Shown: in pieces, positions 1 to 64,000 of the stretch | Position numbering within the stretch: position 1 is the first letter of the stretch | Layout of the letters: every line of letters starts with the position of its first letter | Source of the DNA: a virus | Direction: 5' to 3' (one strand) | Length of the DNA: 64,000 bases | Virus record (IMG/VR): IMGVR_UViG_3300022934_000004 | Program-made: the position numbers and the translations under genes | Notes under the pieces: model-generated | What the model was told of the DNA's origin: nothing | What the model saw: the letters and a program-made list of their open reading frames with translations, nothing else | Databases searched by the model: none

Positions 1-399
1 GCAACTCGTCCAGCAAAAGTTGTGTTTGTTGAAACAGAAAGAGTTTACGAAAATGTTTATGTTGAAAAAGAAGTTTGTACACGTGAAAGAATTGAATATA
101 CTACACCAAGCGGCGATGTTCTTGGAGGCCTAATTATTGGTGGAATCCTTGGTAAAATCATCACAGGTGATGATGGAGGTGCTGCTGTAGGTGCTGTACT
201 TGGTGCAGGTATTGAAGGTAATAAAAGAAAACATGTAGGTCATGGGTACGAAACTAAATGTGAAATTGTAGTTGAACCTGTTAAACGTGAAATCAATATG
301 TATGTCGTCCATTGGAAATATAAAGGAAAGCGTGGATATTTCTTTACAGAAAAGAAACACTACGTAGGCCATACTATTCACGTTGATGTAGGCCACTAA
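1..399 (+). CDS. Glycine-zipper 2TM domain protein, 5'-truncated (frame open from base 1)
   Basis: GGLIIGGILGKIITGDDGGAAVGAVLGAGI glycine zipper; frame has no stop upstream of the listed GTG. Confidence 0.7.
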   Translation, partial: ATRPAKVVFVETERVYENVYVEKEVCTRERIEYTTPSGDVLGGLIIGGILGKIITGDDGGAAVGAVLGAGIEGNKRKHVGHGYETKCEIVVEPVKREINMYVVHWKYKGKRGYFFTEKKHYVGHTIHVDVGH

Positions 400-1040
400 T
401 GGTATTTAAATTAAGTGGTGATTTAAATAGATGGGGCATAGGAAAAATCGGGAATGGTTTAGTTCATCCAGACAAAACTAGATTTTGGTTAGATATTCCA
501 AAAAATGCATCACAAACTACAATTCATGGATTAACTAATCGTCATAAAAATGATGGAAAATGGCAACCAATTAATTCATCAAACTTTAATGTTAATAAAA
601 CTCACAAATATTTAATTGTTAGAGATCCGATCCAGAGATGGGTTGGATCTTCAGTAGAATTAGCATGGCATTTTCATAAACATAAATCAGAGGGAGATTT
701 TTTTGCACAAAAAAATTTAAGAGAATGGTATGATATGCACGCACAGCCTGATCTTCACCACTTACCGCAATGGGTATGGGCAAGATATTTAGACTTATAT
801 AATGGTACAACTTTTATTATAATGGACGATAAAGATATTAAATTAAAATTAAAAAAAGCATTTCCAGATTATGATTTTGATATAAATGTAAATTATACTG
901 AAGATAGTGAATTTAAGAAGAAAATGAAATATCGTATTATGGATGAGTTCATGACTGATCCTATATTTGTAGATAAGTTAAAAGATTATTACGCTGAAGA
1001 CTACGATTTACTTGAACTAGCACATAAAAATCAGTTATAG
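399..1040 (+). CDS. Sulfotransferase family 2-like protein
   Basis: PAPS-binding-like motifs WLDIPKNASQT and VRDPIQRWVGS; C-terminal YAEDYDL. Confidence 0.7.
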   Translation: MVFKLSGDLNRWGIGKIGNGLVHPDKTRFWLDIPKNASQTTIHGLTNRHKNDGKWQPINSSNFNVNKTHKYLIVRDPIQRWVGSSVELAWHFHKHKSEGDFFAQKNLREWYDMHAQPDLHHLPQWVWARYLDLYNGTTFIIMDDKDIKLKLKKAFPDYDFDINVNYTEDSEFKKKMKYRIMDEFMTDPIFVDKLKDYYAEDYDLLELAHKNQL

Positions 1041-1055
1041 ATATAGAGGTAACAT

Positions 1056-1151
1056 ATGGTTGATAGTAACGATGAAGATCCAGAACCAATACGGTATTAT
1101 GAATGGATGCTTTGGAAATTGAGACAAGAGCGGAAAGAAAATGACAAATAA
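1056..1151 (+). CDS. 31-aa peptide MVDSNDEDPEPIRYYEWMLWKLRQERKENDK (not in ORF track)
   Basis: GAGGT Shine-Dalgarno before ATG 1056; fills the gap and overlaps the radical SAM start. Confidence 0.6.
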   Translation: MVDSNDEDPEPIRYYEWMLWKLRQERKENDK

Positions 1152-1989
1152 AAGATATAAAGATTTCTATGACGACAATAATTTGTGGATGTGGTTAGAT
1201 ATATGTACAAACTGTAATGCAGGATGTCCCGAATGTCACAGAACAGATTGGGAAGGTGGAGGCCTAGGAAAGCAAGAATGGCTTCCTCTTGTTAGTTGGA
1301 CCTTTGCACAATTTAAAAAGGTTTATCCTCCTGAGTTTATTAAAAGAGTAAAAGAGTGGGATATTTGTGGAACGTGGGGAGACCCTGCAATGTGTAAAGA
1401 TCTATATGAAATTGCAGAATATATTATTACACATCGTCCTAATGTTAAATTAAGCATTGATACAAATGGTAGTATTAGGTCTAAAGCCTGGTGGAGAAAA
1501 CTTGGTGAATTATCTAAACTTATGCCAATAGATGAAGGTGTAAGACCTATTAGAGTTGATTGGGCAATCGAAGGCATCAATCAAGAAATGCATCAAGCGT
1601 ATCGTAGAAAAACTCACTTAAATAAAGTGCTAGGAAATATGCAAGCTTTTGTTGAAGGTGGTGGTTATGCAACAGCTATGGTGGTTGTTCATAAACATAA
1701 TCAAAACTATTTGCAAGAAATTAAAGATTTAGCAATGTCTTATGGTGCAACCGAAGCCTGGTTTACAGAATCAAATCGTTTTTATAATGGTCCTATTTTC
1801 CATTTTAAAGATGAACATGGTAATGATGCTACATTAGAACAAGCTGGTGGTGACTATTATAAACCTAATCCTGTTAGACCACCTCAAGCGGATTGGAAAA
1901 CAAGAGTAGAAAAACAAGCCTGGTTTAAAGAAGCACAAGAGGGCGTAGATGAAATAGAGGAATTTGAAGATGAAGACAACTTGTATTGA
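1141..1989 (+). CDS. Radical SAM enzyme (core domain only)
   Basis: CNAGCPEC = CxxxCxxC; CGTWGDP, DTNGS and AIEG motifs. Confidence 0.88.
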   Translation: MTNKRYKDFYDDNNLWMWLDICTNCNAGCPECHRTDWEGGGLGKQEWLPLVSWTFAQFKKVYPPEFIKRVKEWDICGTWGDPAMCKDLYEIAEYIITHRPNVKLSIDTNGSIRSKAWWRKLGELSKLMPIDEGVRPIRVDWAIEGINQEMHQAYRRKTHLNKVLGNMQAFVEGGGYATAMVVVHKHNQNYLQEIKDLAMSYGATEAWFTESNRFYNGPIFHFKDEHGNDATLEQAGGDYYKPNPVRPPQADWKTRVEKQAWFKEAQEGVDEIEEFEDEDNLY

Positions 1990-2377
1990 ATGTAGTTGGC
2001 AAAATGAAGGAAAAATTTTAATTAATCCTGATGGCCAAGTTTTTCCTTGCTGTTATCTTGCCAATAAGACATATAAAGCTGATCAGCATGGTGCAGCATT
2101 TGCTACTATGGAAGAAAAATCTGAAGAATGGGGCAATTGGTTTTGGAAAGAAAAGTCTGATGCGATTATGAGAAAATACATAGAGCATAAAGACGATTTA
2201 AACGTATTTAATAAACCAATGGAAGAAATTGTAAATCACCCTTGGTTTACAGAATGGCTGCCTGAGTCATGGGAAGAAGAAGAAACACGTAATGAAATTT
2301 GTGTTACGTTTTGTGAAGTTCCTGTAGATGAAGAAGAGAAAAAAGAATTCTTTGAAAAGTATACAAATTCATCATGA
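1970..2377 (+). CDS. Stand-alone SPASM/twitch Fe-S domain protein
   Basis: C...ILINPDGQVFPCC...CVTFC; own GAGG RBS before ATG 1970. Confidence 0.75.
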   Translation: MKTTCIECSWQNEGKILINPDGQVFPCCYLANKTYKADQHGAAFATMEEKSEEWGNWFWKEKSDAIMRKYIEHKDDLNVFNKPMEEIVNHPWFTEWLPESWEEEETRNEICVTFCEVPVDEEEKKEFFEKYTNSS

Positions 2378-3735
2378 CATTAATTGTTGGCATAAGTGAG
2401 GGATTTCACGATGCCGGCCATTGCGTGATTAAAAATGGAAGAATTATTAAGGCTGAGCATTCTGAAAGATTTACTCGTAAAAAAAATGATAGATGGTTAT
2501 CTGATAACTCTGCAACAGATATTTGCAGAGCAGACTTAGTTGCTTTTTATGAAAAACCTTGGCTAAAAAAGACTCGGCAGTTTTATGCTGGACAAGGCTG
2601 GAAGAAAACTCATACAAAATATGATATTTGTTTTCCTCATCATATGTCTCATGCCGCAGCTGGATTCTATACATCGACATTTGATGAATGCGATATTTTA
2701 GTAGTTGATGCCATTGGTGAATGGGATACTATTTCTATCTGGAAAGCCTGGATGGATGGCGATATACCAAAAATGAAAAAGACCAAGAGTTGGAAGTATC
2801 CATATTCTCTTGGTCTTTTTTATTCTGCGGTAACACAAAGAATTGGACTTAAACCGCAAGAAGATGAATATATTACAATGGGTATGGCAGCTTATGGTTC
2901 TCCTAAACATGTCACAGCCTTGCAACCTTATATGGAATCTAACTGCCATAAAGGTATTGGCAATGCAATTCCAGAAGCAAAAGATGAAGATCTTGCAGCC
3001 TCTGCCCAATTTTGCATTGAAAGAGAAATATTACATATAATAGACAAATATTGTTCTCATAAAAATTTAGTGTTTATGGGAGGTGTGGCTCTTAATTGTG
3101 TTTTAAATACTAAGATAGCTGAACGTGGAAAAAATATGTGGATTATGCCTAATCCTGGTGACTGTGGATCCTCTCTTGGCGCTGCAGCATTAGCATATGG
3201 TAAAAAATTAAAATGGAGGCACCCATATCTTGGTACAGACATACGAAGAGAAATCAATCCTACAGAAGTTGTTGAACATTTGCTTAAGCATTCTTATTGC
3301 GGTGTTGCAAACGGTCGTGCAGAGTTTGGCCCTCGCGCTCTTGGCAATCGTAGCTTGCTTGCTGATCCTAGACGAGATATTAAAGACACAGTTAACCAAA
3401 TTAAACGTCGACAAAAGTTTCGACCCTTTGCACCCGCAATCATGGAAGAATATGCTGACGAATATTTTGAAGGACCGATGAATGAGTATATGCAGTTTGT
3501 AGCAAAAGCTAAACATGATTATTCTTCAGTAACACATGTAGACGGTACAGCAAGAGTACAAATTGTAAGAAAGAATTGTATGTCACCACTAAGAATTATT
3601 TTAGAAGAATGGATGGATAAAACAGGTGTTCCTATGTTATTAAATACAAGTCTTAATATTAAAGGACAGCCTATGGTAGATACATGGGAACACGCGAAAC
3701 AATTCGAGGAGCATTATAATGTTAAAGTCTTCTAA
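2374..3735 (+). CDS. Carbamoyltransferase (NodU/CmcH family)
   Basis: GFHDAG, HHMSHAA, VVDAIGE, GGVALNC, EFGPRALGNRSLL, FRPFAP, HVDGTARVQ, LLNTSLN. Confidence 0.93.
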   Translation: MTLIVGISEGFHDAGHCVIKNGRIIKAEHSERFTRKKNDRWLSDNSATDICRADLVAFYEKPWLKKTRQFYAGQGWKKTHTKYDICFPHHMSHAAAGFYTSTFDECDILVVDAIGEWDTISIWKAWMDGDIPKMKKTKSWKYPYSLGLFYSAVTQRIGLKPQEDEYITMGMAAYGSPKHVTALQPYMESNCHKGIGNAIPEAKDEDLAASAQFCIEREILHIIDKYCSHKNLVFMGGVALNCVLNTKIAERGKNMWIMPNPGDCGSSLGAAALAYGKKLKWRHPYLGTDIRREINPTEVVEHLLKHSYCGVANGRAEFGPRALGNRSLLADPRRDIKDTVNQIKRRQKFRPFAPAIMEEYADEYFEGPMNEYMQFVAKAKHDYSSVTHVDGTARVQIVRKNCMSPLRIILEEWMDKTGVPMLLNTSLNIKGQPMVDTWEHAKQFEEHYNVKVF

Positions 3736-4552
3736 AATATTATTTGCTTCTGGTTGTAGTTTTACACAAGAAGGTTGGACAATTACAGAAGCAAATTATA
3801 TGAAAGATTATCCAACAGGACCACATCCAATGTGGCCTGAAATCTTAGGAAATAAAATGAATTTAAAGGTTGTCAATCACGGTCGTGGTGGGCATGGTAA
3901 TGATTACATTATGCAAGACAGCATAAAATTTATTCTTGACAATTATAAGAATATAGAATTAGTTTGTATTCAATGGTCACAATTAACTAGAATGTGGGTT
4001 TATGATATGAATTATTTTAATCCTTCAGTCTGGTTAAATGAAGAATATCGTAAATATGGAAGACCTGAATGGGAAGAAGATGATTTTAATGGCTTTCCAA
4101 ATATTTTTGGTGATAGATTTAAAGCTTCTACAAAATTAATGAAATTTGTTATAAGAGATCCGTATACTGTTGTAGATTTATTTAAAAAGTATCTTAGAGA
4201 AATATACACACTTCAAAAATTATGTGAAGAATTAAATGTGAAATATATTATGGGTCAAGGGTTTACTTCTCATCAGTTAGATCAATGGAAATTAGTTAAT
4301 CCTGATTTGGATTGGAAAGAAGTTTTAAGTTGCTTAGTTGGACAACCAGAGTTTCATTTAATTAATAAGAAAACATTTATGGGTTGGCCTTGTCTTCCTG
4401 AGCTTGGTGGTATAACAATGACAGATCATCATCCAGAATTTTCGCCTATTCCAAAAAATAGAATAAATCCTATAGATCCACATCCAAGCGCTTATGGCCA
4501 AAAACTTTTAGCTGAGCAATTTCATAGCAAATATGTAGAGTTATACGGATGA
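3719..4552 (+). CDS. SGNH/GDSL-like hydrolase or acyltransferase
   Basis: N-terminal GCSFT, NHGRGGHGN, C-terminal DPHP. Confidence 0.65.
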   Translation: MLKSSKILFASGCSFTQEGWTITEANYMKDYPTGPHPMWPEILGNKMNLKVVNHGRGGHGNDYIMQDSIKFILDNYKNIELVCIQWSQLTRMWVYDMNYFNPSVWLNEEYRKYGRPEWEEDDFNGFPNIFGDRFKASTKLMKFVIRDPYTVVDLFKKYLREIYTLQKLCEELNVKYIMGQGFTSHQLDQWKLVNPDLDWKEVLSCLVGQPEFHLINKKTFMGWPCLPELGGITMTDHHPEFSPIPKNRINPIDPHPSAYGQKLLAEQFHSKYVELYG

Positions 4553-5499
4553 CTTATGTTTTATTTAGTGGTTGTAGTTTCACCGCAGAATCATATTACT
4601 GGCACCAATTTATAAGAACGCCTGAAGAAAATTTATTACATGATTATCACAGAGGTTTAAACCTCTTTCCAGCCTGGCCTGAAATTTTAACAAATCAGCT
4701 TAATAAAAAGACAGGCAGTAATCATGAATGTGTTAATGTTGCTGTGTCTGGAGATAGCAATCAACAAGCTATTAGAAATATATTTACTTATCTTGAAACT
4801 CATGAAAAACCAGAAGCAATAGTCATAGGTCTTACTGAATGGACAAGATTTGTAGATTATTATGGTAATGCTATAACTTGTTCGCTTGTTAGCCATTTAA
4901 GTCAACGAGGATTTTATGATGATCCAGAATCATTTGATGAGCTTGAAGAAATTATCATTGACTATCAACAATCAAGATATCAAGGGCATAAACTAAAATC
5001 CGCCACTGCGTCTACTATTTTTGGATTTATGGAAGGAAAGCAAGCAAGAAAATACTATCGAGGAGCAATAGAACTGAATTTAGATTATTTAGAATATTTA
5101 ATTCTTTATTGCCGTGTAAATGAAATAAAACTTCTTCTTTGTCAAGTTCTATCTCCTTGGTGGGGTGGTAGTCTAAATCCAGAAGATTATGAAGAATCCA
5201 AAAAGCACATAGGTTATGAGTGTAATAACTTAAAAAATAGAATAAATACTATTGAAAGTTATTTTGATGCAAACTGTAAATTTCATACTGAAAAGGAAAT
5301 AGGATTAGAAAATTCATTAAGATGGAATTCGAATTGTCTGACTAGGAAATGGAAACACTGTCATTCTTTTCATTGTTCTAATGTTGTGATCCCATCTACT
5401 GGTAAACCTGATCCTGGAGATCAACACCCAAATAAAGAAGGACATGAGTATATTGCGAGCCTTATATTTAAAGATTTTAATGCATTATTCAATCATTAA
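4549..5499 (+). CDS. SGNH/GDSL-like hydrolase or acyltransferase (paralog)
   Basis: GCSFT, NVAVSGDSN, DQHPNKEGH. Confidence 0.65.
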   Translation: MTYVLFSGCSFTAESYYWHQFIRTPEENLLHDYHRGLNLFPAWPEILTNQLNKKTGSNHECVNVAVSGDSNQQAIRNIFTYLETHEKPEAIVIGLTEWTRFVDYYGNAITCSLVSHLSQRGFYDDPESFDELEEIIIDYQQSRYQGHKLKSATASTIFGFMEGKQARKYYRGAIELNLDYLEYLILYCRVNEIKLLLCQVLSPWWGGSLNPEDYEESKKHIGYECNNLKNRINTIESYFDANCKFHTEKEIGLENSLRWNSNCLTRKWKHCHSFHCSNVVIPSTGKPDPGDQHPNKEGHEYIASLIFKDFNALFNH

Positions 5500-5579
5500 A
5501 TACAAAATTAGAATGAAATTTTTCAAGCCGAAACACGAAGAAAAAACTCACGTGTTTATTTACGAACAGGACGAGTAAA

Positions 5580-5843
5580 ATGGAAGACATATTTGATTTT
5601 GGTTTCACCGCTGTTGATGAAACAGAATTAGAAGCAGTTCAAAAAGCAACAACAGCTGCTACAGAAACTGCAGCTACTGCCACATCTTATCAAGATAGAC
5701 TTGATAAATTATACAATGCTGTTACACCTCTTCTTAATAACCTAAAAAAGAATCCAGAAAAAGAATACATTTTATGGCCGAATCGGTTAGCAAAAGTAGA
5801 AGAATTTGAGACACATTTGCAAAAAATTTATAGCGGCAGCTGA
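5580..5843 (+). CDS. Hypothetical phage protein
   Basis: Intact ORF; FDFGFTAVDE / KNPEKEYILWPNR type recalled from T4-like phages. Confidence 0.7.
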   Translation: MEDIFDFGFTAVDETELEAVQKATTAATETAATATSYQDRLDKLYNAVTPLLNNLKKNPEKEYILWPNRLAKVEEFETHLQKIYSGS

Positions 5844-5853
5844 AAAAAAAACG

Positions 5854-5923
5854 TAAGCGATTGATTTCTATCAGTTTTTAATTGCACTTTTTCCTTTACA
5901 TTACTGTGAAAATAGTGTAGATT
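5854..5923 (+). promoter_or_regulatory. Early sigma70-type promoter with upstream IHF-like site
   Basis: TAAGCGATTGATT 5854-5866 (YAANNNNTTGATW); -35 TTTACA 5895-5900, 17-nt spacer, -10 TAGATT 5918-5923. Confidence 0.7.
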
Positions 5924-5956
5924 AGTTATATAAGGTAAAAAAAACTGGAGAAAAAA

Positions 5957-6274
5957 ATGCAAATCTTAGTTCAACATCAAGAATTCGACAACGATACTGG
6001 CGAAGTGATTGGTTTCACTGACGTTGCTAAAGTTGATGTCACTGATTTCATTAACCACGGTGTTAATGAACAGCTTGAATATGCATGGCGTTATACAAAT
6101 AACGTAATGGGTAGCTGGTCTAAAAAAATTGGCGGTGACGCAAATGACGATGTTGAAGTTTTGGTTGAGCGTGAAGATGGTTTAGGTCTTCGTTCTTCAA
6201 TGATGGGTGATCGTATGATCGTTGATGGTGTAACTTACAAAGTTGCAATCGCTGGTTTTAAGGAGGTAGCGTAA
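5957..6274 (+). CDS. Early protein, possibly YodL-like
   Basis: GGAG RBS; C-terminal RSSMMGDRMIVDG-YKVA-GF. Confidence 0.6.
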   Translation: MQILVQHQEFDNDTGEVIGFTDVAKVDVTDFINHGVNEQLEYAWRYTNNVMGSWSKKIGGDANDDVEVLVEREDGLGLRSSMMGDRMIVDGVTYKVAIAGFKEVA

Positions 6275-6630
6275 TGTACAAAGGTTATCAAGAAAAATTG
6301 TTTAGTAACTCATGGGGTGTAAACTCTGGTTTCGAAACTCTTAGAGATCAACTTAACGAGTTGATTCCATTGTCTGGTGCTTGTGAAAATCCACGGACCA
6401 AGAACAAGGCACTTGACAAGTTCCGTAGAGCTCAAAATGCAGCTTACGATCTTTTTAACAATGGTCTTTGCAATAAGCGTGGTCTCTTCAACCAGATCTA
6501 TGGATTTGCTCCGACTCAGCGCTGCACTAACTATGCTAGTCGGTTACAGTGGGGTCACTGGGAAGACCGAGTCGAGGAGGTCCTGACTCCGATCATTATC
6601 GCTGCGGCTCGTGAACAGGGGATAAAGTAA
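6274..6630 (+). CDS. Hypothetical early protein
   Basis: AGGAGG RBS, TAATG coupling. Confidence 0.75.
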   Translation: MYKGYQEKLFSNSWGVNSGFETLRDQLNELIPLSGACENPRTKNKALDKFRRAQNAAYDLFNNGLCNKRGLFNQIYGFAPTQRCTNYASRLQWGHWEDRVEEVLTPIIIAAAREQGIK

Positions 6631-6851
6631 TGGAATGGGAAGGAGTAACTTATGATGACCGCCATGGAGGCCCTTTTGATCGCGGATCGGCTGATTCGTA
6701 TTATCGTCGTGGTCCTGATCCTCACTTTTATATTGGGTCAACTTATCAAAGTGATCGCGTAGATGAAGGTGAAATGAGTGTAGATGAAATTAAAGCATAT
6801 TATGCTGGCTACATGTATAATGAAAAAGAAGGTGATAAAAAGGAATATTAA
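6630..6851 (+). CDS. Hypothetical early protein (HGGPFDRGSADSYY type)
   Basis: TAATG coupling; motif type recalled from phage early genes. Confidence 0.75.
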   Translation: MEWEGVTYDDRHGGPFDRGSADSYYRRGPDPHFYIGSTYQSDRVDEGEMSVDEIKAYYAGYMYNEKEGDKKEY

Positions 6852-7019
6852 ATGTATGATCTTCAAGATGAGATTGAAAAAGATTTCAATCAATGGGTGA
6901 AAGATAACAATTTGTTTGACATCCAAAAGCAAGCTCTACTAAATGCTTATGCCTATGAAAAAGGCTGGGCCCAATCCTCTGACTCTGGAATGGAAATTGT
7001 AGATGAGTTGGACAACTAA
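6852..7019 (+). CDS. 55-aa hypothetical protein (not in ORF track)
   Basis: MYDLQDEIEKDF...VDELDN; AGGA RBS; abuts the previous stop. Confidence 0.6.
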   Translation: MYDLQDEIEKDFNQWVKDNNLFDIQKQALLNAYAYEKGWAQSSDSGMEIVDELDN

Positions 7020-7143
7020 ACTATATGAAAAAGCAGCAGCTTTTCATAGCATTTCCGTTGAAGAATTGCAAGAGCGATTAGTAAACGGAGAAGCACTCAT
7101 CCATAAATATTATGTAGGTATTTATGGAAAGGACTTTATCTAA
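7003..7143 (+). CDS. 46-aa hypothetical protein (not in ORF track)
   Basis: MSWTTKLYEKAAAF...GKDFI; TAATG overlap with the next gene. Confidence 0.55.
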   Translation: MSWTTKLYEKAAAFHSISVEELQERLVNGEALIHKYYVGIYGKDFI

Positions 7144-7382
7144 TGTTTACTATTGAAACTGACATGGATGAAACTGCTATCACAATTATGGATGATACAG
7201 GAGAGCTTGAAGATGTTCAGGCTCTTTTGTACGATGACTATTGTCATATCAGACAATGGAATGAAAAGACTAAACTATTTGATGTAGTTACCTTAAAAGC
7301 TGAGATGTATTTAAAGCTAATGGAAGCTTGGAAGCTTGGTGATGGCACATATGTCTTAGAGAAAAAAAACGTAAGTGTTTGA
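7143..7382 (+). CDS. Hypothetical protein
   Basis: Coupled ORF with AGGA RBS. Confidence 0.7.
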   Translation: MFTIETDMDETAITIMDDTGELEDVQALLYDDYCHIRQWNEKTKLFDVVTLKAEMYLKLMEAWKLGDGTYVLEKKNVSV

Positions 7383-7431
7383 TTTTAAACGAAACAAAAA
7401 GGTGTACAATCGGTTTAAACTATGGTAGATT
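7372..7431 (+). promoter_or_regulatory. Early promoter with upstream IHF-like site
   Basis: TAAGTGTTTGATT 7372-7384; -35 TGTACA 7403-7408, 17 nt, TGG-TAGATT 7426-7431. Confidence 0.7.
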
Positions 7432-7456
7432 GGTTCTAGAAATTATGGAGGTCTAC

Positions 7457-7660
7457 ATGGATTTAATTACTACACTGACTATCAGCGAACGTTTAGCTAA
7501 CATTCAATTACAAGCCAACAATATGGCTTGGTCTAAGGAACGCTTGCTTCTTGAAATCGGTCAGCTTAAACTTGACCTTGAGGCGGAGGCTGAAAAAGCC
7601 GAAGCCGAATTTATCCGTGAAAATGCTGTCGAAATCTGCGCAGCAATCAACGCCGCTTAA
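7457..7660 (+). CDS. Hypothetical early coiled-coil protein (start moved to ATG 7457)
   Basis: GGAGG RBS before ATG 7457; the track's longer start overlaps the promoter. Confidence 0.7.
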   Translation: MDLITTLTISERLANIQLQANNMAWSKERLLLEIGQLKLDLEAEAEKAEAEFIRENAVEICAAINAA

Positions 7661-7671
7661 GGAGATATATT

Positions 7672-7917
7672 ATGGAATATGCAACTACTCAATCAGAACG
7701 TCTTGCTTTGATCAAGAAAGTCGCTAACCGCCGCAAAAAACTTGCAGCGGTCAAATCTAAAACTCGCAAGATACGAGCTCCTAAAGTTGATCGTTCTTTT
7801 ATGGACATCCCTAAAGAGTCTAACATGTATCAGTGGACTGATGCATCTAAATACGCCAAAGAATATTATGGCGAAACCATGTATGAAACTACAAGGTTTG
7901 ACAATGACTGGGATTAA
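7672..7917 (+). CDS. Hypothetical basic early protein
   Basis: AAGGAG RBS. Confidence 0.7.
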   Translation: MEYATTQSERLALIKKVANRRKKLAAVKSKTRKIRAPKVDRSFMDIPKESNMYQWTDASKYAKEYYGETMYETTRFDNDWD

Positions 7918-8182
7918 TCCAGAAATTCGTAATAGGATTCGTCTTTCCGTTGCAGCTTATGCTTATGAAATGGAAGACAATCCTATTATGGGCGATCATG
8001 AGTTTGATGAATTATCCAAGACTATTAATCCTGCTGAAAAAACTGGCAATAGAAAAATGGATAATTTTTTCAGAAAACATTTTAATCCTGACACCGGTAT
8101 GTGGATCCGCCTTCATCCTGAAAGGCAAAAAATAAAATGGATTTATGATACATACTACAAAAATAATGGTGTACAATCTTAA
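7904..8182 (+). CDS. Stand-alone NAD+-dependent DNA ligase N-terminal (Ia)-like domain
   Basis: AAYAYEMEDNPIMGDHEFDEL resembles the LigA domain Ia motif YYxxDxPxxSDxEYDxL. Confidence 0.6.
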   Translation: MTGINPEIRNRIRLSVAAYAYEMEDNPIMGDHEFDELSKTINPAEKTGNRKMDNFFRKHFNPDTGMWIRLHPERQKIKWIYDTYYKNNGVQS

Positions 8183-8198
8183 CGCACTGTGGTAGAAT
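8170..8198 (+). promoter_or_regulatory. Early promoter
   Basis: TGTACA-N17-TAGAAT with TGTGG extended -10, as in T4 early promoters. Confidence 0.72.
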
Positions 8199-8205
8199 AA
8201 TGGTT

Positions 8206-8412
8206 ATGAAAACTATACACTATGTAGGAATGGATTACGATACTTATCAGCGTGCTAGACGTGTATTCGGTGGTCCAGCCTATTACCACAGGTGGATGGA
8301 TGATCGTGTCTGGACTGAGGTTGCAGATAGCGACACTGTTGTAATTGGTGATCCAACTCATAGACAATATGTATGGGATGCCTCTGCCGTACCAAGAGAG
8401 TACACAGAATGA
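8206..8412 (+). CDS. Hypothetical early protein, probably leaderless
   Basis: ATG 8206 lies at the predicted transcription start; no RBS. Confidence 0.65.
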   Translation: MKTIHYVGMDYDTYQRARRVFGGPAYYHRWMDDRVWTEVADSDTVVIGDPTHRQYVWDASAVPREYTE

Positions 8413-8501
8413 GGCATGATCTTCTTTGGCGATATGTCCACATTGGACTACTCGTTGCAATAGTAGTAATCCCTTTAGTTCTAATAGGAGTTATGTTATG
8501 A
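8409..8501 (+). CDS. 30-aa membrane microprotein MRHDLLWRYVHIGLLVAIVVIPLVLIGVML (not in ORF track)
   Basis: ATGA overlaps at both ends; single hydrophobic helix. Confidence 0.62.
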   Translation: MRHDLLWRYVHIGLLVAIVVIPLVLIGVML

Positions 8502-8686
8502 ATATTTTCCCTGCTAGTCTTATCAACACTCAAAATCATTGGATGGTTGGTACTGAATGGCCTTTTGCTAAAGGCACTGTTACTATGCATGACGAAGGCT
8601 TTAGTTGTACATGTCAAAAGAAACCACGTAAAGCATGTAGTCACATTAGAAATGTAAAGCTAAGAATATATGGAGTGTACCAATGA
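8498..8686 (+). CDS. SWIM-type zinc-finger protein (start moved to 8498)
   Basis: FSCTC..KPRKACSHI; AGGAG RBS. Confidence 0.7.
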   Translation: MNIFPASLINTQNHWMVGTEWPFAKGTVTMHDEGFSCTCQKKPRKACSHIRNVKLRIYGVYQ

Positions 8687-9027
8687 GTATGCATATGATT
8701 CGTGGTGTGCAAGTCCACGGTAAATCAAAAATTAAACGTAAACCTGGTTGGAAAAAAGCTCAACAAGAGCATGAAGAATTTCTAAAGAAAATGGGTGTGA
8801 CTGGCAAAAAATCTAATTATCGAGCTCCTATGCCTGATTATAGTTCAAATCGTCAGTCACTTCCAACTTCAGATGTTATATGCGGCAACGGCACAAAACG
8901 TGACGCTCAAAAATATACAGGTGATGAGATTGCTGGTATTGTTGTTACACACAAATCTAATCTTATGCCTGTTCGTAAAGACAATAAAAAAGCATTTGTT
9001 GATGCTGCTCAAATGCGGAGAAATTAA
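8683..9027 (+). CDS. Hypothetical phage protein
   Basis: GGAG RBS, ATGA overlap; GIVVTHKSNLMPV motif. Confidence 0.7.
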   Translation: MSMHMIRGVQVHGKSKIKRKPGWKKAQQEHEEFLKKMGVTGKKSNYRAPMPDYSSNRQSLPTSDVICGNGTKRDAQKYTGDEIAGIVVTHKSNLMPVRKDNKKAFVDAAQMRRN

Positions 9028-9785
9028 TGATAGATTGGAATATATTTCACGATAGAGGATATGTTATTTCTGACAAATTATTTAACGAAGAGGACATTAC
9101 ATCTCTTAATGAAATGGCTAGTAAATTAGACCCTTCTATTGGTCAATCAAAACAAGGATGGTATAATTACTTACGTTTGCATGAAGAACGTGACAACGGA
9201 GTTGATATATTAAATGATATTGAATGGTCATATTTTTGGTCTCATACACCTTTAGATAATCCAATTATCAATGAAAAAATTTTACCAGTGCTATCTGAGA
9301 TCTGTGATCTAGCTTTTGATGGATGGGATTGGGGATGGCAAGATACAAATCGATATATTGTTCAAAATTATCCTCATGATGAGTCTCAAGCAGGAGTTCA
9401 TCCTCATTTTGATGCTCCATACATTTGGCCTCAAATGCCAGAAAAACAAATGGCAAAAGAATTACAAGAAGGAATCTTAAGTGTCACCTTTATTGTTCCA
9501 TTAATGAACTTTACTGTGGAAACTGGTGCTACAGGTGTAGTGCCAGGGACTCATAAATTTATTTGGGATACCGCTAAATGGAATGATGCTAAAGATTATA
9601 CCACACAATTTTTTAAAGATAACTATGTACAACCAGAAGTAGAAATAGGTAGAGTTGCGTGTTTTTATGGAAATATTTTACATAGTGTTATGCCAAACCA
9701 ATCTGATATGATTAGGCGTGGAATAATTTATCGAGGCATAAGACAAGATGCACTTGATGAAATGAAAAAGTATGAATTAGGATAA
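9027..9785 (+). CDS. Phytanoyl-CoA dioxygenase (PhyH)-like Fe(II)/2OG oxygenase
   Basis: HFD (HxD), GATGVVPGTH, distal ILH, late Arg. Confidence 0.8.
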   Translation: MIDWNIFHDRGYVISDKLFNEEDITSLNEMASKLDPSIGQSKQGWYNYLRLHEERDNGVDILNDIEWSYFWSHTPLDNPIINEKILPVLSEICDLAFDGWDWGWQDTNRYIVQNYPHDESQAGVHPHFDAPYIWPQMPEKQMAKELQEGILSVTFIVPLMNFTVETGATGVVPGTHKFIWDTAKWNDAKDYTTQFFKDNYVQPEVEIGRVACFYGNILHSVMPNQSDMIRRGIIYRGIRQDALDEMKKYELG

Positions 9786-9795
9786 GGAGATACGA

Positions 9796-10056
9796 ATGTA
9801 TAAAGAAGATATTGTAGCACATCTTGTACGTAAAACTGCTACCATCACTTTTGATAAAAAAGATGGCACTGAACGAGTTATGAAGTGCACTCTAATGAAA
9901 AGCCTGTTGCCTGAACAAATGGACATTGAGGAAAAAATGGACGGCGATCGTGTAGCCGGTAATCCAAATGTACTAGCAGTATGGGATCTTGAAAAAAACG
10001 ATTGGCGTAGTTTTAGAATTGATAGTGTCAAAGAAATGGTTTTTCACGACGTATAA
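9796..10056 (+). CDS. WYL_2/SH3-barrel (DUF2693-like) protein
   Basis: ITFDKKDGTERVMKCTL...VWDLEKNDWRSFRIDSV. Confidence 0.75.
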   Translation: MYKEDIVAHLVRKTATITFDKKDGTERVMKCTLMKSLLPEQMDIEEKMDGDRVAGNPNVLAVWDLEKNDWRSFRIDSVKEMVFHDV

Positions 10057-10059
10057 ATA
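10052..10059 (+). promoter_or_regulatory. T4-type late promoter TATAAATA
   Basis: Exact gp55 consensus at a gene boundary. Confidence 0.6.
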
Positions 10060-10083
10060 GTGGTATTATTACCGGAGAAAAGC

Positions 10084-10428
10084 ATGGAAAATGAATTCGA
10101 TTCAAACGGATATGGAATTTTAATTCGTACTGAAGATTCAGACGATCTTATTGCTTTGCGTGATGCTAGACCTCCTGGTCAAGAGGTATTTAATCCTGCA
10201 GTTACTGCAATTAAAGATATGTTTTGGCGTAAATTTGGAAAAATTTGGATAGATGATAATCCTCATCCTTTTTATGTTACAGTAGATGATGGTATACCAA
10301 CGCCAGATGGCAAAGATATAGTAGAATATTTTAATAGTGACACTATTACTCTATGGGAATATAGACAAAATAAATGGATGACTTTCCATATAACACAAGT
10401 CGCTCAAACAAAAACAGGTAGTAAATAA
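10084..10428 (+). CDS. Hypothetical protein with divergent WYL_2-like C-terminus
   Basis: GGAG RBS before ATG 10084; ITLWEYRQNKWMTFHITQV. Confidence 0.6.
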   Translation: MENEFDSNGYGILIRTEDSDDLIALRDARPPGQEVFNPAVTAIKDMFWRKFGKIWIDDNPHPFYVTVDDGIPTPDGKDIVEYFNSDTITLWEYRQNKWMTFHITQVAQTKTGSK

Positions 10429-10604
10429 TGGATATAGCAATACCTTTTTTCATTTGGATTACAATGCTAATATGTTGGCTTATTGGCCGGCGGTCAAGTC
10501 AAAACGAAATAATTGAAACAACTATTAATGTTTTAATTTCTAAAGGATACTTGAAGGCAAGCATTGATGAAGATGGTGAAATAATTTTAGAAAAATTGAA
10601 ATAA
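10428..10604 (+). CDS. 58-aa membrane-anchored protein (not in ORF track)
   Basis: MDIAIPFFIWITMLICWLIGRR...LEKLK; TAATG coupling. Confidence 0.6.
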   Translation: MDIAIPFFIWITMLICWLIGRRSSQNEIIETTINVLISKGYLKASIDEDGEIILEKLK

Positions 10605-10608
10605 ATGG

Positions 10609-10637
10609 TTTACTTTTCATTTAAACTGTGGTAGAAT
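10609..10637 (+). promoter_or_regulatory. Early promoter
   Basis: (G)TTTACT-N17-TAGAAT with TGTGG, matching the T4 early consensus. Confidence 0.75.
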
Positions 10638-10665
10638 ATACTATATGTAATGATGGAGGAAGCCA

Positions 10666-11139
10666 ATGGCTATTCGTAAAAAGCGTAAACCTATGTCACC
10701 TGAACAACGCGCCGCGGCTGGTGAAAGATTAAGAAAAGCCCGCGAAAAACGTATGAAGGAGAATCCACCTAAGTATAAAAACATTCATCCTAGCGTCCTT
10801 GCACGTTCTGAGGAGGATCCATTTTATTTCCGTAAAATTCAAGAGTGGATTAAAATCCAAAAAGAAGAACTAGCTATTGCTCGTAGCATGCTTCGTAGAA
10901 AAGAAAAAGGAGCAGAGGCTAAAGTAGCTAGCCATCAAGCTTATATTCGTAATCTTGAAACATATCTAAGAACTGGTACTTACCAAGATATGTTTTATGG
11001 AGAAAGACAGCAAAATAAGATTAGGTACGTCTGTCACACTCCAGCGTTTCACCCGGATGGAACACAAAAATTTTCATATGGTGTCTTCTATCCTAGTCTA
11101 GGAGTTACCTATACAGGCCTAGAGGAAGAGAATGCTTGA
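10666..11139 (+). CDS. Hypothetical basic protein of T4-like phages
   Basis: GGAGG RBS; K/R-rich N-terminus. Confidence 0.75.
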   Translation: MAIRKKRKPMSPEQRAAAGERLRKAREKRMKENPPKYKNIHPSVLARSEEDPFYFRKIQEWIKIQKEELAIARSMLRRKEKGAEAKVASHQAYIRNLETYLRTGTYQDMFYGERQQNKIRYVCHTPAFHPDGTQKFSYGVFYPSLGVTYTGLEEENA

Positions 11140-11362
11140 AGCAGAATTTATGAATAAATCAAAATTTAGTAAAATAGTAGAAAAGCAGGTTATGGATAAA
11201 AAACTCGACTACATTGAAGCTGTAGTCGAGGCCTGCAAAGCCACAAACATCGATCCAGAAGATGTAAAGAAATTCATCTCTCCTGTTATTAAGGAGAAGA
11301 TTGAAGCAGAGGCAATGCGATTAAATTATTTGCCTCGTCAAAATACTTTGTTTTTTGAATAA
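11132..11362 (+). CDS. gp33: Late transcription coactivator gp33
   Basis: FSKIVE...DYIEAVVEAC..NIDPEDVKKFISPVIKEKIEAEAMRLNYL. Confidence 0.85.
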   Translation: MLEAEFMNKSKFSKIVEKQVMDKKLDYIEAVVEACKATNIDPEDVKKFISPVIKEKIEAEAMRLNYLPRQNTLFFE

Positions 11363-11369
11363 ATAATCA

Positions 11370-11398
11370 TGTACATTTCAGAAAATATAGTGTATAAT
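11370..11398 (+). promoter_or_regulatory. Sigma70-type promoter for gp32 (a late-like AATAAATA lies at 11358-11365)
   Basis: TGTACA-N17-TATAAT. Confidence 0.7.
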
Positions 11399-11435
11399 AT
11401 TTCAGTAACATTTCAGACATACGGAGAATACAATC

Positions 11436-12353
11436 ATGTCTTTTGCAAACCTTAAACGTAATAAAAATAAAATTGACCAGTTGGTAGCAGCAGCGGAAGC
11501 AACTGGTGGTGGAAGTTCAAATAATAAGTATGAAGATACTCGTTTTTGGAAACCCACAGTAGATAAAGCCAACAATGGCTACGCTGTAATCCGATTCTTA
11601 CCAGCAGCTGAAGGTAATGACTTGCCGTGGAATCGCTATTGGGACCACGGGTTTAAGGGCCCAACAGGTCGTTGGTATATCGAAAAATCACTTACCTCTA
11701 TTGGCCAAAATGATCCAGTCGGTGAACTAAACTCTCGCCTTTGGAATTCTGGTATTGAGGCTGACAAACAAAAAGCCCGTAATCAAAAACGTCGGCTTCA
11801 TTACGTATCAAACGTAATGGTTGTTAGTGATCCAGCAAATCCAGATAATGAAGGTAAAGTATTCCTTTATCAATATGGTAAAAAAATCTTTGATAAACTA
11901 ATGGATGCTATGCAACCTGAGTTTGCTGATGAAGAACCAGTTAACCCATTCGATTTTTGGAATGGAGCGAACTTTAAGCTTAAAATTCGTGATGTTGAAG
12001 GTTATCGTAACTATGATAAGTCTGAGTTCTCTGCCCCTAGCGCATTAAATGACGATGATGCAGAGCTTGAAAAGATTTATAATGGACTCTATGACTTACG
12101 TGAATTTACTGATGCAAGTCAGTATAAATCTTATGACGAGCTTAAAGCAAAGTTGATGAGTGTTCTTGGTGAAGAAGCAAATGCTGGCGCACCTAAGATT
12201 GATGATGAAATTAAACTAGGCAATGAAACTCCTGCACCTAGCATGAAAGAATCTGCTCCATCAACTATTGAGGAGACCATCTCATCTAATGATGATGAGG
12301 ATGATCTCATGGCTCATTTTTCTCAGCTTCTGGATGACGACGAAGCTGCTTAA
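11436..12353 (+). CDS. gp32: Single-stranded DNA-binding protein gp32
   Basis: DTRFWKPTVDKANNGYAVIRFLP, HGFKGPTGRWYIE, YGKKIFDK, GANFKLKIR, acidic tail. Confidence 0.95.
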   Translation: MSFANLKRNKNKIDQLVAAAEATGGGSSNNKYEDTRFWKPTVDKANNGYAVIRFLPAAEGNDLPWNRYWDHGFKGPTGRWYIEKSLTSIGQNDPVGELNSRLWNSGIEADKQKARNQKRRLHYVSNVMVVSDPANPDNEGKVFLYQYGKKIFDKLMDAMQPEFADEEPVNPFDFWNGANFKLKIRDVEGYRNYDKSEFSAPSALNDDDAELEKIYNGLYDLREFTDASQYKSYDELKAKLMSVLGEEANAGAPKIDDEIKLGNETPAPSMKESAPSTIEETISSNDDEDDLMAHFSQLLDDDEAA

Positions 12354-13993
12354 AATGGAATTGATGCCTCGGTGGTGTTTGGCATCGCCGGGGTATTCAT
12401 TACTGTAGTGTCATTATTGTTAGTAACTCTAGCATCATTTACAGCATTAACAACTTGATTTTGGAATTGGTTTCCTAATTGAGTAAGTCTATCTCTTTGT
12501 GCTTGCATCATGTCCGCTAATTCATTATTTCTTCTAGTAATGTTAGCGTCTCTTGATGCATTTCTTCTATTAATACTTGCTTGAGCTGAAGCTCTAGTCG
12601 AAGCATCACCAACACCAGCAGTAAATCCTTCAGTAATTACTATTTCTTTATTAAACGGCCAAGGTAGCGTAACAGCAAGTCTTGGCATAGTAAACTGTAA
12701 ATTCTCTGATAGCATAAGGTAAAGCTCATCTCCAAGATTAGCAACAAATGTTGTTAATCTTTCAAATGCATTTTTAACACCAGTAACAATCTTGGTGATT
12801 TGTATTTCAAAGTCAGCTACGATAATATCTTTCATTAATATAAAATTATCAGCAACAAAACGAACCACACCTTTTATTCCAGCCCATAATGGATCAACTA
12901 AATCAGTAAAGCTGAATCCACGTAAGACTTCAGCCATGTTATCCATTCCAAATTTATCAAGCAACCAAGCTGGAACAGTAAAGAATAATAGGTCAAATGC
13001 TTCGGTGATGCCTTTTATGACACCAAGCACACCACCTTCAACTCCTGCTAATAATTTTTCACCAAATGTAGCACCTTCTTCTTCACCAGTAAATCCTTTA
13101 TAAAATCCTTGTACAAAATCAATTACAGTTAATACAATTTGAGTAAATGGCCTTAGAGCAGTTTTCATAATAAACTCTAAAGGTTTTAAAGCTGGCTTTA
13201 AAATATTGAATATAGATCCAATAACACCAAGTATGCCTTTGCCAGCAACGCCAGTGCCGCCATCTGGAAAATTACCAATAATGCCCATAACACCTTCTGT
13301 AAAGGTTTGTATACTCTGCATTTTTGGAAATTCTACAGTAATCTTTGGTAGTTTTGGCATGTCAATATCTTGAACAGCACCAATAATTTTACCACTTATA
13401 GCATCTTTATATTGTATGGCTGGTAATTTTATTTTATAATCTATAAAATTCTTTGCAGCATCAACTACTTTACCAGCACCGTCCATAAATCGTAGTGCTG
13501 GTAATTTTATTTTATAGTCTATGAAATCAGTAATAGCATCACCTGCTGCAGTTAGAAATCTTAACTTAGGAATTTCCGGCATTTCGATTCTTACTCTTGG
13601 CAAAGCATCAAATATATTTTTAAATCCTTTTAAAAAGCTTTTAATGTTTGTTACTACATCAGGTAGTTTAAGAGCTTTTAGTGCTGCATCTAATCCAGCT
13701 AATGATGCCAATCCTCCTAAAGCTAAAGGTCCTAACAAACCTTTTAACATACCAGGAAGACCTCCTAGCATTCCACCACCGCCGCTGCTTGAGCTTCTAG
13801 AATTATTATTATTAAAGTTAACTTTACTCTGCTTTTGAGCTTCCCTCATCATTTCTAGTTCTTTTAATCGTTGCCGATCTTCTAACTGAAATCTTTTTGC
13901 AAATAAATCATACAACTGATCAATCACGGTTTCCGTGTTTTGTTGGCTAACTCTAGTTGCCATAATTTCTTTAGTTAAGGATTCTAAGCTCAT
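12350..13993 (-). CDS. Tape-measure / baseplate hub gp29-like protein
   Basis: Helical amphipathic repeats; position after gp26/gp51; internal repeat IDYKIKLPA x2. Confidence 0.65.
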   Translation of the reverse strand: MSLESLTKEIMATRVSQQNTETVIDQLYDLFAKRFQLEDRQRLKELEMMREAQKQSKVNFNNNNSRSSSSGGGGMLGGLPGMLKGLLGPLALGGLASLAGLDAALKALKLPDVVTNIKSFLKGFKNIFDALPRVRIEMPEIPKLRFLTAAGDAITDFIDYKIKLPALRFMDGAGKVVDAAKNFIDYKIKLPAIQYKDAISGKIIGAVQDIDMPKLPKITVEFPKMQSIQTFTEGVMGIIGNFPDGGTGVAGKGILGVIGSIFNILKPALKPLEFIMKTALRPFTQIVLTVIDFVQGFYKGFTGEEEGATFGEKLLAGVEGGVLGVIKGITEAFDLLFFTVPAWLLDKFGMDNMAEVLRGFSFTDLVDPLWAGIKGVVRFVADNFILMKDIIVADFEIQITKIVTGVKNAFERLTTFVANLGDELYLMLSENLQFTMPRLAVTLPWPFNKEIVITEGFTAGVGDASTRASAQASINRRNASRDANITRRNNELADMMQAQRDRLTQLGNQFQNQVVNAVNDARVTNNNDTTVMNTPAMPNTTEASIPF

Positions 13994-13999
13994 GGTCGT

Positions 14000-14068
14000 T
14001 TACTTTTCTACTACTACTCGTACGGTTTCACCGTTTGGTAATTGAACTTCTTTTGTTTCTTGGCTCAT
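14000..14068 (-). CDS. 22-aa mini-ORF MSQETKEVQLPNGETVRVVVEK
   Basis: Shares a 13-bp start context with the downstream gene. Confidence 0.35.
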   Translation of the reverse strand: MSQETKEVQLPNGETVRVVVEK

Positions 14069-14073
14069 GGTCG

Positions 14074-14244
14074 TTATCTTCTACGCTGTTGCTGTTGTTT
14101 TTGTCTTTCTTCTTCATCTCTCAAATGTTCTATTAACATAGTTAAATATACTTCTCTCTCCCACGGCATCATCATTTCTATTTCTGACAAACTATAGTTA
14201 TGGTGTTGCATTAATTGGAAATTAATCTTATAATAATTCACCAT
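14074..14244 (-). CDS. gp51: gp51-like baseplate hub assembly protein (probably also the -1 extension of gp26; not in ORF track)
   Basis: NYYKINFQLMQHHNYSLSEIEMMMPWEREVY. Confidence 0.8.
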   Translation of the reverse strand: MVNYYKINFQLMQHHNYSLSEIEMMMPWEREVYLTMLIEHLRDEEERQKQQQQRRR

Positions 14245-14264
14245 CCTATCGTGAGAGAGGCATA

Positions 14265-14969
14265 TTACAAAAAATCTTGCATTCCTTTTAGTTCAATTGT
14301 TTTTTCTTCTTTACAACCAGAGCATTCATAAGTTAGTGTATGAGATACAGAAGGCATAGCTTCTACAAAATCTCTTAAGAGGCTAAATTGTTTAGAGTCT
14401 AATGATTCTAAAAAGTCTAGTCTTTCTTGTAAAGGCTCTTCACTAAATTTAATCACTTCGTTTTCTGTGATTACTTCATCAATACACTCAACTAAAACTC
14501 TAAATGTTTGGTCTGTTGTACTTAAACCGTCAAGGTCTGCGGCTATCATATCTAAGTATTTTGGCCATTTTAAAGATACAGAAATATTATTTGTAATTTC
14601 TATATTTTTATCTACATCTGGCATATTTACTAAAATTTGATCGAGTGGTACTTCCACTGAAGTTGCGGTGTTACACTCTTTGCAAACCGCATTTACTGTA
14701 CTATTTTCTCCTACAGATTTTGATCTAATTTGAATAAACGCGTATTCAATATCAAATGTAGTTAAGTTAGTATAAGAAATATCTTCTTGAATACATGCTT
14801 TTAGTGTATCAACAATAGCAGTCATGGATGCTTTTGTATCTCCACTTTCCGCTGCCAACATAAGAACCTTTTCTTCTTTCACTAAGTAAGGTCTAAATCT
14901 TACTGTTTCTTGTGTAGAAGGAATAACCAATTCATACTTTGGACTTTCATTCAACTTAGGTAGTGCCAT
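14265..14969 (-). CDS. gp26: Baseplate hub assembly chaperone gp26
   Basis: MALPKL..PKYELVIPS...FRPYLVKEEK, IRSKSVGE, two CxxC pairs. Confidence 0.88.
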   Translation of the reverse strand: MALPKLNESPKYELVIPSTQETVRFRPYLVKEEKVLMLAAESGDTKASMTAIVDTLKACIQEDISYTNLTTFDIEYAFIQIRSKSVGENSTVNAVCKECNTATSVEVPLDQILVNMPDVDKNIEITNNISVSLKWPKYLDMIAADLDGLSTTDQTFRVLVECIDEVITENEVIKFSEEPLQERLDFLESLDSKQFSLLRDFVEAMPSVSHTLTYECSGCKEEKTIELKGMQDFL

Positions 14970-14971
14970 TA

Positions 14972-15496
14972 TTATCTCCAGTCTGTAAAGGCCAGTTGTA
15001 CATTCACTTGTACTAATCCGTCCTGATCGTTATTTAATTCAATTACATTTACGGTTGTTGGAAATGCTTCTGATAAGGTGCAAGTATAAACTTCAAATCC
15101 TTGTTTATCTAATTGCTGTATAGTCACCTCTCTAGCAAAATCGTTTTTATACTTTACTTCATATACATTTCTTGAAATAATTTGATCTTGCCAGCCATCC
15201 CAATATCTTTTAATACTATAATCATTATTATCATAAAAAGTTAATGATACATCGTCTACAATGTAACCATATGGCATTTTTTCTGATTTCATGCCATACA
15301 TTCTTTCATTGGTTGTTATTTGTCTTCCTGGTAGTTGTGCTGCATTACACATTAAATCTAAAGTTTTAGAATCATTCTCTGCAAAGGGATCGTTTATACC
15401 TAAAGAACTTGCAGTTGGCAGATAGATTTTCCAAAGATTAGGTCGAGCTAATCCTCTACCCTTGCTTATTGCAGCTTTAAACTCTTCTATTTTCAT
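14972..15496 (-). CDS. gp54: Baseplate-tail tube initiator (gp54 / gp19-like fold)
   Basis: GLARPN, CNAAQLPGR, KMPYG, AFPTTV. Confidence 0.75.
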   Translation of the reverse strand: MKIEEFKAAISKGRGLARPNLWKIYLPTASSLGINDPFAENDSKTLDLMCNAAQLPGRQITTNERMYGMKSEKMPYGYIVDDVSLTFYDNNDYSIKRYWDGWQDQIISRNVYEVKYKNDFAREVTIQQLDKQGFEVYTCTLSEAFPTTVNVIELNNDQDGLVQVNVQLAFTDWR

Positions 15497-16080
15497 CTAA
15501 TCATTTTCCTTGATTCGCGGTACACTTCTGTTTTACTTGCTTTTTGGAAGTCGGCTGTTGGTAAAAACGTAGCAATCTCCCATTCAGGAGGAGGAACATA
15601 AGCAAATCTACTACGTACATTAGAGTTTAAATAATGTTTAAAGCAAGGTGCAAAATGTTTCATTGACGATGTTTTTTGTAACATAGCATAATTAATATTA
15701 AATCGTGTTGACTCATCATATGACATATTATTAGTATTATCTAGAAGACGGTCAAGAAACTTTGCTCTTAAGAGTGGTGGCAAATAATGTAAGTTAAGAC
15801 CATGAAATCCACCAGGAGCTGGCTTTACTACTATTACGAGGGGAAACGAATCATAATACGGTAGTGTTTCTTTGTGCTTAGGATCATAGAAAAACATAAA
15901 CATGCTACCTACGATCTGTCTAGGTTTAAGCTCTAATGGTTCTTGTTGCATAAGCTTTGATCGCGATGGAGCTCTAAGGCGTTGCGCCTTTTGTCGAAAC
16001 CAGTTAATCGACTGACGAGTCCTAGGCTGAATGCCTGCTCTAAATGCATCTAATTCGAGTTGTCTAAATAAATTTGCCAT
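15493..16080 (-). CDS. gp2: DNA end protector gp2 (start moved to ATG 16080)
   Basis: MFFYDPKHKETLPYYDSFPLV, GLNLHYLPP, CFKHYL. Confidence 0.9.
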   Translation of the reverse strand: MANLFRQLELDAFRAGIQPRTRQSINWFRQKAQRLRAPSRSKLMQQEPLELKPRQIVGSMFMFFYDPKHKETLPYYDSFPLVIVVKPAPGGFHGLNLHYLPPLLRAKFLDRLLDNTNNMSYDESTRFNINYAMLQKTSSMKHFAPCFKHYLNSNVRSRFAYVPPPEWEIATFLPTADFQKASKTEVYRESRKMIR

Positions 16081-16081
16081 G

Positions 16082-16621
16082 TTAGTATTTATAATCGAAA
16101 TGTGCAATATCTTTAGCTGCGATTAAACCAACTTTAGTAATCATATCTTCATTATAATGGTCTTTATAGTCAATGCTACCTCCGCTTGAGTTTTTAATAT
16201 CTAAAGGCTTATAGCAGTCATAGAATTCTTGCATTATCTTAAAATCTTCCCACAAATTTTCATATCTTAAAACTATAGTTGAAGGATCAATATACCTTAA
16301 TTGTGGTACTTTAAATTGAGCCATGTCAGTGTTCATTACATATTCTTCGAATGTTAAGCCGTCAACCGCTCTATTTTCTGTGTTCTTATAGTAATTATAG
16401 TAACTAAAGGCTCTTTGCCATGGATTTCTAACACAGCAGAAAATAGTATTTCTTCTTATCCTGTGTGGTGTAGGTAACTGGTTAAGCATAAAATGTTTTC
16501 CTTGCCATGACTTTGGCTTATACCATTTCCCTTTGCAATTATCAATTAGCCAGTTACTAATACTTGTTCCAGCATTCTTTGGAATGTGGATGAATATTGA
16601 ATCATCTGTGAGTATAGTCAT
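16082..16621 (-). CDS. Sulfotransferase family 2 protein
   Basis: FIHIPKNAGTSI, VRNPWQRAFSYY, LRYENL. Confidence 0.82.
   Translation of the reverse strand: MTILTDDSIFIHIPKNAGTSISNWLIDNCKGKWYKPKSWQGKHFMLNQLPTPHRIRRNTIFCCVRNPWQRAFSYYNYYKNTENRAVDGLTFEEYVMNTDMAQFKVPQLRYIDPSTIVLRYENLWEDFKIMQEFYDCYKPLDIKNSSGGSIDYKDHYNEDMITKVGLIAAKDIAHFDYKY
16086..16093 (-). promoter_or_regulatory. Late promoter TATAAATA upstream of gp2
   Basis: TATTTATA on the + strand. Confidence 0.7.
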
Positions 16622-17115
16622 TTCTTTTTCTTTCTCACTGGTCCTAGCGGCTTAAGTTTTTTTATAGGTTTCAGTGGTTTTGGTTTTATTCCCATTTTTT
16701 CTAAATGTTTTTCTGTCCAGATTTGAAATTGCCAGCCTCTGTCTTTAGCAAATTCACTTGCAGCCTTCCACTTATTTTGATTTTTCACGTATTCTAAACC
16801 TTCAGAAAGGTATGCTTTTGTTTTTCTTCCGGGGTAAACAGGAGGTTTTGTTTGTTTTTCAGGTTTCACTTCAACCAGCACAGTTGTGTTGTTAGTGTAT
16901 GTTATTTTTAAATCCATAAAATATCGGTGATATCTCTTATCAACGTCGTATAAGTATGGTATAACTATTTCTTCTGAGCTCCATGTCTTAATGTTAGGAT
17001 TTTCATCACACCACTTAAAACACCATTTTTCCCACATAGATCGATAGACTACATTAGAGCTATCTCCTCTATATTTCTTCTTATTTTTAACTGTGTATCT
17101 TCCTTTATAACTCAT
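16618..17115 (-). CDS. gp4: Head completion nuclease gp4
   Basis: YRSMWE, WSSEEIVIPY, HRYFMD, EVKP, NKWKAA. Confidence 0.9.
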   Translation of the reverse strand: MSYKGRYTVKNKKKYRGDSSNVVYRSMWEKWCFKWCDENPNIKTWSSEEIVIPYLYDVDKRYHRYFMDLKITYTNNTTVLVEVKPEKQTKPPVYPGRKTKAYLSEGLEYVKNQNKWKAASEFAKDRGWQFQIWTEKHLEKMGIKPKPLKPIKKLKPLGPVRKKKK

Positions 17116-17123
17116 AGGATCCA

Positions 17124-17154
17124 TATAAATACTGATAAGATTTTTCTATTTATT
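17124..17154. promoter_or_regulatory. Divergently serving late promoters (TATAAATA on + at 17124-17131; AATAAATA on - at 17147-17154)
   Basis: Located between the divergent gp4 and gp48 genes. Confidence 0.65.
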
Positions 17155-17164
17155 GGAAGTTTAC

Positions 17165-18127
17165 ATGGCTGAATTACAATTTCCTATCTCAGGACAAGAC
17201 AAATACAAGGGTCGAATTAGATTTGACGTATGGAGAACCATTCCTCCCACAATAACTCAAAGAGCTCAAAGAGCTGTAAATGATGCAATATCCAGCGCTG
17301 ATGCAGCGTTAGGTGGAGGAACACCTATTATAAGCTCAAATGATCCAAATGATCCACGTGGTCCTAATCAAATTCCATCTTTAGATGATCCAAATGTGGG
17401 TATTGGCTCAGGGGCATTTGTTGGCAAATCACAAGAAATAAGAACTGGTAATATGTGTAGCATCTACATGCCACAGTCAATACAAATTCAAGATGGTGTT
17501 CAAATTGAAAACGTAGATTTAGGAGTGTTTGGATCTACACTTGAAGCAGGATTGAAAGCAGGCACCGCACCTTTAGAAGCATTAGTTAATTCAGCCGGAG
17601 CTACGTTTAGTTCAATTGCAGATTTTTTTAGAGGTAATTTAACACAAGATGCAGCTAGAGCAGCTGCTGCAAGGCTTTCGGGGATGGTCAGTGATGGTGC
17701 TATTAGTGGAGCAGTTAGATCAGCACTTCAAACTACACCAGCACCAAACACTAGAGCAATTTTTAAAGCTGTAAACATTAGAGAATTTTCTTTTCAATTC
17801 ACTATGATTCCAAAGACTCAAAGAGAAGCTCAGGAAATTGTCAACATTATTAAATTTTTTAGGACTGAGTTATATCCTGAAACAATTAAAGCTGGAAATA
17901 TTCCTGTAGCATATAAGTTTCCAAATAAGTTTGCCATATCAATTGAGTACGATGGTAAGTTAGTGGCAACTCAAATATTAAAATCATATTTACGTAATTT
18001 TCAAACCAACTATAATCCTTCTTCAATGGCATTTTTTGAAGATGGAAATTTCCAAGAGATTCAGATCGCGATGAGTTTCGTAGAATCCAGAACATTGGAC
18101 AAAGACGATATTGCTGGAGGTTTCTAA
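17165..18127 (+). CDS. gp48: Baseplate tail-tube cap gp48
   Basis: IYMPQ, PNTRAIFKAVNIREFSFQFTMIPK..EA..IIKFFR, YKFPNKF. Confidence 0.82.
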   Translation: MAELQFPISGQDKYKGRIRFDVWRTIPPTITQRAQRAVNDAISSADAALGGGTPIISSNDPNDPRGPNQIPSLDDPNVGIGSGAFVGKSQEIRTGNMCSIYMPQSIQIQDGVQIENVDLGVFGSTLEAGLKAGTAPLEALVNSAGATFSSIADFFRGNLTQDAARAAAARLSGMVSDGAISGAVRSALQTTPAPNTRAIFKAVNIREFSFQFTMIPKTQREAQEIVNIIKFFRTELYPETIKAGNIPVAYKFPNKFAISIEYDGKLVATQILKSYLRNFQTNYNPSSMAFFEDGNFQEIQIAMSFVESRTLDKDDIAGGF

Positions 18128-18873
18128 TGGCTTATTTTCGAAATTTTCCTATCACTAATTATCAATTCGGTGATTCAAAAAATATTACTGCTATTCAAGA
18201 TCTCACCGCATATATTGATATAATTGATAGAGTAAGAGACGATGCTGCATTTTACCAAATGTACACAATCCTTCCAAAAGAAAGACCTGATTGGCTATCT
18301 TTCAAGCTTTATGGTGACACTAGATTCCATTGGACATTTTATTTACTAAATGATAAAGTCCGCCGTCAAGGCTGGCCTTTAGATTATAATCAAGTAGTAG
18401 AAAAGGCAAAGAAAGATTATCCTAACGAAACATTTACATTTGATGAGTTAATGCATGATCAATTTCTTGTAGGCACTACATTTGAAGGATTAACAAGCGG
18501 AGCAACTGGAAAGATTCTAAGAAGAAATCTAGACTTAGGACAAATTACATATGAAAGAACGAGTAGTTCTAGCTTTACAAGCGGTGGAGAGGTAGTCGTT
18601 CAAAAAGATACGTTTGGCAATGTCACGAATAGTGGAAATGGTACATCATTTGTAAAAGAATATCTTGCAGCTCATCATTATGAAAATGCTGATAAAGAAA
18701 CAGTAGACATTGATCCATTAATTGGACCAGGTGTTCTTTTAACAGAAATTACATACTTGGACAGATATGAACGAGCTAATGACGAGCTAAAAGAAATTAA
18801 AGTACTTAGACCAAATGTAATTAATGATATTGACCAAGCATTCCAAGAAGCATTAACAGGTACTGATGGATGA
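18127..18873 (+). CDS. gp53: Baseplate wedge gp53
   Basis: YFRNFP, ERPDWLSFKLYG..FHWT, WPL. Confidence 0.88.
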   Translation: MAYFRNFPITNYQFGDSKNITAIQDLTAYIDIIDRVRDDAAFYQMYTILPKERPDWLSFKLYGDTRFHWTFYLLNDKVRRQGWPLDYNQVVEKAKKDYPNETFTFDELMHDQFLVGTTFEGLTSGATGKILRRNLDLGQITYERTSSSSFTSGGEVVVQKDTFGNVTNSGNGTSFVKEYLAAHHYENADKETVDIDPLIGPGVLLTEITYLDRYERANDELKEIKVLRPNVINDIDQAFQEALTGTDG

Positions 18874-20177
18874 GCGAAGCAACACCCTTTGATTTTGAAA
18901 TCGTTAGTGCTGTTGTGTCTGCAAACAGAATGTCTTTTGTAGTAGACTTAGCACGTGTCATTTCAGAAATTAATATATTTGAACATGTCGATAAACCATT
19001 CTTAACTGGAAACATTTTGTTCAATGACAATGCCGGTCTCTATAATGAGGTAAACTGGCAAGGAACAGAAACACTTTCACTTACTATCCGCACTGATCAA
19101 TCTGGTGATTTTACTATCAATCGTAATTTTCGAATTACGAATGTCAAGCAATCAATAAAATCTAATGATAATAACGAAACGTTCTTGATGGAATTTATTG
19201 ATGAGTATGCTTGGTTATCATCAACTATCAATGTTAATAAAGCATATCAAGGTAAGTGTAAAGATATAATTACCGGCATTGTAACCGATACCCTTGGCAT
19301 AGAAGTTATGAGTCAAAATAAACCTGATGCGTACAAAGACATGCGAGTCTTAGTTCCTAATATGTCTCCACTTCAAGCAGCAATGTGGATAAAGGATAGA
19401 GCACGTGATGTATACGGATCTCCATATTTTCTTTATGCATCGATTGCTGATGAAAGATTACGATATATTGACTTAGAAACAATTCTTTCTCTTGGACCAC
19501 TTAATAAAGGTCGAGACTACATATTTGCTCAACCATTTGGTTCACAAAGTCCAAAAATGGATTTCGAAGATCAGTGCTTTATTATACAAACTTATAGACA
19601 ACCTGAATCCGAGAACCTACTTAGGTTATCAAATCAAGGGTATGTTGGTGCTGAATGGGAATTTGTAGATCCTATCAAAGCTAATTCATATAAAATTAAG
19701 CATGATATTCAAAAATCATTTAGCAGTATGGTGACAAGAGGCGTATTTCCATCAACACAAAACGTACCAGTATATGATAATTCCTCAGGCTTACATACCT
19801 CAACTGCTAGACATATAACACAACTTGCTGGTAGTCGGACATATATTGGAGCAAATAATATTTATGAAGCTGAAAACAGCATGGAGCACCAAGAAAAAGT
19901 TACATCAAAAGCGTTAAGAAATTTTCTCTTAAAAAGTCCAGTAGACATAAACGTACCAGGCAAAAATTTCTTCTTAAGAAGAAAAAATATGACAATTGGT
20001 AACACAATAAATGTGATGTTTCAAATTAATGATGATACTGATGGTGGAAATGTTGTAGACTATAAGAGATCAGGTCAATACATGGTGTATTCAGCAAGAC
20101 ATGTGTTCACGGCAAATAGATACACTGTAAACTTAACTTGTGCTAAACTAGCCACAGGTTCTAAACGTGGAGTATAA
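18870..20177 (+). CDS. Baseplate hub protein (gp27-like)
   Basis: Position between gp53 and gp5; INIFEH, INVPG, SGQYMVYSARH. Confidence 0.6.
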   Translation: MSEATPFDFEIVSAVVSANRMSFVVDLARVISEINIFEHVDKPFLTGNILFNDNAGLYNEVNWQGTETLSLTIRTDQSGDFTINRNFRITNVKQSIKSNDNNETFLMEFIDEYAWLSSTINVNKAYQGKCKDIITGIVTDTLGIEVMSQNKPDAYKDMRVLVPNMSPLQAAMWIKDRARDVYGSPYFLYASIADERLRYIDLETILSLGPLNKGRDYIFAQPFGSQSPKMDFEDQCFIIQTYRQPESENLLRLSNQGYVGAEWEFVDPIKANSYKIKHDIQKSFSSMVTRGVFPSTQNVPVYDNSSGLHTSTARHITQLAGSRTYIGANNIYEAENSMEHQEKVTSKALRNFLLKSPVDINVPGKNFFLRRKNMTIGNTINVMFQINDDTDGGNVVDYKRSGQYMVYSARHVFTANRYTVNLTCAKLATGSKRGV

Positions 20178-20179
20178 CT

Positions 20180-21124
20180 ATGAGTTTGTTGGATGATAGA
20201 ATTCCTAAAATTATAGAAAATCACCACTATGGTGATGAAACAAGATGGTGGCTAGGGAAATGTATAAATAATCGAGATCCAGATAAATTAGGAAGAGTTC
20301 AAGTTAGAATTTTTGGTATACACTCCGGAAGTCAAGCCGACATGCCTACATCAGTCCTACCTTGGGCACAGTGTCTAACTCCAAGCACAGAAGGTGGAGT
20401 GTCTGGAAAAGGAAGATATTCAAAAATATTACCTGGTGCTGAAGTGTTTGGAATAATGCTTGATGGTAAAAATTCACAGTGTCCACTTGTACTTGGTACG
20501 TTACACTATAAAGAAAATGGATCAGGCCGAGTACCAAAACATTCAAATGCTGGCCGACAGGATAGAGTCTATGATCCAAGAGGTCCACATCAAATACCGG
20601 GTTACGATAGCGGTATACCAAATGGTGAAATAGATACTGCACTATCAGGTGGCACAAATGCTGAAAAGATTTTTAACTTCTTTACAGCTCAAGGATTTCA
20701 ACCGAATCAAGCTGCAGCATTTGTTGGCAATTTCTATGCTGAATCGAACTTAGATCCTAAAGCTCTAAATCCTAATGACAAGGGAAAGCCTGCGTTTGGA
20801 TTAGCTCAATGGAGAGGTAGTCGTTATGATGACCTAATAACATATTCTGAAGAGGTTGGATTGCCCCCTGACTCACTTACAACTCAACTTAATTTCGTTA
20901 TGCATGAATTAAATACAACCGAAAGCCAAGCGCATGGTAAAATAAGAGCGAGCGGATCAGTTGGAGATGCTACGACTGTAGTAAGTAGATATTATGAAAG
21001 ACCTGAATTTACATTAACAAACGGCGCATATAATAGTCCAAGCTTACCTACTCGTCAAAATGTAGCAATGGATGCATATAACAGATTTGCTTCGAATGGA
21101 GTAGCAGTTGGTGGAGGTAACTAA
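20180..21124 (+). CDS. gp5: gp5 N-terminal OB domain fused to a phage tail lysozyme
   Basis: DPDKLGRVQVRIFGIH..LPWA..FGIMLDG..PLVLG; QAAAFVGNFYAES..FGLAQWRGSR..YERP. Confidence 0.85.
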   Translation: MSLLDDRIPKIIENHHYGDETRWWLGKCINNRDPDKLGRVQVRIFGIHSGSQADMPTSVLPWAQCLTPSTEGGVSGKGRYSKILPGAEVFGIMLDGKNSQCPLVLGTLHYKENGSGRVPKHSNAGRQDRVYDPRGPHQIPGYDSGIPNGEIDTALSGGTNAEKIFNFFTAQGFQPNQAAAFVGNFYAESNLDPKALNPNDKGKPAFGLAQWRGSRYDDLITYSEEVGLPPDSLTTQLNFVMHELNTTESQAHGKIRASGSVGDATTVVSRYYERPEFTLTNGAYNSPSLPTRQNVAMDAYNRFASNGVAVGGGN

Positions 21125-22683
21125 TGAGCGTGAACGTACAAATTTCTTTACCATCACTAAATGAAGTTCTTGGAAATATTCCAGCATTTTCACAGTTACA
21201 AAAAGTAGAAAGTGAAATACAGAATGCTGCAAATCAATTTAGCTCAGCACTACAACGAGGAATGGTCTTAGGTAGGTCAAGAACTACTATCAATGGGCTA
21301 GAATCTCTTACTTCAAATGTAGATTTAACGAACACAGGCCTAGGCATTAACGTCGCAGCCGAGTTCAATTTTGGAGTAGTGCGTATTAGAGCATCAATGC
21401 CAGGATTCTCAAATATTCTAATCAATACACAAAATTTTTCTGCTGATTTGAGATTAGTCACTGGAAGAACAACTTTTCCAACATCATTTGAACCAAATGA
21501 AATCGTTATTGCAAGCACTTCAAGAGCAATCAAATCGAATGTTCACAACATTACAGGCAAAACGCCTAACTATGACAAAATCGTTGCAGATACCATAGAT
21601 CCACAATACAGTTCATCTGCAGCAGCTGCATACAATGCAGTTAACACTACAACAGGTGCATTAACTGAAATCGTAAATTCGGTTTCATCATCTGTGAGTG
21701 GCTTATCATCAACCATTTCGACTTCGCTTGGTGATGTATCCGTTACATATGGTAAGCTCGATAATGCTGCATTACAAGTCGATAACTATATCGAAAGAGA
21801 AATCCGTTCATTGACAAGCAATACAATACCAGAAGAAGATGTTAGATTCGCTACACAAGCAATTGCAGATGGTCGGCCAGAAGTTGCAGTTCAGATTATG
21901 CAGCCGTACTCTACAGTTGACTTTGCAAAGCTAGAAGAAGACGTTCATGCTGTGCCATCATCTCCAACAAGTCAAATCGGTACTCCATCTGGTACACAAA
22001 CGACTGTATTAGGTGGTGGTCTTGGTACATCAACTCACACACCAAAAGTCATTGGTGGTGAAACTGCGGGATGGCAAGGTCGGTCTACACCTTCAAACTG
22101 GTCAGGATTCAACGAAGTCAATTCAATCGAAGAATTGATTGCAGAATTTCTTCAGTGCAAAAGACCAATCACAGAGTTCGTTGTTCATTGGACAGCTCAC
22201 TACCTCGATTCAGAAGGAGTGGGAGCTGCACGTGTTCACCAAGATATGATTAGTCGAACAGATATTCAGTTTGCAGGACTAGGATATCACTACATTATCA
22301 AGAGAGATGGTACAATCGAAAGAGGTAGACCGCTCGGAATTCAAGGAGCACATGCTGCTGCTGGAGGACATAATAAGCATTCAATAGGAATATCTTTCGT
22401 TGCAGGATATAATTGTACGAGTGGTACACCGAATCCGAATAAGTTCATTAGTGCAGATTCAATTACGAGTCCTCAGTTTGCGGCATTCGATGACTGGTGT
22501 AGAGCATTCTATCAAGTGTTTCCAGCTGGTCAAGGATTCGGTCATAATGACACTGATCCGAATCGAAAAGTCGATCCGGGATTCAATGTACCTGAATATT
22601 TAGAGACAAAATTTGGCAAAAGAAATGTGATCGCCGCGGCACAAGGTCCGCTTTCACCTGAACAACTGACAGCAATAGTATAG
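21124..22683 (+). CDS. Baseplate-associated N-acetylmuramoyl-L-alanine amidase (T7-lysozyme/Amidase_2 type) with long N-terminal region
   Basis: VVHWTA, GYHYIIKRDGTIERGRP, GAHA, SIGISF, GHND..KVDPGF. Confidence 0.82.
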   Translation: MSVNVQISLPSLNEVLGNIPAFSQLQKVESEIQNAANQFSSALQRGMVLGRSRTTINGLESLTSNVDLTNTGLGINVAAEFNFGVVRIRASMPGFSNILINTQNFSADLRLVTGRTTFPTSFEPNEIVIASTSRAIKSNVHNITGKTPNYDKIVADTIDPQYSSSAAAAYNAVNTTTGALTEIVNSVSSSVSGLSSTISTSLGDVSVTYGKLDNAALQVDNYIEREIRSLTSNTIPEEDVRFATQAIADGRPEVAVQIMQPYSTVDFAKLEEDVHAVPSSPTSQIGTPSGTQTTVLGGGLGTSTHTPKVIGGETAGWQGRSTPSNWSGFNEVNSIEELIAEFLQCKRPITEFVVHWTAHYLDSEGVGAARVHQDMISRTDIQFAGLGYHYIIKRDGTIERGRPLGIQGAHAAAGGHNKHSIGISFVAGYNCTSGTPNPNKFISADSITSPQFAAFDDWCRAFYQVFPAGQGFGHNDTDPNRKVDPGFNVPEYLETKFGKRNVIAAAQGPLSPEQLTAIV

Positions 22684-22692
22684 GATAAGAAA

Positions 22693-24711
22693 ATGACAAC
22701 CGAAAAAGATGACTTACAGGACAGAATTGCTGCTCAAGGACAAGGAAAAGTCAACTCAGATGGCCGTACATCAGACGCCTGGGGTGATGCAAGTGGTATA
22801 TATCCTCAATATGGACCAAACGAATCAGGTGTCAATCGTGCTGCACGTGGCGAAAAAATCAATAATCTGGATGTCAAAACCACTGTTCCAAACGTAGAGC
22901 ATAATATCACACAAGATGTTGCATCAATATATCCAAAGTCAGATGTCAACGAGTCAGAAACAGGACACGTCATTGAGATTAATGATACACCCGGTGGCGA
23001 AAGAATTCTCATACATCATAACACTGGTGCAGGGTTCGATATTCGTCCTGATGGTACAATCGTCATCAATTCAAAGAACAATAACGTCGAATCAACGGAC
23101 GGAAACAAGTATATGGCAATCGGCGGAGATGGTAAAATCACTGTCTTCGGTAACCTCGATCTTGATGTTCGCGGAGATATGAGTGTCAAGGTAGGTGGAA
23201 ATCTCAATTGGAGAGTCAATGGATCGATCGTTGGAAGCCTCGTTGGCTCAATGATTTCTCGCATATCGGGATCAGTTCGGAGAGTCATCACAAAAAATCT
23301 TCAAGATCAGGTTCTGGGTAATATCTTCAGCCTCGGTCTTGGTGGGCTTACAAGCTATGTCAAAGGCGATTACAAAGTCGTCAATCACGGTGCGATGTCA
23401 CTCTTCTCAAAAACAAAAACAAGAATCTCATCAGAAGAAGAACTCGACGTTGCATCAAACAATATCAATATCGGAGCAAGAGATCTCACAGCAATCGGAG
23501 ATACTGGCACAATCGGCGGACAGAACATTATTTACTATGGCTACAATGGCCATTTCCAAAAATCTCTCTATGCAGAATCGATGTCAGCAGATACCTTTCA
23601 TGGAGATCTTACAGGTACAGCAACCGGAGCAGTTCGAGCAGGAACTGCATCTTTCGGCGCTTCTCATGGCGGATCCGTTACAAATACTGCTCTTGATACA
23701 AAAGCTACTGTCCTTCCGACTGGTGCATTAATGAACGATTTCCTTGATAATTCAGAAGCAGGTATCACAAAAATTAATATCGATCCAGATGGATCTCTTG
23801 CAGAAGGTATCGATGGTACAAAACTCAATGGAGGAGTTACAGATAGAGAACTCACGACAGAAGAAACAAGAGCAAGACTACGGAATCCAAACCATCTCGC
23901 TAATACAGACTTCTATACGAGTCAAGTAGCTGCAGGTAACCTCGCACCTAATTTTGCCAACTCATCTCCTTCGTCCATAGGGAGAGTCATCGCTACTACT
24001 GATAATACCTATACAGGTGAAAACCCTATTGGCCAATTGCCAGAAGATGGATTCCGTGGTACCACATTCTCTCAGACAGAATCAGCAGGCCAAGCCCGTA
24101 ATCTTACGATACAGGTAGAAGGACGGTATAACCCTAGTCGTTGGACTTCTATTATACCGAATACACCACTATCGAATAAGCTTACTCTGGCCAACTTCCT
24201 TGGTGGATATGGAGATGTAGCGAATATAAACCATATTACAGACCTTGAAGAAAGAAGACAGATTCTTCGAAACCTCTTGCCCCATACAGGATTTGTTAAT
24301 CTATTCAACACCTTAAAGAGTATGGCAGGACACAATCTAGTAATCACAGAAGGGCTGTACCGACCTAGCGAGACTGAGACAATAGATCCAGATTCTATAT
24401 TAGATCTAAGGCAGACTGGTAGAGCGGTTGCTTATGAAGTACATAACAATACAACAGGATTACTATCACCAGAGAAATTATTTGATTTTGCTCGATTAGT
24501 CAAGAATGCAAGTCAGTTTAATGAACTCTCGCTTAGATATGATACATTCGATCCAAGTGGCAACCAACATGTTTCTCTTATAATAACGACACCTGTTATA
24601 CCAGAGGATCTCACAGCAAGATTCGAACAGAAGCTATCGACATACTATAACGAGGTACTACAGTCAGCCACATCGTTAGTCGAAATGAGACCTGCAGTAG
24701 GGGGCTTTTAA
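22693..24711 (+). CDS. gp5 C-terminal beta-helix spike protein with a C-terminal extension
   Basis: YP...SETGHVIEINDTPGGERILIHH.TG; VxG 8-residue repeats. Confidence 0.78.
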   Translation: MTTEKDDLQDRIAAQGQGKVNSDGRTSDAWGDASGIYPQYGPNESGVNRAARGEKINNLDVKTTVPNVEHNITQDVASIYPKSDVNESETGHVIEINDTPGGERILIHHNTGAGFDIRPDGTIVINSKNNNVESTDGNKYMAIGGDGKITVFGNLDLDVRGDMSVKVGGNLNWRVNGSIVGSLVGSMISRISGSVRRVITKNLQDQVLGNIFSLGLGGLTSYVKGDYKVVNHGAMSLFSKTKTRISSEEELDVASNNINIGARDLTAIGDTGTIGGQNIIYYGYNGHFQKSLYAESMSADTFHGDLTGTATGAVRAGTASFGASHGGSVTNTALDTKATVLPTGALMNDFLDNSEAGITKINIDPDGSLAEGIDGTKLNGGVTDRELTTEETRARLRNPNHLANTDFYTSQVAAGNLAPNFANSSPSSIGRVIATTDNTYTGENPIGQLPEDGFRGTTFSQTESAGQARNLTIQVEGRYNPSRWTSIIPNTPLSNKLTLANFLGGYGDVANINHITDLEERRQILRNLLPHTGFVNLFNTLKSMAGHNLVITEGLYRPSETETIDPDSILDLRQTGRAVAYEVHNNTTGLLSPEKLFDFARLVKNASQFNELSLRYDTFDPSGNQHVSLIITTPVIPEDLTARFEQKLSTYYNEVLQSATSLVEMRPAVGGF

Positions 24712-24840
24712 ATGACAGGAAAAAGCCATATACCGAGCCGAAGGCCATGATAACGAGGTTGTTAATACTCAGAAAAAAGTTCAGTAGGTTCACCGAAAAT
24801 TTTTTTTCTCACGAGAAAATACTACCCCCAGGGTTTACTA

Positions 24841-24848
24841 TATAAATA
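24841..24848 (+). promoter_or_regulatory. Late promoter TATAAATA
   Basis: Exact consensus upstream of gp25. Confidence 0.8.
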
Positions 24849-24868
24849 GACAATAAAAGGATACACCA

Positions 24869-25312
24869 ATGGCAAGAAGATCGTTCGCAGTAGAGGATGG
24901 AAGTTTAAATACTCCGGCTATTGTTACGAGTAGAGCCCGAGCTTATACGGATATCGATCTACTGTTTAAAGCCAAGGGGAACGGAGATCTATATAAGAAG
25001 AATGATGCTGCCGCAGTAAAGCAAGCAGTCAAGAATCTAATACAGACTAACTTCCATGAGAAGCCGTTTGCTCCTTACTTTGGTGCGAATCTGAGAAACA
25101 TGCTTTTTGAATTAGCAGGGAATGATGTAGATTATATTGTACAAGAAGATATAAAAGCTGCCATTGCTAATTACGAACCAAGAGCAGAAGTAGTAGGAAT
25201 AGATGTCATTGCTCGACCTGATAATAATAGTATCGGAGTAACGTTGACTTTTAGAGTAAAGAATACGGACGAGAATGTCGTTTTAGAAACATCAATATCA
25301 AGGTTAAGATAA
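24869..25312 (+). CDS. gp25: Baseplate wedge gp25
   Basis: YTDIDL, AVKQAVKNLIQT..EKPF.P.FG, NYEPR. Confidence 0.9.
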   Translation: MARRSFAVEDGSLNTPAIVTSRARAYTDIDLLFKAKGNGDLYKKNDAAAVKQAVKNLIQTNFHEKPFAPYFGANLRNMLFELAGNDVDYIVQEDIKAAIANYEPRAEVVGIDVIARPDNNSIGVTLTFRVKNTDENVVLETSISRLR

Positions 25313-25313
25313 T

Positions 25314-27176
25314 ATGGCAACAACAGTTAGAAGCACAGCACTTGATTTCGATAGAATAAAGACAGCGTTAGCAAAGGATCTTGCGGCGAGTAACGAATTT
25401 CCTGACTTTGATTTCGAAGCAAGTGGTATCAGTAACATACTGGATGTCCTTGCGTATAATACTCATTTAAATGGTCTGATAGCAAACTTTGCTACGAATG
25501 AGAGTTTCATGCGCACTGCGCAACTCCGGTCTTCAATCGTATCAAGAGCAGAAGAACTTGGTTTGAATATTCGCAGTAACACAGCGTCCTCTGCAGTACT
25601 CCGTATATCAGTCAATCTATCGACTCTACCAGTTCTACCAACGACAATTAAACTACCACAATATACAGAATATACAGCAACACTTGATGGAGTTACATAT
25701 TCCTTCTATACTCTTGAGGAGTACACCGCAGAGAATAACGGACAAGGAATCTATACCTTCGAAAATGACTACGGAAATGGCGTAGGAGATGATACCGATT
25801 ATCAGATACCTGTCTATCAGGGTGATATTAAAACAAAGAATTTCTATGTAGGTACATCAGATGATTACCAAGTATATGTGATTCCTGATACTCAAATGGA
25901 TACTTCCAGTGCAAGAGTATATGTCTATGATACTCCTACCTCAAATTCTTATGAAGAATATACAAGTATTACAAAAGCGATTACAGTTAATTCGAGCTCG
26001 ACTTATTACGATCTCCGCGAGGCGCCTAACGGCGCCTATGAACTTACCTTCGGAGATGGACAGACCTACGGTAAAGCACCAAGTCCAGGATCAAAGATAG
26101 TCGTAACATATCTGAGACCAGATGGAGAAGATGCAAATGGGAGTGCAGACTTCTTTCCACAGAGTACTTTAACTTATTCAGGCGTGCAATTCGATCAGGG
26201 TGTTACAACATTCAGTAATTCAACAGGTGGAAGAAATAAACAAACGATCGAACAGATACGCCAAACAGCGCCGATCGCGTTTGCATCTCAACAAAGACTT
26301 GTAACTCCTGAAGATTATCAAGCACAGATTCTTTCAAACTTTTCTCAAGTTGATGAAGTCGCAGCGTGGGGTGGACAAGATAATATTCCTATTGACTATG
26401 GAAAGGTTTATTTAAGTCTTCAGTTTGATGATGGAACTGATGCAAATACGCAGACTCGTGTCAAAGCGAAGATTGTATCTGATCTAACAGATAAATTATC
26501 AGTAACATCAATCACACCGAAGTTTGTCGATCCAATAAATGTTTATCTTGAATGTACTGTTGATTTTAATTATGATCCAGATCTGACAGGACTCACTGCT
26601 GGTAACATGGCAACAAAGGTGACAAACATTGTTACCAATTACTTCAATACAATTGATGGATTTGAAAAAACATTCCGTCGATCAAATATGTTAACTACAA
26701 TTGATGAAGCCGAAGAAGCAATCCTTTCTTCAAAAGCGGATGTAAAAATGAGAATGAGATTTGAACCAGAGTTTGGATCTACCGCAACTTTTGCATACAC
26801 TATTAATTTTCCAGTTCCACTCGCAGAACCTGATGATGTAAATTATATCATACGGACAACAAACTTTGAGATTACAGGTGGAACAGCATATATCCGTAAT
26901 AAACTGAATAGTACTCAATTAGAACTCGTAAATGCAATAACGAATGAAGTTATTACTTCAAATGTTGGAGATTACTATGCTAAGAAAGGTGAGGTTTGGA
27001 TTTCAGAGATTACACCATTAAGTTCTTCTTCAGGTGGAACTTATATTGAAGTGAGAGCGACTCCATATAATCAATCAGTAATTAAACCTTTACGTAATTA
27101 TATTATTAAACTTGATAAATCCCGGCTTGTTACAAATGCTTTAAGAGATGATCAGAATACGAAAGTAACACTCTAA
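25314..27176 (+). CDS. gp6: Baseplate wedge gp6
   Basis: LDFDRIK, DFDFEASG..LDVLAYNTH, ESFMRTAQLRSS, QRLVTPEDY, YGKVYL. Confidence 0.92.
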   Translation: MATTVRSTALDFDRIKTALAKDLAASNEFPDFDFEASGISNILDVLAYNTHLNGLIANFATNESFMRTAQLRSSIVSRAEELGLNIRSNTASSAVLRISVNLSTLPVLPTTIKLPQYTEYTATLDGVTYSFYTLEEYTAENNGQGIYTFENDYGNGVGDDTDYQIPVYQGDIKTKNFYVGTSDDYQVYVIPDTQMDTSSARVYVYDTPTSNSYEEYTSITKAITVNSSSTYYDLREAPNGAYELTFGDGQTYGKAPSPGSKIVVTYLRPDGEDANGSADFFPQSTLTYSGVQFDQGVTTFSNSTGGRNKQTIEQIRQTAPIAFASQQRLVTPEDYQAQILSNFSQVDEVAAWGGQDNIPIDYGKVYLSLQFDDGTDANTQTRVKAKIVSDLTDKLSVTSITPKFVDPINVYLECTVDFNYDPDLTGLTAGNMATKVTNIVTNYFNTIDGFEKTFRRSNMLTTIDEAEEAILSSKADVKMRMRFEPEFGSTATFAYTINFPVPLAEPDDVNYIIRTTNFEITGGTAYIRNKLNSTQLELVNAITNEVITSNVGDYYAKKGEVWISEITPLSSSSGGTYIEVRATPYNQSVIKPLRNYIIKLDKSRLVTNALRDDQNTKVTL

Positions 27177-28138
27177 TGAAAACTCTTAGTGATTTAAATC
27201 GTTTACCAATTACTATGAAACGAAGTCTGGTAGGAGATGTCTTACCAGAATATTGGTCTTCTGAATATCCTAATCTAATTTCTTTCCTTGAAGCTTATTA
27301 TGATTTCTTAGATAGTGATGAGAATTTTGGTGAACTCATTGAAGATCTTTATACAATAAGAGATATTGAAGAAGCTACTCTTGATCAAATAGATTTAATG
27401 TTTAAAGAAATTGGTATGGGTGTTGCTCATACTCAGTTTACATCACCAAGAGAAGTGATAAGAAACTTTGGTAGATTCTTTCGAGTAAAAGGTACAGAAT
27501 ACAGCGCCGAAAATTTCTTCCGTGCATTCTTTAATGAAGACGCTTGGCTAGAATATCCTAAGCATAACTTATTTACAGTTGGTCAATCTACATTAGGTAT
27601 TGATGGATTAGATGTATTACAAGATGGTAAACTAAATCAGATTTTATCTGTTCTTGTAAAATCTCCAATCTCAATTGCAACATGGGGTAATTTATATCGA
27701 AAGCATGTTCATCCAGCTGGTTTTTATCTAGGCGCTGAAGTTTTAATCACAACTTTATTTGATGTAGGAGCATCAGCTCCAATTGTTGTTTTAGATTCTG
27801 ATGGCGAGGTTATAGTTGAAGAAGTTACAACCTTCTTATCACAAGGTGCAGAACAAGATCTAACTCTACTACAAACAATGGGCGCAACCATGTATGTATT
27901 AGATTCAATACAAAATAGATTAATATGGACAAACATGGATGGGCTGTACGAATATGATTCGAGTTATACAGATAGAAATGCAGATTCTACACAAGAAGTC
28001 TTTAATGTTAGACTTGATCCAAGTATTCAGATTAGAGGATATAAAGATATTGTAATATCTGATTTTGATAGTGATTATACATCTATTTATGATTTAATGG
28101 AAGCATCTTATGACTTTGAACCATCGGTTCGGGTATAA
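27176..28138 (+). CDS. gp7: Baseplate wedge gp7-like (short)
   Basis: FLEAYY, KGTEYS, HPAGF; position between gp6 and gp8. Confidence 0.7.
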   Translation: MKTLSDLNRLPITMKRSLVGDVLPEYWSSEYPNLISFLEAYYDFLDSDENFGELIEDLYTIRDIEEATLDQIDLMFKEIGMGVAHTQFTSPREVIRNFGRFFRVKGTEYSAENFFRAFFNEDAWLEYPKHNLFTVGQSTLGIDGLDVLQDGKLNQILSVLVKSPISIATWGNLYRKHVHPAGFYLGAEVLITTLFDVGASAPIVVLDSDGEVIVEEVTTFLSQGAEQDLTLLQTMGATMYVLDSIQNRLIWTNMDGLYEYDSSYTDRNADSTQEVFNVRLDPSIQIRGYKDIVISDFDSDYTSIYDLMEASYDFEPSVRV

Positions 28139-28141
28139 ATA
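28134..28141 (+). promoter_or_regulatory. Late promoter TATAAATA
   Basis: Exact consensus upstream of gp8. Confidence 0.78.
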
Positions 28142-28167
28142 ATAGAAAATAATTTAGGGCATAGAAA

Positions 28168-29526
28168 ATGGTAGCAGTAATAACAGATTATTTTAGAAGT
28201 AATATCGTCAGATATATTACTGATGGTATTAACGACTCCAGTGAGCATATGTACATTGGCCTAGGTAGATCTGAGTATTGGGATAGTACTGATACACCTC
28301 CTCCGCCAGTGAACACAGCAGAAGAAATTAAAAACTTTAGAGAAAGTTTACAAGCTGTAAAGAAAATCACTGACACATCTTATGTTGTTCCAAGAGTTAA
28401 TTGGACGACTGGCACAACTTATTCACAATGGGATGATACTCAAGCAGGTTATCCAACACCCAATTATTATGTGATGACTCAAAACTACGGAGTCTATATG
28501 TGTTTAAGAACTGGAAGAAATGATACAGGAGCAACTGTTCCTTCTATAGTAGAACCTTCCGGCTCAAATAACGATCCATTTGAAACTGCTGATGGATATG
28601 TTTGGAAATTCCTATTTACTATTTCTGCAATTGAAGCTAACTATTTCCTTTCTGCTAATTATATGCCCGTAAGCAGAATTGTCGGTGAGTTAGATTCAGA
28701 TGCGACTGGTATTCAATTAAAGCATAAAGAAATTCAAGATCAAGCTGTGCCCGGCATGATTTCTTCCATTGTTGTAACTGATGGTGGATCTGGATACTCT
28801 TCACCTCCTACTGTTACTATTACTGGTAACGGAACTACAGCAGCAGCAATTGCTACAATTGATTCTGCAACAGATTCTGGTAGAGTTGCTAAGATTGAAT
28901 TCCTAAACGATTCTTCTACTTTATTATATCCTTATGGGTATGATTATGGTCAAGTCACATTATCAGGTGGAGGCGGATCAGGTGCTGAAGCTAGATTAGT
29001 TATTTCACCTCCTCAAGGATTTGGAGCAGATGCGCCAAATGATTTAAGATCTTCTGGAATTATGATTCATACTAAAGTTTCTGGATCAGAAGAAGATTTT
29101 ATTGTTGTCCAAGATTTCCGTCAAGTTGGTCTAATAAGAAATCCTGTAAAAGGAGATGGAAGTGATTCAGACTTTACTGCAGACACAGGTAATGCATTAC
29201 AAGCTTTAAACTTATCATCTACAACAGTAGCCTTTAGTGTTGATAAAACAATTGTAGGTGGAACTTCAGGCACAAAGGCTTATATTGATGAAGTAGATTC
29301 AAATTTATTATATTATCATCAAAACTCTACAACTGGATATGGCACCTTTACATTAGGTGAAACAATAACAGAATCTGATGGTTCTGGTGAAGGAGTACTA
29401 GGATCTATCATAGATAGTTCAGAAGTCGATCCATTCTCTGGAGAAGTCCTATACATTGATAATAGAACAGCAGTTGAGAGAATGTCTAATCAAACAGAAG
29501 ATGTTAAAATCATTCTACAATTATAA
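28168..29526 (+). CDS. gp8: Baseplate wedge gp8
   Basis: VVPRVNW..G..Y, VYMCL, DGYVWKFLFTI, FRQVGLIRNP, SGEVLYIDNR. Confidence 0.9.
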   Translation: MVAVITDYFRSNIVRYITDGINDSSEHMYIGLGRSEYWDSTDTPPPPVNTAEEIKNFRESLQAVKKITDTSYVVPRVNWTTGTTYSQWDDTQAGYPTPNYYVMTQNYGVYMCLRTGRNDTGATVPSIVEPSGSNNDPFETADGYVWKFLFTISAIEANYFLSANYMPVSRIVGELDSDATGIQLKHKEIQDQAVPGMISSIVVTDGGSGYSSPPTVTITGNGTTAAAIATIDSATDSGRVAKIEFLNDSSTLLYPYGYDYGQVTLSGGGGSGAEARLVISPPQGFGADAPNDLRSSGIMIHTKVSGSEEDFIVVQDFRQVGLIRNPVKGDGSDSDFTADTGNALQALNLSSTTVAFSVDKTIVGGTSGTKAYIDEVDSNLLYYHQNSTTGYGTFTLGETITESDGSGEGVLGSIIDSSEVDPFSGEVLYIDNRTAVERMSNQTEDVKIILQL

Positions 29527-29537
29527 AGAGCTAGCAC

Positions 29538-32500
29538 ATGACGATAAATTACACTGAAAAATTATTTGAAACTAGATACCGAGATGACTACGCGGATAGT
29601 AACGGGTTTGTTCGTATCTTATTCAACAATGGACGTCACTTACAAGCTAGAGAGTTAACACAATCTCAAACGATTATTCAAAAGCAATTGGAAAGATTCG
29701 GCCGCAATATTTTTAAAGAGGGCGCTGATGTTCTTCCTGGAGCAGTTGCTTTAAATAATAAGTATGAATTTGTAAAATTAGATGCTGGAGTTTACTCTGT
29801 TCCAGTTGATGGAAGCATTCTTGATGAAACATTTGTTGGTCAAAATTCAAATGTAAGAGTAAAAGTTTTAGAGCAAGTTGGGATTGAAGGATCTGATCCT
29901 CATACACTTTATGTAGAATATACCAATACGATAGGTGGAACAGTTAGTGATACTCCAATTAGATTAACACCTGGTGAAGATATTGTAGGTGTTTCTACTG
30001 GTACTATTTTAAGAGTACAAACAACAAACACAATTTCAAATCCAGCGGTTGGACAAGGCGTCAAGTTCTCCGTAGATGAGGGTTCCTTTTTCGTCAATGG
30101 TTTCTTTGTATTTGCGCCCAAACAAGAAATAATTATTCAAAAGTATAGCCCCATTTATACTGGTACTGTTGGATTTAAAGTTGTTCAAGACATTGTTACA
30201 GAAGATGATGATGAATCTCTTTATGATAACTCACAAAAACTTCCTAATACTACAGCACCTGGTGCAGATAGATTTAGAATTACATTAACTTTAATTGATG
30301 AAGCAAATACAAGTGCAACTGATACATTTGTTTATTTAGCTAAAGTAATAAATTCAAATGTTGTAGATGCTGTAACCGGATTTAATCAATATAATAAAAT
30401 AAATGACTTAATTGCTTTAAGAACAAAGGAAGAATCTGGAAACTATTTAGTGCGTCCATTTAAAATTTTGTATGATTCAGCAGATGCAACAAATCTAAAT
30501 TTAAATATTTCTGATGGCACAGCTTATGTTAATGGATATAGAGTTAATAAAGATTATCCTACAGAATTAGAAGTGCCTAGAGCTCAAGATACCGAGCAAT
30601 TAGAAAATGAAGTAGTTGCAAGTAACTTTGGAAACTATGTTATTGCAAGTACTTTAATAGGTTTACCTGATATATCCACATTTTCTGAAGTTAATTTAAG
30701 AGATAATGCTACTTATGGATCTGGATCTAATATAGGTACCGCTAGAATTAGATCTATTGACCGTGTTGGTGATGGTACTTATAGAATTTATCTATTTAAT
30801 ATTGCAATGTCTGGTGGTAATAATTTTAGAAACGTTAAATCTCTTGGAACTTCTTCAATTAATAATGCCACTTTATTATTAGAAAATAATTTAGCGGTAT
30901 TAAAAGAAGCAAATAATATAGATTTATTATTTCCTCTTCCACAAATTAGACCTTCTACAATTAATGACATATCATTAACAGTACAGAGAAAAATCAATGC
31001 TGTAACGGATGGTGCTGGAGCAGTTGATTTAACTTTATCAGCAGCAGGTGAAACCTGGGCAAGTACTTCTGATTGGATTACAGCAGTAGATTCTGATGGA
31101 GCTTTAGTCACTCCATCGATTTCAGGATCTGGTACTACGACAGCTTCTATTTCAGGCGCGCCATTTAATTCTAATTTAACACTTTTTGCTTATGTTAATA
31201 AAAGTGTTGGAACAGTTAAACAAAAGTTAATACAAGAAACTACTGGAAATCAAGGAAGCTTAAACACTGGTGGTAATGGAGAGCGTTACGTAGACCTTGC
31301 TGTTCCTGATGCTTTTCAAGTGAATTATATTAGACAAGATAGTGAAAACGGCGCAGACATTTCTGACCAATTTAACTTAGATACTGGCCAAAGAGATGCA
31401 TATTATGATATTTCTAGATTAGTGCTTAAAGGCGGTATTGCAGTACCAACAAATGTTTTCTGGTCAATTAAACATTTTCAGCACGCCACTTCAGGTGATT
31501 TCTTTGGAATTAATTCATACTCTTCATTAAGCTACACTGATATTCCATCATATACTAAACAAGATGGAACCGTAGTTGATTTAAGAAATGTTATGGATTT
31601 TCGTTCAGTTAAAAACGTTGGTGATACTTTTGTTGGCGGAACTGGACGAATTCATGAACTTCCAAAAAATACTGACGTTATTAATTCCGACATTACTTAT
31701 TATCTACCAAGATATGATAAAGTTATAGTTGATGAACAAGGAGAGTTATCTGTATTACAAGGTATTTCTTCTTTAACACCAAAGTTTAAAGAAGTTTCGC
31801 CAAATGCTTTAGAATTATATAGAGTTAAAATGAATCCATTTACTCTACATGATAGTGATATGGTAACTCAATTCATAGAAGCCAAAGGCTATACTATGAA
31901 AGACATTGGTTTAATAGAAAAAAGAGTAAACACTTTAGAAAAAGCTGTTAGTCTTTCATTACTTGAATTAGATACTAATGCATTAGAATTAATTGATTCA
32001 AATGGAACACCCAGAACTAAATCTGGATTTGCAGTAGATAACTTTACGAGTCATATTTTATCTGATACTACAAGTTCAGAATATAAAGCGTCAATTAATC
32101 CTAGTCAACAAACTTTAAATTCTGCATATGTTGAAAAAAATGTTGGATTAGTGTATGATTCTTCTTTATCGACTAATACTGTGTTAAAAGGCGATAATGT
32201 ATATGTAAAATATAATGAAACAAGTTATATTTCTCAACCTCAAGTTTCTAATACTCAAAGCGCCAATCCATTTACTACTTCTTTATATAATGGCACAGTG
32301 ATTTTATCAGGTGCTTCTGATGAACATAGAGATACAAAAACTCCAGCCACTGTAGTATTACAAGGGGGTGTAAGTTTAACGCCAAAACAAGAATTACTTT
32401 ATTCATTTAATGAATGGGGATGGAATGGTATTGATAGAAATTCTACTGTAACAACTAGAGTTGTAGAAAATGAAACAATTAGAGAAGTGGTTAATGATAG

Positions 32501-34478
32501 AATAGTTGATGTAACTTTAATTCCATTTATGAGATCAAGAAAAGTTTATTTTAAAGCTGTAGGTTTAAGACCTAATACAAGAATTATTCCTTATTTTGAT
32601 GGTGTTAATGTTAGTGATTGGTGCAAATCTGAAGCCTTCCAAAGAATTAATACAAATAAAGCCGAATACGGAAACACTAAATCTAAATTAACAAGTCATC
32701 CAGATGGAAGTTCTAATTTATTTACCGATGCTAAAGGTGAAGTTTCTGGTTCTTTCTTTATACCTAATACACCAAGTATTAGATTTAGAACTGGTGTAAA
32801 AGAATTTACTTTATTAGATATTACAACTTTTGATCCAGATACTTCAGGTTCTGTAGCTTCTGCTTCTTTTGCAGCAGAAGGTGTTATAGAAACTAAAACA
32901 GCTAATCTTGTTAATACAAGAAGAGTTAATCCACCAAACTTAACAAGAAAGCATAATCCATTAGCTCAATCTTTTTATGTTGCTGAAACAACTGGTGTGT
33001 TTTTAACTAAAATAAGATTATATTTTAAAAATAAATCTAGTACTCTTCCAATTTGGATTCAATTAAGACCTATGAAAAATGGGGCGCCGAGTGATGAGGT
33101 TATTATACCAGGTTCAAATAAAATCTTAGATCCTATTAATGTTCAAACTTCAACCGATGGAAGTGTAGGAACTGATTTTGAATTTGATGAACCTATTTAT
33201 TTAAACCCACAAACAGAATATGCTTTAGTAGTTCTTACAGATGCTTCTGATTATAATCTTTTCATTTCAAGAATGGGCGAGTTTGAATTAGGATCTACTG
33301 AAAAGAGAATTACAAAACAACCTACATTAGGTTCTATGTTTAAACCTCAAAGCGTTGCAGATTGGGAGCCTTCACAATTAGAAGATTTAATGTTTATAGC
33401 TTATAGAGCTTCATTTTCTACTGGAACATCAACTGCGTATTTAGAAAATATAAGCTTACCTAATAAACTTCTCGGTGATAATCCAATTACTACAACTTCA
33501 GGTTCAGCTGAAATCACAGTAAAACATAATGAACATGGTTTATTTGTTGGAGACACTGTTACTCTTAGTGGTATTGTTGGTAATATTGGTGGATTCTCAC
33601 AAGATAGCTTAAACGCCAATCATATTATCACAGCAATTGATGGAACTGGATATACTTTTGACATGGATTCAACTGCAAGCATTACAACTACTTCTGGTGG
33701 TGATGATGTAATTGCATCAGATCAAATGCTAATGGATAAAGTCTTCCCTTATATTGAAACGATTGCGCCAGAAGAAACTGCTTTACAGTATAAAGGTAAA
33801 TTCCACACTGGTAAATCTTTTGCTGGAAATGAAACAGCTTATGCTGAGGATGTTATCTTTACAAGTCTTAATAATAAAGAATATAATTTCTTTCCAGCTC
33901 CAAGAGTTATAGCGCAAAGTTCAAAAGAAACTTCATTAGCAACTTCTACTGCTAAAATGAATGTATTAATGACTACTGCATCTGAATATGTATCACCTAT
34001 TGTTGATTTACAAAGAAGTTCATTAACAGGTATATCACATAAAATAGATGATCAAGCAGCAGCTCCTGCATCAGGTAAAAATGTTCCTTTAAATTATGTA
34101 GCAGAAACTGATCCAGCTGAAGGTTCTTCTTTATCAAAGCATATAACAAAGCCTGTTACTCTTATTCAAGATGCTGTTGGTTTAAAAATTGTATTTAGTG
34201 CAAATAGACCATCAGTTTCTACTATAGAAGTTTATTATAAAGCAATTACTGAAGACGAAGATTTAAACTTAGTTGATTGGTCACTTGCTACAATAGAGAC
34301 GGAAGTTCCTTCTGATGAGAATAGAGATGAATTTAGAGAATATAGATACCTAGTTGGAGGAAGTAGCGGTAGCCTATCTTCATTCTCGGTATACCAACTA
34401 AAAATTGTTATGAAATCTACAAATAGTTCTAAGGTTCCTGTAATAAAAGATTTAAGAGCAATTGCGCTAGGGACATAA
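29538..34478 (+). CDS. VrlC-like (DUF4815) large baseplate/fibre-attachment protein
   Basis: LQARELTQSQ, APGADR, RTKEESGNY, KSGFAVDNF, PLAQSF. Confidence 0.82.
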   Translation: MTINYTEKLFETRYRDDYADSNGFVRILFNNGRHLQARELTQSQTIIQKQLERFGRNIFKEGADVLPGAVALNNKYEFVKLDAGVYSVPVDGSILDETFVGQNSNVRVKVLEQVGIEGSDPHTLYVEYTNTIGGTVSDTPIRLTPGEDIVGVSTGTILRVQTTNTISNPAVGQGVKFSVDEGSFFVNGFFVFAPKQEIIIQKYSPIYTGTVGFKVVQDIVTEDDDESLYDNSQKLPNTTAPGADRFRITLTLIDEANTSATDTFVYLAKVINSNVVDAVTGFNQYNKINDLIALRTKEESGNYLVRPFKILYDSADATNLNLNISDGTAYVNGYRVNKDYPTELEVPRAQDTEQLENEVVASNFGNYVIASTLIGLPDISTFSEVNLRDNATYGSGSNIGTARIRSIDRVGDGTYRIYLFNIAMSGGNNFRNVKSLGTSSINNATLLLENNLAVLKEANNIDLLFPLPQIRPSTINDISLTVQRKINAVTDGAGAVDLTLSAAGETWASTSDWITAVDSDGALVTPSISGSGTTTASISGAPFNSNLTLFAYVNKSVGTVKQKLIQETTGNQGSLNTGGNGERYVDLAVPDAFQVNYIRQDSENGADISDQFNLDTGQRDAYYDISRLVLKGGIAVPTNVFWSIKHFQHATSGDFFGINSYSSLSYTDIPSYTKQDGTVVDLRNVMDFRSVKNVGDTFVGGTGRIHELPKNTDVINSDITYYLPRYDKVIVDEQGELSVLQGISSLTPKFKEVSPNALELYRVKMNPFTLHDSDMVTQFIEAKGYTMKDIGLIEKRVNTLEKAVSLSLLELDTNALELIDSNGTPRTKSGFAVDNFTSHILSDTTSSEYKASINPSQQTLNSAYVEKNVGLVYDSSLSTNTVLKGDNVYVKYNETSYISQPQVSNTQSANPFTTSLYNGTVILSGASDEHRDTKTPATVVLQGGVSLTPKQELLYSFNEWGWNGIDRNSTVTTRVVENETIREVVNDRIVDVTLIPFMRSRKVYFKAVGLRPNTRIIPYFDGVNVSDWCKSEAFQRINTNKAEYGNTKSKLTSHPDGSSNLFTDAKGEVSGSFFIPNTPSIRFRTGVKEFTLLDITTFDPDTSGSVASASFAAEGVIETKTANLVNTRRVNPPNLTRKHNPLAQSFYVAETTGVFLTKIRLYFKNKSSTLPIWIQLRPMKNGAPSDEVIIPGSNKILDPINVQTSTDGSVGTDFEFDEPIYLNPQTEYALVVLTDASDYNLFISRMGEFELGSTEKRITKQPTLGSMFKPQSVADWEPSQLEDLMFIAYRASFSTGTSTAYLENISLPNKLLGDNPITTTSGSAEITVKHNEHGLFVGDTVTLSGIVGNIGGFSQDSLNANHIITAIDGTGYTFDMDSTASITTTSGGDDVIASDQMLMDKVFPYIETIAPEETALQYKGKFHTGKSFAGNETAYAEDVIFTSLNNKEYNFFPAPRVIAQSSKETSLATSTAKMNVLMTTASEYVSPIVDLQRSSLTGISHKIDDQAAAPASGKNVPLNYVAETDPAEGSSLSKHITKPVTLIQDAVGLKIVFSANRPSVSTIEVYYKAITEDEDLNLVDWSLATIETEVPSDENRDEFREYRYLVGGSSGSLSSFSVYQLKIVMKSTNSSKVPVIKDLRAIALGT

Positions 34479-34479
34479 T

Positions 34480-34686
34480 ATGAAATTTTTACCGGTAGAA
34501 GGAAATAGCGATTTAGTAAAAGATCCTAATACAGGAGCTATTTTAAATACTTCTAGTAATATTGCAATTGCAAGAAGAGCTAAAGAGGCACGGAAACAAA
34601 AAGAAAAAGAATTAATTGAACTAAAAGAAGAAGTAAAAGAATTGAAAACTATGTTAAATGTACTTCTAAATAAATTGGATAATTAA
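34480..34686 (+). CDS. Small coiled-coil protein following VrlC
   Basis: VEGNSDLVKDPNTGAILN plus coiled coil. Confidence 0.75.
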   Translation: MKFLPVEGNSDLVKDPNTGAILNTSSNIAIARRAKEARKQKEKELIELKEEVKELKTMLNVLLNKLDN

Positions 34687-34688
34687 TT

Positions 34689-34940
34689 ATGGCACGTCAA
34701 GTAAGAGTAGATTTAAGCGATCACTTTGAAGCATGGAGAGAAAAAACAAATCTTCTTTCTCAATATATGGGTGATTTAGATAGGTTAATTACACCAGAAG
34801 ATTCTGATCTTGTTGGTGCTATTAATTCTGCTTATACGTATAGACAGGACTATTATACTGACACGACTGTAGTTTTAGTTAATTCAGCTGGCAGTATAAT
34901 CAAAACAATGTATGTTTATGATAGTATTGGCGGCTTATAA
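34689..34940 (+). CDS. Short fibre/adaptor protein
   Basis: DLSDHFEAWREKTN; DSDLVGAIN. Confidence 0.65.
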   Translation: MARQVRVDLSDHFEAWREKTNLLSQYMGDLDRLITPEDSDLVGAINSAYTYRQDYYTDTTVVLVNSAGSIIKTMYVYDSIGGL

Positions 34941-34943
34941 ATA
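34936..34943 (+). promoter_or_regulatory. Late promoter TATAAATA
   Basis: Exact consensus. Confidence 0.75.
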
Positions 34944-34965
34944 AAGAATAAAATGGGCGGATTAG

Positions 34966-35214
34966 ATGGCAAGAAAAATTTACGTAGATTTAAGCGATAC
35001 AATCGACGCTTGGCGGGAGAAAACAAATATTCTTGGTGCGAATAGTGGTGACTTAGATAATTTAATCACTACTGCAGATTCTGACCTCGTGGCTGCTATT
35101 AATGAAGTTTATAATTTTCAACCAATACGGGATGAGAATTTGCGCATTAGAAGGGCTGATGGAACTATTGCAAAAGATTTATATGGCTTCACAGCAGATT
35201 CATCCGGTGGTTAA
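34966..35214 (+). CDS. Short fibre/adaptor protein (paralog of 34689)
   Basis: DLSDTIDAWREKTN; DSDLVAAIN. Confidence 0.65.
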   Translation: MARKIYVDLSDTIDAWREKTNILGANSGDLDNLITTADSDLVAAINEVYNFQPIRDENLRIRRADGTIAKDLYGFTADSSGG

Positions 35215-35219
35215 TTATT

Positions 35220-36215
35220 ATGGCAAGAAGAAGACCGCTTAGAATAGATGATAGCGACAACCTAATAGAAATGTCTCTTGATGACATGTTACAAGTTAGA
35301 AAACGTATAATTTCATTATACGGCGCCAATCCTTCTGTAACATTAGGTGTTGTTCCATCTGGTGGTAATTTACCAGGAGCTCCACTATATGATAGAAGAA
35401 CTGTTTCTGGTGGTGCTGTTTTAGCTGGAGATCCTCTTAAACCTTTAAGTACAATAGATGTTGCTTATAACAGAGTTGAACAATCAATAGAAGATTCTAG
35501 TACAACTCCAACTTGTCCTGATACAAATCTTAGAGGATTTCCAGTTTATTTAAATGACAGCGATCACATCCAGGCGATGACTGATTCCGATTTTTATGAT
35601 ACCTTTATGGATTCAGCTATTGAGACACTTACGCTTACTGGCTGGGCAGATAGTACTCAAGCTGGAACATATGTAGTATCAACTACTCAATTTGTAGAAG
35701 ATGCTGAACTTATATCAACTACTCCAATTTTTGTTAATACTATAGCAGATGTTGAAGCATTTGGAAGTGGCCCTTTGCCTGAAGATTCAGATCAGCCATT
35801 AGAATTAACTTCATACTATTTACATAGAATTAATCCAACTCGTGCAGAAAGTTTTAATTGTATTGTAATTGACGATTCAGATCATTTACAAGAATTAACA
35901 GATTCAGATTTCGATGAATGTCTTTCTAAATCTATTCGATATTCAGCCGCAAGGCGACCTTTAAATCAAATAAGATATGCATGGGATAGTGGTAATATTA
36001 GAACTACTGCTATTTTAGATACTGTTATCGATTCATCTGGTGGACCTGTTAGTGATTATGACGAATATGGTACATATGAAGTAGATTATGAGTACACTCA
36101 GTACGATTCTGCGTTACCATATATAATTAGAGAAGATGGAACATATCGTCAAATTGTTCCAAGTGGAAGAGAAGCAATTTATAGAAGATATTATTTGAAA
36201 ATACAAAAGGTGTAA
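35220..36215 (+). CDS. Putative virion protein, DS-rich (paralog of 42447)
   Basis: NPSVTL..V.SGGNL, GTY, YYLH, YYLK shared with 42447. Confidence 0.6.
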   Translation: MARRRPLRIDDSDNLIEMSLDDMLQVRKRIISLYGANPSVTLGVVPSGGNLPGAPLYDRRTVSGGAVLAGDPLKPLSTIDVAYNRVEQSIEDSSTTPTCPDTNLRGFPVYLNDSDHIQAMTDSDFYDTFMDSAIETLTLTGWADSTQAGTYVVSTTQFVEDAELISTTPIFVNTIADVEAFGSGPLPEDSDQPLELTSYYLHRINPTRAESFNCIVIDDSDHLQELTDSDFDECLSKSIRYSAARRPLNQIRYAWDSGNIRTTAILDTVIDSSGGPVSDYDEYGTYEVDYEYTQYDSALPYIIREDGTYRQIVPSGREAIYRRYYLKIQKV

Positions 36216-36221
36216 TTTATA

Positions 36222-36689
36222 ATGGCAGTATTTAGTGGAAAGATTGTAGAAGCTAAATTCTTAGATCGTCAAAAAACAATGATAGAAATCTTATATAAAG
36301 ATGATGATAAAATTGTGGCGCATTCTATAGAAGTTGATTGGGAATTAAAAGATTTTCATGATTTATTAGAAGAAATGGATCTTGAAGATATTGAAAGACA
36401 AACAATCATTAGAAATCAAGATTTAGCGGAACAAAAGAAAGCAGCTGTAAAAGCGGGTGTTGAAGCAAGATTATCAGATGGATTTAAAGAAAAAGCTACT
36501 GCAATTGATGTTTTAATAAAAGAAGTAATTGCTAATAGACACGATGAAAGTTTCTTATTTAAATTTAAAGCAGAAATATTTAAAATGGAAGAAGTAAGTC
36601 TTTCTTATAAATGGTTTAAAAAAAGAAAAATTCAGAAATCTAAAGATGCATTAGAAATTTTAGCTATATTATATAAAATTATAAAGTGA
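36222..36689 (+). CDS. Hypothetical protein (possible fibre chaperone)
   Basis: Intact ORF in the late operon; function inferred from position only. Confidence 0.55.
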   Translation: MAVFSGKIVEAKFLDRQKTMIEILYKDDDKIVAHSIEVDWELKDFHDLLEEMDLEDIERQTIIRNQDLAEQKKAAVKAGVEARLSDGFKEKATAIDVLIKEVIANRHDESFLFKFKAEIFKMEEVSLSYKWFKKRKIQKSKDALEILAILYKIIK

Positions 36690-36698
36690 TGGTTTATA

Positions 36699-37448
36699 AT
36701 GGGAAACAAAATCATTTACCTCAGGTGGGGTGAAAGATACACTGAAGAGCATGTATCACAATTATTCGATAAAGTAAATAAAAATTGTTCAGTTGATTTT
36801 GAATTTACTACAATTGAAAGTGTTCATCTTGGTGATGAATTTGATGAACTTGCAAAAGGTCAAAAAATTTGTTTTAGAGGAACGCAGGATCCAGAATCTT
36901 CAGTAACAGACAATCCTAATCAAGATTATTGTAGAGAAGACGCTGGTGGCATGGCTCATTGGCGTAAATATCTTATGTTTAACCGAGATGTTGAGCAATT
37001 TAGTGAAGAAGATACTTTATTATATTTAGATTTAGATACACTTATAACTGGAGATTTAGCTTACTTTTTTGATTTAGATATGTCTAAGCCATATATTGCT
37101 CGAAGCTGGCAATTTGAAATAGACAATTTATGGAGAAAGCTCTATAATCTTAGAAGTTGTCCTTATTTTAATAGTTCAGTTTTAGTTTGGAAACCAGGTC
37201 AATGTTTACCTGTTTTTGATGAAATGATGAAACAATATTGGAATATGATGTTATCATATGGAAGCAATGATAATTGGCTATTCCATAGATTTGGGCCACA
37301 TACTTTTTCAGATGAAAATAGAAACTTTTTTAATTGGTTTCCAAAATATACAGTAGCATCTGATTCTCGCTTTGTTAAAGAAGGCGAAACAATTATTCAC
37401 ACTTTAGCTGGATTAACTATGTCTGAAAAGAATAAATTATGTTTATAA
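36699..37448 (+). CDS. GT-A glycosyltransferase-like protein
   Basis: RWGERY, LYLDLDTLI (DxD), FNSSVLVW. Confidence 0.75.
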   Translation: MGNKIIYLRWGERYTEEHVSQLFDKVNKNCSVDFEFTTIESVHLGDEFDELAKGQKICFRGTQDPESSVTDNPNQDYCREDAGGMAHWRKYLMFNRDVEQFSEEDTLLYLDLDTLITGDLAYFFDLDMSKPYIARSWQFEIDNLWRKLYNLRSCPYFNSSVLVWKPGQCLPVFDEMMKQYWNMMLSYGSNDNWLFHRFGPHTFSDENRNFFNWFPKYTVASDSRFVKEGETIIHTLAGLTMSEKNKLCL

Positions 37449-38089
37449 TAGATGATTACAATATTAATGATAGTTTAGTTGATAGTCTATTTGCATTAGA
37501 TGAAAACTGTCCATGGATGAAAATTGATTTTTATAGATCATTATCTAAACGTAAATTACAAAAAAATATGTGGTTATATGATCAATTAACAAATGTTATA
37601 CACGATCCAACTATAATGTCTAGAGTAAATTGGTTAGCGCCTGGTTTTTGTTATTATTCTTCTATAATTTTAGATAAATTGGGTTTCAAAGATATAAAAT
37701 TTTATGATTATGATCCTTCAGTTAAATACGTTAATTATCAATCTACAAAATTAATTAAAAATGCAAATGTAGAACATATTATGTTAGATGTAGTATTTGA
37801 TAGAGAATTTATTAGAAAAGATCCAGATTTAGTAGTTTGTCTTTCTATGTCATCTCTTGGAAATGATTTTTTTATGCTTAATGAAAATTATAAAAATAAT
37901 CCTATGTTTGCTTTAATGGGTTCTAGTAAATGTAAACGAGGAAATATTCATGTTTTTGAGAGTATAGATAAATTCATAGAATCAACTGGAATTAAGAATA
38001 TTTTATATTCCGGTGAAAAAAATATACATGGAGAAATTTATTATTTGGTAATAGGGCATAAGGAAGATGATGGATGCTACAAATTATAG
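37439..38089 (+). CDS. Class I SAM methyltransferase-like protein (divergent)
   Basis: WLAPGFCY, FYDYDP, DVVFD, DLVVCLS, YLVIG; paralog of 39534. Confidence 0.5.
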   Translation: MFIIDDYNINDSLVDSLFALDENCPWMKIDFYRSLSKRKLQKNMWLYDQLTNVIHDPTIMSRVNWLAPGFCYYSSIILDKLGFKDIKFYDYDPSVKYVNYQSTKLIKNANVEHIMLDVVFDREFIRKDPDLVVCLSMSSLGNDFFMLNENYKNNPMFALMGSSKCKRGNIHVFESIDKFIESTGIKNILYSGEKNIHGEIYYLVIGHKEDDGCYKL

Positions 38090-38769
38090 TTTCTAAGTGG
38101 GGAACATTATATGGTGAAGAATATATAGATCGCTTAAAAGAAAGAATTGAAAAAAATTGTAGTGTACCCTGGAATTTAACAGTTATAAGAGATCATGAAA
38201 ATGGTTGGGGAGATTATAGTAAAAAACATTATAGAGGTGAAGGAGAACCAAAAGTAGTTCAAGGTGAAGGATTTCAAAATGGATATCACCATTATAATTT
38301 AGGAGGAATTCCTTTATATAGAAAAATGTATCCATTTGGTATGGACGATCATTGTCATGAAGATGATACAATTATGATGATGGATATAGATATGTTAATC
38401 ACTGATGATTTAGCATATTTTACAACTTTATCTACTGATAAACCGTGGATTCAATTTGATTATGATACACCAGAATGGGAACTTATGGATGATTATAAAA
38501 ATCAAAATATAACTCCGTTAAATAGTTCTGTAACAGTATGGCGAAAAGGTCAAATGAGACCAGTATACGATTTCGTTAATAAATTTAAAAATGAAGTATT
38601 TTTTACATATAGACGTGTCGATGCTTATCTTTGGTATTGTTGGGGAGTAAAAGACTTCTTTAATTATTTACCAGTTGAAGCTGTTGATTGGTATTATAAA
38701 GGAACAAATGCAATTGTAAGAAATATGGCAGGTGAAAAGATTGAGTTGAAGAATGAAGTGGTTGTATAA
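38074..38769 (+). CDS. GT-A glycosyltransferase-like protein
   Basis: KWGTLYG, MMDIDMLI, LNSSVTVW. Confidence 0.75.
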   Translation: MLQIIVSKWGTLYGEEYIDRLKERIEKNCSVPWNLTVIRDHENGWGDYSKKHYRGEGEPKVVQGEGFQNGYHHYNLGGIPLYRKMYPFGMDDHCHEDDTIMMMDIDMLITDDLAYFTTLSTDKPWIQFDYDTPEWELMDDYKNQNITPLNSSVTVWRKGQMRPVYDFVNKFKNEVFFTYRRVDAYLWYCWGVKDFFNYLPVEAVDWYYKGTNAIVRNMAGEKIELKNEVVV

Positions 38770-39547
38770 TATAATGAATCCTAGACCTCCTAGAACGTCT
38801 ACAAGCAAAAATAAAATAGTGTGTGCTCGATGGGGAAAACTCTATGGTGAAAAAGATATTGATGATTTATATGAAAAAGTGAAAAAGAATTGTTCAGTAG
38901 ATTTTGATTTTGAAATATTTGATAACTTTAAAAAATATAAACATTGGGAAAGAGCAAAGAAAAAACATTATAGAGCTTCTTTACAACCTGATGAAAGGTT
39001 CGATGCTGTTCAAAATGGTTATCACCGTGATGATTTTGGAGGAATTCCTCATTATCGTAAAATTACAATGTTTGACCAAGATAAAAAATTTAATCCAGAT
39101 GATACAATATTATATCTTGATCTGGATACAAATATTACTGGTGATTTAGCTTATTTTTTTGAAGAGATTAATCATGCTAGGCCATATTTAGTTTGGAATT
39201 ATTGGTGGGACAAAGATGATGGTATTGAGTGGAAAAGGCAATATCATGTTACTCGTTGTCCATTATTTAATAGCTCAGTTATGGTTTGGAAACCAGGTCA
39301 AAATGAAGCTATATATAATTTTGTAGAAAATAATTTAAATGAATGTTTTTATACTTATCCTTCTATGGATACTTTTATGTTCCATAATTTTGGACCTTAT
39401 AGTAATCCAGAAAGAAGAAATCATTTTAATTATTATGATGAAGGTATAGTCACTTCACAACGAGTATTAGGTCATGATAAGCCTGGGATTATTAATATGC
39501 TCGAAGGGCTAAGTGCAGAAGAGAAACATAAACATGTATCACATTGA
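38753..39547 (+). CDS. GT-A glycosyltransferase-like protein
   Basis: RWGKLYG, LYLDLDTNI, FNSSVMVW. Confidence 0.75.
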   Translation: MKWLYNIMNPRPPRTSTSKNKIVCARWGKLYGEKDIDDLYEKVKKNCSVDFDFEIFDNFKKYKHWERAKKKHYRASLQPDERFDAVQNGYHRDDFGGIPHYRKITMFDQDKKFNPDDTILYLDLDTNITGDLAYFFEEINHARPYLVWNYWWDKDDGIEWKRQYHVTRCPLFNSSVMVWKPGQNEAIYNFVENNLNECFYTYPSMDTFMFHNFGPYSNPERRNHFNYYDEGIVTSQRVLGHDKPGIINMLEGLSAEEKHKHVSH

Positions 39548-40154
39548 AGAAAAAGATGTAGATAGATTCCAAAAAATACTTGATCAACTTAAACATACTT
39601 ATCCATGGGATGGAATGCATGCTAATATCTGCGCTCAAGTAGGACCAATTGAATTTCAAATTCAAAAATGGTGGGCAGATAGAATAAATTGTATAGATCA
39701 AAGAGTAGCTATTTTGAATGGTGGGATTGGTTATTTTTCAGTTCCCTTTGCATATGAAATGGGAGCTAAAAAAATAGATTTATATGATATGGATCCAATC
39801 ACAGAAAACTTAAGTTGGTATGTAAATGGAATATACAAACCTGAATTCGTTCACCATCAAAAAAATGTTATTTTTGATAAAAGAGAAATTGATAACGCTG
39901 ATGTGTACATAAATACTAGTTGTGAGCATAGTTATCATATGAGAGATATAATTCCATCAAATCGCCTTTGTGTAATGAGTGGAAATAATTTAACAGCTAG
40001 AGGACATATAAATTTATTTAAGAATATGCGAGCGCTGAAAAAATCAGTAGGATTTAAAGATGTATTATATGAAACGACAATGGAATTTACATATCATGAT
40101 GATATGGGAAAAAGACCATATAAACAATTTTTAGTAATAGGGATAAAATCATGA
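39534..40154 (+). CDS. Class I SAM methyltransferase-like protein
   Basis: ILNGGIGY, LYDMDP, INTSCEH, FLVIG. Confidence 0.6.
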   Translation: MYHIEEKDVDRFQKILDQLKHTYPWDGMHANICAQVGPIEFQIQKWWADRINCIDQRVAILNGGIGYFSVPFAYEMGAKKIDLYDMDPITENLSWYVNGIYKPEFVHHQKNVIFDKREIDNADVYINTSCEHSYHMRDIIPSNRLCVMSGNNLTARGHINLFKNMRALKKSVGFKDVLYETTMEFTYHDDMGKRPYKQFLVIGIKS

Positions 40155-41053
40155 AAAAGAGAGTTATTTTTTCAATTTATATTGAAATCCCTGAAGCACT
40201 TTTGGATGAAACAGGTTATTCAAAACATGCCGAGAAAAATACGCATAGAGGTGAAAGAGCTGGGGAAACTAAAGATAAGTTAAAAGCATATAAAAATAGA
40301 TTGATGTGGAATCAAAAATGGTATGCGGATCAATGTGATGCAGACTATCATATGTACACTTATGATAAACAGTTTTTAGAATATTATCGTTATTGTAAAG
40401 GTGTTCACGATAAGCTTCCAATGTATCATATTGTAAATTATTATAAGAATCATTTGCTTCAAGAATTAGCGAAAACTTATGATGAAGTTTTTTATATGGA
40501 TATTGATATTATTCCTAGAACAAAAGATAATATATTTGAAGTCCACAATATGAATAAGCTTTGGGCAAAGAATAATAATGATTTAGCTGAGTGGAGTAAG
40601 CACTACGATTTAACAAAATATAATAGTTGTGATAGAAACCCTGGTATAAAATATTGGAATTGTTATGCTCTTTTAGTTCAAAACGGACATGATCCTGAAA
40701 ACGACGTTATTAACACAGGAACAGTAATTGGCGGTAAAAAAGCAATTATGGCAATGAATTGGCAAGGGGAATTTGAAGGATTAGTTGCTGATATGTTAAA
40801 ATTACAAGAAGATGAAGCAACAATGTTTCCTGAAGCACTACATTCAAGGTTTGCATTCGATAATGAAACCATGTTTAGTTATTTAGTAAAAACTAAAAAA
40901 TTAAAGTATGATACTTTAGATGATATTTGGCATGGAAGATTGCCAGATGATGGAGTAGATCCAAGACATAAAATTATTCATGCTATTAATAAGAAGTTTG
41001 AATTAATTTGGGATGATGTTCCATATGATGGAAGAACTTTAGGAAAATCATAA
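40151..41053 (+). CDS. Glycosyltransferase-like protein (GT8/GT34-like)
   Basis: VFYMDIDIIP, INTGTVIG, DNET, IIHAIN. Confidence 0.7.
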   Translation: MKKRVIFSIYIEIPEALLDETGYSKHAEKNTHRGERAGETKDKLKAYKNRLMWNQKWYADQCDADYHMYTYDKQFLEYYRYCKGVHDKLPMYHIVNYYKNHLLQELAKTYDEVFYMDIDIIPRTKDNIFEVHNMNKLWAKNNNDLAEWSKHYDLTKYNSCDRNPGIKYWNCYALLVQNGHDPENDVINTGTVIGGKKAIMAMNWQGEFEGLVADMLKLQEDEATMFPEALHSRFAFDNETMFSYLVKTKKLKYDTLDDIWHGRLPDDGVDPRHKIIHAINKKFELIWDDVPYDGRTLGKS

Positions 41054-41766
41054 TGCCTATTACAACACATTCTTCAGGTGAGACTAATCAAGCACAAAAA
41101 ATATTTGTTTTCAGAATGGGAAAAAAATATGGTGAAGAGTATGAAGAATACTTAAACCGAAAACTAAAGGGAAGATATGATCTTGTTTGGATAAGAAATC
41201 CATTAGATTCAAAAGTAGCATTACAATGGAATAAAATGTTTCTTATGAATTTAGATTATATTGACCCCATTATTGTAATGGATATTGATATTTTATTAGA
41301 AAATAATTTCCATGAATTATTTGAATATCCTATTCAAAGAGGTGAATTTTTATCAATTCCAGCGTGGTGGAATGAAAGAGCTGGATATTTACTAAATGGC
41401 GGGTTTTTTAAATACTATCCTAAAGACTGTAAATACATTTTTGATGAATTTATTAATAATTCTAAGCATTGGCAATCACATTATATTAAAGAAGGTATTA
41501 CAATAGGTCCAGTAAATGGTGAGCAATATTTTGTTGAAGATCAGGTTAAGAAACACTTAGATTTAAAGTTTGTCCCTAAGTCATGGGTAACTAGATGGAC
41601 GAATGATAGTAGCAAAAATATGAAAATTGCTGATAGATGGAGAAAAAAGGTAGAAGATACACAATTATTTTACCATGAAAAAAATAAATTTAACGAAAAT
41701 GTGAAATTTGTTCATTTTACTACCTCTTTAAATAAACCGCACGAATCGAAATTATATAAATACTAG
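41053..41766 (+). CDS. GT-A glycosyltransferase-like protein
   Basis: MGKKYG, WNK, VMDIDILL, LNGGFFKY, GEQYFV, VHFT. Confidence 0.75.
   Translation: MPITTHSSGETNQAQKIFVFRMGKKYGEEYEEYLNRKLKGRYDLVWIRNPLDSKVALQWNKMFLMNLDYIDPIIVMDIDILLENNFHELFEYPIQRGEFLSIPAWWNERAGYLLNGGFFKYYPKDCKYIFDEFINNSKHWQSHYIKEGITIGPVNGEQYFVEDQVKKHLDLKFVPKSWVTRWTNDSSKNMKIADRWRKKVEDTQLFYHEKNKFNENVKFVHFTTSLNKPHESKLYKY
41755..41762 (+). promoter_or_regulatory. Late promoter TATAAATA
   Basis: Exact consensus. Confidence 0.75.
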
Positions 41767-41790
41767 TAACCAGAAAAAAGAGGTTTTAGT

Positions 41791-42444
41791 ATGCCCAGAA
41801 TTATAGATTTACCTTCAATTAGTGCAGATTCTGCCGATTCCGCAGATTGGCTCATTTTATACAATGTTGATGCAGCATCAAATGACGCTGTTAATAAAAT
41901 TAGAGTTGATCAACTAGCTGAATTAACAGCAGGAGTTGCAGCTTATGGTGATTCTGACGTAGGAGTATATTTAGCTAATAGTGATTCAGCTAATCCTATA
42001 CAAGTTGGGCAAATGGTCATAGATAGCGACCTTGTTGTTCTAGGTGACTTAAGAGTTTTAGGTACAACTACTACAGTTAGTAGCTCAAATTTAAGTATTT
42101 CAGATAAATTACTAATATTAGCTGATAGTGCATTAACACCAACTGATGCTGATGGTGGTGGTATTCAATTAAATGGTGCTGATGCTACATTACTATATCA
42201 ACAATCAGATGATACATGGAATTTTAATAAAAACTTAGAATATCCAAATAGATTTTCATTAACTGACACAGATTCATTAAATGAAGGAACTACAAACTTA
42301 TATTATAGTTCTGCAAGATTTGATTCCGATTTAACTAATGCAGATTCGTCAATTACTTCTAGTCAATTAGCTTCTGCTGTTTCTTTAATCATTTATGATT
42401 CTGCTGGATCTGCTATAAAGACGTTGTATGGTGCAGGAGTTTAA
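41791..42444 (+). CDS. Short tail-fibre-like protein, DS-rich
   Basis: GDLRVLGTTTTV..ISDKLLIL..DADGGGI; TDSLNEGTTNLYY repeat. Confidence 0.7.
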   Translation: MPRIIDLPSISADSADSADWLILYNVDAASNDAVNKIRVDQLAELTAGVAAYGDSDVGVYLANSDSANPIQVGQMVIDSDLVVLGDLRVLGTTTTVSSSNLSISDKLLILADSALTPTDADGGGIQLNGADATLLYQQSDDTWNFNKNLEYPNRFSLTDTDSLNEGTTNLYYSSARFDSDLTNADSSITSSQLASAVSLIIYDSAGSAIKTLYGAGV

Positions 42445-42446
42445 GT

Positions 42447-43427
42447 ATGGCTGGCAATCCTTTAGTATGGGACACATCATCTGAAGATGTACGTCCAGCA
42501 AGTGCTGCACACGTTATAAACTTAATTGAAAGAGGAATTTTTCACTATAGCTCTAATCCTAGTGTGCAATTAAGTTATGTTGCATCTGGTGGTAATTTAA
42601 ATTCTATTGATGACACAAGATATGCACCTAGCGCAGGTTTATCTAGAGTTGATAGATTTCCAACACCAGCTGAAACTGGAGCAGTTGACCTTATTACTGT
42701 ATCACAGCAAAAAATACAACAAACAAAGGCAACTGTAACAAAGCCAACAAATACTAAGCCTTTAGCTTATGTTACAAATACTGGAAATATTAGAGCTCTT
42801 CCTATTGATGAAGCAGTTGAAATATTAGTAAAACCTGCAATTGATAAGTTAAATGATAAAACAGCTATTGCAGATGATAATCGCGGTGGAACTTATTTTG
42901 TTACTACATCAGTTTCAGCAACAGATGCTGATAATGTTTCATCCCAACCAATATACACTGATACTAATGCAAATGTTTCTTTTTATGATGCAGAAAGATC
43001 TGGAAATGGATTATTCGTTTCAGCAGATACTCCAACCACTAACACTTCTTGGTATTTGCATAAACAAAAAGCAGATGCTTTTGATAGAAATTTAACTGGA
43101 ACAGCTGGAGGGGATGTAAATAGATATCCTCTTTATATTACACCATCTGGTGATTTAAGACATTACACTATTGCTGAATACGATAATTTTATTGGTGAAT
43201 TAATTAGATGGGCTGCTGTAAATTTATCAGGTTACATATTAGATTATCAAGTTAGCACTTCTTCTGTTGATAATACGTATAGAAGTTCAACAATTACTAA
43301 TACTTTAGTTGATAGTTCAAAACACTTTACTGAACAAATAGGTCCAGATGATTATAGAGGACAATCAATTCCTCAAGGTACTGCAACCTTAATAAATTCT
43401 TATTATCTTACCCTTTCTAAAAGCTAA
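42447..43427 (+). CDS. Putative virion protein (paralog of 35220)
   Basis: NPSVQLSYVASGGNL, GGTYFV, WYLH, YYL. Confidence 0.6.
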   Translation: MAGNPLVWDTSSEDVRPASAAHVINLIERGIFHYSSNPSVQLSYVASGGNLNSIDDTRYAPSAGLSRVDRFPTPAETGAVDLITVSQQKIQQTKATVTKPTNTKPLAYVTNTGNIRALPIDEAVEILVKPAIDKLNDKTAIADDNRGGTYFVTTSVSATDADNVSSQPIYTDTNANVSFYDAERSGNGLFVSADTPTTNTSWYLHKQKADAFDRNLTGTAGGDVNRYPLYITPSGDLRHYTIAEYDNFIGELIRWAAVNLSGYILDYQVSTSSVDNTYRSSTITNTLVDSSKHFTEQIGPDDYRGQSIPQGTATLINSYYLTLSKS

Positions 43428-43431
43428 TCTT

Positions 43432-43439
43432 TATAAATA
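43432..43439 (+). promoter_or_regulatory. Late promoter TATAAATA
   Basis: Exact consensus. Confidence 0.78.
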
Positions 43440-43499
43440 GAATATAAAAGAGGCAGGGGCGTTTTGCACGTCCGACAAAGAAATCGGTAGGAGTATTTC

Positions 43500-43865
43500 A
43501 TGGCCCAATATGAAGAATTCACCTTAGCTCAAGGTGCAGACATAGCAATTGAGCTACATTTAGTAGACGACCAAGGATCTCCAAAAGATCTGACAAACCA
43601 TACGGTTTCGGCACGACTACAAAAATCATATACATCTACATCTTATACTGATTTCAATTCAATAGTTGCAAGCCCACCTTCTGACGGTATTGCTACTATA
43701 TCACTAACTAATGTTCAAACTGAAGCTTTAGAAAAGGGACGTTATGTTTATGATGTCATACTTTCTTTTGTTGATAGCGCTGGTGATACAATAGCTGAAA
43801 GGCTGTTAGAAGGAAGAGTTCAAGTGACACCAAATGTCACACCAACTCCGGGAGGCAGTGAATAA
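43500..43865 (+). CDS. Fibre-attachment adaptor (BppU-N-like Ig fold)
   Basis: QGAD, DLTNHT, GRYVYDV, LLEGRVQVTP. Confidence 0.7.
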   Translation: MAQYEEFTLAQGADIAIELHLVDDQGSPKDLTNHTVSARLQKSYTSTSYTDFNSIVASPPSDGIATISLTNVQTEALEKGRYVYDVILSFVDSAGDTIAERLLEGRVQVTPNVTPTPGGSE

Positions 43866-46800
43866 ATGGCTGAAATAACACTAACTTCTCAAGGCCGAAC
43901 AACTGTAGTTAAAAAGGTTATAATTGGAACTCCAGTTAGAAGAGTTACATCTGGTTCGTTTAGTATTTTTAATATTTCAGGTATTTCAGCTGTCGGATCT
44001 AGTCATAACGATCTTCTTGTTTTTGATTCATCTACTGGCAATTATGAAAATGAAAGTACGCTTCGTGTTTTAAAAGTAGATGATTTTACAATTGACAGTA
44101 ACTCAATAAGTGCTACTGGCGATATAAACATCTTTGCTACACAACTTAATATTTCAGCTCCAGTTGAAGCAACATCATTCAAGCAAACTCAATTAGGTGC
44201 TTTTGATGATTCTGATCTAACAAGTAAAATTTATGTAGACACTGAAGTTGAAAGAGTTAAACATGTTATTTTTACTACAGATGATGGATTTACAGATTCT
44301 GTTCAAATTTATAATGATGAAGATATAAAAGTAATTGGTGGAACTGGTCTTAAAACTTCTGCTACAAAAATTGGAACTCAATATCAATTAACAATTGATT
44401 TAGATAGTTCTGGTATAGTAACCGGAACTTATGGTACTGCTACTTCAGATGTTTCAGCTGATTTTTCTAAAGGCCAGCAGATTACATCAAGTAATTTGCA
44501 ACAAAATTTTGCAGGAGCTCCAAGTCAATCACAATTTAATAATGATGGTACTAAATGGTTTGTTATTGGAACTAATGGTTCTTTTGATGAAGAATTTGAA
44601 GAATGGGATTTAAGTACACCATACGATTTATCTACTGCTACATTTAGTCAAAGTGTATCAAGAGATATGGGCGGAGAAACAAACGGCGCCCAAGCGATGA
44701 CGTTTAACAATGATGGTACAAGCTTATTAGTTTTTGTAAGAAGACCAGGCGGGTCAAGCCCAAGAGCAATATCTTATACCTTTACATTAGGCACAGCATA
44801 TGATATAAGCACTTTATCTGCTGTACCTGGTAGTTTCAAATCCACAAATGATTATGGTGTAACAGGAACTGATAAAGGATATGCTTGGAATAATGATGGA
44901 ACTAAATTATTTGCGGTATCTCATACTCAAAATTTAGCTGTTATTGATGTTAGTACTCCTTATGATATTAGTACGCAAACATCATATAATGATTATCACC
45001 CAACAGATATTGATTCAAATATTACTGCAAATGCTCTGTGGGGTATAGCGTTTGATAATAATGGTTCAACTCTTTACTTGTTGGAAAGTAATGATACCAC
45101 AAATGAAATATTCAAACTAACATTATCGACACCATACGATGTAACTACTGCTACATTAGATGAAGTGTTGGATATTGATGAAACTAGTTCATATGATATA
45201 TCTTATCCAAAAAGTTTAGTAACAACGCCTGATCATCTAATTGTATATGGCACAACATCTGGAAGTGAACAATACACATATATTACTAAACCTTCAGGTG
45301 GCTCTGGCAATTATGGCCTTACAATACCTATTCTTCAATTTGATTCATCTGGAATATTATCTGGTGTTACAGTATCTGATCCTATTACAACAGATAATGT
45401 TAGAGAAGGCGACTCAAATTTATATTATACTACAGCTAGATTTGATGATAGATTAGACGATAGTAGTTCTATTTCAACTATACGTAGTATGTTCTCTCCT
45501 GGCGGAGATATGGTATATGATTCAATTAACGGTATCTTTTCAGTTAATGTTCTTGCTAGCTATAACTCAGAAAACTTTGATTCTGACTTAGATGATGCTT
45601 TAGCTAATAGTCAAAATATTGTATATAATGATTCATTAAATTCATTTGACTTAACTGCTATAAATGAATCGAATGCTGGTACATTTGGGTCAACAACTGA
45701 GGTTCCAATTCTTCATGTTGATTCATATGGTAGAATTGATAGTATTAGTACTGCTTCAATTTCATCAACATTGAGAATTAGTGCTGATAATTCAGCTGTT
45801 GCTATTCCTGCTGATACATCTATTGAATTTAATGCAGGAAAATACTTATCTGTATCCGCTGCAGATGCAGATAGTGCTTTTGGGCCAGATGGATGGTCGA
45901 TTGATTTTTGGTATAAAAAAGATTCAAACACTACAGCTGGCGGGACTGGAATGTTCCAAGATGGTATTATCAACCAGCACGGCCATTTTGTTATATTTGA
46001 TAACACAAATAATGGTGTTTCTACACTTGCTATTGCTGGTTCAAAAGATAACACTGGATCAAATTTTTGGTCGGCGAATACTAACACTGTAACAACAACA
46101 AACTGGAATCATTTCCATGTTGGTTATGATGGAACAACTGTTAGAGTATTCGTTAATGGAACATTAGATAATAGTGTAACCACTACATCTTATCATGGTC
46201 CCGTAACAGGAGGAACAGCACCTTTAAATATCGGCGCAAGATCTGGTGGCGTTGGCGCAACTGTAACAGAGGTTTTGGCTGGACAACTAGCAGATGTTCA
46301 CATACAAACAGGAACTGGTGGTGTTAAAACTAGTAACTTTAGTACTCCAACAGGAACACCTGGTGCAACAAGTAATTCTTTAATTCTATTATATGGCTCA
46401 AGTTCAGGTTGGCAAAATGCCACTTCTACTACAGTAACAGAAGCTGGAACTGGCAACGCTGTTACTACAAATACTCTACCATACACTGCAGGTTCTGCTA
46501 TTAGTAGTGGTGTAGATTCGATAAATCTTGGTACTGATTTTTTCAATATTTCAGGCCAACCTGATAATATCATTACAACAGTAACAGATAATGGTATTAA
46601 TATACGCTTAGATAGTGGTCAAACCTCACACAATTCTGTTTTAGGTGCAGTGCAGCCAGGATTATATACGTATGGTGGTGGGTCGTCTATTGCGCGAGTT
46701 TCAGTTAATGAGTTTGGTATTGTTAAACACATAGACGCAACTGACATTCAGGCGGAAATAACTCTTAAAAATGAAAATAATACAGAATATACAGCATTTA

Positions 46801-49800
46801 CTACACAAAATGACTTAAAGTTTGTAGGTGGGAACGGGATTGATGTTGATATTAGTGGCGGCTTTTCAGGTTTCGATATCAACGCTGATGCAGTAATTAC
46901 TGTTTCAATTGATTCATCTGAATTAAGTGCAATAGATAGTGTATCTTGGTTAACTGATTCTAATAAATTACAAATTAGTACTTCTGATGGAGCAAGATTT
47001 GTTCCACAAATTAATTACTTTGGTGATAGTGTAATTTACGACGATACACTTCGCATGAATACCTATAAATCCGCAGTTTGGGGTACAAAAGGAAATACTG
47101 AGCAAGGTGTATCTGGATCATTTAGTTCAATATTTATGATGCCAGGTGGTAATGAACAATTAGGCGGTTGGTGGTTCTATAATAATTCACCTGCAATGAA
47201 GTTTTATTCTAAGAGTAAAAATAGTCAAACAGGTGCTGATAAAGCTGGGTCCATTGAATTCCTGACTTATTATAACGATGGAAGTTCCTTTTACGAAGAT
47301 ATGATTGTCAGTAATGGGGTTGCGCTAAAGTATAAAGGTCGGCAAGCATTATCTATTATAGGGCCACAAAATGGCGCTAATGATAGCACGAATGTTACAA
47401 GGTTTTATTCCCATGCTATTCCTTATACTGGTTTGGGTGTAAACTATGATTTAGGTGATTCTGAAAACCCATGGAGAGATTTATATCTTTCTGGACAAAC
47501 AATACATTTAGGTGAAGTTCAACTAGCAGATAGCAATGGTGATTTTGCAATTAGATCTGCAGATGGATCTCCTGGTAATATAACAGCAGCTCATATAAGT
47601 GCTGATTCTGGTTATATTGGTCAATTCAGAGCAGATTCTGCACAAATTACTAATTATACTGCAACTACGGGATTTGTTGGACAATTAACGGTTGATTCTA
47701 TAAATGTAACAGATCTTAATATTAGTACAGCAATAGTAACAAATGGTCTTACAGCAGACTCAGCTAAAGTGCAAGGTACTTTAACTGTAAGAGATATAAA
47801 TGTAGATTCAGGATCTATTAGTCAATTTACAGCAGACTCAGCTTCAATTACTAATCTTAATGCTACAACAATATCCGGTGACTCTGCAACATTTACAAAC
47901 ATAGTAAGATCTGGAACAACTGTTACTGCCGGCACATATGGTTCAGCTTCAGAAGTTCCAATTCTTACAGTTGATTCTTCAGGTTTTGTTGATAGTATTG
48001 GATCAGTCTCAGTTGCAGGTGTAACAGCATTTGCATGGGATTCGGCAACTTCAACTGCTACAATTAGTACAGCTGATGGCGGATCTTATCCAGCAACTAT
48101 CAATGGTTTTCATAAAATCACAAGTCATTTAATACCATCAATTGCTAATACATACGATCTTGGTAACGATTCATATAGATGGAATGATCTCTATCTAAAT
48201 GGAACTAGTTTGTATCTTGGGGATACTATTATAGAAGATAGTGCTGGTGGCTTTGTCTTTATGCACAATGACGGTAGTGCAGCAAGCCCTGTAGGAGTTA
48301 CTGTACCAGAAACTAATTATATTACTTCGACACCACCTACAGGCGATACTAGTATCACCGCACAAAGAATGATATTTAATCCAACTGGTACGATATTACA
48401 GGTAGGTGGACTATATACACCTTTGACATATTATGATTTATCTACAGGTTGGGACTTAAGCACTGCAACTGTAGATCAAAATAATTCTTGGACAACTGGT
48501 GGTACTCCTTGGAGTGAAAATGTTAAGTTTGATACTGGAAGTCTAAGCTTTAATGCTGATGGTTCAAAAGTTTTCACTGGACGGTATAACAGTTCTATAG
48601 GCCAATTAGTATTACACGCCTATGACCTAGGCACAAATTACGTAATTGAAAGCGTAGGAAATAATCCTTCTCAATCCGTAAACGTTAATGTTACTTCATT
48701 AAATACAGCTTGGAATGACAACAAACCTGCTGGATGGGCGTTCAATTTCTATTCATCTGGTAGAGATTTTAAAGTAAGAGTTATTGATAGTGGTAATAAA
48801 ATTGCCATGTTTACGGGTGAAAGCAGTAGCTACTTAGACCTAATTGTTCTTCCTTTAACTACTCCTTATGACTTAAGTACTATTGACTATACTCCGGCCA
48901 ATGCAAAATGTTTTGATTTCGAATATGAATTAACAAATAATATTGTGCCAGGTAGATATGCTGATACGATAATTTACGGCGAAGATTTTCAATTTAGTAA
49001 CGACGGCACGAAGCTTTGGTTGACTGTTTATGACAGAGTTGGAGCTTCAAGTCCTTTTACTTATGAAATGGATTTCTATCAATTTGATTTATCTACTGCC
49101 TATGATATCGATCCAAGTAGCTTATCTTATAATAGTTCTGTAAGATTAGGAGAATCTGCTTCTTCTCCTTATTATAGATTAGGTGAAAGAATAGATGCTT
49201 TCCATGTAGAAGAGTCACAAAATAAAATATTCATGGTAGTAAGAAATGAATATTTAAATTCTGGTGGAAGTCAGTTGCTAGCAACTAGCGCAATTGTAGA
49301 ATTTAGTTATGGTAGCCCAGCAATTATGGCTCAAACTAAAATGGGTCATGTAAAAGCAGATTCAGCTCAAATTTCCTTACTAAACGCTGATTCAGGAACT
49401 ATTGGTCAATTTACAGCTGACTCAGCTTCAATTACTACACTAAATACTACAACCGGTAATATAAGTCAGTTTACATCAGATTCAGCTTCGATTACTAATT
49501 TAAATGTATCTACTCTTAATGCTCCAAGTTTAGATGTTGATTCAGCACACATTACTACACTTTCAACAAATAGATTTAATGTTGATTCTGCTAGAGCTGG
49601 ATTTATACAGTTTAATGTAGGCGAATATGATGATAACGTTAAACCTGCAACTACAGAAGGCGCAGTTTATTATAATTCTGGACCAGATACACTTGTCTTT
49701 AAATCTTCTTCTGGTGGTCCAATTAAAATTGGTCAAGAAGAAGTTACTAGAGTTTATAATAATACTGTTGCAACTATACCAAAAGGAAAGGCTGTTTATG

Positions 49801-52800
49801 TAACAGGAGCAGCAAATGATTTTCCAACTATTGCTTTATCTAGAGCAGATGATATATCCACTGTCTATAAAACAATAGGTATTACAAAAGATGATATATC
49901 ACCATCTTCTTTTGGTTTAGTAGTAAATCGAGGCTTATTTGGTGGAGTAGATACTACAGCATTTTCACCTGGTGATATTTTACATGTTTCTCCTGATAGC
50001 GCTGGAGAATTTGTTGCAACAAATCCCGTATATCCTAACTTTGCTTTCCAAGTTGGTACAGTTTTAGTTGTAGATTCTGCTGGAGGAAGTCCAGTAGGTG
50101 GATGTATACAAATTGAGATTGTAAGAGAAGTTTTTGAAACTATTAGAGTTACAGAAAATTCTAGATTTGATAATGATGTTACTGTTGGCGGAAACTTAAA
50201 TGTTCTTGGTACTGAAACAAGAACTTCAATTTCTAACTTAAATGTTGCTGATACTTTCATATATTTAGGTGGTGGTGACACTATTGGTGCTGGTGGAACA
50301 AACTTTAATGGTACTGGTGACCAAAACGCAACATATATTGGTCATTATAAAGGTGACAGCGACGAAACATTTAGAGTACGTATTTCTGGTGTTGGTGGTG
50401 ATACTCTTGAATGGGCACTTGATAGTTGGGGTGCAGGTACCTTAACATTCGATTCAGCTGGTGGTCCAACAACATGGAATTTAACTACTGATGGCTTAAT
50501 TGCACCTTTACGATATGGTATTTCAATTGATTTTGATGCAGCCACAGGCCATGATTTAGGAGATAGTTGGAGCGGAGATGCATCACCAATTAATGTTCAA
50601 ATTGGTCTTGCTGGTAACTATAATGAACCAGATGATATCTATCGCCATGCTGGCTTGTTTAGAGATGTTGCAGATGGTGTTTGGAAATTCTTTGATAATT
50701 ATGTTCCAGAGCCAGAAGGTCAAATAAACACTGCTGCGCCAACATTCTCTTTTGCAGATTTGAAAGCAAAAGATATTACTGGAGCTGCTATTGAAGCAAC
50801 TAATGGATTTACCGGTAATGTCACTGGTACAGTTTCAGATATATCTAATCATACTACTACAAATCTTGCCGAAGGTAATAACTTATATTATACATTAGCC
50901 AGAGATGATTCTGCCTTTGATGTTAGACTTGCAACTAAGTCTACAACAGACCTAACTGAAGGTAATAACTTATATTATACATTAGCTAGAGCAGATAGTG
51001 CTGCTCGTAGCGCTTTAAGTGTAGATGATCAAAGTGGTGATGGATCATTATCTTATGATTCAGCAACTGGTAAATTTACTTATATAGGACCTTCTCCAGC
51101 TGAGGTTAGAGCTCATCTTTCAGAAGGTAACGGAATCACTTATGATTCAGCTTTAGGCCAGATAACTATAACAGATACTGGAGTAGATTCAGGTACATAT
51201 GGTTCAAGTACTGAAATTCCTGTATTTACAGTAAATACTAGAGGTCAAATAGATTCAATTGGAACAGTTACTGTTGCAGGAGTCACTGGATTTGTATATG
51301 ATTCATCAAGTGGAAATCTAACTATTTCTACAGCAGATGGCGCAACTTTCAGTGATAGTATTAACTTAAATCCATTTACTACAAATGATCTAACTGAAGG
51401 TAGTAATAACCTTTATTATACTACAACAAGAGCAGATTCAGACTTTGATGTTAGACTTGGCATAGCAGGATCTATTGCTACTATTAGAAGTTATTTCTCA
51501 GCTAGTGGTGATTTATCATATGATTCCACTACTGGTGATTTTAGCTTCGATGTAGAACAAGTTTATACAAAAGCTAATTTTGATAGTGATCTAGGTGATG
51601 CACTAATCGGTGGAAAAGGAATATCTTACGATTCATCAACAGATACTATTAACATCGATTCTGCTGAATTCTCTGCAATGTTTACTACTACAGATTTACC
51701 AGAAGGTGATAATCTATACTACACATTAGCCAGAGTTGATTCGGCATTTGATGTCAGGCTTGCAACTAAGTCAACTACTGATTTAAGTGAAGGAAATAAT
51801 CTTTATTACACTAGAGCGAGATTTGATTCTGCTTTAGGCGATGCTACATCAACGGCTACTATTAGAAGTTATTTCTCAGCATCTGGTGACCTAACATATG
51901 ATTCTACTACTGGTGACTTCTCAATTGATGTAGAAGAAATTTATACCGCTGCTAATTTTGATTCTGATTTTAGAGTTAGATTATTAACTACTACAACTGA
52001 TTCAATTGGTGAAGGTACTACAAATCTTTATTACACTACAGCCCGCGCTGACTCAGACTTTGATGTTAGACTTGCAACTAAGTCTACAACAAACTTAACT
52101 GAAGGCGATAATCTATATTATACTACATCAAGAGCAGATTCAGACTTTGATGTTAGACTTGCAACTAAGTCTACAACAAACTTAACTGAAGGCGATAATC
52201 TATATTATACTCAGGCGCGTACTGATTCAGATATTATTTCTAGATTAAAAGATGTAAATGAATTTGATGCTGATTCAGTTGGTACTAGAGAATTAATTGT
52301 GGAAGCTGATGATTCTGCAGGTGATTTAACAATTAAAAATGGAATTATTCATAGAGAGTATCATGGAAGAACTGGTGGTGATAGTACATCTGAAAGAGTT
52401 AACATATATGTAAGAACAGCAGCAAAAACAAATACTCATAGATTCTATCAAATAGGATCAGCTGCAGCATATTGGTTATCTTATGATTCAGCTGACATAA
52501 ACACAGGAAGAGAAATTCAAGCTCCTCATTTAGATATGACTCCAGGTGTTAAATATAGATTCTGGACATTCCATTCATCTATGGCATCGCATGATGTAAG
52601 ATTTTATTATGAAAATGACAAATATCAAATATTAACTGATTCAAGTCCAGGTGTAGATATTACATATAACGGAGTAGCTGGCACTGCTGGAGCATATTCA
52701 GAAATTTTAGTTCATGATGGTGGTCCATCTTCTTTAGCATATCAATGTATTAATCACCCATATATGGGTAATCATTTTGCTTCAAATTCATTAGCACTCT

Positions 52801-52877
52801 CAAGATTATATCAAACTGACTCGGCTATTAATGTTGTTGGAAGATTAAATGCAACAATTGATGGAGGTACGTTCTAA
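43866..52877 (+). CDS. Giant tail fibre (3003 aa): shaft repeats, two beta-propellers, LamG domain, C-terminal cupredoxin-like domain
   Basis: TTxLxEGxNLYYTxAR repeats; FNNDGTK / LSTPYDL propeller repeats; WSIDFW..WNHFHVGYDG; YQCINHPYMG; terminal IDGGTF. Confidence 0.85.
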   Translation: MAEITLTSQGRTTVVKKVIIGTPVRRVTSGSFSIFNISGISAVGSSHNDLLVFDSSTGNYENESTLRVLKVDDFTIDSNSISATGDINIFATQLNISAPVEATSFKQTQLGAFDDSDLTSKIYVDTEVERVKHVIFTTDDGFTDSVQIYNDEDIKVIGGTGLKTSATKIGTQYQLTIDLDSSGIVTGTYGTATSDVSADFSKGQQITSSNLQQNFAGAPSQSQFNNDGTKWFVIGTNGSFDEEFEEWDLSTPYDLSTATFSQSVSRDMGGETNGAQAMTFNNDGTSLLVFVRRPGGSSPRAISYTFTLGTAYDISTLSAVPGSFKSTNDYGVTGTDKGYAWNNDGTKLFAVSHTQNLAVIDVSTPYDISTQTSYNDYHPTDIDSNITANALWGIAFDNNGSTLYLLESNDTTNEIFKLTLSTPYDVTTATLDEVLDIDETSSYDISYPKSLVTTPDHLIVYGTTSGSEQYTYITKPSGGSGNYGLTIPILQFDSSGILSGVTVSDPITTDNVREGDSNLYYTTARFDDRLDDSSSISTIRSMFSPGGDMVYDSINGIFSVNVLASYNSENFDSDLDDALANSQNIVYNDSLNSFDLTAINESNAGTFGSTTEVPILHVDSYGRIDSISTASISSTLRISADNSAVAIPADTSIEFNAGKYLSVSAADADSAFGPDGWSIDFWYKKDSNTTAGGTGMFQDGIINQHGHFVIFDNTNNGVSTLAIAGSKDNTGSNFWSANTNTVTTTNWNHFHVGYDGTTVRVFVNGTLDNSVTTTSYHGPVTGGTAPLNIGARSGGVGATVTEVLAGQLADVHIQTGTGGVKTSNFSTPTGTPGATSNSLILLYGSSSGWQNATSTTVTEAGTGNAVTTNTLPYTAGSAISSGVDSINLGTDFFNISGQPDNIITTVTDNGINIRLDSGQTSHNSVLGAVQPGLYTYGGGSSIARVSVNEFGIVKHIDATDIQAEITLKNENNTEYTAFTTQNDLKFVGGNGIDVDISGGFSGFDINADAVITVSIDSSELSAIDSVSWLTDSNKLQISTSDGARFVPQINYFGDSVIYDDTLRMNTYKSAVWGTKGNTEQGVSGSFSSIFMMPGGNEQLGGWWFYNNSPAMKFYSKSKNSQTGADKAGSIEFLTYYNDGSSFYEDMIVSNGVALKYKGRQALSIIGPQNGANDSTNVTRFYSHAIPYTGLGVNYDLGDSENPWRDLYLSGQTIHLGEVQLADSNGDFAIRSADGSPGNITAAHISADSGYIGQFRADSAQITNYTATTGFVGQLTVDSINVTDLNISTAIVTNGLTADSAKVQGTLTVRDINVDSGSISQFTADSASITNLNATTISGDSATFTNIVRSGTTVTAGTYGSASEVPILTVDSSGFVDSIGSVSVAGVTAFAWDSATSTATISTADGGSYPATINGFHKITSHLIPSIANTYDLGNDSYRWNDLYLNGTSLYLGDTIIEDSAGGFVFMHNDGSAASPVGVTVPETNYITSTPPTGDTSITAQRMIFNPTGTILQVGGLYTPLTYYDLSTGWDLSTATVDQNNSWTTGGTPWSENVKFDTGSLSFNADGSKVFTGRYNSSIGQLVLHAYDLGTNYVIESVGNNPSQSVNVNVTSLNTAWNDNKPAGWAFNFYSSGRDFKVRVIDSGNKIAMFTGESSSYLDLIVLPLTTPYDLSTIDYTPANAKCFDFEYELTNNIVPGRYADTIIYGEDFQFSNDGTKLWLTVYDRVGASSPFTYEMDFYQFDLSTAYDIDPSSLSYNSSVRLGESASSPYYRLGERIDAFHVEESQNKIFMVVRNEYLNSGGSQLLATSAIVEFSYGSPAIMAQTKMGHVKADSAQISLLNADSGTIGQFTADSASITTLNTTTGNISQFTSDSASITNLNVSTLNAPSLDVDSAHITTLSTNRFNVDSARAGFIQFNVGEYDDNVKPATTEGAVYYNSGPDTLVFKSSSGGPIKIGQEEVTRVYNNTVATIPKGKAVYVTGAANDFPTIALSRADDISTVYKTIGITKDDISPSSFGLVVNRGLFGGVDTTAFSPGDILHVSPDSAGEFVATNPVYPNFAFQVGTVLVVDSAGGSPVGGCIQIEIVREVFETIRVTENSRFDNDVTVGGNLNVLGTETRTSISNLNVADTFIYLGGGDTIGAGGTNFNGTGDQNATYIGHYKGDSDETFRVRISGVGGDTLEWALDSWGAGTLTFDSAGGPTTWNLTTDGLIAPLRYGISIDFDAATGHDLGDSWSGDASPINVQIGLAGNYNEPDDIYRHAGLFRDVADGVWKFFDNYVPEPEGQINTAAPTFSFADLKAKDITGAAIEATNGFTGNVTGTVSDISNHTTTNLAEGNNLYYTLARDDSAFDVRLATKSTTDLTEGNNLYYTLARADSAARSALSVDDQSGDGSLSYDSATGKFTYIGPSPAEVRAHLSEGNGITYDSALGQITITDTGVDSGTYGSSTEIPVFTVNTRGQIDSIGTVTVAGVTGFVYDSSSGNLTISTADGATFSDSINLNPFTTNDLTEGSNNLYYTTTRADSDFDVRLGIAGSIATIRSYFSASGDLSYDSTTGDFSFDVEQVYTKANFDSDLGDALIGGKGISYDSSTDTINIDSAEFSAMFTTTDLPEGDNLYYTLARVDSAFDVRLATKSTTDLSEGNNLYYTRARFDSALGDATSTATIRSYFSASGDLTYDSTTGDFSIDVEEIYTAANFDSDFRVRLLTTTTDSIGEGTTNLYYTTARADSDFDVRLATKSTTNLTEGDNLYYTTSRADSDFDVRLATKSTTNLTEGDNLYYTQARTDSDIISRLKDVNEFDADSVGTRELIVEADDSAGDLTIKNGIIHREYHGRTGGDSTSERVNIYVRTAAKTNTHRFYQIGSAAAYWLSYDSADINTGREIQAPHLDMTPGVKYRFWTFHSSMASHDVRFYYENDKYQILTDSSPGVDITYNGVAGTAGAYSEILVHDGGPSSLAYQCINHPYMGNHFASNSLALSRLYQTDSAINVVGRLNATIDGGTF
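52053..52211 (+). repeat. 72-bp exact direct repeat, 87-bp period (29-aa fibre repeat)
   Basis: 52053-52124 is identical to 52140-52211. Confidence 0.9.
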
Positions 52878-52880
52878 GCG

Positions 52881-52888
52881 TATAAATA
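52881..52888 (+). promoter_or_regulatory. Late promoter TATAAATA
   Basis: Exact consensus. Confidence 0.78.
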
Positions 52889-52940
52889 GACTAAAGTCGA
52901 GTTTTTACTCATATATGGCTTCCTTTATTAAGGTGTAACT

Positions 52941-53768
52941 ATGGCAGCAAATATTAAATTAAAAAGATCCTCAGTTTCGGGGAAACAACCTTTAGTAGGT
53001 GATATTGATTATGGGGAGTTAGCATTAAACTATGCTGACGGTATTCTCTATTACAAAAATAATACAGATGTAATATCATCAATATCAGGTGGCGGCGCTG
53101 AAACTGATAGTGCAGCACCCTCTGGCGCTAGTTTAAGAGATGGCCAGTTTTGGTGGGATGCTACAAACGGAAGACTTAAAATTTATTATGATGATGGTGC
53201 TGATTCTGCTCAATGGGTAGATGCATCACCTGCCGGTAAAGGTTACACTGGTTCAGCTGGCGCAATTTCATTTAGTGAAACAGCACCAACAAATCCTTCA
53301 GATGGTCAAATCTGGTATAATTCACAAACAGGAAAATCATATCTTTATTACGAAAATCAAGGTAATAGAGCATGGATTTTATTTGCAGATCCAACTGTAA
53401 CTGATGGTGACACTGGTTTTACTGGATCTGTAGGCTATGTTGGCTCACAAGGAACAATTTCACCTAGAATGATTTCACTTCTTAACCCATCAGGTGGTCA
53501 AGAAATAACTTTACTTAGAACTTCAACTGCAATATCAATTTCAGAAGTAAGAGCTGTAATTAGAGGAAGTAGTTGTGAATATGCAATAAAATATGATACT
53601 GATAGGAGTGCAGCTGGAACTACAATCGCAACAGAAACAACTACTAATACAACTACAGGATCAACTCCTGTAATTTCTAATGCTTCTGTTCCTGCTGGAA
53701 ATTATATTTGGTTAGAAATTGTTTCTGTAAACAGTTTAACTGAAATTTCAGTAAATGTTACGTTTTAA
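52941..53768 (+). CDS. Fibre protein with Mtd-N/hyaluronidase-N-like domain
   Basis: IKLKRSSVSGKQP..GELALNYADGILY; GQFWWD/GQIWYN repeats; short GxT collagen. Confidence 0.7.
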   Translation: MAANIKLKRSSVSGKQPLVGDIDYGELALNYADGILYYKNNTDVISSISGGGAETDSAAPSGASLRDGQFWWDATNGRLKIYYDDGADSAQWVDASPAGKGYTGSAGAISFSETAPTNPSDGQIWYNSQTGKSYLYYENQGNRAWILFADPTVTDGDTGFTGSVGYVGSQGTISPRMISLLNPSGGQEITLLRTSTAISISEVRAVIRGSSCEYAIKYDTDRSAAGTTIATETTTNTTTGSTPVISNASVPAGNYIWLEIVSVNSLTEISVNVTF

Positions 53769-53778
53769 GGAGTAAAAA

Positions 53779-54735
53779 ATGGTAGCTTTAAATTTTCCAG
53801 CATCTCCTACACATTTAGATCAATATACTGATCCTAATCAAGCTGTTTGGCAATATGATTCAGATGGTCCATTTTGGAATGTTATAACAAATACAACACG
53901 TAAAAATTTTAGTGGATCTAGAAGAAGAATTCAAACTTCATTTGATGTTACAGAAACATTGTCGGCGATTGAGTTTTTAACTGAAGATTTTTCAGTAGAT
54001 AATTATTTTGGTGGTTCATCTACCAGAGCAACAGTTCCAACCACTGGTTTTTACAGAGTTTATGTTTCTCTTTTTACTTCAACCGGGGGATCTGGCGCAT
54101 CTTACACAGCAGAATTAAGAAAAAACGGAGTAGCTTTGTTTACCGTTAATTTAGGGCCAAATCAAAACGTTAATTTTGATGAAACACTTTCTTTAGTTGC
54201 TGGTGATTATATCGAAGTTTTTGCATCCGAAGGCGCAAGTGTAGGTCAATTTACCGATGAATCAGAATTTTTAGTGTATAGAATAGGTTTTGCTCCAGGT
54301 ACTGGAATTAGTAATCACAATGCATTTAGTGGTGCTAGAGCTGTTTTAAATGCAGCAGTTAATACTACAAATTCTGCTACACCTATTTCATGGTTTACTA
54401 CAGACTTTAATGCTAATGCAAATGTGATTGGAGATTTATTTTGGTATTCTGGTGCGCCTGATAGATTAACAGTAAGAACTTCTGGTTTTTATAGATGTAG
54501 ATCTTTTGTTAGAACTAATTCTTTCGGTGGATCAGAAACATATACTATAGAAATTAAGAAAAATAACGTAACAACCATCGATACAATTACGATGGGACCT
54601 AATGATCAATTAGATTTTGATGAAGTTTTAGAATTAGCTTCAGATGATTTTATTCAACTAATTATTAGTAACTCCGATAATACTGGAGCAGTTACTGATG
54701 AAACATATTTAGAACTTGTCAGAGAAGGAGTGTAA
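53779..54735 (+). CDS. Fibre-associated protein with two C1q/TNF-like domains
   Basis: Duplicated FSGxR..F..TVxTxGFYR..L..GDYIE modules. Confidence 0.65.
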   Translation: MVALNFPASPTHLDQYTDPNQAVWQYDSDGPFWNVITNTTRKNFSGSRRRIQTSFDVTETLSAIEFLTEDFSVDNYFGGSSTRATVPTTGFYRVYVSLFTSTGGSGASYTAELRKNGVALFTVNLGPNQNVNFDETLSLVAGDYIEVFASEGASVGQFTDESEFLVYRIGFAPGTGISNHNAFSGARAVLNAAVNTTNSATPISWFTTDFNANANVIGDLFWYSGAPDRLTVRTSGFYRCRSFVRTNSFGGSETYTIEIKKNNVTTIDTITMGPNDQLDFDEVLELASDDFIQLIISNSDNTGAVTDETYLELVREGV

Positions 54736-54738
54736 TCT

Positions 54739-55107
54739 ATGGCATTCGTTAAATCAACCAGTACACTTTCTGCTGATGCCATTACGGTACCAAACCTTTC
54801 TGGCGGTGATAATGGTAAAGTAGTAAGAATTTCTGGATCAAATACAGCAACTAATGCTGCAAATACTGATACTGCTACTCAACTTCAAACAGTATTAATT
54901 AAAATCGGTGATGAGTATTATGCTGGAGGAACTGTTTCTGGTTTTGCTGGATTGACAGCAGGTACGCCATTATTTTTAGATGCAACAGGAGGATTAACAA
55001 CATCTCCTCCTACACCTACTGCTTCAACTAGAGCGTTATTTATCGGTTTCGCTTTAAATACAACAGACCTTGTTTTTAGACCGGGAATACCTATTTCAGG
55101 AACATAA
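54739..55107 (+). CDS. Small virion protein (cement-like)
   Basis: GLTAGTPLFLDATGGLT...IGFAL. Confidence 0.5.
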   Translation: MAFVKSTSTLSADAITVPNLSGGDNGKVVRISGSNTATNAANTDTATQLQTVLIKIGDEYYAGGTVSGFAGLTAGTPLFLDATGGLTTSPPTPTASTRALFIGFALNTTDLVFRPGIPISGT

Positions 55108-55110
55108 CAT

Positions 55111-58100
55111 ATGACTATTGCTAACGTAACTAGAGCTATTGCACTTGCTGATGACTCAGATTTTTTGGGTCTTCCAGTTATGCACCATATATCTGAACAG
55201 GGTTATTGGTATACTTATCACCCTTCAGATTATGATTCAAATGCAACTTTAGCAGGTAATTCACTTACAATATATGAGTGGGATTCTATATCTTCTATTG
55301 CTTCAGCTGACCAAGTTTCTGGATTTTCAAATAGAATAGAATTAGATGGAACTGCAGCATTTATTGATGAATCACACGGAAATGGTACTTTACGTTATCA
55401 TGGAGGTTGCATTGTTCATATTGGCGCTGGAGTTAATGATATTACTAACGTAAGCGAAGATGATGCTTTCTTTATGGGTCATATTGGTACTTGGGGCGAT
55501 GATGGACCAACAAACGGTGGTCTATTAGAAGACGATGCGTTTTATTGGGATAGATTTTATCAAACTACAGCAGGCGGCGATTGGAATTTTTATCAATATC
55601 ATAAACACTTACCTTCTAATTATCCAAAATTTGATGATGGTAGACTTGTTTTTGCGGCGGATGATTATATTAGACCAGCAGATAAACAATATGGATATTT
55701 AATTAATGTAAGAGCTAGCACTGGTGGTAGGTCTTATAATGTTCCATTAGCTCGTATTCACACACCTTCTATTGGTGGTGCACACAACTCTCACAATGAT
55801 GTTACTTTGCCAAATGCTTCTGGTGTTAATTTTGTAAATGGTGGAATCATTTCTGGAGGATCAAATAGATTCCATGCAGCGTATTTAGATTCAAATGGAA
55901 GTGGAGATTGGAATTTTTATACAAGAACATATACTTCAAGTTCGGGGTCCTTCACTCCAGAAGTTAATTATGGTTCTTATGATTTAGCTGATCCTGTAAA
56001 CACGCCTTATGCTGGTGGTGATGCTCAAGCAGAAGGTAGTTTAAGTCAATATCCTATGAGATTATCTGCAGGACATGCTTTTGGGACTAAAGTTTACTGG
56101 CCAGTTTTAATGAATTCAACTTATAAGACATTTAATGTAGAATTATATGGAAATAACGCTAACAACCGATACTATGTCGCCGGTGAACACAGAGACGATC
56201 CCGATAAATTAGATTATGTTGCTGGTGGAGATTTCGCCACTATGTCACAACAGCCTACAATATATCTAAAAGTAGGTGATACTATTGTATTTGATGCAAC
56301 ACAGTCATATCAAGCTCACCCAATGTATGTGAAAGATAGTTTGACAAACCTTCAATCTACAACACAAAACGTAGCCGCAGGGTCTTCTGGTAATGGAACA
56401 GCTACAGTAACATGGGATACTACTGGATTAACGCCAGGTGATTATTATTATGTGTGTGTAATTCACCTTGCTATGTATGGTAAAATTGTGTTAGAACCTT
56501 CTAATGGTTGTGTTGACGCTCAAATTTGGAGTGTTACTGATGCTAATACTATTTCACCAGGAACATTAAGTAGAGTAGATCTTCCATGGAGATTTACAGG
56601 AAGAGATGATAAGCCAGATATTTTAATTACAAGTGTAGGCGATAAACTTTATATTGCTGGTGGATCAGCTAGAGATGGTGGTTTACACTTATATAGCGCT
56701 GAAGCAATAGACTCTACAGGAAGCTTTTATGATGAAGGAAAAATTATAAGCACTGATTCTGCAAATCCTGCAAGATTACATGGATTTAAGTATAATGCAA
56801 CGAATACAAAATTTTATGCATTAGCTTCAGCTGATGGACAAGCTAATTTTAAAGGATTGTATAGTTTTGACTTAGCTGGAGGTACATTTGATGGTTATGA
56901 GCATTTAAAATGGAATGATTCTGGATATTTTCAAGATATAGGTGCAACAACAAGTGGATACATAGAATATACTCATGCAGATGCTCAATATACTGCAAAA
57001 ACAAGCATTGAGCCAGAAGGTATACCAAATGGATCTTCTATTTTAAGGTGGGATGTTGCTTCTCCACAATTTTTTAATAGAAAAGAAATAAACACTAATT
57101 CTGAAGAATATCTTTTCCAAGGAATTTATTTAAGCGATGGAAGAAAAGCTTTAGTTGGTAGGATTGAAGGACATGTAGGAAATACTGGAACTGAGCAAAC
57201 TGGAGATTTATTACTTACAATAGTTGATAATGAAAATAACTCAATAAGTTATTCTTGGGGTGGAACCGGAGATGATTTTATTACAGGTATTATAGAAGAT
57301 GAAGAAAATGATAGACTTGTGATATCTGGATATGCTAAAGGTGAATTAGGTACTAAATCAAATCAGTGGGTTCATGGTTGGGCAAGAAGATTAAGAAATA
57401 CTGATAATACAGCAGGAATAACATTCACTGGCATTGATATAGATCAATATGGACATTATACATTATCTGCAAATGATAATTTAAATGGAGATGCTCTTCT
57501 TACATGTTATAATAAGAATTTTGATTACTTAACGACTGTTGCTATGTCATTAGGTGCTGAATCTGATAATTTTTCTGGTGTTCTTACTACGGCCAATAAC
57601 AAAAGATTAGTTACTGGTGGAACTAAAAATTTAACATTAGAAAAAAATGCGTTTGTTATGAATGTTGATTCTGATCTTACAACTGTAAATTGGGCTAAAG
57701 GATTTGGATCTAGTACAAATTATTTAACAATAACCGATCATTGTTTAATTCAAAATTCAGGAACTGAATATGCAATTTGTTTTGCTCAAATAAACACTAC
57801 TGTTAATCAAGAAGATTATCAAAAAGAAGGTGTTTTATTTGGTGTTAATACTTCAAATGGAAGTGTAATTTTCCAAAAATCAATAAGTGGTTTAGTATCA
57901 TCTCCCTCTACGCAAAGATGGGTATCTTCAATTACGCCCGGCGCGCCTAATACTGGTACATTTTTTATTGCTGGTGCATCAGGTATCGAACTGTCTTCCC
58001 CAACTAGAGTTTATAAAACCCCATTTTTTGCTTATGGTGATATTAATACTGGAGATGTTATACAATATATTGAAGATAAATGGGGAGCCAACGAAGCATC

Positions 58101-60390
58101 ATATGAGCTAATTTCTGATCCTAATAGCGATTGGGATGTTAATGAAAGCAGATTTGATGTCATTAGAGTTGCAAAATATGATTCGGCTACTGGTACTTAT
58201 GATTTATTATTAGGAGGTCGAGCAGAAGATGTTAGCTTATTGACTGGAGATTCTGCACCATACACAGATCCGTCTACACCATTGGGTAGTACACCTGGAC
58301 ATGTTAGTTATGGTATTTATGAAAAAATTAAATTCGTAGACAGTAATTATAAAACTAGTACATTGTGGGCAAAGCAACTAAACTCACATATGGGATATAT
58401 TGAAGGTGTTACTACTCTATTGATTGAAGAATCGGATATGAGACCTTGGTGGTTTAATGAAACAGAATTTTTCCATAATGGCAATCATAGAGTGGTTGCA
58501 TTTGCAGATGGCCTAGGATTAGATAGTGATGCTAGTACTCTTAAAAGAAGTGATACCGCAATTTTTGGATTTAATGATAATGATGGTTCTTTATATTTTA
58601 GAAGCTCATTCGGCCATATGGGTGAAGATTATATAAACACTGATGTTGTATGGGATCATAATTTTAGAAACTTTGTTGTAGCTGGTGGATCTTCTTCTCA
58701 CTCTCCAGGTAAAGATGGAGTTTTATTTAGAGGTGATAAAGAAGGATTTGGGCAAGGTGTGTATCACACATCTTCTTCAACCTCAAATGCGTATTACTAT
58801 GATTCTGCACCTTTTTATGTTACAGATTGGACTTGGCCAAATGTAACTAAAGATAGTAACCCTGCGGCGCCAGACAGTATATTAGATGTTGATAGCTATA
58901 ATCCTTCTATGATTACATCAACATATAATAGTTTAGAATATAATGGATCATATGGTGCTAATGGATTGTTTACAGGTTTCTTAGGAATAGTTGATAAAGC
59001 AGATTTACAATCATTCTTAAACACTGACACATATAAAGAAAATGTAGCTAATGGTATTAGAGTACATAGAGCTAATGATTTATTTCAAATACACCAAGTA
59101 TCAACAGTTGGTGATGCTACTGCTGATGACGGAAACGTGTTTATGTATGACGTAATTAAATCTAAAGATGGTGAATATTATTATTTAGCAGGACAAACTT
59201 CAGGTATGATTGCTAAACAAAATACAGGTTTATCTGGTGTTTATGATTATTTCTTAGGCCAATGGGACATTGCATCAGAACAATTTAGATTTTGGCAAAA
59301 TGGAACAGCAGATGATGAAGAAATTTACGCTTTAACTGAATTGCGTGGAACATCTAAAGCTGTAACTAATCCTGAAGCTGAAAATAATGGCGCTAGCAAA
59401 GGAACTATTAGTTGGACGCCTTCAACCGCTGGTTCATATTTTTATCAATGTGGAAACCATCAAGGTATGAATGGATCATTGAATGTTACAGTAGGTGTTG
59501 GAGGAAACACATATAATATTGAAGTCTTATATACAAACGCGCCAGGCGCATTTAGATTTAGTGGATCTGATAGAAATGGAACTATTAATTCCAGTACAGA
59601 TAATCCTACAATTACTATACAAACAAATGATACAGTTGTCTTTACAGTAAATAACACTGGGCATCCATTCTGGATACAAACTGCAACGGGTACAGGTGGT
59701 GCTAAAAAAGGACACATAGCATTTTGTGGACGAACTACTGGTCAATTAGGAGATTCTGTAGATACGCCAACATTTGGAGGATATGATTTATTTTTAGGTA
59801 TATTTGATCCTAGGAATTGGGGAGCAGAATATTATAATATGGGGTCTGGATATAATGATAAAGCAATGAATGTTCATGATATAGATAGCACTATACCTAA
59901 TACATTAGCTTTAGTATACACAACTTTTGGATCTATGAATGGCGGCCCAACATTTGGATCAGAAGATATTGGAGTAATTACGTTTAATTATGATACTGAT
60001 GTTTGGAGTGAAGGATTTACAACCGGATCAGAAACTTCAGAAGAAATAGATCAAAATGGAAAACCTAGCACAAGACTAGCTGATGGAAGAATAGCAGTAG
60101 TTGCAAATAGTTCAGGTGCGTTCGCGGATGATGCTGTAACATTTGGATTAAAAGACATGGTTTTAGGCATCTTTGACTTTGATAGTGATACATTAAATGG
60201 TGGTTATAAAGGATGGAGAAAATATCAAGTTGGATCAGGTTCTTCTGATTTTTCTTATAGTGTTGATAATAATGGATCTTCACTACTTATAACCGGCTAT
60301 TCAGAAGCAACATGGGATAAAGAAGTGCATGGTGTTATAGTTGAATTTGACCCAGAAAGAAATGTGCTTGCAAAATCAAGCGGGAGTTAA
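55111..60390 (+). CDS. Large receptor-binding-like protein: beta-propeller (SBBP-like) repeats and two cupredoxin-like domains
   Basis: WGGTGDDF, AGQTSG..YDYFL, GRTTG..GGYDLFL; YYYVCVIHLAMYG and YFYQCGNHQGMNG. Confidence 0.7.
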   Translation: MTIANVTRAIALADDSDFLGLPVMHHISEQGYWYTYHPSDYDSNATLAGNSLTIYEWDSISSIASADQVSGFSNRIELDGTAAFIDESHGNGTLRYHGGCIVHIGAGVNDITNVSEDDAFFMGHIGTWGDDGPTNGGLLEDDAFYWDRFYQTTAGGDWNFYQYHKHLPSNYPKFDDGRLVFAADDYIRPADKQYGYLINVRASTGGRSYNVPLARIHTPSIGGAHNSHNDVTLPNASGVNFVNGGIISGGSNRFHAAYLDSNGSGDWNFYTRTYTSSSGSFTPEVNYGSYDLADPVNTPYAGGDAQAEGSLSQYPMRLSAGHAFGTKVYWPVLMNSTYKTFNVELYGNNANNRYYVAGEHRDDPDKLDYVAGGDFATMSQQPTIYLKVGDTIVFDATQSYQAHPMYVKDSLTNLQSTTQNVAAGSSGNGTATVTWDTTGLTPGDYYYVCVIHLAMYGKIVLEPSNGCVDAQIWSVTDANTISPGTLSRVDLPWRFTGRDDKPDILITSVGDKLYIAGGSARDGGLHLYSAEAIDSTGSFYDEGKIISTDSANPARLHGFKYNATNTKFYALASADGQANFKGLYSFDLAGGTFDGYEHLKWNDSGYFQDIGATTSGYIEYTHADAQYTAKTSIEPEGIPNGSSILRWDVASPQFFNRKEINTNSEEYLFQGIYLSDGRKALVGRIEGHVGNTGTEQTGDLLLTIVDNENNSISYSWGGTGDDFITGIIEDEENDRLVISGYAKGELGTKSNQWVHGWARRLRNTDNTAGITFTGIDIDQYGHYTLSANDNLNGDALLTCYNKNFDYLTTVAMSLGAESDNFSGVLTTANNKRLVTGGTKNLTLEKNAFVMNVDSDLTTVNWAKGFGSSTNYLTITDHCLIQNSGTEYAICFAQINTTVNQEDYQKEGVLFGVNTSNGSVIFQKSISGLVSSPSTQRWVSSITPGAPNTGTFFIAGASGIELSSPTRVYKTPFFAYGDINTGDVIQYIEDKWGANEASYELISDPNSDWDVNESRFDVIRVAKYDSATGTYDLLLGGRAEDVSLLTGDSAPYTDPSTPLGSTPGHVSYGIYEKIKFVDSNYKTSTLWAKQLNSHMGYIEGVTTLLIEESDMRPWWFNETEFFHNGNHRVVAFADGLGLDSDASTLKRSDTAIFGFNDNDGSLYFRSSFGHMGEDYINTDVVWDHNFRNFVVAGGSSSHSPGKDGVLFRGDKEGFGQGVYHTSSSTSNAYYYDSAPFYVTDWTWPNVTKDSNPAAPDSILDVDSYNPSMITSTYNSLEYNGSYGANGLFTGFLGIVDKADLQSFLNTDTYKENVANGIRVHRANDLFQIHQVSTVGDATADDGNVFMYDVIKSKDGEYYYLAGQTSGMIAKQNTGLSGVYDYFLGQWDIASEQFRFWQNGTADDEEIYALTELRGTSKAVTNPEAENNGASKGTISWTPSTAGSYFYQCGNHQGMNGSLNVTVGVGGNTYNIEVLYTNAPGAFRFSGSDRNGTINSSTDNPTITIQTNDTVVFTVNNTGHPFWIQTATGTGGAKKGHIAFCGRTTGQLGDSVDTPTFGGYDLFLGIFDPRNWGAEYYNMGSGYNDKAMNVHDIDSTIPNTLALVYTTFGSMNGGPTFGSEDIGVITFNYDTDVWSEGFTTGSETSEEIDQNGKPSTRLADGRIAVVANSSGAFADDAVTFGLKDMVLGIFDFDSDTLNGGYKGWRKYQVGSGSSDFSYSVDNNGSSLLITGYSEATWDKEVHGVIVEFDPERNVLAKSSGS

Positions 60391-60393
60391 TAA

Positions 60394-62769
60394 ATGGCAA
60401 TTTTAAATTTTCCACCTAATCCTAATAATGGTGATACATATAGCGCTAATGGGATTGATTACACATATGATTCTAATACAACATCTTGGCTTGTAGATGC
60501 TCCAGTAGGATACACTGGATCAAGAGGATTTACTGGATCTAAAGGAGCAGGATATACTGGATCAAGAGGTCTTTTAGGTTATGCGGGATCAAGAGGTTTT
60601 ACAGGATCTCGAGGCTTTACAGGTTCAAGAGGATTTACTGGATCTTCAAACTCACTTGGAATCATATATTATGTAGACACAACTACTACTAATACTGCGC
60701 AGGACACTGATGCAGGCCAAATGGTTTTTAATAATGCAACTTTTACTAGTGCCACTGAAATTGCTATTGATGCGTTTGATGATCTTAATAATAATCAAAA
60801 TGGTTATATTGACACATTTGATGATTTTGGTTCTAGTACAAATAGAGGTTACTTATATGTAAGATCTCTAGATGCGGCAGATAGTGGATTTATTATTTAT
60901 GAAGTTACTGGTAGTGTTGTTGCAACAGGTAGTGCTAGAAGATTAACTGTTACTGGTGTATCAGGCGGAGCAAACTGGCAAAATAATGATAAAGTACTTA
61001 TTAATTTTATTCATCAGGGGCAAACGGGATTTGTTGGATCACAAGGTAATATAGGATATACTGGATCAAGAGGATTTACAGGATCTCAAGGCGATACTGG
61101 ATTTACTGGATCTCAAGGTGTAAGAGGATTTACAGGATCTCAAGGGTTTCGCGGATATACCGGATCTAAAGGTGATAGAGGTTTTACTGGCTCTCAAGGT
61201 GATATAGGATATACAGGCTCCAAAGGAGATAGAGGATATACTGGATCAAGAGGTGATACTGGTTTTACTGGTTCTTTTGGTGATATCGGTTATAGTGGAT
61301 CGAAAGGTGATATTGGTTATACTGGATCGAAAGGTGACATAGGTTTTACAGGTTCACGAGGATTTACTGGATCTAAAGGATTTACAGGATCAAAAGGTGA
61401 TATCGGTTATACTGGATCTAAAGGTGATAGAGGATATACCGGATCAAAAGGGGATATCGGTTATACTGGTTCACGAGGATTTACAGGATCAAAAGGTGAT
61501 ATCGGTTATACTGGATCTAAAGGTGATAGAGGATATACCGGATCAAAAGGTGATGATGGTACATCTGTTACAATTGCTGGATCAGTAGCAGATGTTAATG
61601 TAAATCCTCCAAATAATCCTCAAACTACTTTAAACTCAGCTTTTCCTTCAGCTTCGGCTGGTGATGGTGTGGTTGATCAGGCAACCGGTAGTCTTTGGGT
61701 TTATGATGGGTCAACTTGGAATAATGTTGGTCAGTTCGTTGGTTATACTGGATCGAAAGGTGATCGAGGATATACGGGATCGAAAGGTGATATTGGTTAT
61801 ACTGGATCGAAAGGTGACAGAGGATATACTGGATCGAAAGGTGATCGAGGATATACAGGATCGAAAGGTGATCGAGGATATACTGGTTCACGAGGTTACA
61901 CTGGATCAAGAGGTGTAACTGGATTCACTGGATCAAGAGGTGTAACTGGATTCACTGGTTCTAAAGGTGACCAAGGTGTTCAAGGATTAGCTGGAGCAAA
62001 TGGATCAGGAGGAGGATATTTTGTTTATGTCGGTGAACAAGCAGGAACTTGGTCTCAATATTTAGCTTTCGGCGACGGTGATAATAGCACAGGTCGTGGC
62101 CCACCCGTTCCAGTGGATTGTAATCTTGATAGAGTTTCAGTTGTTAGTGCAGGTGCACCTACAGGCACAAATACTACGGTACAACTTTATAAAAATAATA
62201 GTTCAGTTGGTATGCCAACAATTACAATCAATGTAGGCTCGACTATCACTGTTTCTAGTAGTTTAAATATATCTGCAAACGCAGGCGATCATTTTAACGC
62301 TAGAAGAGTAAGTGGTGGTTATCCTACATATCCTAAAGTTACTTTTTCTTTTGCTCATGATGGTGTAAAAGGTTATACTGGATCAAAAGGAGATCGAGGT
62401 TATACGGGGTCTAAAGGTGATACTGGTTATGATGGATCTAAAGGTGATAGAGGATTTACTGGATCTCAAGGTGATAGAGGATATACTGGTTCAAAAGGTG
62501 ATACTGGCTTCACTGGATCAAAAGGAGATCGAGGATATACGGGCTCCAAAGGAGATCGAGGATATACGGGCTCAAAGGGAGATCGAGGTTATACTGGATC
62601 TAAAGGAAATCGAGGATATACAGGATCTAAAGGTGATAGAGGTTACACAGGATCAAAGGGAGATCGAGGATATACCGGATCTAAAGGTGATAGAGGTTAC
62701 ACAGGATCAAAAGGCGCAGATGGTGCAGGTATTGGTTTAGCAATCGCAATGGCGTTAATTTTTGGATAA
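60394..62769 (+). CDS. Collagen-like fibre protein
   Basis: Long Gly-X-Y tracts (GYTGSKGDR)n; C-terminal AIAMALIFG. Confidence 0.88.
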   Translation: MAILNFPPNPNNGDTYSANGIDYTYDSNTTSWLVDAPVGYTGSRGFTGSKGAGYTGSRGLLGYAGSRGFTGSRGFTGSRGFTGSSNSLGIIYYVDTTTTNTAQDTDAGQMVFNNATFTSATEIAIDAFDDLNNNQNGYIDTFDDFGSSTNRGYLYVRSLDAADSGFIIYEVTGSVVATGSARRLTVTGVSGGANWQNNDKVLINFIHQGQTGFVGSQGNIGYTGSRGFTGSQGDTGFTGSQGVRGFTGSQGFRGYTGSKGDRGFTGSQGDIGYTGSKGDRGYTGSRGDTGFTGSFGDIGYSGSKGDIGYTGSKGDIGFTGSRGFTGSKGFTGSKGDIGYTGSKGDRGYTGSKGDIGYTGSRGFTGSKGDIGYTGSKGDRGYTGSKGDDGTSVTIAGSVADVNVNPPNNPQTTLNSAFPSASAGDGVVDQATGSLWVYDGSTWNNVGQFVGYTGSKGDRGYTGSKGDIGYTGSKGDRGYTGSKGDRGYTGSKGDRGYTGSRGYTGSRGVTGFTGSRGVTGFTGSKGDQGVQGLAGANGSGGGYFVYVGEQAGTWSQYLAFGDGDNSTGRGPPVPVDCNLDRVSVVSAGAPTGTNTTVQLYKNNSSVGMPTITINVGSTITVSSSLNISANAGDHFNARRVSGGYPTYPKVTFSFAHDGVKGYTGSKGDRGYTGSKGDTGYDGSKGDRGFTGSQGDRGYTGSKGDTGFTGSKGDRGYTGSKGDRGYTGSKGDRGYTGSKGNRGYTGSKGDRGYTGSKGDRGYTGSKGDRGYTGSKGADGAGIGLAIAMALIFG
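61018..62730 (+). repeat. Degenerate 27/18-bp tandem repeats encoding collagen triplets (three tracts)
   Basis: ggatatactggatcNaaaggtgatNga-like units at about 61018-61560, 61741-61995 and 62362-62730. Confidence 0.85.
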
Positions 62770-62774
62770 GTATT

Positions 62775-63251
62775 ATGGTAGCAGGTGTATTAGATTTAGC
62801 AGCACTTACATCAGCAGGTGCGTATGATACGATAGAATTGCATACTGAGGTTGGAACTTTATCATCCAGTGCTACTATGACAATTTCTGCAACATCATCT
62901 AACGTTAATTATCATGAATTAAAAATTCTTCAAAGTTTGTACGTATGTAGTATAGATGCAAATAGTGATCCGCAGATTGCTCCTGGTTTAGAACTTGTAG
63001 AAGGATCTGTTGGTACTGAACATGTTACTAATACGGGCAATACAGGTTATTTTGTAAGGCCCGCTTTTTGGTTTGGATTTGGAGAAACTTGGCATTATGT
63101 AGATAAAGCAAAACCTATATATTTAGAATCAGATCCTACAAGTACTTCAGATTGGAAGCCTCTTCAACAAGCAATTATACGAAGATATGATGGATCAAGT
63201 GGAGATTTTGATATTATCGCATGTTATGCTCTTATAAGGAGATCTAAATAA
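62775..63251 (+). CDS. Small virion/fibre-tip protein
   Basis: Follows the collagen fibre; DKAKPIYLE. Confidence 0.55.
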   Translation: MVAGVLDLAALTSAGAYDTIELHTEVGTLSSSATMTISATSSNVNYHELKILQSLYVCSIDANSDPQIAPGLELVEGSVGTEHVTNTGNTGYFVRPAFWFGFGETWHYVDKAKPIYLESDPTSTSDWKPLQQAIIRRYDGSSGDFDIIACYALIRRSK

Positions 63252-63685
63252 TGGCTAATCCAGTTGATTTTTTAAATGTAAGTGAAATTGTTCCACATTC
63301 AAAAGATTTAAATATCACTTCAAATGGTGCTTGGAATATTTTAATTTCTGGTACCAATATGGGTAGTAATAATGATGGTGGTGCAGCGCGCAATGGCATG
63401 ACAACATCTTTAACTATTGAAAATCGTAGAGATTCAGATGCTACGTTTTCAATGAGAGTTTATGATGGTAGCACTCACCGAACAATGTTTAATAGAACAG
63501 GAATTGCTGGACATAGTGTATTACAAATTTTAGATAAACACACACCTGTTGTTATTGTGAGAGATAGTCCAGGGCAAGGTGCAAATTCCACTGGAATAGA
63601 ACAAATACAATTTAGACTAGATTCGGGAGTAACTAATCATTTAACAGCACAAGTTCAATACTTTTTATTTGATAGCGGGACTTAA
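63251..63685 (+). CDS. Small virion/fibre-tip protein (paralog)
   Basis: MANPVDFLNV; LDKHTPVVI. Confidence 0.55.
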   Translation: MANPVDFLNVSEIVPHSKDLNITSNGAWNILISGTNMGSNNDGGAARNGMTTSLTIENRRDSDATFSMRVYDGSTHRTMFNRTGIAGHSVLQILDKHTPVVIVRDSPGQGANSTGIEQIQFRLDSGVTNHLTAQVQYFLFDSGT

Positions 63686-63686
63686 T

Positions 63687-64000
63687 ATGACTTTAGTAAC
63701 TGGAACTAACAATTTTTTAGGTTTAACAAATATAAGAAGAATATCTTCGACTGGTCAAGGTAATGTTTCATCTTATGCAGATATAATATCAAATCCAAAT
63801 GGATCGGGTAAAACATTTGCTGTTAATTTTGTAGGTATTTCAAACACAGGAGCATCTGAAAACGCACAATATAGAATTTATCAATCGACAGGCAGTACTA
63901 ATTATATGATGATGCAAATGACAATAACTAGAGGTATAATGAATCCTATTTTTACTAATGAAAATCCCTTTTATTTATTTCCAAATGATAAACTAAGACT
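63687..64000 (+). CDS. Third paralog, truncated by the window end (not in ORF track)
   Basis: MTLVTGTNNFLGL...NENPFYLFPNDKLR, open to the end. Confidence 0.6.
   Translation, partial: MTLVTGTNNFLGLTNIRRISSTGQGNVSSYADIISNPNGSGKTFAVNFVGISNTGASENAQYRIYQSTGSTNYMMMQMTITRGIMNPIFTNENPFYLFPNDKLR

Follow-up and report, generated by a model that had tools for sequence, protein, structure and literature searches.

Virion proteins assemble in the cytoplasm, and glycosylation of mycobacteriophage virions was reportedly described by Freeman et al. in 2023 for Che8 and Rita. The glycans of the chlorovirus PBCV-1, a eukaryotic virus, are N-linked, and its A064R protein is an elongating enzyme. O-glycosylation in Bacteroidota is directed by the sequon D-(S/T)-(L/I/V/T/A/S/M), in which Asp is required and Glu is not tolerated; for the known Maf enzymes, a sequon has not been reported (PMC12871550). 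Maf1 from Aeromonas is predicted to be cytoplasmic and is implicated in Ser/Thr O-glycosylation from a CMP-sugar (PMC3426422). The glycosyltransferase (GT) islands of marine T4-like phages are usually read, without test, as serving to change the cell surface of the host or the DNA of the phage; for the pelagimyophage island, the accessible part of the published text gives host O-chain modification as the function and does not mention an Asp-Ser (DS) motif (PMC7029224).

Here we analyse 64,000 nt (the window) of an uncultured marine T4-like myovirus, IMG/VR record IMGVR_UViG_3300022934_000004. The gene order fits the host recognition cluster of marine T4-like phages, with a variable island after VrlC, fibres and GT8-like genes. 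Asp-Ser-(Ala/Asp) occurs at 5-7 times the chance frequency in the outer proteins of the baseplate and fibres, both in this phage and throughout its lineage. With a probability of roughly 0.55, we propose that baseplate and fibre proteins that face outwards are modified by an enzyme with D-S-(A/D/S/N/G) as its sequon, the modification being most likely phage-made O-glycosylation of Ser. The motif, its clade limits and turnover, the depletion of DS in gp6 and the enzyme folds are directly established.

The Asp-Ser motif in baseplate and fibre proteins

Expected DS counts were derived from each protein's own composition, and x/y denotes observed/expected throughout. The relevant structural genes are:

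25314..27176, + strand: gp6, inner baseplate wedge; DS absent (0/3.6), negative control
27176..28138, + strand: gp7-like wedge protein; DS 6/2.3
28168..29526, + strand: gp8, baseplate wedge (phrog_438, E 4e-85); DS 9/3.6
29538..34478, + strand: VrlC (DUF4815) baseplate protein (tblastn match annotated VrlC in Mosig); DS 9/10.0
34689..35214, + strand: two small paralogous proteins of 82-83 aa, 2 DS apiece
35220..36215, + strand: 331-aa protein, probably structural; 12 DS (8 DS[AD])
41791..42444, + strand: 217-aa virion structural protein (phrog_6002 and phrog_697); 10 DS (8 DS[AD])
42447..43427, + strand: 326-aa paralogue of the 35220 protein (family F5); DS 1/2.6, internal control
43866..52877, + strand: 3003-aa fibre-like structural protein (phrog_697); 77 DS
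55111..60390, + strand: 1759-aa structural protein, weakly enriched; DS 20/13, DS[AD] 8/2.0

Composition-based counting bears out the abundance of DS noted earlier in a sequence-only reading, whose counts are correct for 35220, 41791, gp7, gp8 and the fibre (77, given there as about 75), for gp6 and gp32 (0/2.1), and for the TCN:AGY ratios of the Ser codons, 8:4 in 35220 and 8:2 in 41791. The excess is confined to the coding frame. It is found in the fibre (77/29.4, p about 1e-15; DS[AD] 34 vs 4.7 expected), in 35220 (12/3.3, p 5e-5) and in 41791 (10/3.5, p 1e-3), and DS ranks first among the 400 dipeptides in all three, second in gp8 and seventh in gp7. The excess in gp7, where five of the six DS lie in the C-terminal third, and that in gp8 are not significant singly but become so when genomes are pooled (gp7, 139/59 over the DS-rich loci; gp8, 365/166 in the clade defined below vs 70/66 in the outgroup). 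The longer clade homologues of the two small paralogues are DS-rich as well (97/32 and 102/22). The description of DS as pervasive goes too far, given that VrlC, 42447 and 52941 (2/2.1), all inside the range so described, lack enrichment; weaker enrichment is also seen 3' of position 53768, in 63251 (4/1.0) besides 55111. In gp6, DS is depleted: 31/77 in DS-rich loci and 17/35 in other clade loci, compared with 40/41 in the outgroup.

The window totals, DSA 39/5 and DSD 28/6, point to a third motif position, and DT is not enriched (57/75). In a clade of 52 loci (FastTree support 0.99), DSA reaches 480/67, DSD 368/68 and DSS 235/86; in the outgroup of 33 loci, DSA is 25/32 and DSD 16/24. Across the clade, DS stands at 1731/848 but ES at 238/381, and there is no enrichment of NS (567/745), DT (677/942), TS, NSA or DTA, nor of DS followed by a hydrophobic residue (DSL 37/57, DSV 42/55, DSI 61/55). 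Two cyanophage controls, one of them S-SCSM2R, which encodes 13 GTs (PMC12801897), have DS[AD] counts of 5/6.6 and 4/9.3. By these counts, the motif is D-S-(A>D>S/N/G), distinct from the Bacteroidota sequon, and it marks one clade of marine T4-like phages. The analogy with Bacteroidota drawn in the sequence-only reading thus holds for Asp before Ser and for the rejection of Glu, and fails for the use of Thr and for the third residue.

In an alignment of gp8, 28 DS-rich rows carry about nine sites each, spread over 59 columns; the site columns contain 187 DS, 36 D only, 46 S only and 199 neither, so that D and S are gained and lost jointly. At these columns, the outgroup has a gap fraction of 0.31 (vs 0.08) and a hydrophobic fraction of 0.03 (vs 0.30), and over all aligned window sites the outgroup homologues have DS at 11 of 377. 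DS thus behaves as a motif selected pairwise at variable polar sites. The alignments suggest that the sites are exposed; the alignment of gp8 with solved structures is too weak to place them.

Glycosyltransferase genes between VrlC and the fibres

The variable island contains the following ORFs:

36222..36689, + strand: 155-aa conserved companion ORF (family F7)
36699..37448, + strand: GT-A, GT8-like, paralogue 1 (PF01501 E 1.7e-4, below cut-off; DLD motif)
37439..38089, + strand: class I SAM methyltransferase-like ORF (paralogue of 39534, E 3e-10)
38074..38769, + strand: GT-A, paralogue 2 (38% identity with 38753)
38753..39547, + strand: GT-A, paralogue 3 (AF2 model, pLDDT 80)
39534..40154, + strand: second SAM methyltransferase-like ORF (paralogue of 37439)
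40151..41053, + strand: GT-A, GT8-like (atlas GT8-bearing clusters, TM 0.90)
41053..41766, + strand: GT-A, distantly related to the three paralogues and present in DS-poor phages too

The five DxD GT-A ORFs named in the sequence-only reading (the paralogues 36699, 38074 and 38753, together with 40151 and 41053) are indeed present, interleaved with two SAM-methyltransferase-like ORFs (37439 and about 39534) and the 155-aa ORF (36222). Their fold and DxD motif are supported by the invariant D123/D125 and by Foldseek matches to GT-A enzymes; Pfam and PHROGs return sub-threshold matches only, and the curated PF01501 cut-off is not reached (best 21.7 vs 24.3 bits, 36699 only). A Foldseek search with the 38753 model identifies the PBCV-1 capsid GT 2p6w as the top match (E 2.7e-7), followed by XXYLT1, GlyE and LgtC; GlyE and LgtC are also the profile matches, and tblastn finds no match to 38753 among cultured phages. 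For 37439, the nearest named atlas cluster is Methyltransf_31, a name carried by 21% of the members and a lead only. Family F7 is present in 35 loci, in DS-rich and DS-poor phages alike, usually directly 3' of a 35220/42447-type or long fibre-like gene and 5' of the GT cassette.

Relatives of the cassette also occupy the same place in DS-poor phages, namely Mosig and the loci L015, L046, L067, L075, L082, L085 and L091; the Mosig orthologue of 40151 is 34% identical (E 7e-42). The 38753 family, sought with a first-look search of limited sensitivity, has four matches in Mosig and none in the DS-rich genomes G040 (complete), G037 and G001. The five GT-A genes thus appear to be neither sufficient nor necessary for the DS motif. 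Nor do the DS-poor carriers show a different motif of their own: there is only a modest excess of SG, also present in some DS-rich loci. Locus L093 was considered as a joint loss of cassette and motif and rejected, since farther 3' it has its cassette as well as a fibre rich in DS (43/16); L056, L071 and L024 are too short for a verdict on joint loss.

A Maf/CstII-fold gene upstream of the window

The upstream context was taken from contigs whose identity with the start of the window is 99.94-99.99%. Together with the beginning of the window, it comprises:

L315:5651-6262, about 3.3-4.0 kb before window base 1: Maf/CstII-fold gene
1..5499, + strand: stretch 3' of a second glycan-building cluster (Pfam)
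399, + strand: sulfotransferase-like gene (motif by eye only)
1141, + strand: radical SAM gene (Pfam)
2374, + strand: carbamoyltransferase (Pfam)
4549, + strand: GDSL-like gene (Pfam)

Two GT25 genes and a GT-A gene lie 5' of the Maf/CstII-fold gene, and the region also encodes a PhyH dioxygenase. The Maf-like protein has 201-203 aa, the size of a catalytic domain (Maf, 632 aa). A model of the G007 orthologue (63.5% identity with the copy of this phage; pLDDT 91) matches Maf 5MU5 with a VIA Z of 11.8 (rmsd 3.3, 164 aligned) and 2P56 with Z 9.6; non-GT pyrophosphokinases share the fold, with Z 7-9. Foldseek gives probabilities of 0.96-0.98 but E about 1e-3, and the PF01973 cut-off is missed (11.8 vs 34.6 bits). 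Among 14 genomes searched, several of them incomplete, NeuB was found in none and the CMP-transferase PF02348 in two.

The gene is present in G001, G002, G006, G007, G012 and C48C1, all of which encode one or more virion proteins rich in DS or DS[AD], although the baseplates of G002 and C48C1 are DS-poor; a first-look search of limited sensitivity did not find it in Mosig or G003, both of them complete and DS-poor. In 50,697 records of cultured phages, matches are confined to C48C1 and DSL-LC06. Thirteen gp8 proteins chosen solely because their contig carries the gene have DS 99/42 (p 4e-6 vs outgroup). For the T4-like phages, motif and gene count as one event because they share a single origin. 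The GT-A neighbour of the Maf-like gene, with no match in G006, G046, C48C1 or three complete siphoviruses, tracks DS less well. The tag thus appears to track this gene, which resembles flagellin glycosyltransferases in shape and lies just outside the window, better than it tracks the five window GT genes: the selected pair and the GT-A cluster of the sequence-only reading stand, and the role of that cluster as the reader of DS is not supported. A distant Maf-like lineage (P0198) is represented on short contigs only.

Unrelated siphoviruses with the Maf-like gene show DSA 89/23 over 16 loci, a set without a clean negative control as contigs stop short of the gene's position. The sites lie in the capsid, tail tube, Dit and hub. 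Total DS is barely raised in these carriers, and three loci show no enrichment (L233, 3/2.3; L270, 3/1.7; L292, 3/1.6). Our literature search found no paper that ties Maf together with nonulosonic acid to phage virion glycosylation and no description of phage C48C1.

Alternative explanations

DS might instead be a lineage-specific Asx/ST-turn, helix-start or Ca/Mg-binding pair, spread by repeats and ancestry with no covalent modification. We regard this as rather unlikely, albeit with points in its favour: many DS sites lie in turns, at helix starts and in fibre repeats, outgroup homologues have turn residues at these sites (GS, AS, TS, NG, DG), DS follows eight of the nine LYYT repeats of the fibre, and the motif has a single clade origin. 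However, N, D, S and T are all usually tolerated in turns and caps, and yet NS, DT, NSA and DTA are not enriched; the capping box is kept in homologues that lack DS; the identical triplet recurs in proteins of unrelated fold and in another, unrelated family of phages; gp6 is depleted in DS; and the first 2300 aa of the fibre, ahead of most LYYT repeats, already have DS 50/21. That DS is read, and the coat made, by the five GT-A genes of the variable island, as originally proposed, is improbable. Their position in the late region, the structural proximity of 38753 to the PBCV-1 capsid GT A064R and to GlyE, and the presence of some GT-A next to the 155-aa ORF in every DS-rich locus with enough flank are compatible with such a role, but the same kind of cassette is found in eight DS-poor outgroup loci, the 38753 family is distributed as described above, and no GT type of the window cassette is common to all DS-rich phages.

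There is little chance that DS is a sequon for a modification other than a sugar, such as Asp beta-hydroxylation by 2OG-Fe(II) oxygenases (with metal binding), sulfation, carbamoylation, or isoaspartate formation (methyltransferases). The region does have genes for the PhyH dioxygenase, for a sulfotransferase-like enzyme and a carbamoyltransferase, and for two methyltransferase-like proteins, and in some relatives the cassette consists of one GT-A and one 2OG-oxygenase-like gene; nevertheless, DS-poor phages too have members of the methyltransferase and carbamoyltransferase families, and Mosig, with several genes annotated as Asp hydroxylase-like, is DS-poor. Modification of the virion by a Bacteroidota-type system of the host is exceedingly improbable: Asp ahead of Ser and the intolerance of Glu recall that system (PMC12871550), but it acts on non-cytoplasmic proteins, by transfer from a lipid carrier in the periplasm, uses Thr nearly as frequently and prefers L/I/V after the site, whereas here DT is depleted and DSL, DSV and DSI show no excess.

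Proposed mechanism and comparison with known systems

Under the sequon hypothesis, phage enzymes would act in the cytoplasm on the Ser of DS. The small Maf/CstII-fold transferase would read the sequon and add the first sugar from a CMP-activated donor, and since NeuB was not found, one guess for the donor is CMP-Kdo or another sugar of the host. Extension or decoration of the glycan might fall to the variable genes for GT-A, GT25, methyl-, sulfo- and carbamoyl-transferases, the five window GTs among them, unless these have other targets, and the outcome would be a dense, probably acidic coat at the host-contacting end of the particle. That a minimal Maf/CstII-fold enzyme reads D-S-(A/D) and primes acidic glycans at virion sites numbering in the tens to hundreds, with the same pair operating in marine T4-like myoviruses and small siphoviruses, is a tentative proposal. 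If it is true, a widespread phage lineage is sugar-coated at its host-contacting end, with a bearing on adsorption, particle sticking and decay; a cytoplasmic, sequon-directed O-glycosylation system of bacterial type would be at hand; part of the marine phage GT islands would move from host-LPS remodelling to self-decoration; and glycoengineering would gain a useful tool in a 200-aa enzyme able to modify, in the cytoplasm, a tag of three residues. The question can be tested directly, given a sequon that can be read, a candidate for the initiating enzyme and two cultured carriers, C48C1 and DSL-LC06.

Compared with the Bacteroidota system, the third residue here is A/D/S rather than hydrophobic, Thr is unused and the substrates are probably cytoplasmic. 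The DS-tracking phage enzyme has its catalytic fold in common with the Maf flagellin O-glycosyltransferases (Magnetospirillum Maf 5MU5) and the CstII/GT42 sialyltransferases, but it is about 200 aa long, not 632, and its proposed substrates are virion proteins with a sequon, whereas none is known for flagellin. The GT domain of PBCV-1 A064R (2P6W) is the top structural match of 38753 (TM 0.54/0.67), at an identity of only 14%. The five window GTs occupy the place of the GT8-rich variable island between VrlC and gp14 in the pelagimyophage host recognition cluster, as delineated in the accessible part of its description (PMC7029224); the cultured pelagimyophage Mosig lacks the DS motif. In mycobacteriophages Che8 and Rita, according to the accessible portions of the reports, phage GTs place glycans on structural proteins, at the C-termini of capsid and tail-tube proteins (PMC11256854, PMC12619734); here, there are two GT clusters, and, unlike in mycobacteriophages, the phage is a T4-like myovirus and a motif of three residues is found at many internal sites of baseplate and fibre proteins.

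Asp-Ser enrichment in virion proteins

The window contains the baseplate and fibre region of a T4-like phage with 35% GC; for gp8 (gene starting at 28168) and VrlC (29538), the best cultured match is phage C48C1, with ~34% identity. The counts of the dipeptide Asp-Ser (DS) in the sequence-only reading are correct and, set against the expectation from protein composition (observed/expected throughout), amount to 6/2.3 in gp7, 9/3.6 in gp8, 12/3.3 and 10/3.5 in the products of genes 35220 and 41791, and 77/29.4 in the 3003-aa fibre (43866); the absence of DS from gp6 (0/3.6) and gp32 (0/2.1) is confirmed. In three of these proteins DS ranks first among the 400 dipeptides, the excess is confined to the coding frame, and the first 2300 aa of the fibre alone still hold 50/21. 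The motif is selective rather than "pervasive", as had been claimed: VrlC (9/10.0) and 52941 (2/2.1) are flat, and 42447 is a paralogue of 35220, yet contains 1/2.6.

Other genes of the window are as follows.
1141-5499 and 9027-9785: radical SAM/SPASM, carbamoyltransferase, two similar ORFs (one GDSL-like) and PhyH dioxygenase, possibly a glycan- or protein-tailoring set
16082-16621, minus strand: sulfotransferase (PF03567, above cut-off) between the core virion-assembly genes 16618 and 15493
21124-22683: gene for 519 aa, Amidase_2 domain at the C-terminus, adjoining gp5-like genes
60394-62769: 791-aa collagen-like protein, nearly DS-free, with dozens of G-Y/F-T-G-S-K/R-G-D repeats

The comparison set comprised 80 viral contigs anchored on VrlC, from which a tree was built. 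All 29 DS-rich loci fall inside a single clade of 52 (support 0.99), and none of the 33 outgroup loci is DS-rich. The pooled virion-like proteins give DSA 480/67, DSD 368/68, DSS 235/86, DSN 126/56 and DSG 147/79 in the clade, and DSA 25/32 and DSD 16/24 in the outgroup, figures that are effect sizes and not independent p-values because the pools hold related sequences. In the clade pool, DSL, DSV and DSI do not exceed expectation, and the dipeptides NS, DT, ES and TS show no excess; the motif is therefore D-S followed by a small or acidic residue. In six clade members (L037, L040, L044, L050, L063, L065), VrlC is encoded as two ORFs (~1230-1370 and 520 aa). Genomes G007 and G001 (L199 and L205-L206) carry, after the fibres, long tandem arrays of paralogous virion-like genes of 380-550 aa; those of G007 are rich in DS, and most of those in G001 are not.

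An alignment of 28 DS-rich gp8 sequences contains ~9 sites in each, scattered across 59 columns, with a single site nearly fixed. Ten common sites show D and S together 187 times, D only 36, S only 46 and neither 199, so that the two residues are present or absent as a pair. In the outgroup, the columns that hold the DS serines are gap-rich and non-hydrophobic, an alignment-based proxy for exposed loops. DS is not required by the folds, because of 377 positions aligned outgroup homologues have it at 11, and homologues of 35220 keep their helix capping box without DS. The clade is depleted of DS in gp6, with counts of 31/77 and 17/35; the outgroup, at 40/41, is not.

The glycosyltransferase cassette

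Three of the five GT-A genes (36699, 38074 and 38753) are mutually paralogous; the other two, 40151 and 41053, are less closely related. The modelled 38753 protein has a GT-A fold, for which the PBCV-1 capsid glycosyltransferase is the top structural match (E 2.7e-7), followed by XXYLT1, GlyE and LgtC. The five genes occupy the position of the host recognition cluster of pelagimyophages, a published GT island (PMC7029224). The expected co-occurrence of this cluster with DS enrichment does not hold across relatives. The cultured DS-poor pelagimyophage Mosig and seven other DS-poor loci have a 155-aa ORF with related GTs, usually also a methyltransferase; the 38753 family has four matches in Mosig and none in the DS-rich genomes G040 (complete), G037 and G001. 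Five DS-rich or intermediate loci have another GT-A instead, mostly paired with a 2OG-oxygenase-like gene.

The 155-aa ORF (window 36222-36689; 377 aa in a longer form in L027) is shared by 35 loci, both DS-rich and DS-poor. It usually stands between a gene of the 35220/42447 type, or one for a long fibre-like protein, immediately upstream and the GT cassette downstream, and might serve as an adaptor or chaperone joining the cassette to the product of that upstream gene. A minimal cassette consists of this ORF, one GT-A and a single gene that by eye resembles a 2OG-Fe(II) oxygenase; it mostly follows a long, repeat-rich fibre-like protein and suggests a hydroxylate-then-glycosylate module for a non-DS target:
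L047:13148-14979
L031, L032 and L045
L102:650-2530 (C48C1)

A Maf-like gene

A weak PF01973 match in the nearest long relative leads to a 201-aa ORF ending a second GT cluster. Its model (pLDDT 91) best matches Maf 5MU5 (Z 11.8, rmsd 3.3, 164 aligned) and next a Campylobacter sialyltransferase. The gene lies outside the window, ~3.3-4.0 kb before base 1 in contigs 99.94-99.99% identical to the window start; the copy at L315:5651-6262 is 63.5% identical to the modelled protein. It is present in G001, G002, G006, G007, G012 and C48C1, each of which encodes virion proteins rich in DS or DS[AD], and was not found in the complete DS-poor genomes Mosig and G003. Thirteen gp8 genes selected solely via the Maf-like gene contain DS at 99/42; the motif is absent from two cyanophage controls. 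In several phages the second GT cluster includes a gene for a PnrA/Bmp nucleoside-binding ABC protein (L121:3338-4393, L130:6725-7780), and the T4-like contig L229:806-11763 carries AOX, rps21, a distant Maf-like gene and a GT29 gene.

Among 50,697 cultured phage records, only two match the Maf-like gene: C48C1 and DSL-LC06, an unrelated 30-kb siphovirus. In the DSL-LC06 family the gene immediately precedes the virion genes, whose capsid, tail tube, Dit and hub products repeatedly contain DSA, often as DSAG. DSA reaches 89 against 23 expected in the 16 siphovirus loci whose contig carries a strong Maf-like match, inside the locus or beyond it, versus 7 against 7 in the six with a distant match only. 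Three siphovirus carriers show no enrichment, and the weak-match locus L232 is enriched all the same (5/1.4); no complete siphovirus relative without the gene was found as a control. In DSL-LC06 (L193:1732-9017), GTs, methyltransferases and a sialyltransferase-like gene make up about a quarter of the genome, directly before the virion genes.

Possible role of the motif

The analysis shows the motif itself, its confinement to one clade, the turnover of its sites, its depletion in gp6, the folds of the enzymes and the co-occurrence. We give a probability of roughly 0.55 to DS being a sequon for directed glycosylation of virion proteins. That the Maf-like enzyme is the initiator is a tentative addition, at somewhat under even odds. 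Such an enzyme would recognise D-S-(A/D) in the cytoplasm and attach the first sugar there, on which variable GT-A, GT25, methyl-, sulfo- and carbamoyl-transferases might build, unless they act on other targets. NeuB was found in none of the 14 genomes searched and a CMP-transferase in only two; the donor might, as a guess, be a host CMP-sugar, e.g., CMP-Kdo.

A structural or ion-binding motif is a rather unlikely explanation, as a plain turn preference should lift NS or DT as well, and neither is raised. That the five GTs themselves read DS, as the sequence-only reading had it, is improbable given their kin in DS-poor loci and the missing 38753 family in DS-rich genomes, and the Maf-like gene is a better candidate. 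It is quite improbable that DS marks the site of another modification. Modification by host Bacteroidota machinery is most improbable, and the proposed analogy with D-(S/T)-X fails, since the motif misses two defining features of that sequon (PMC12871550).

The DS tag has good support at the sequence level, and the chemistry proposed for it is unproven. We found no literature on the motif or on virions as targets of a Maf-like phage enzyme, in a search that most subscription journals lay outside. Virion glycosylation is known in chloroviruses. It is also established in mycobacteriophages (PMC11256854, PMC12619734).
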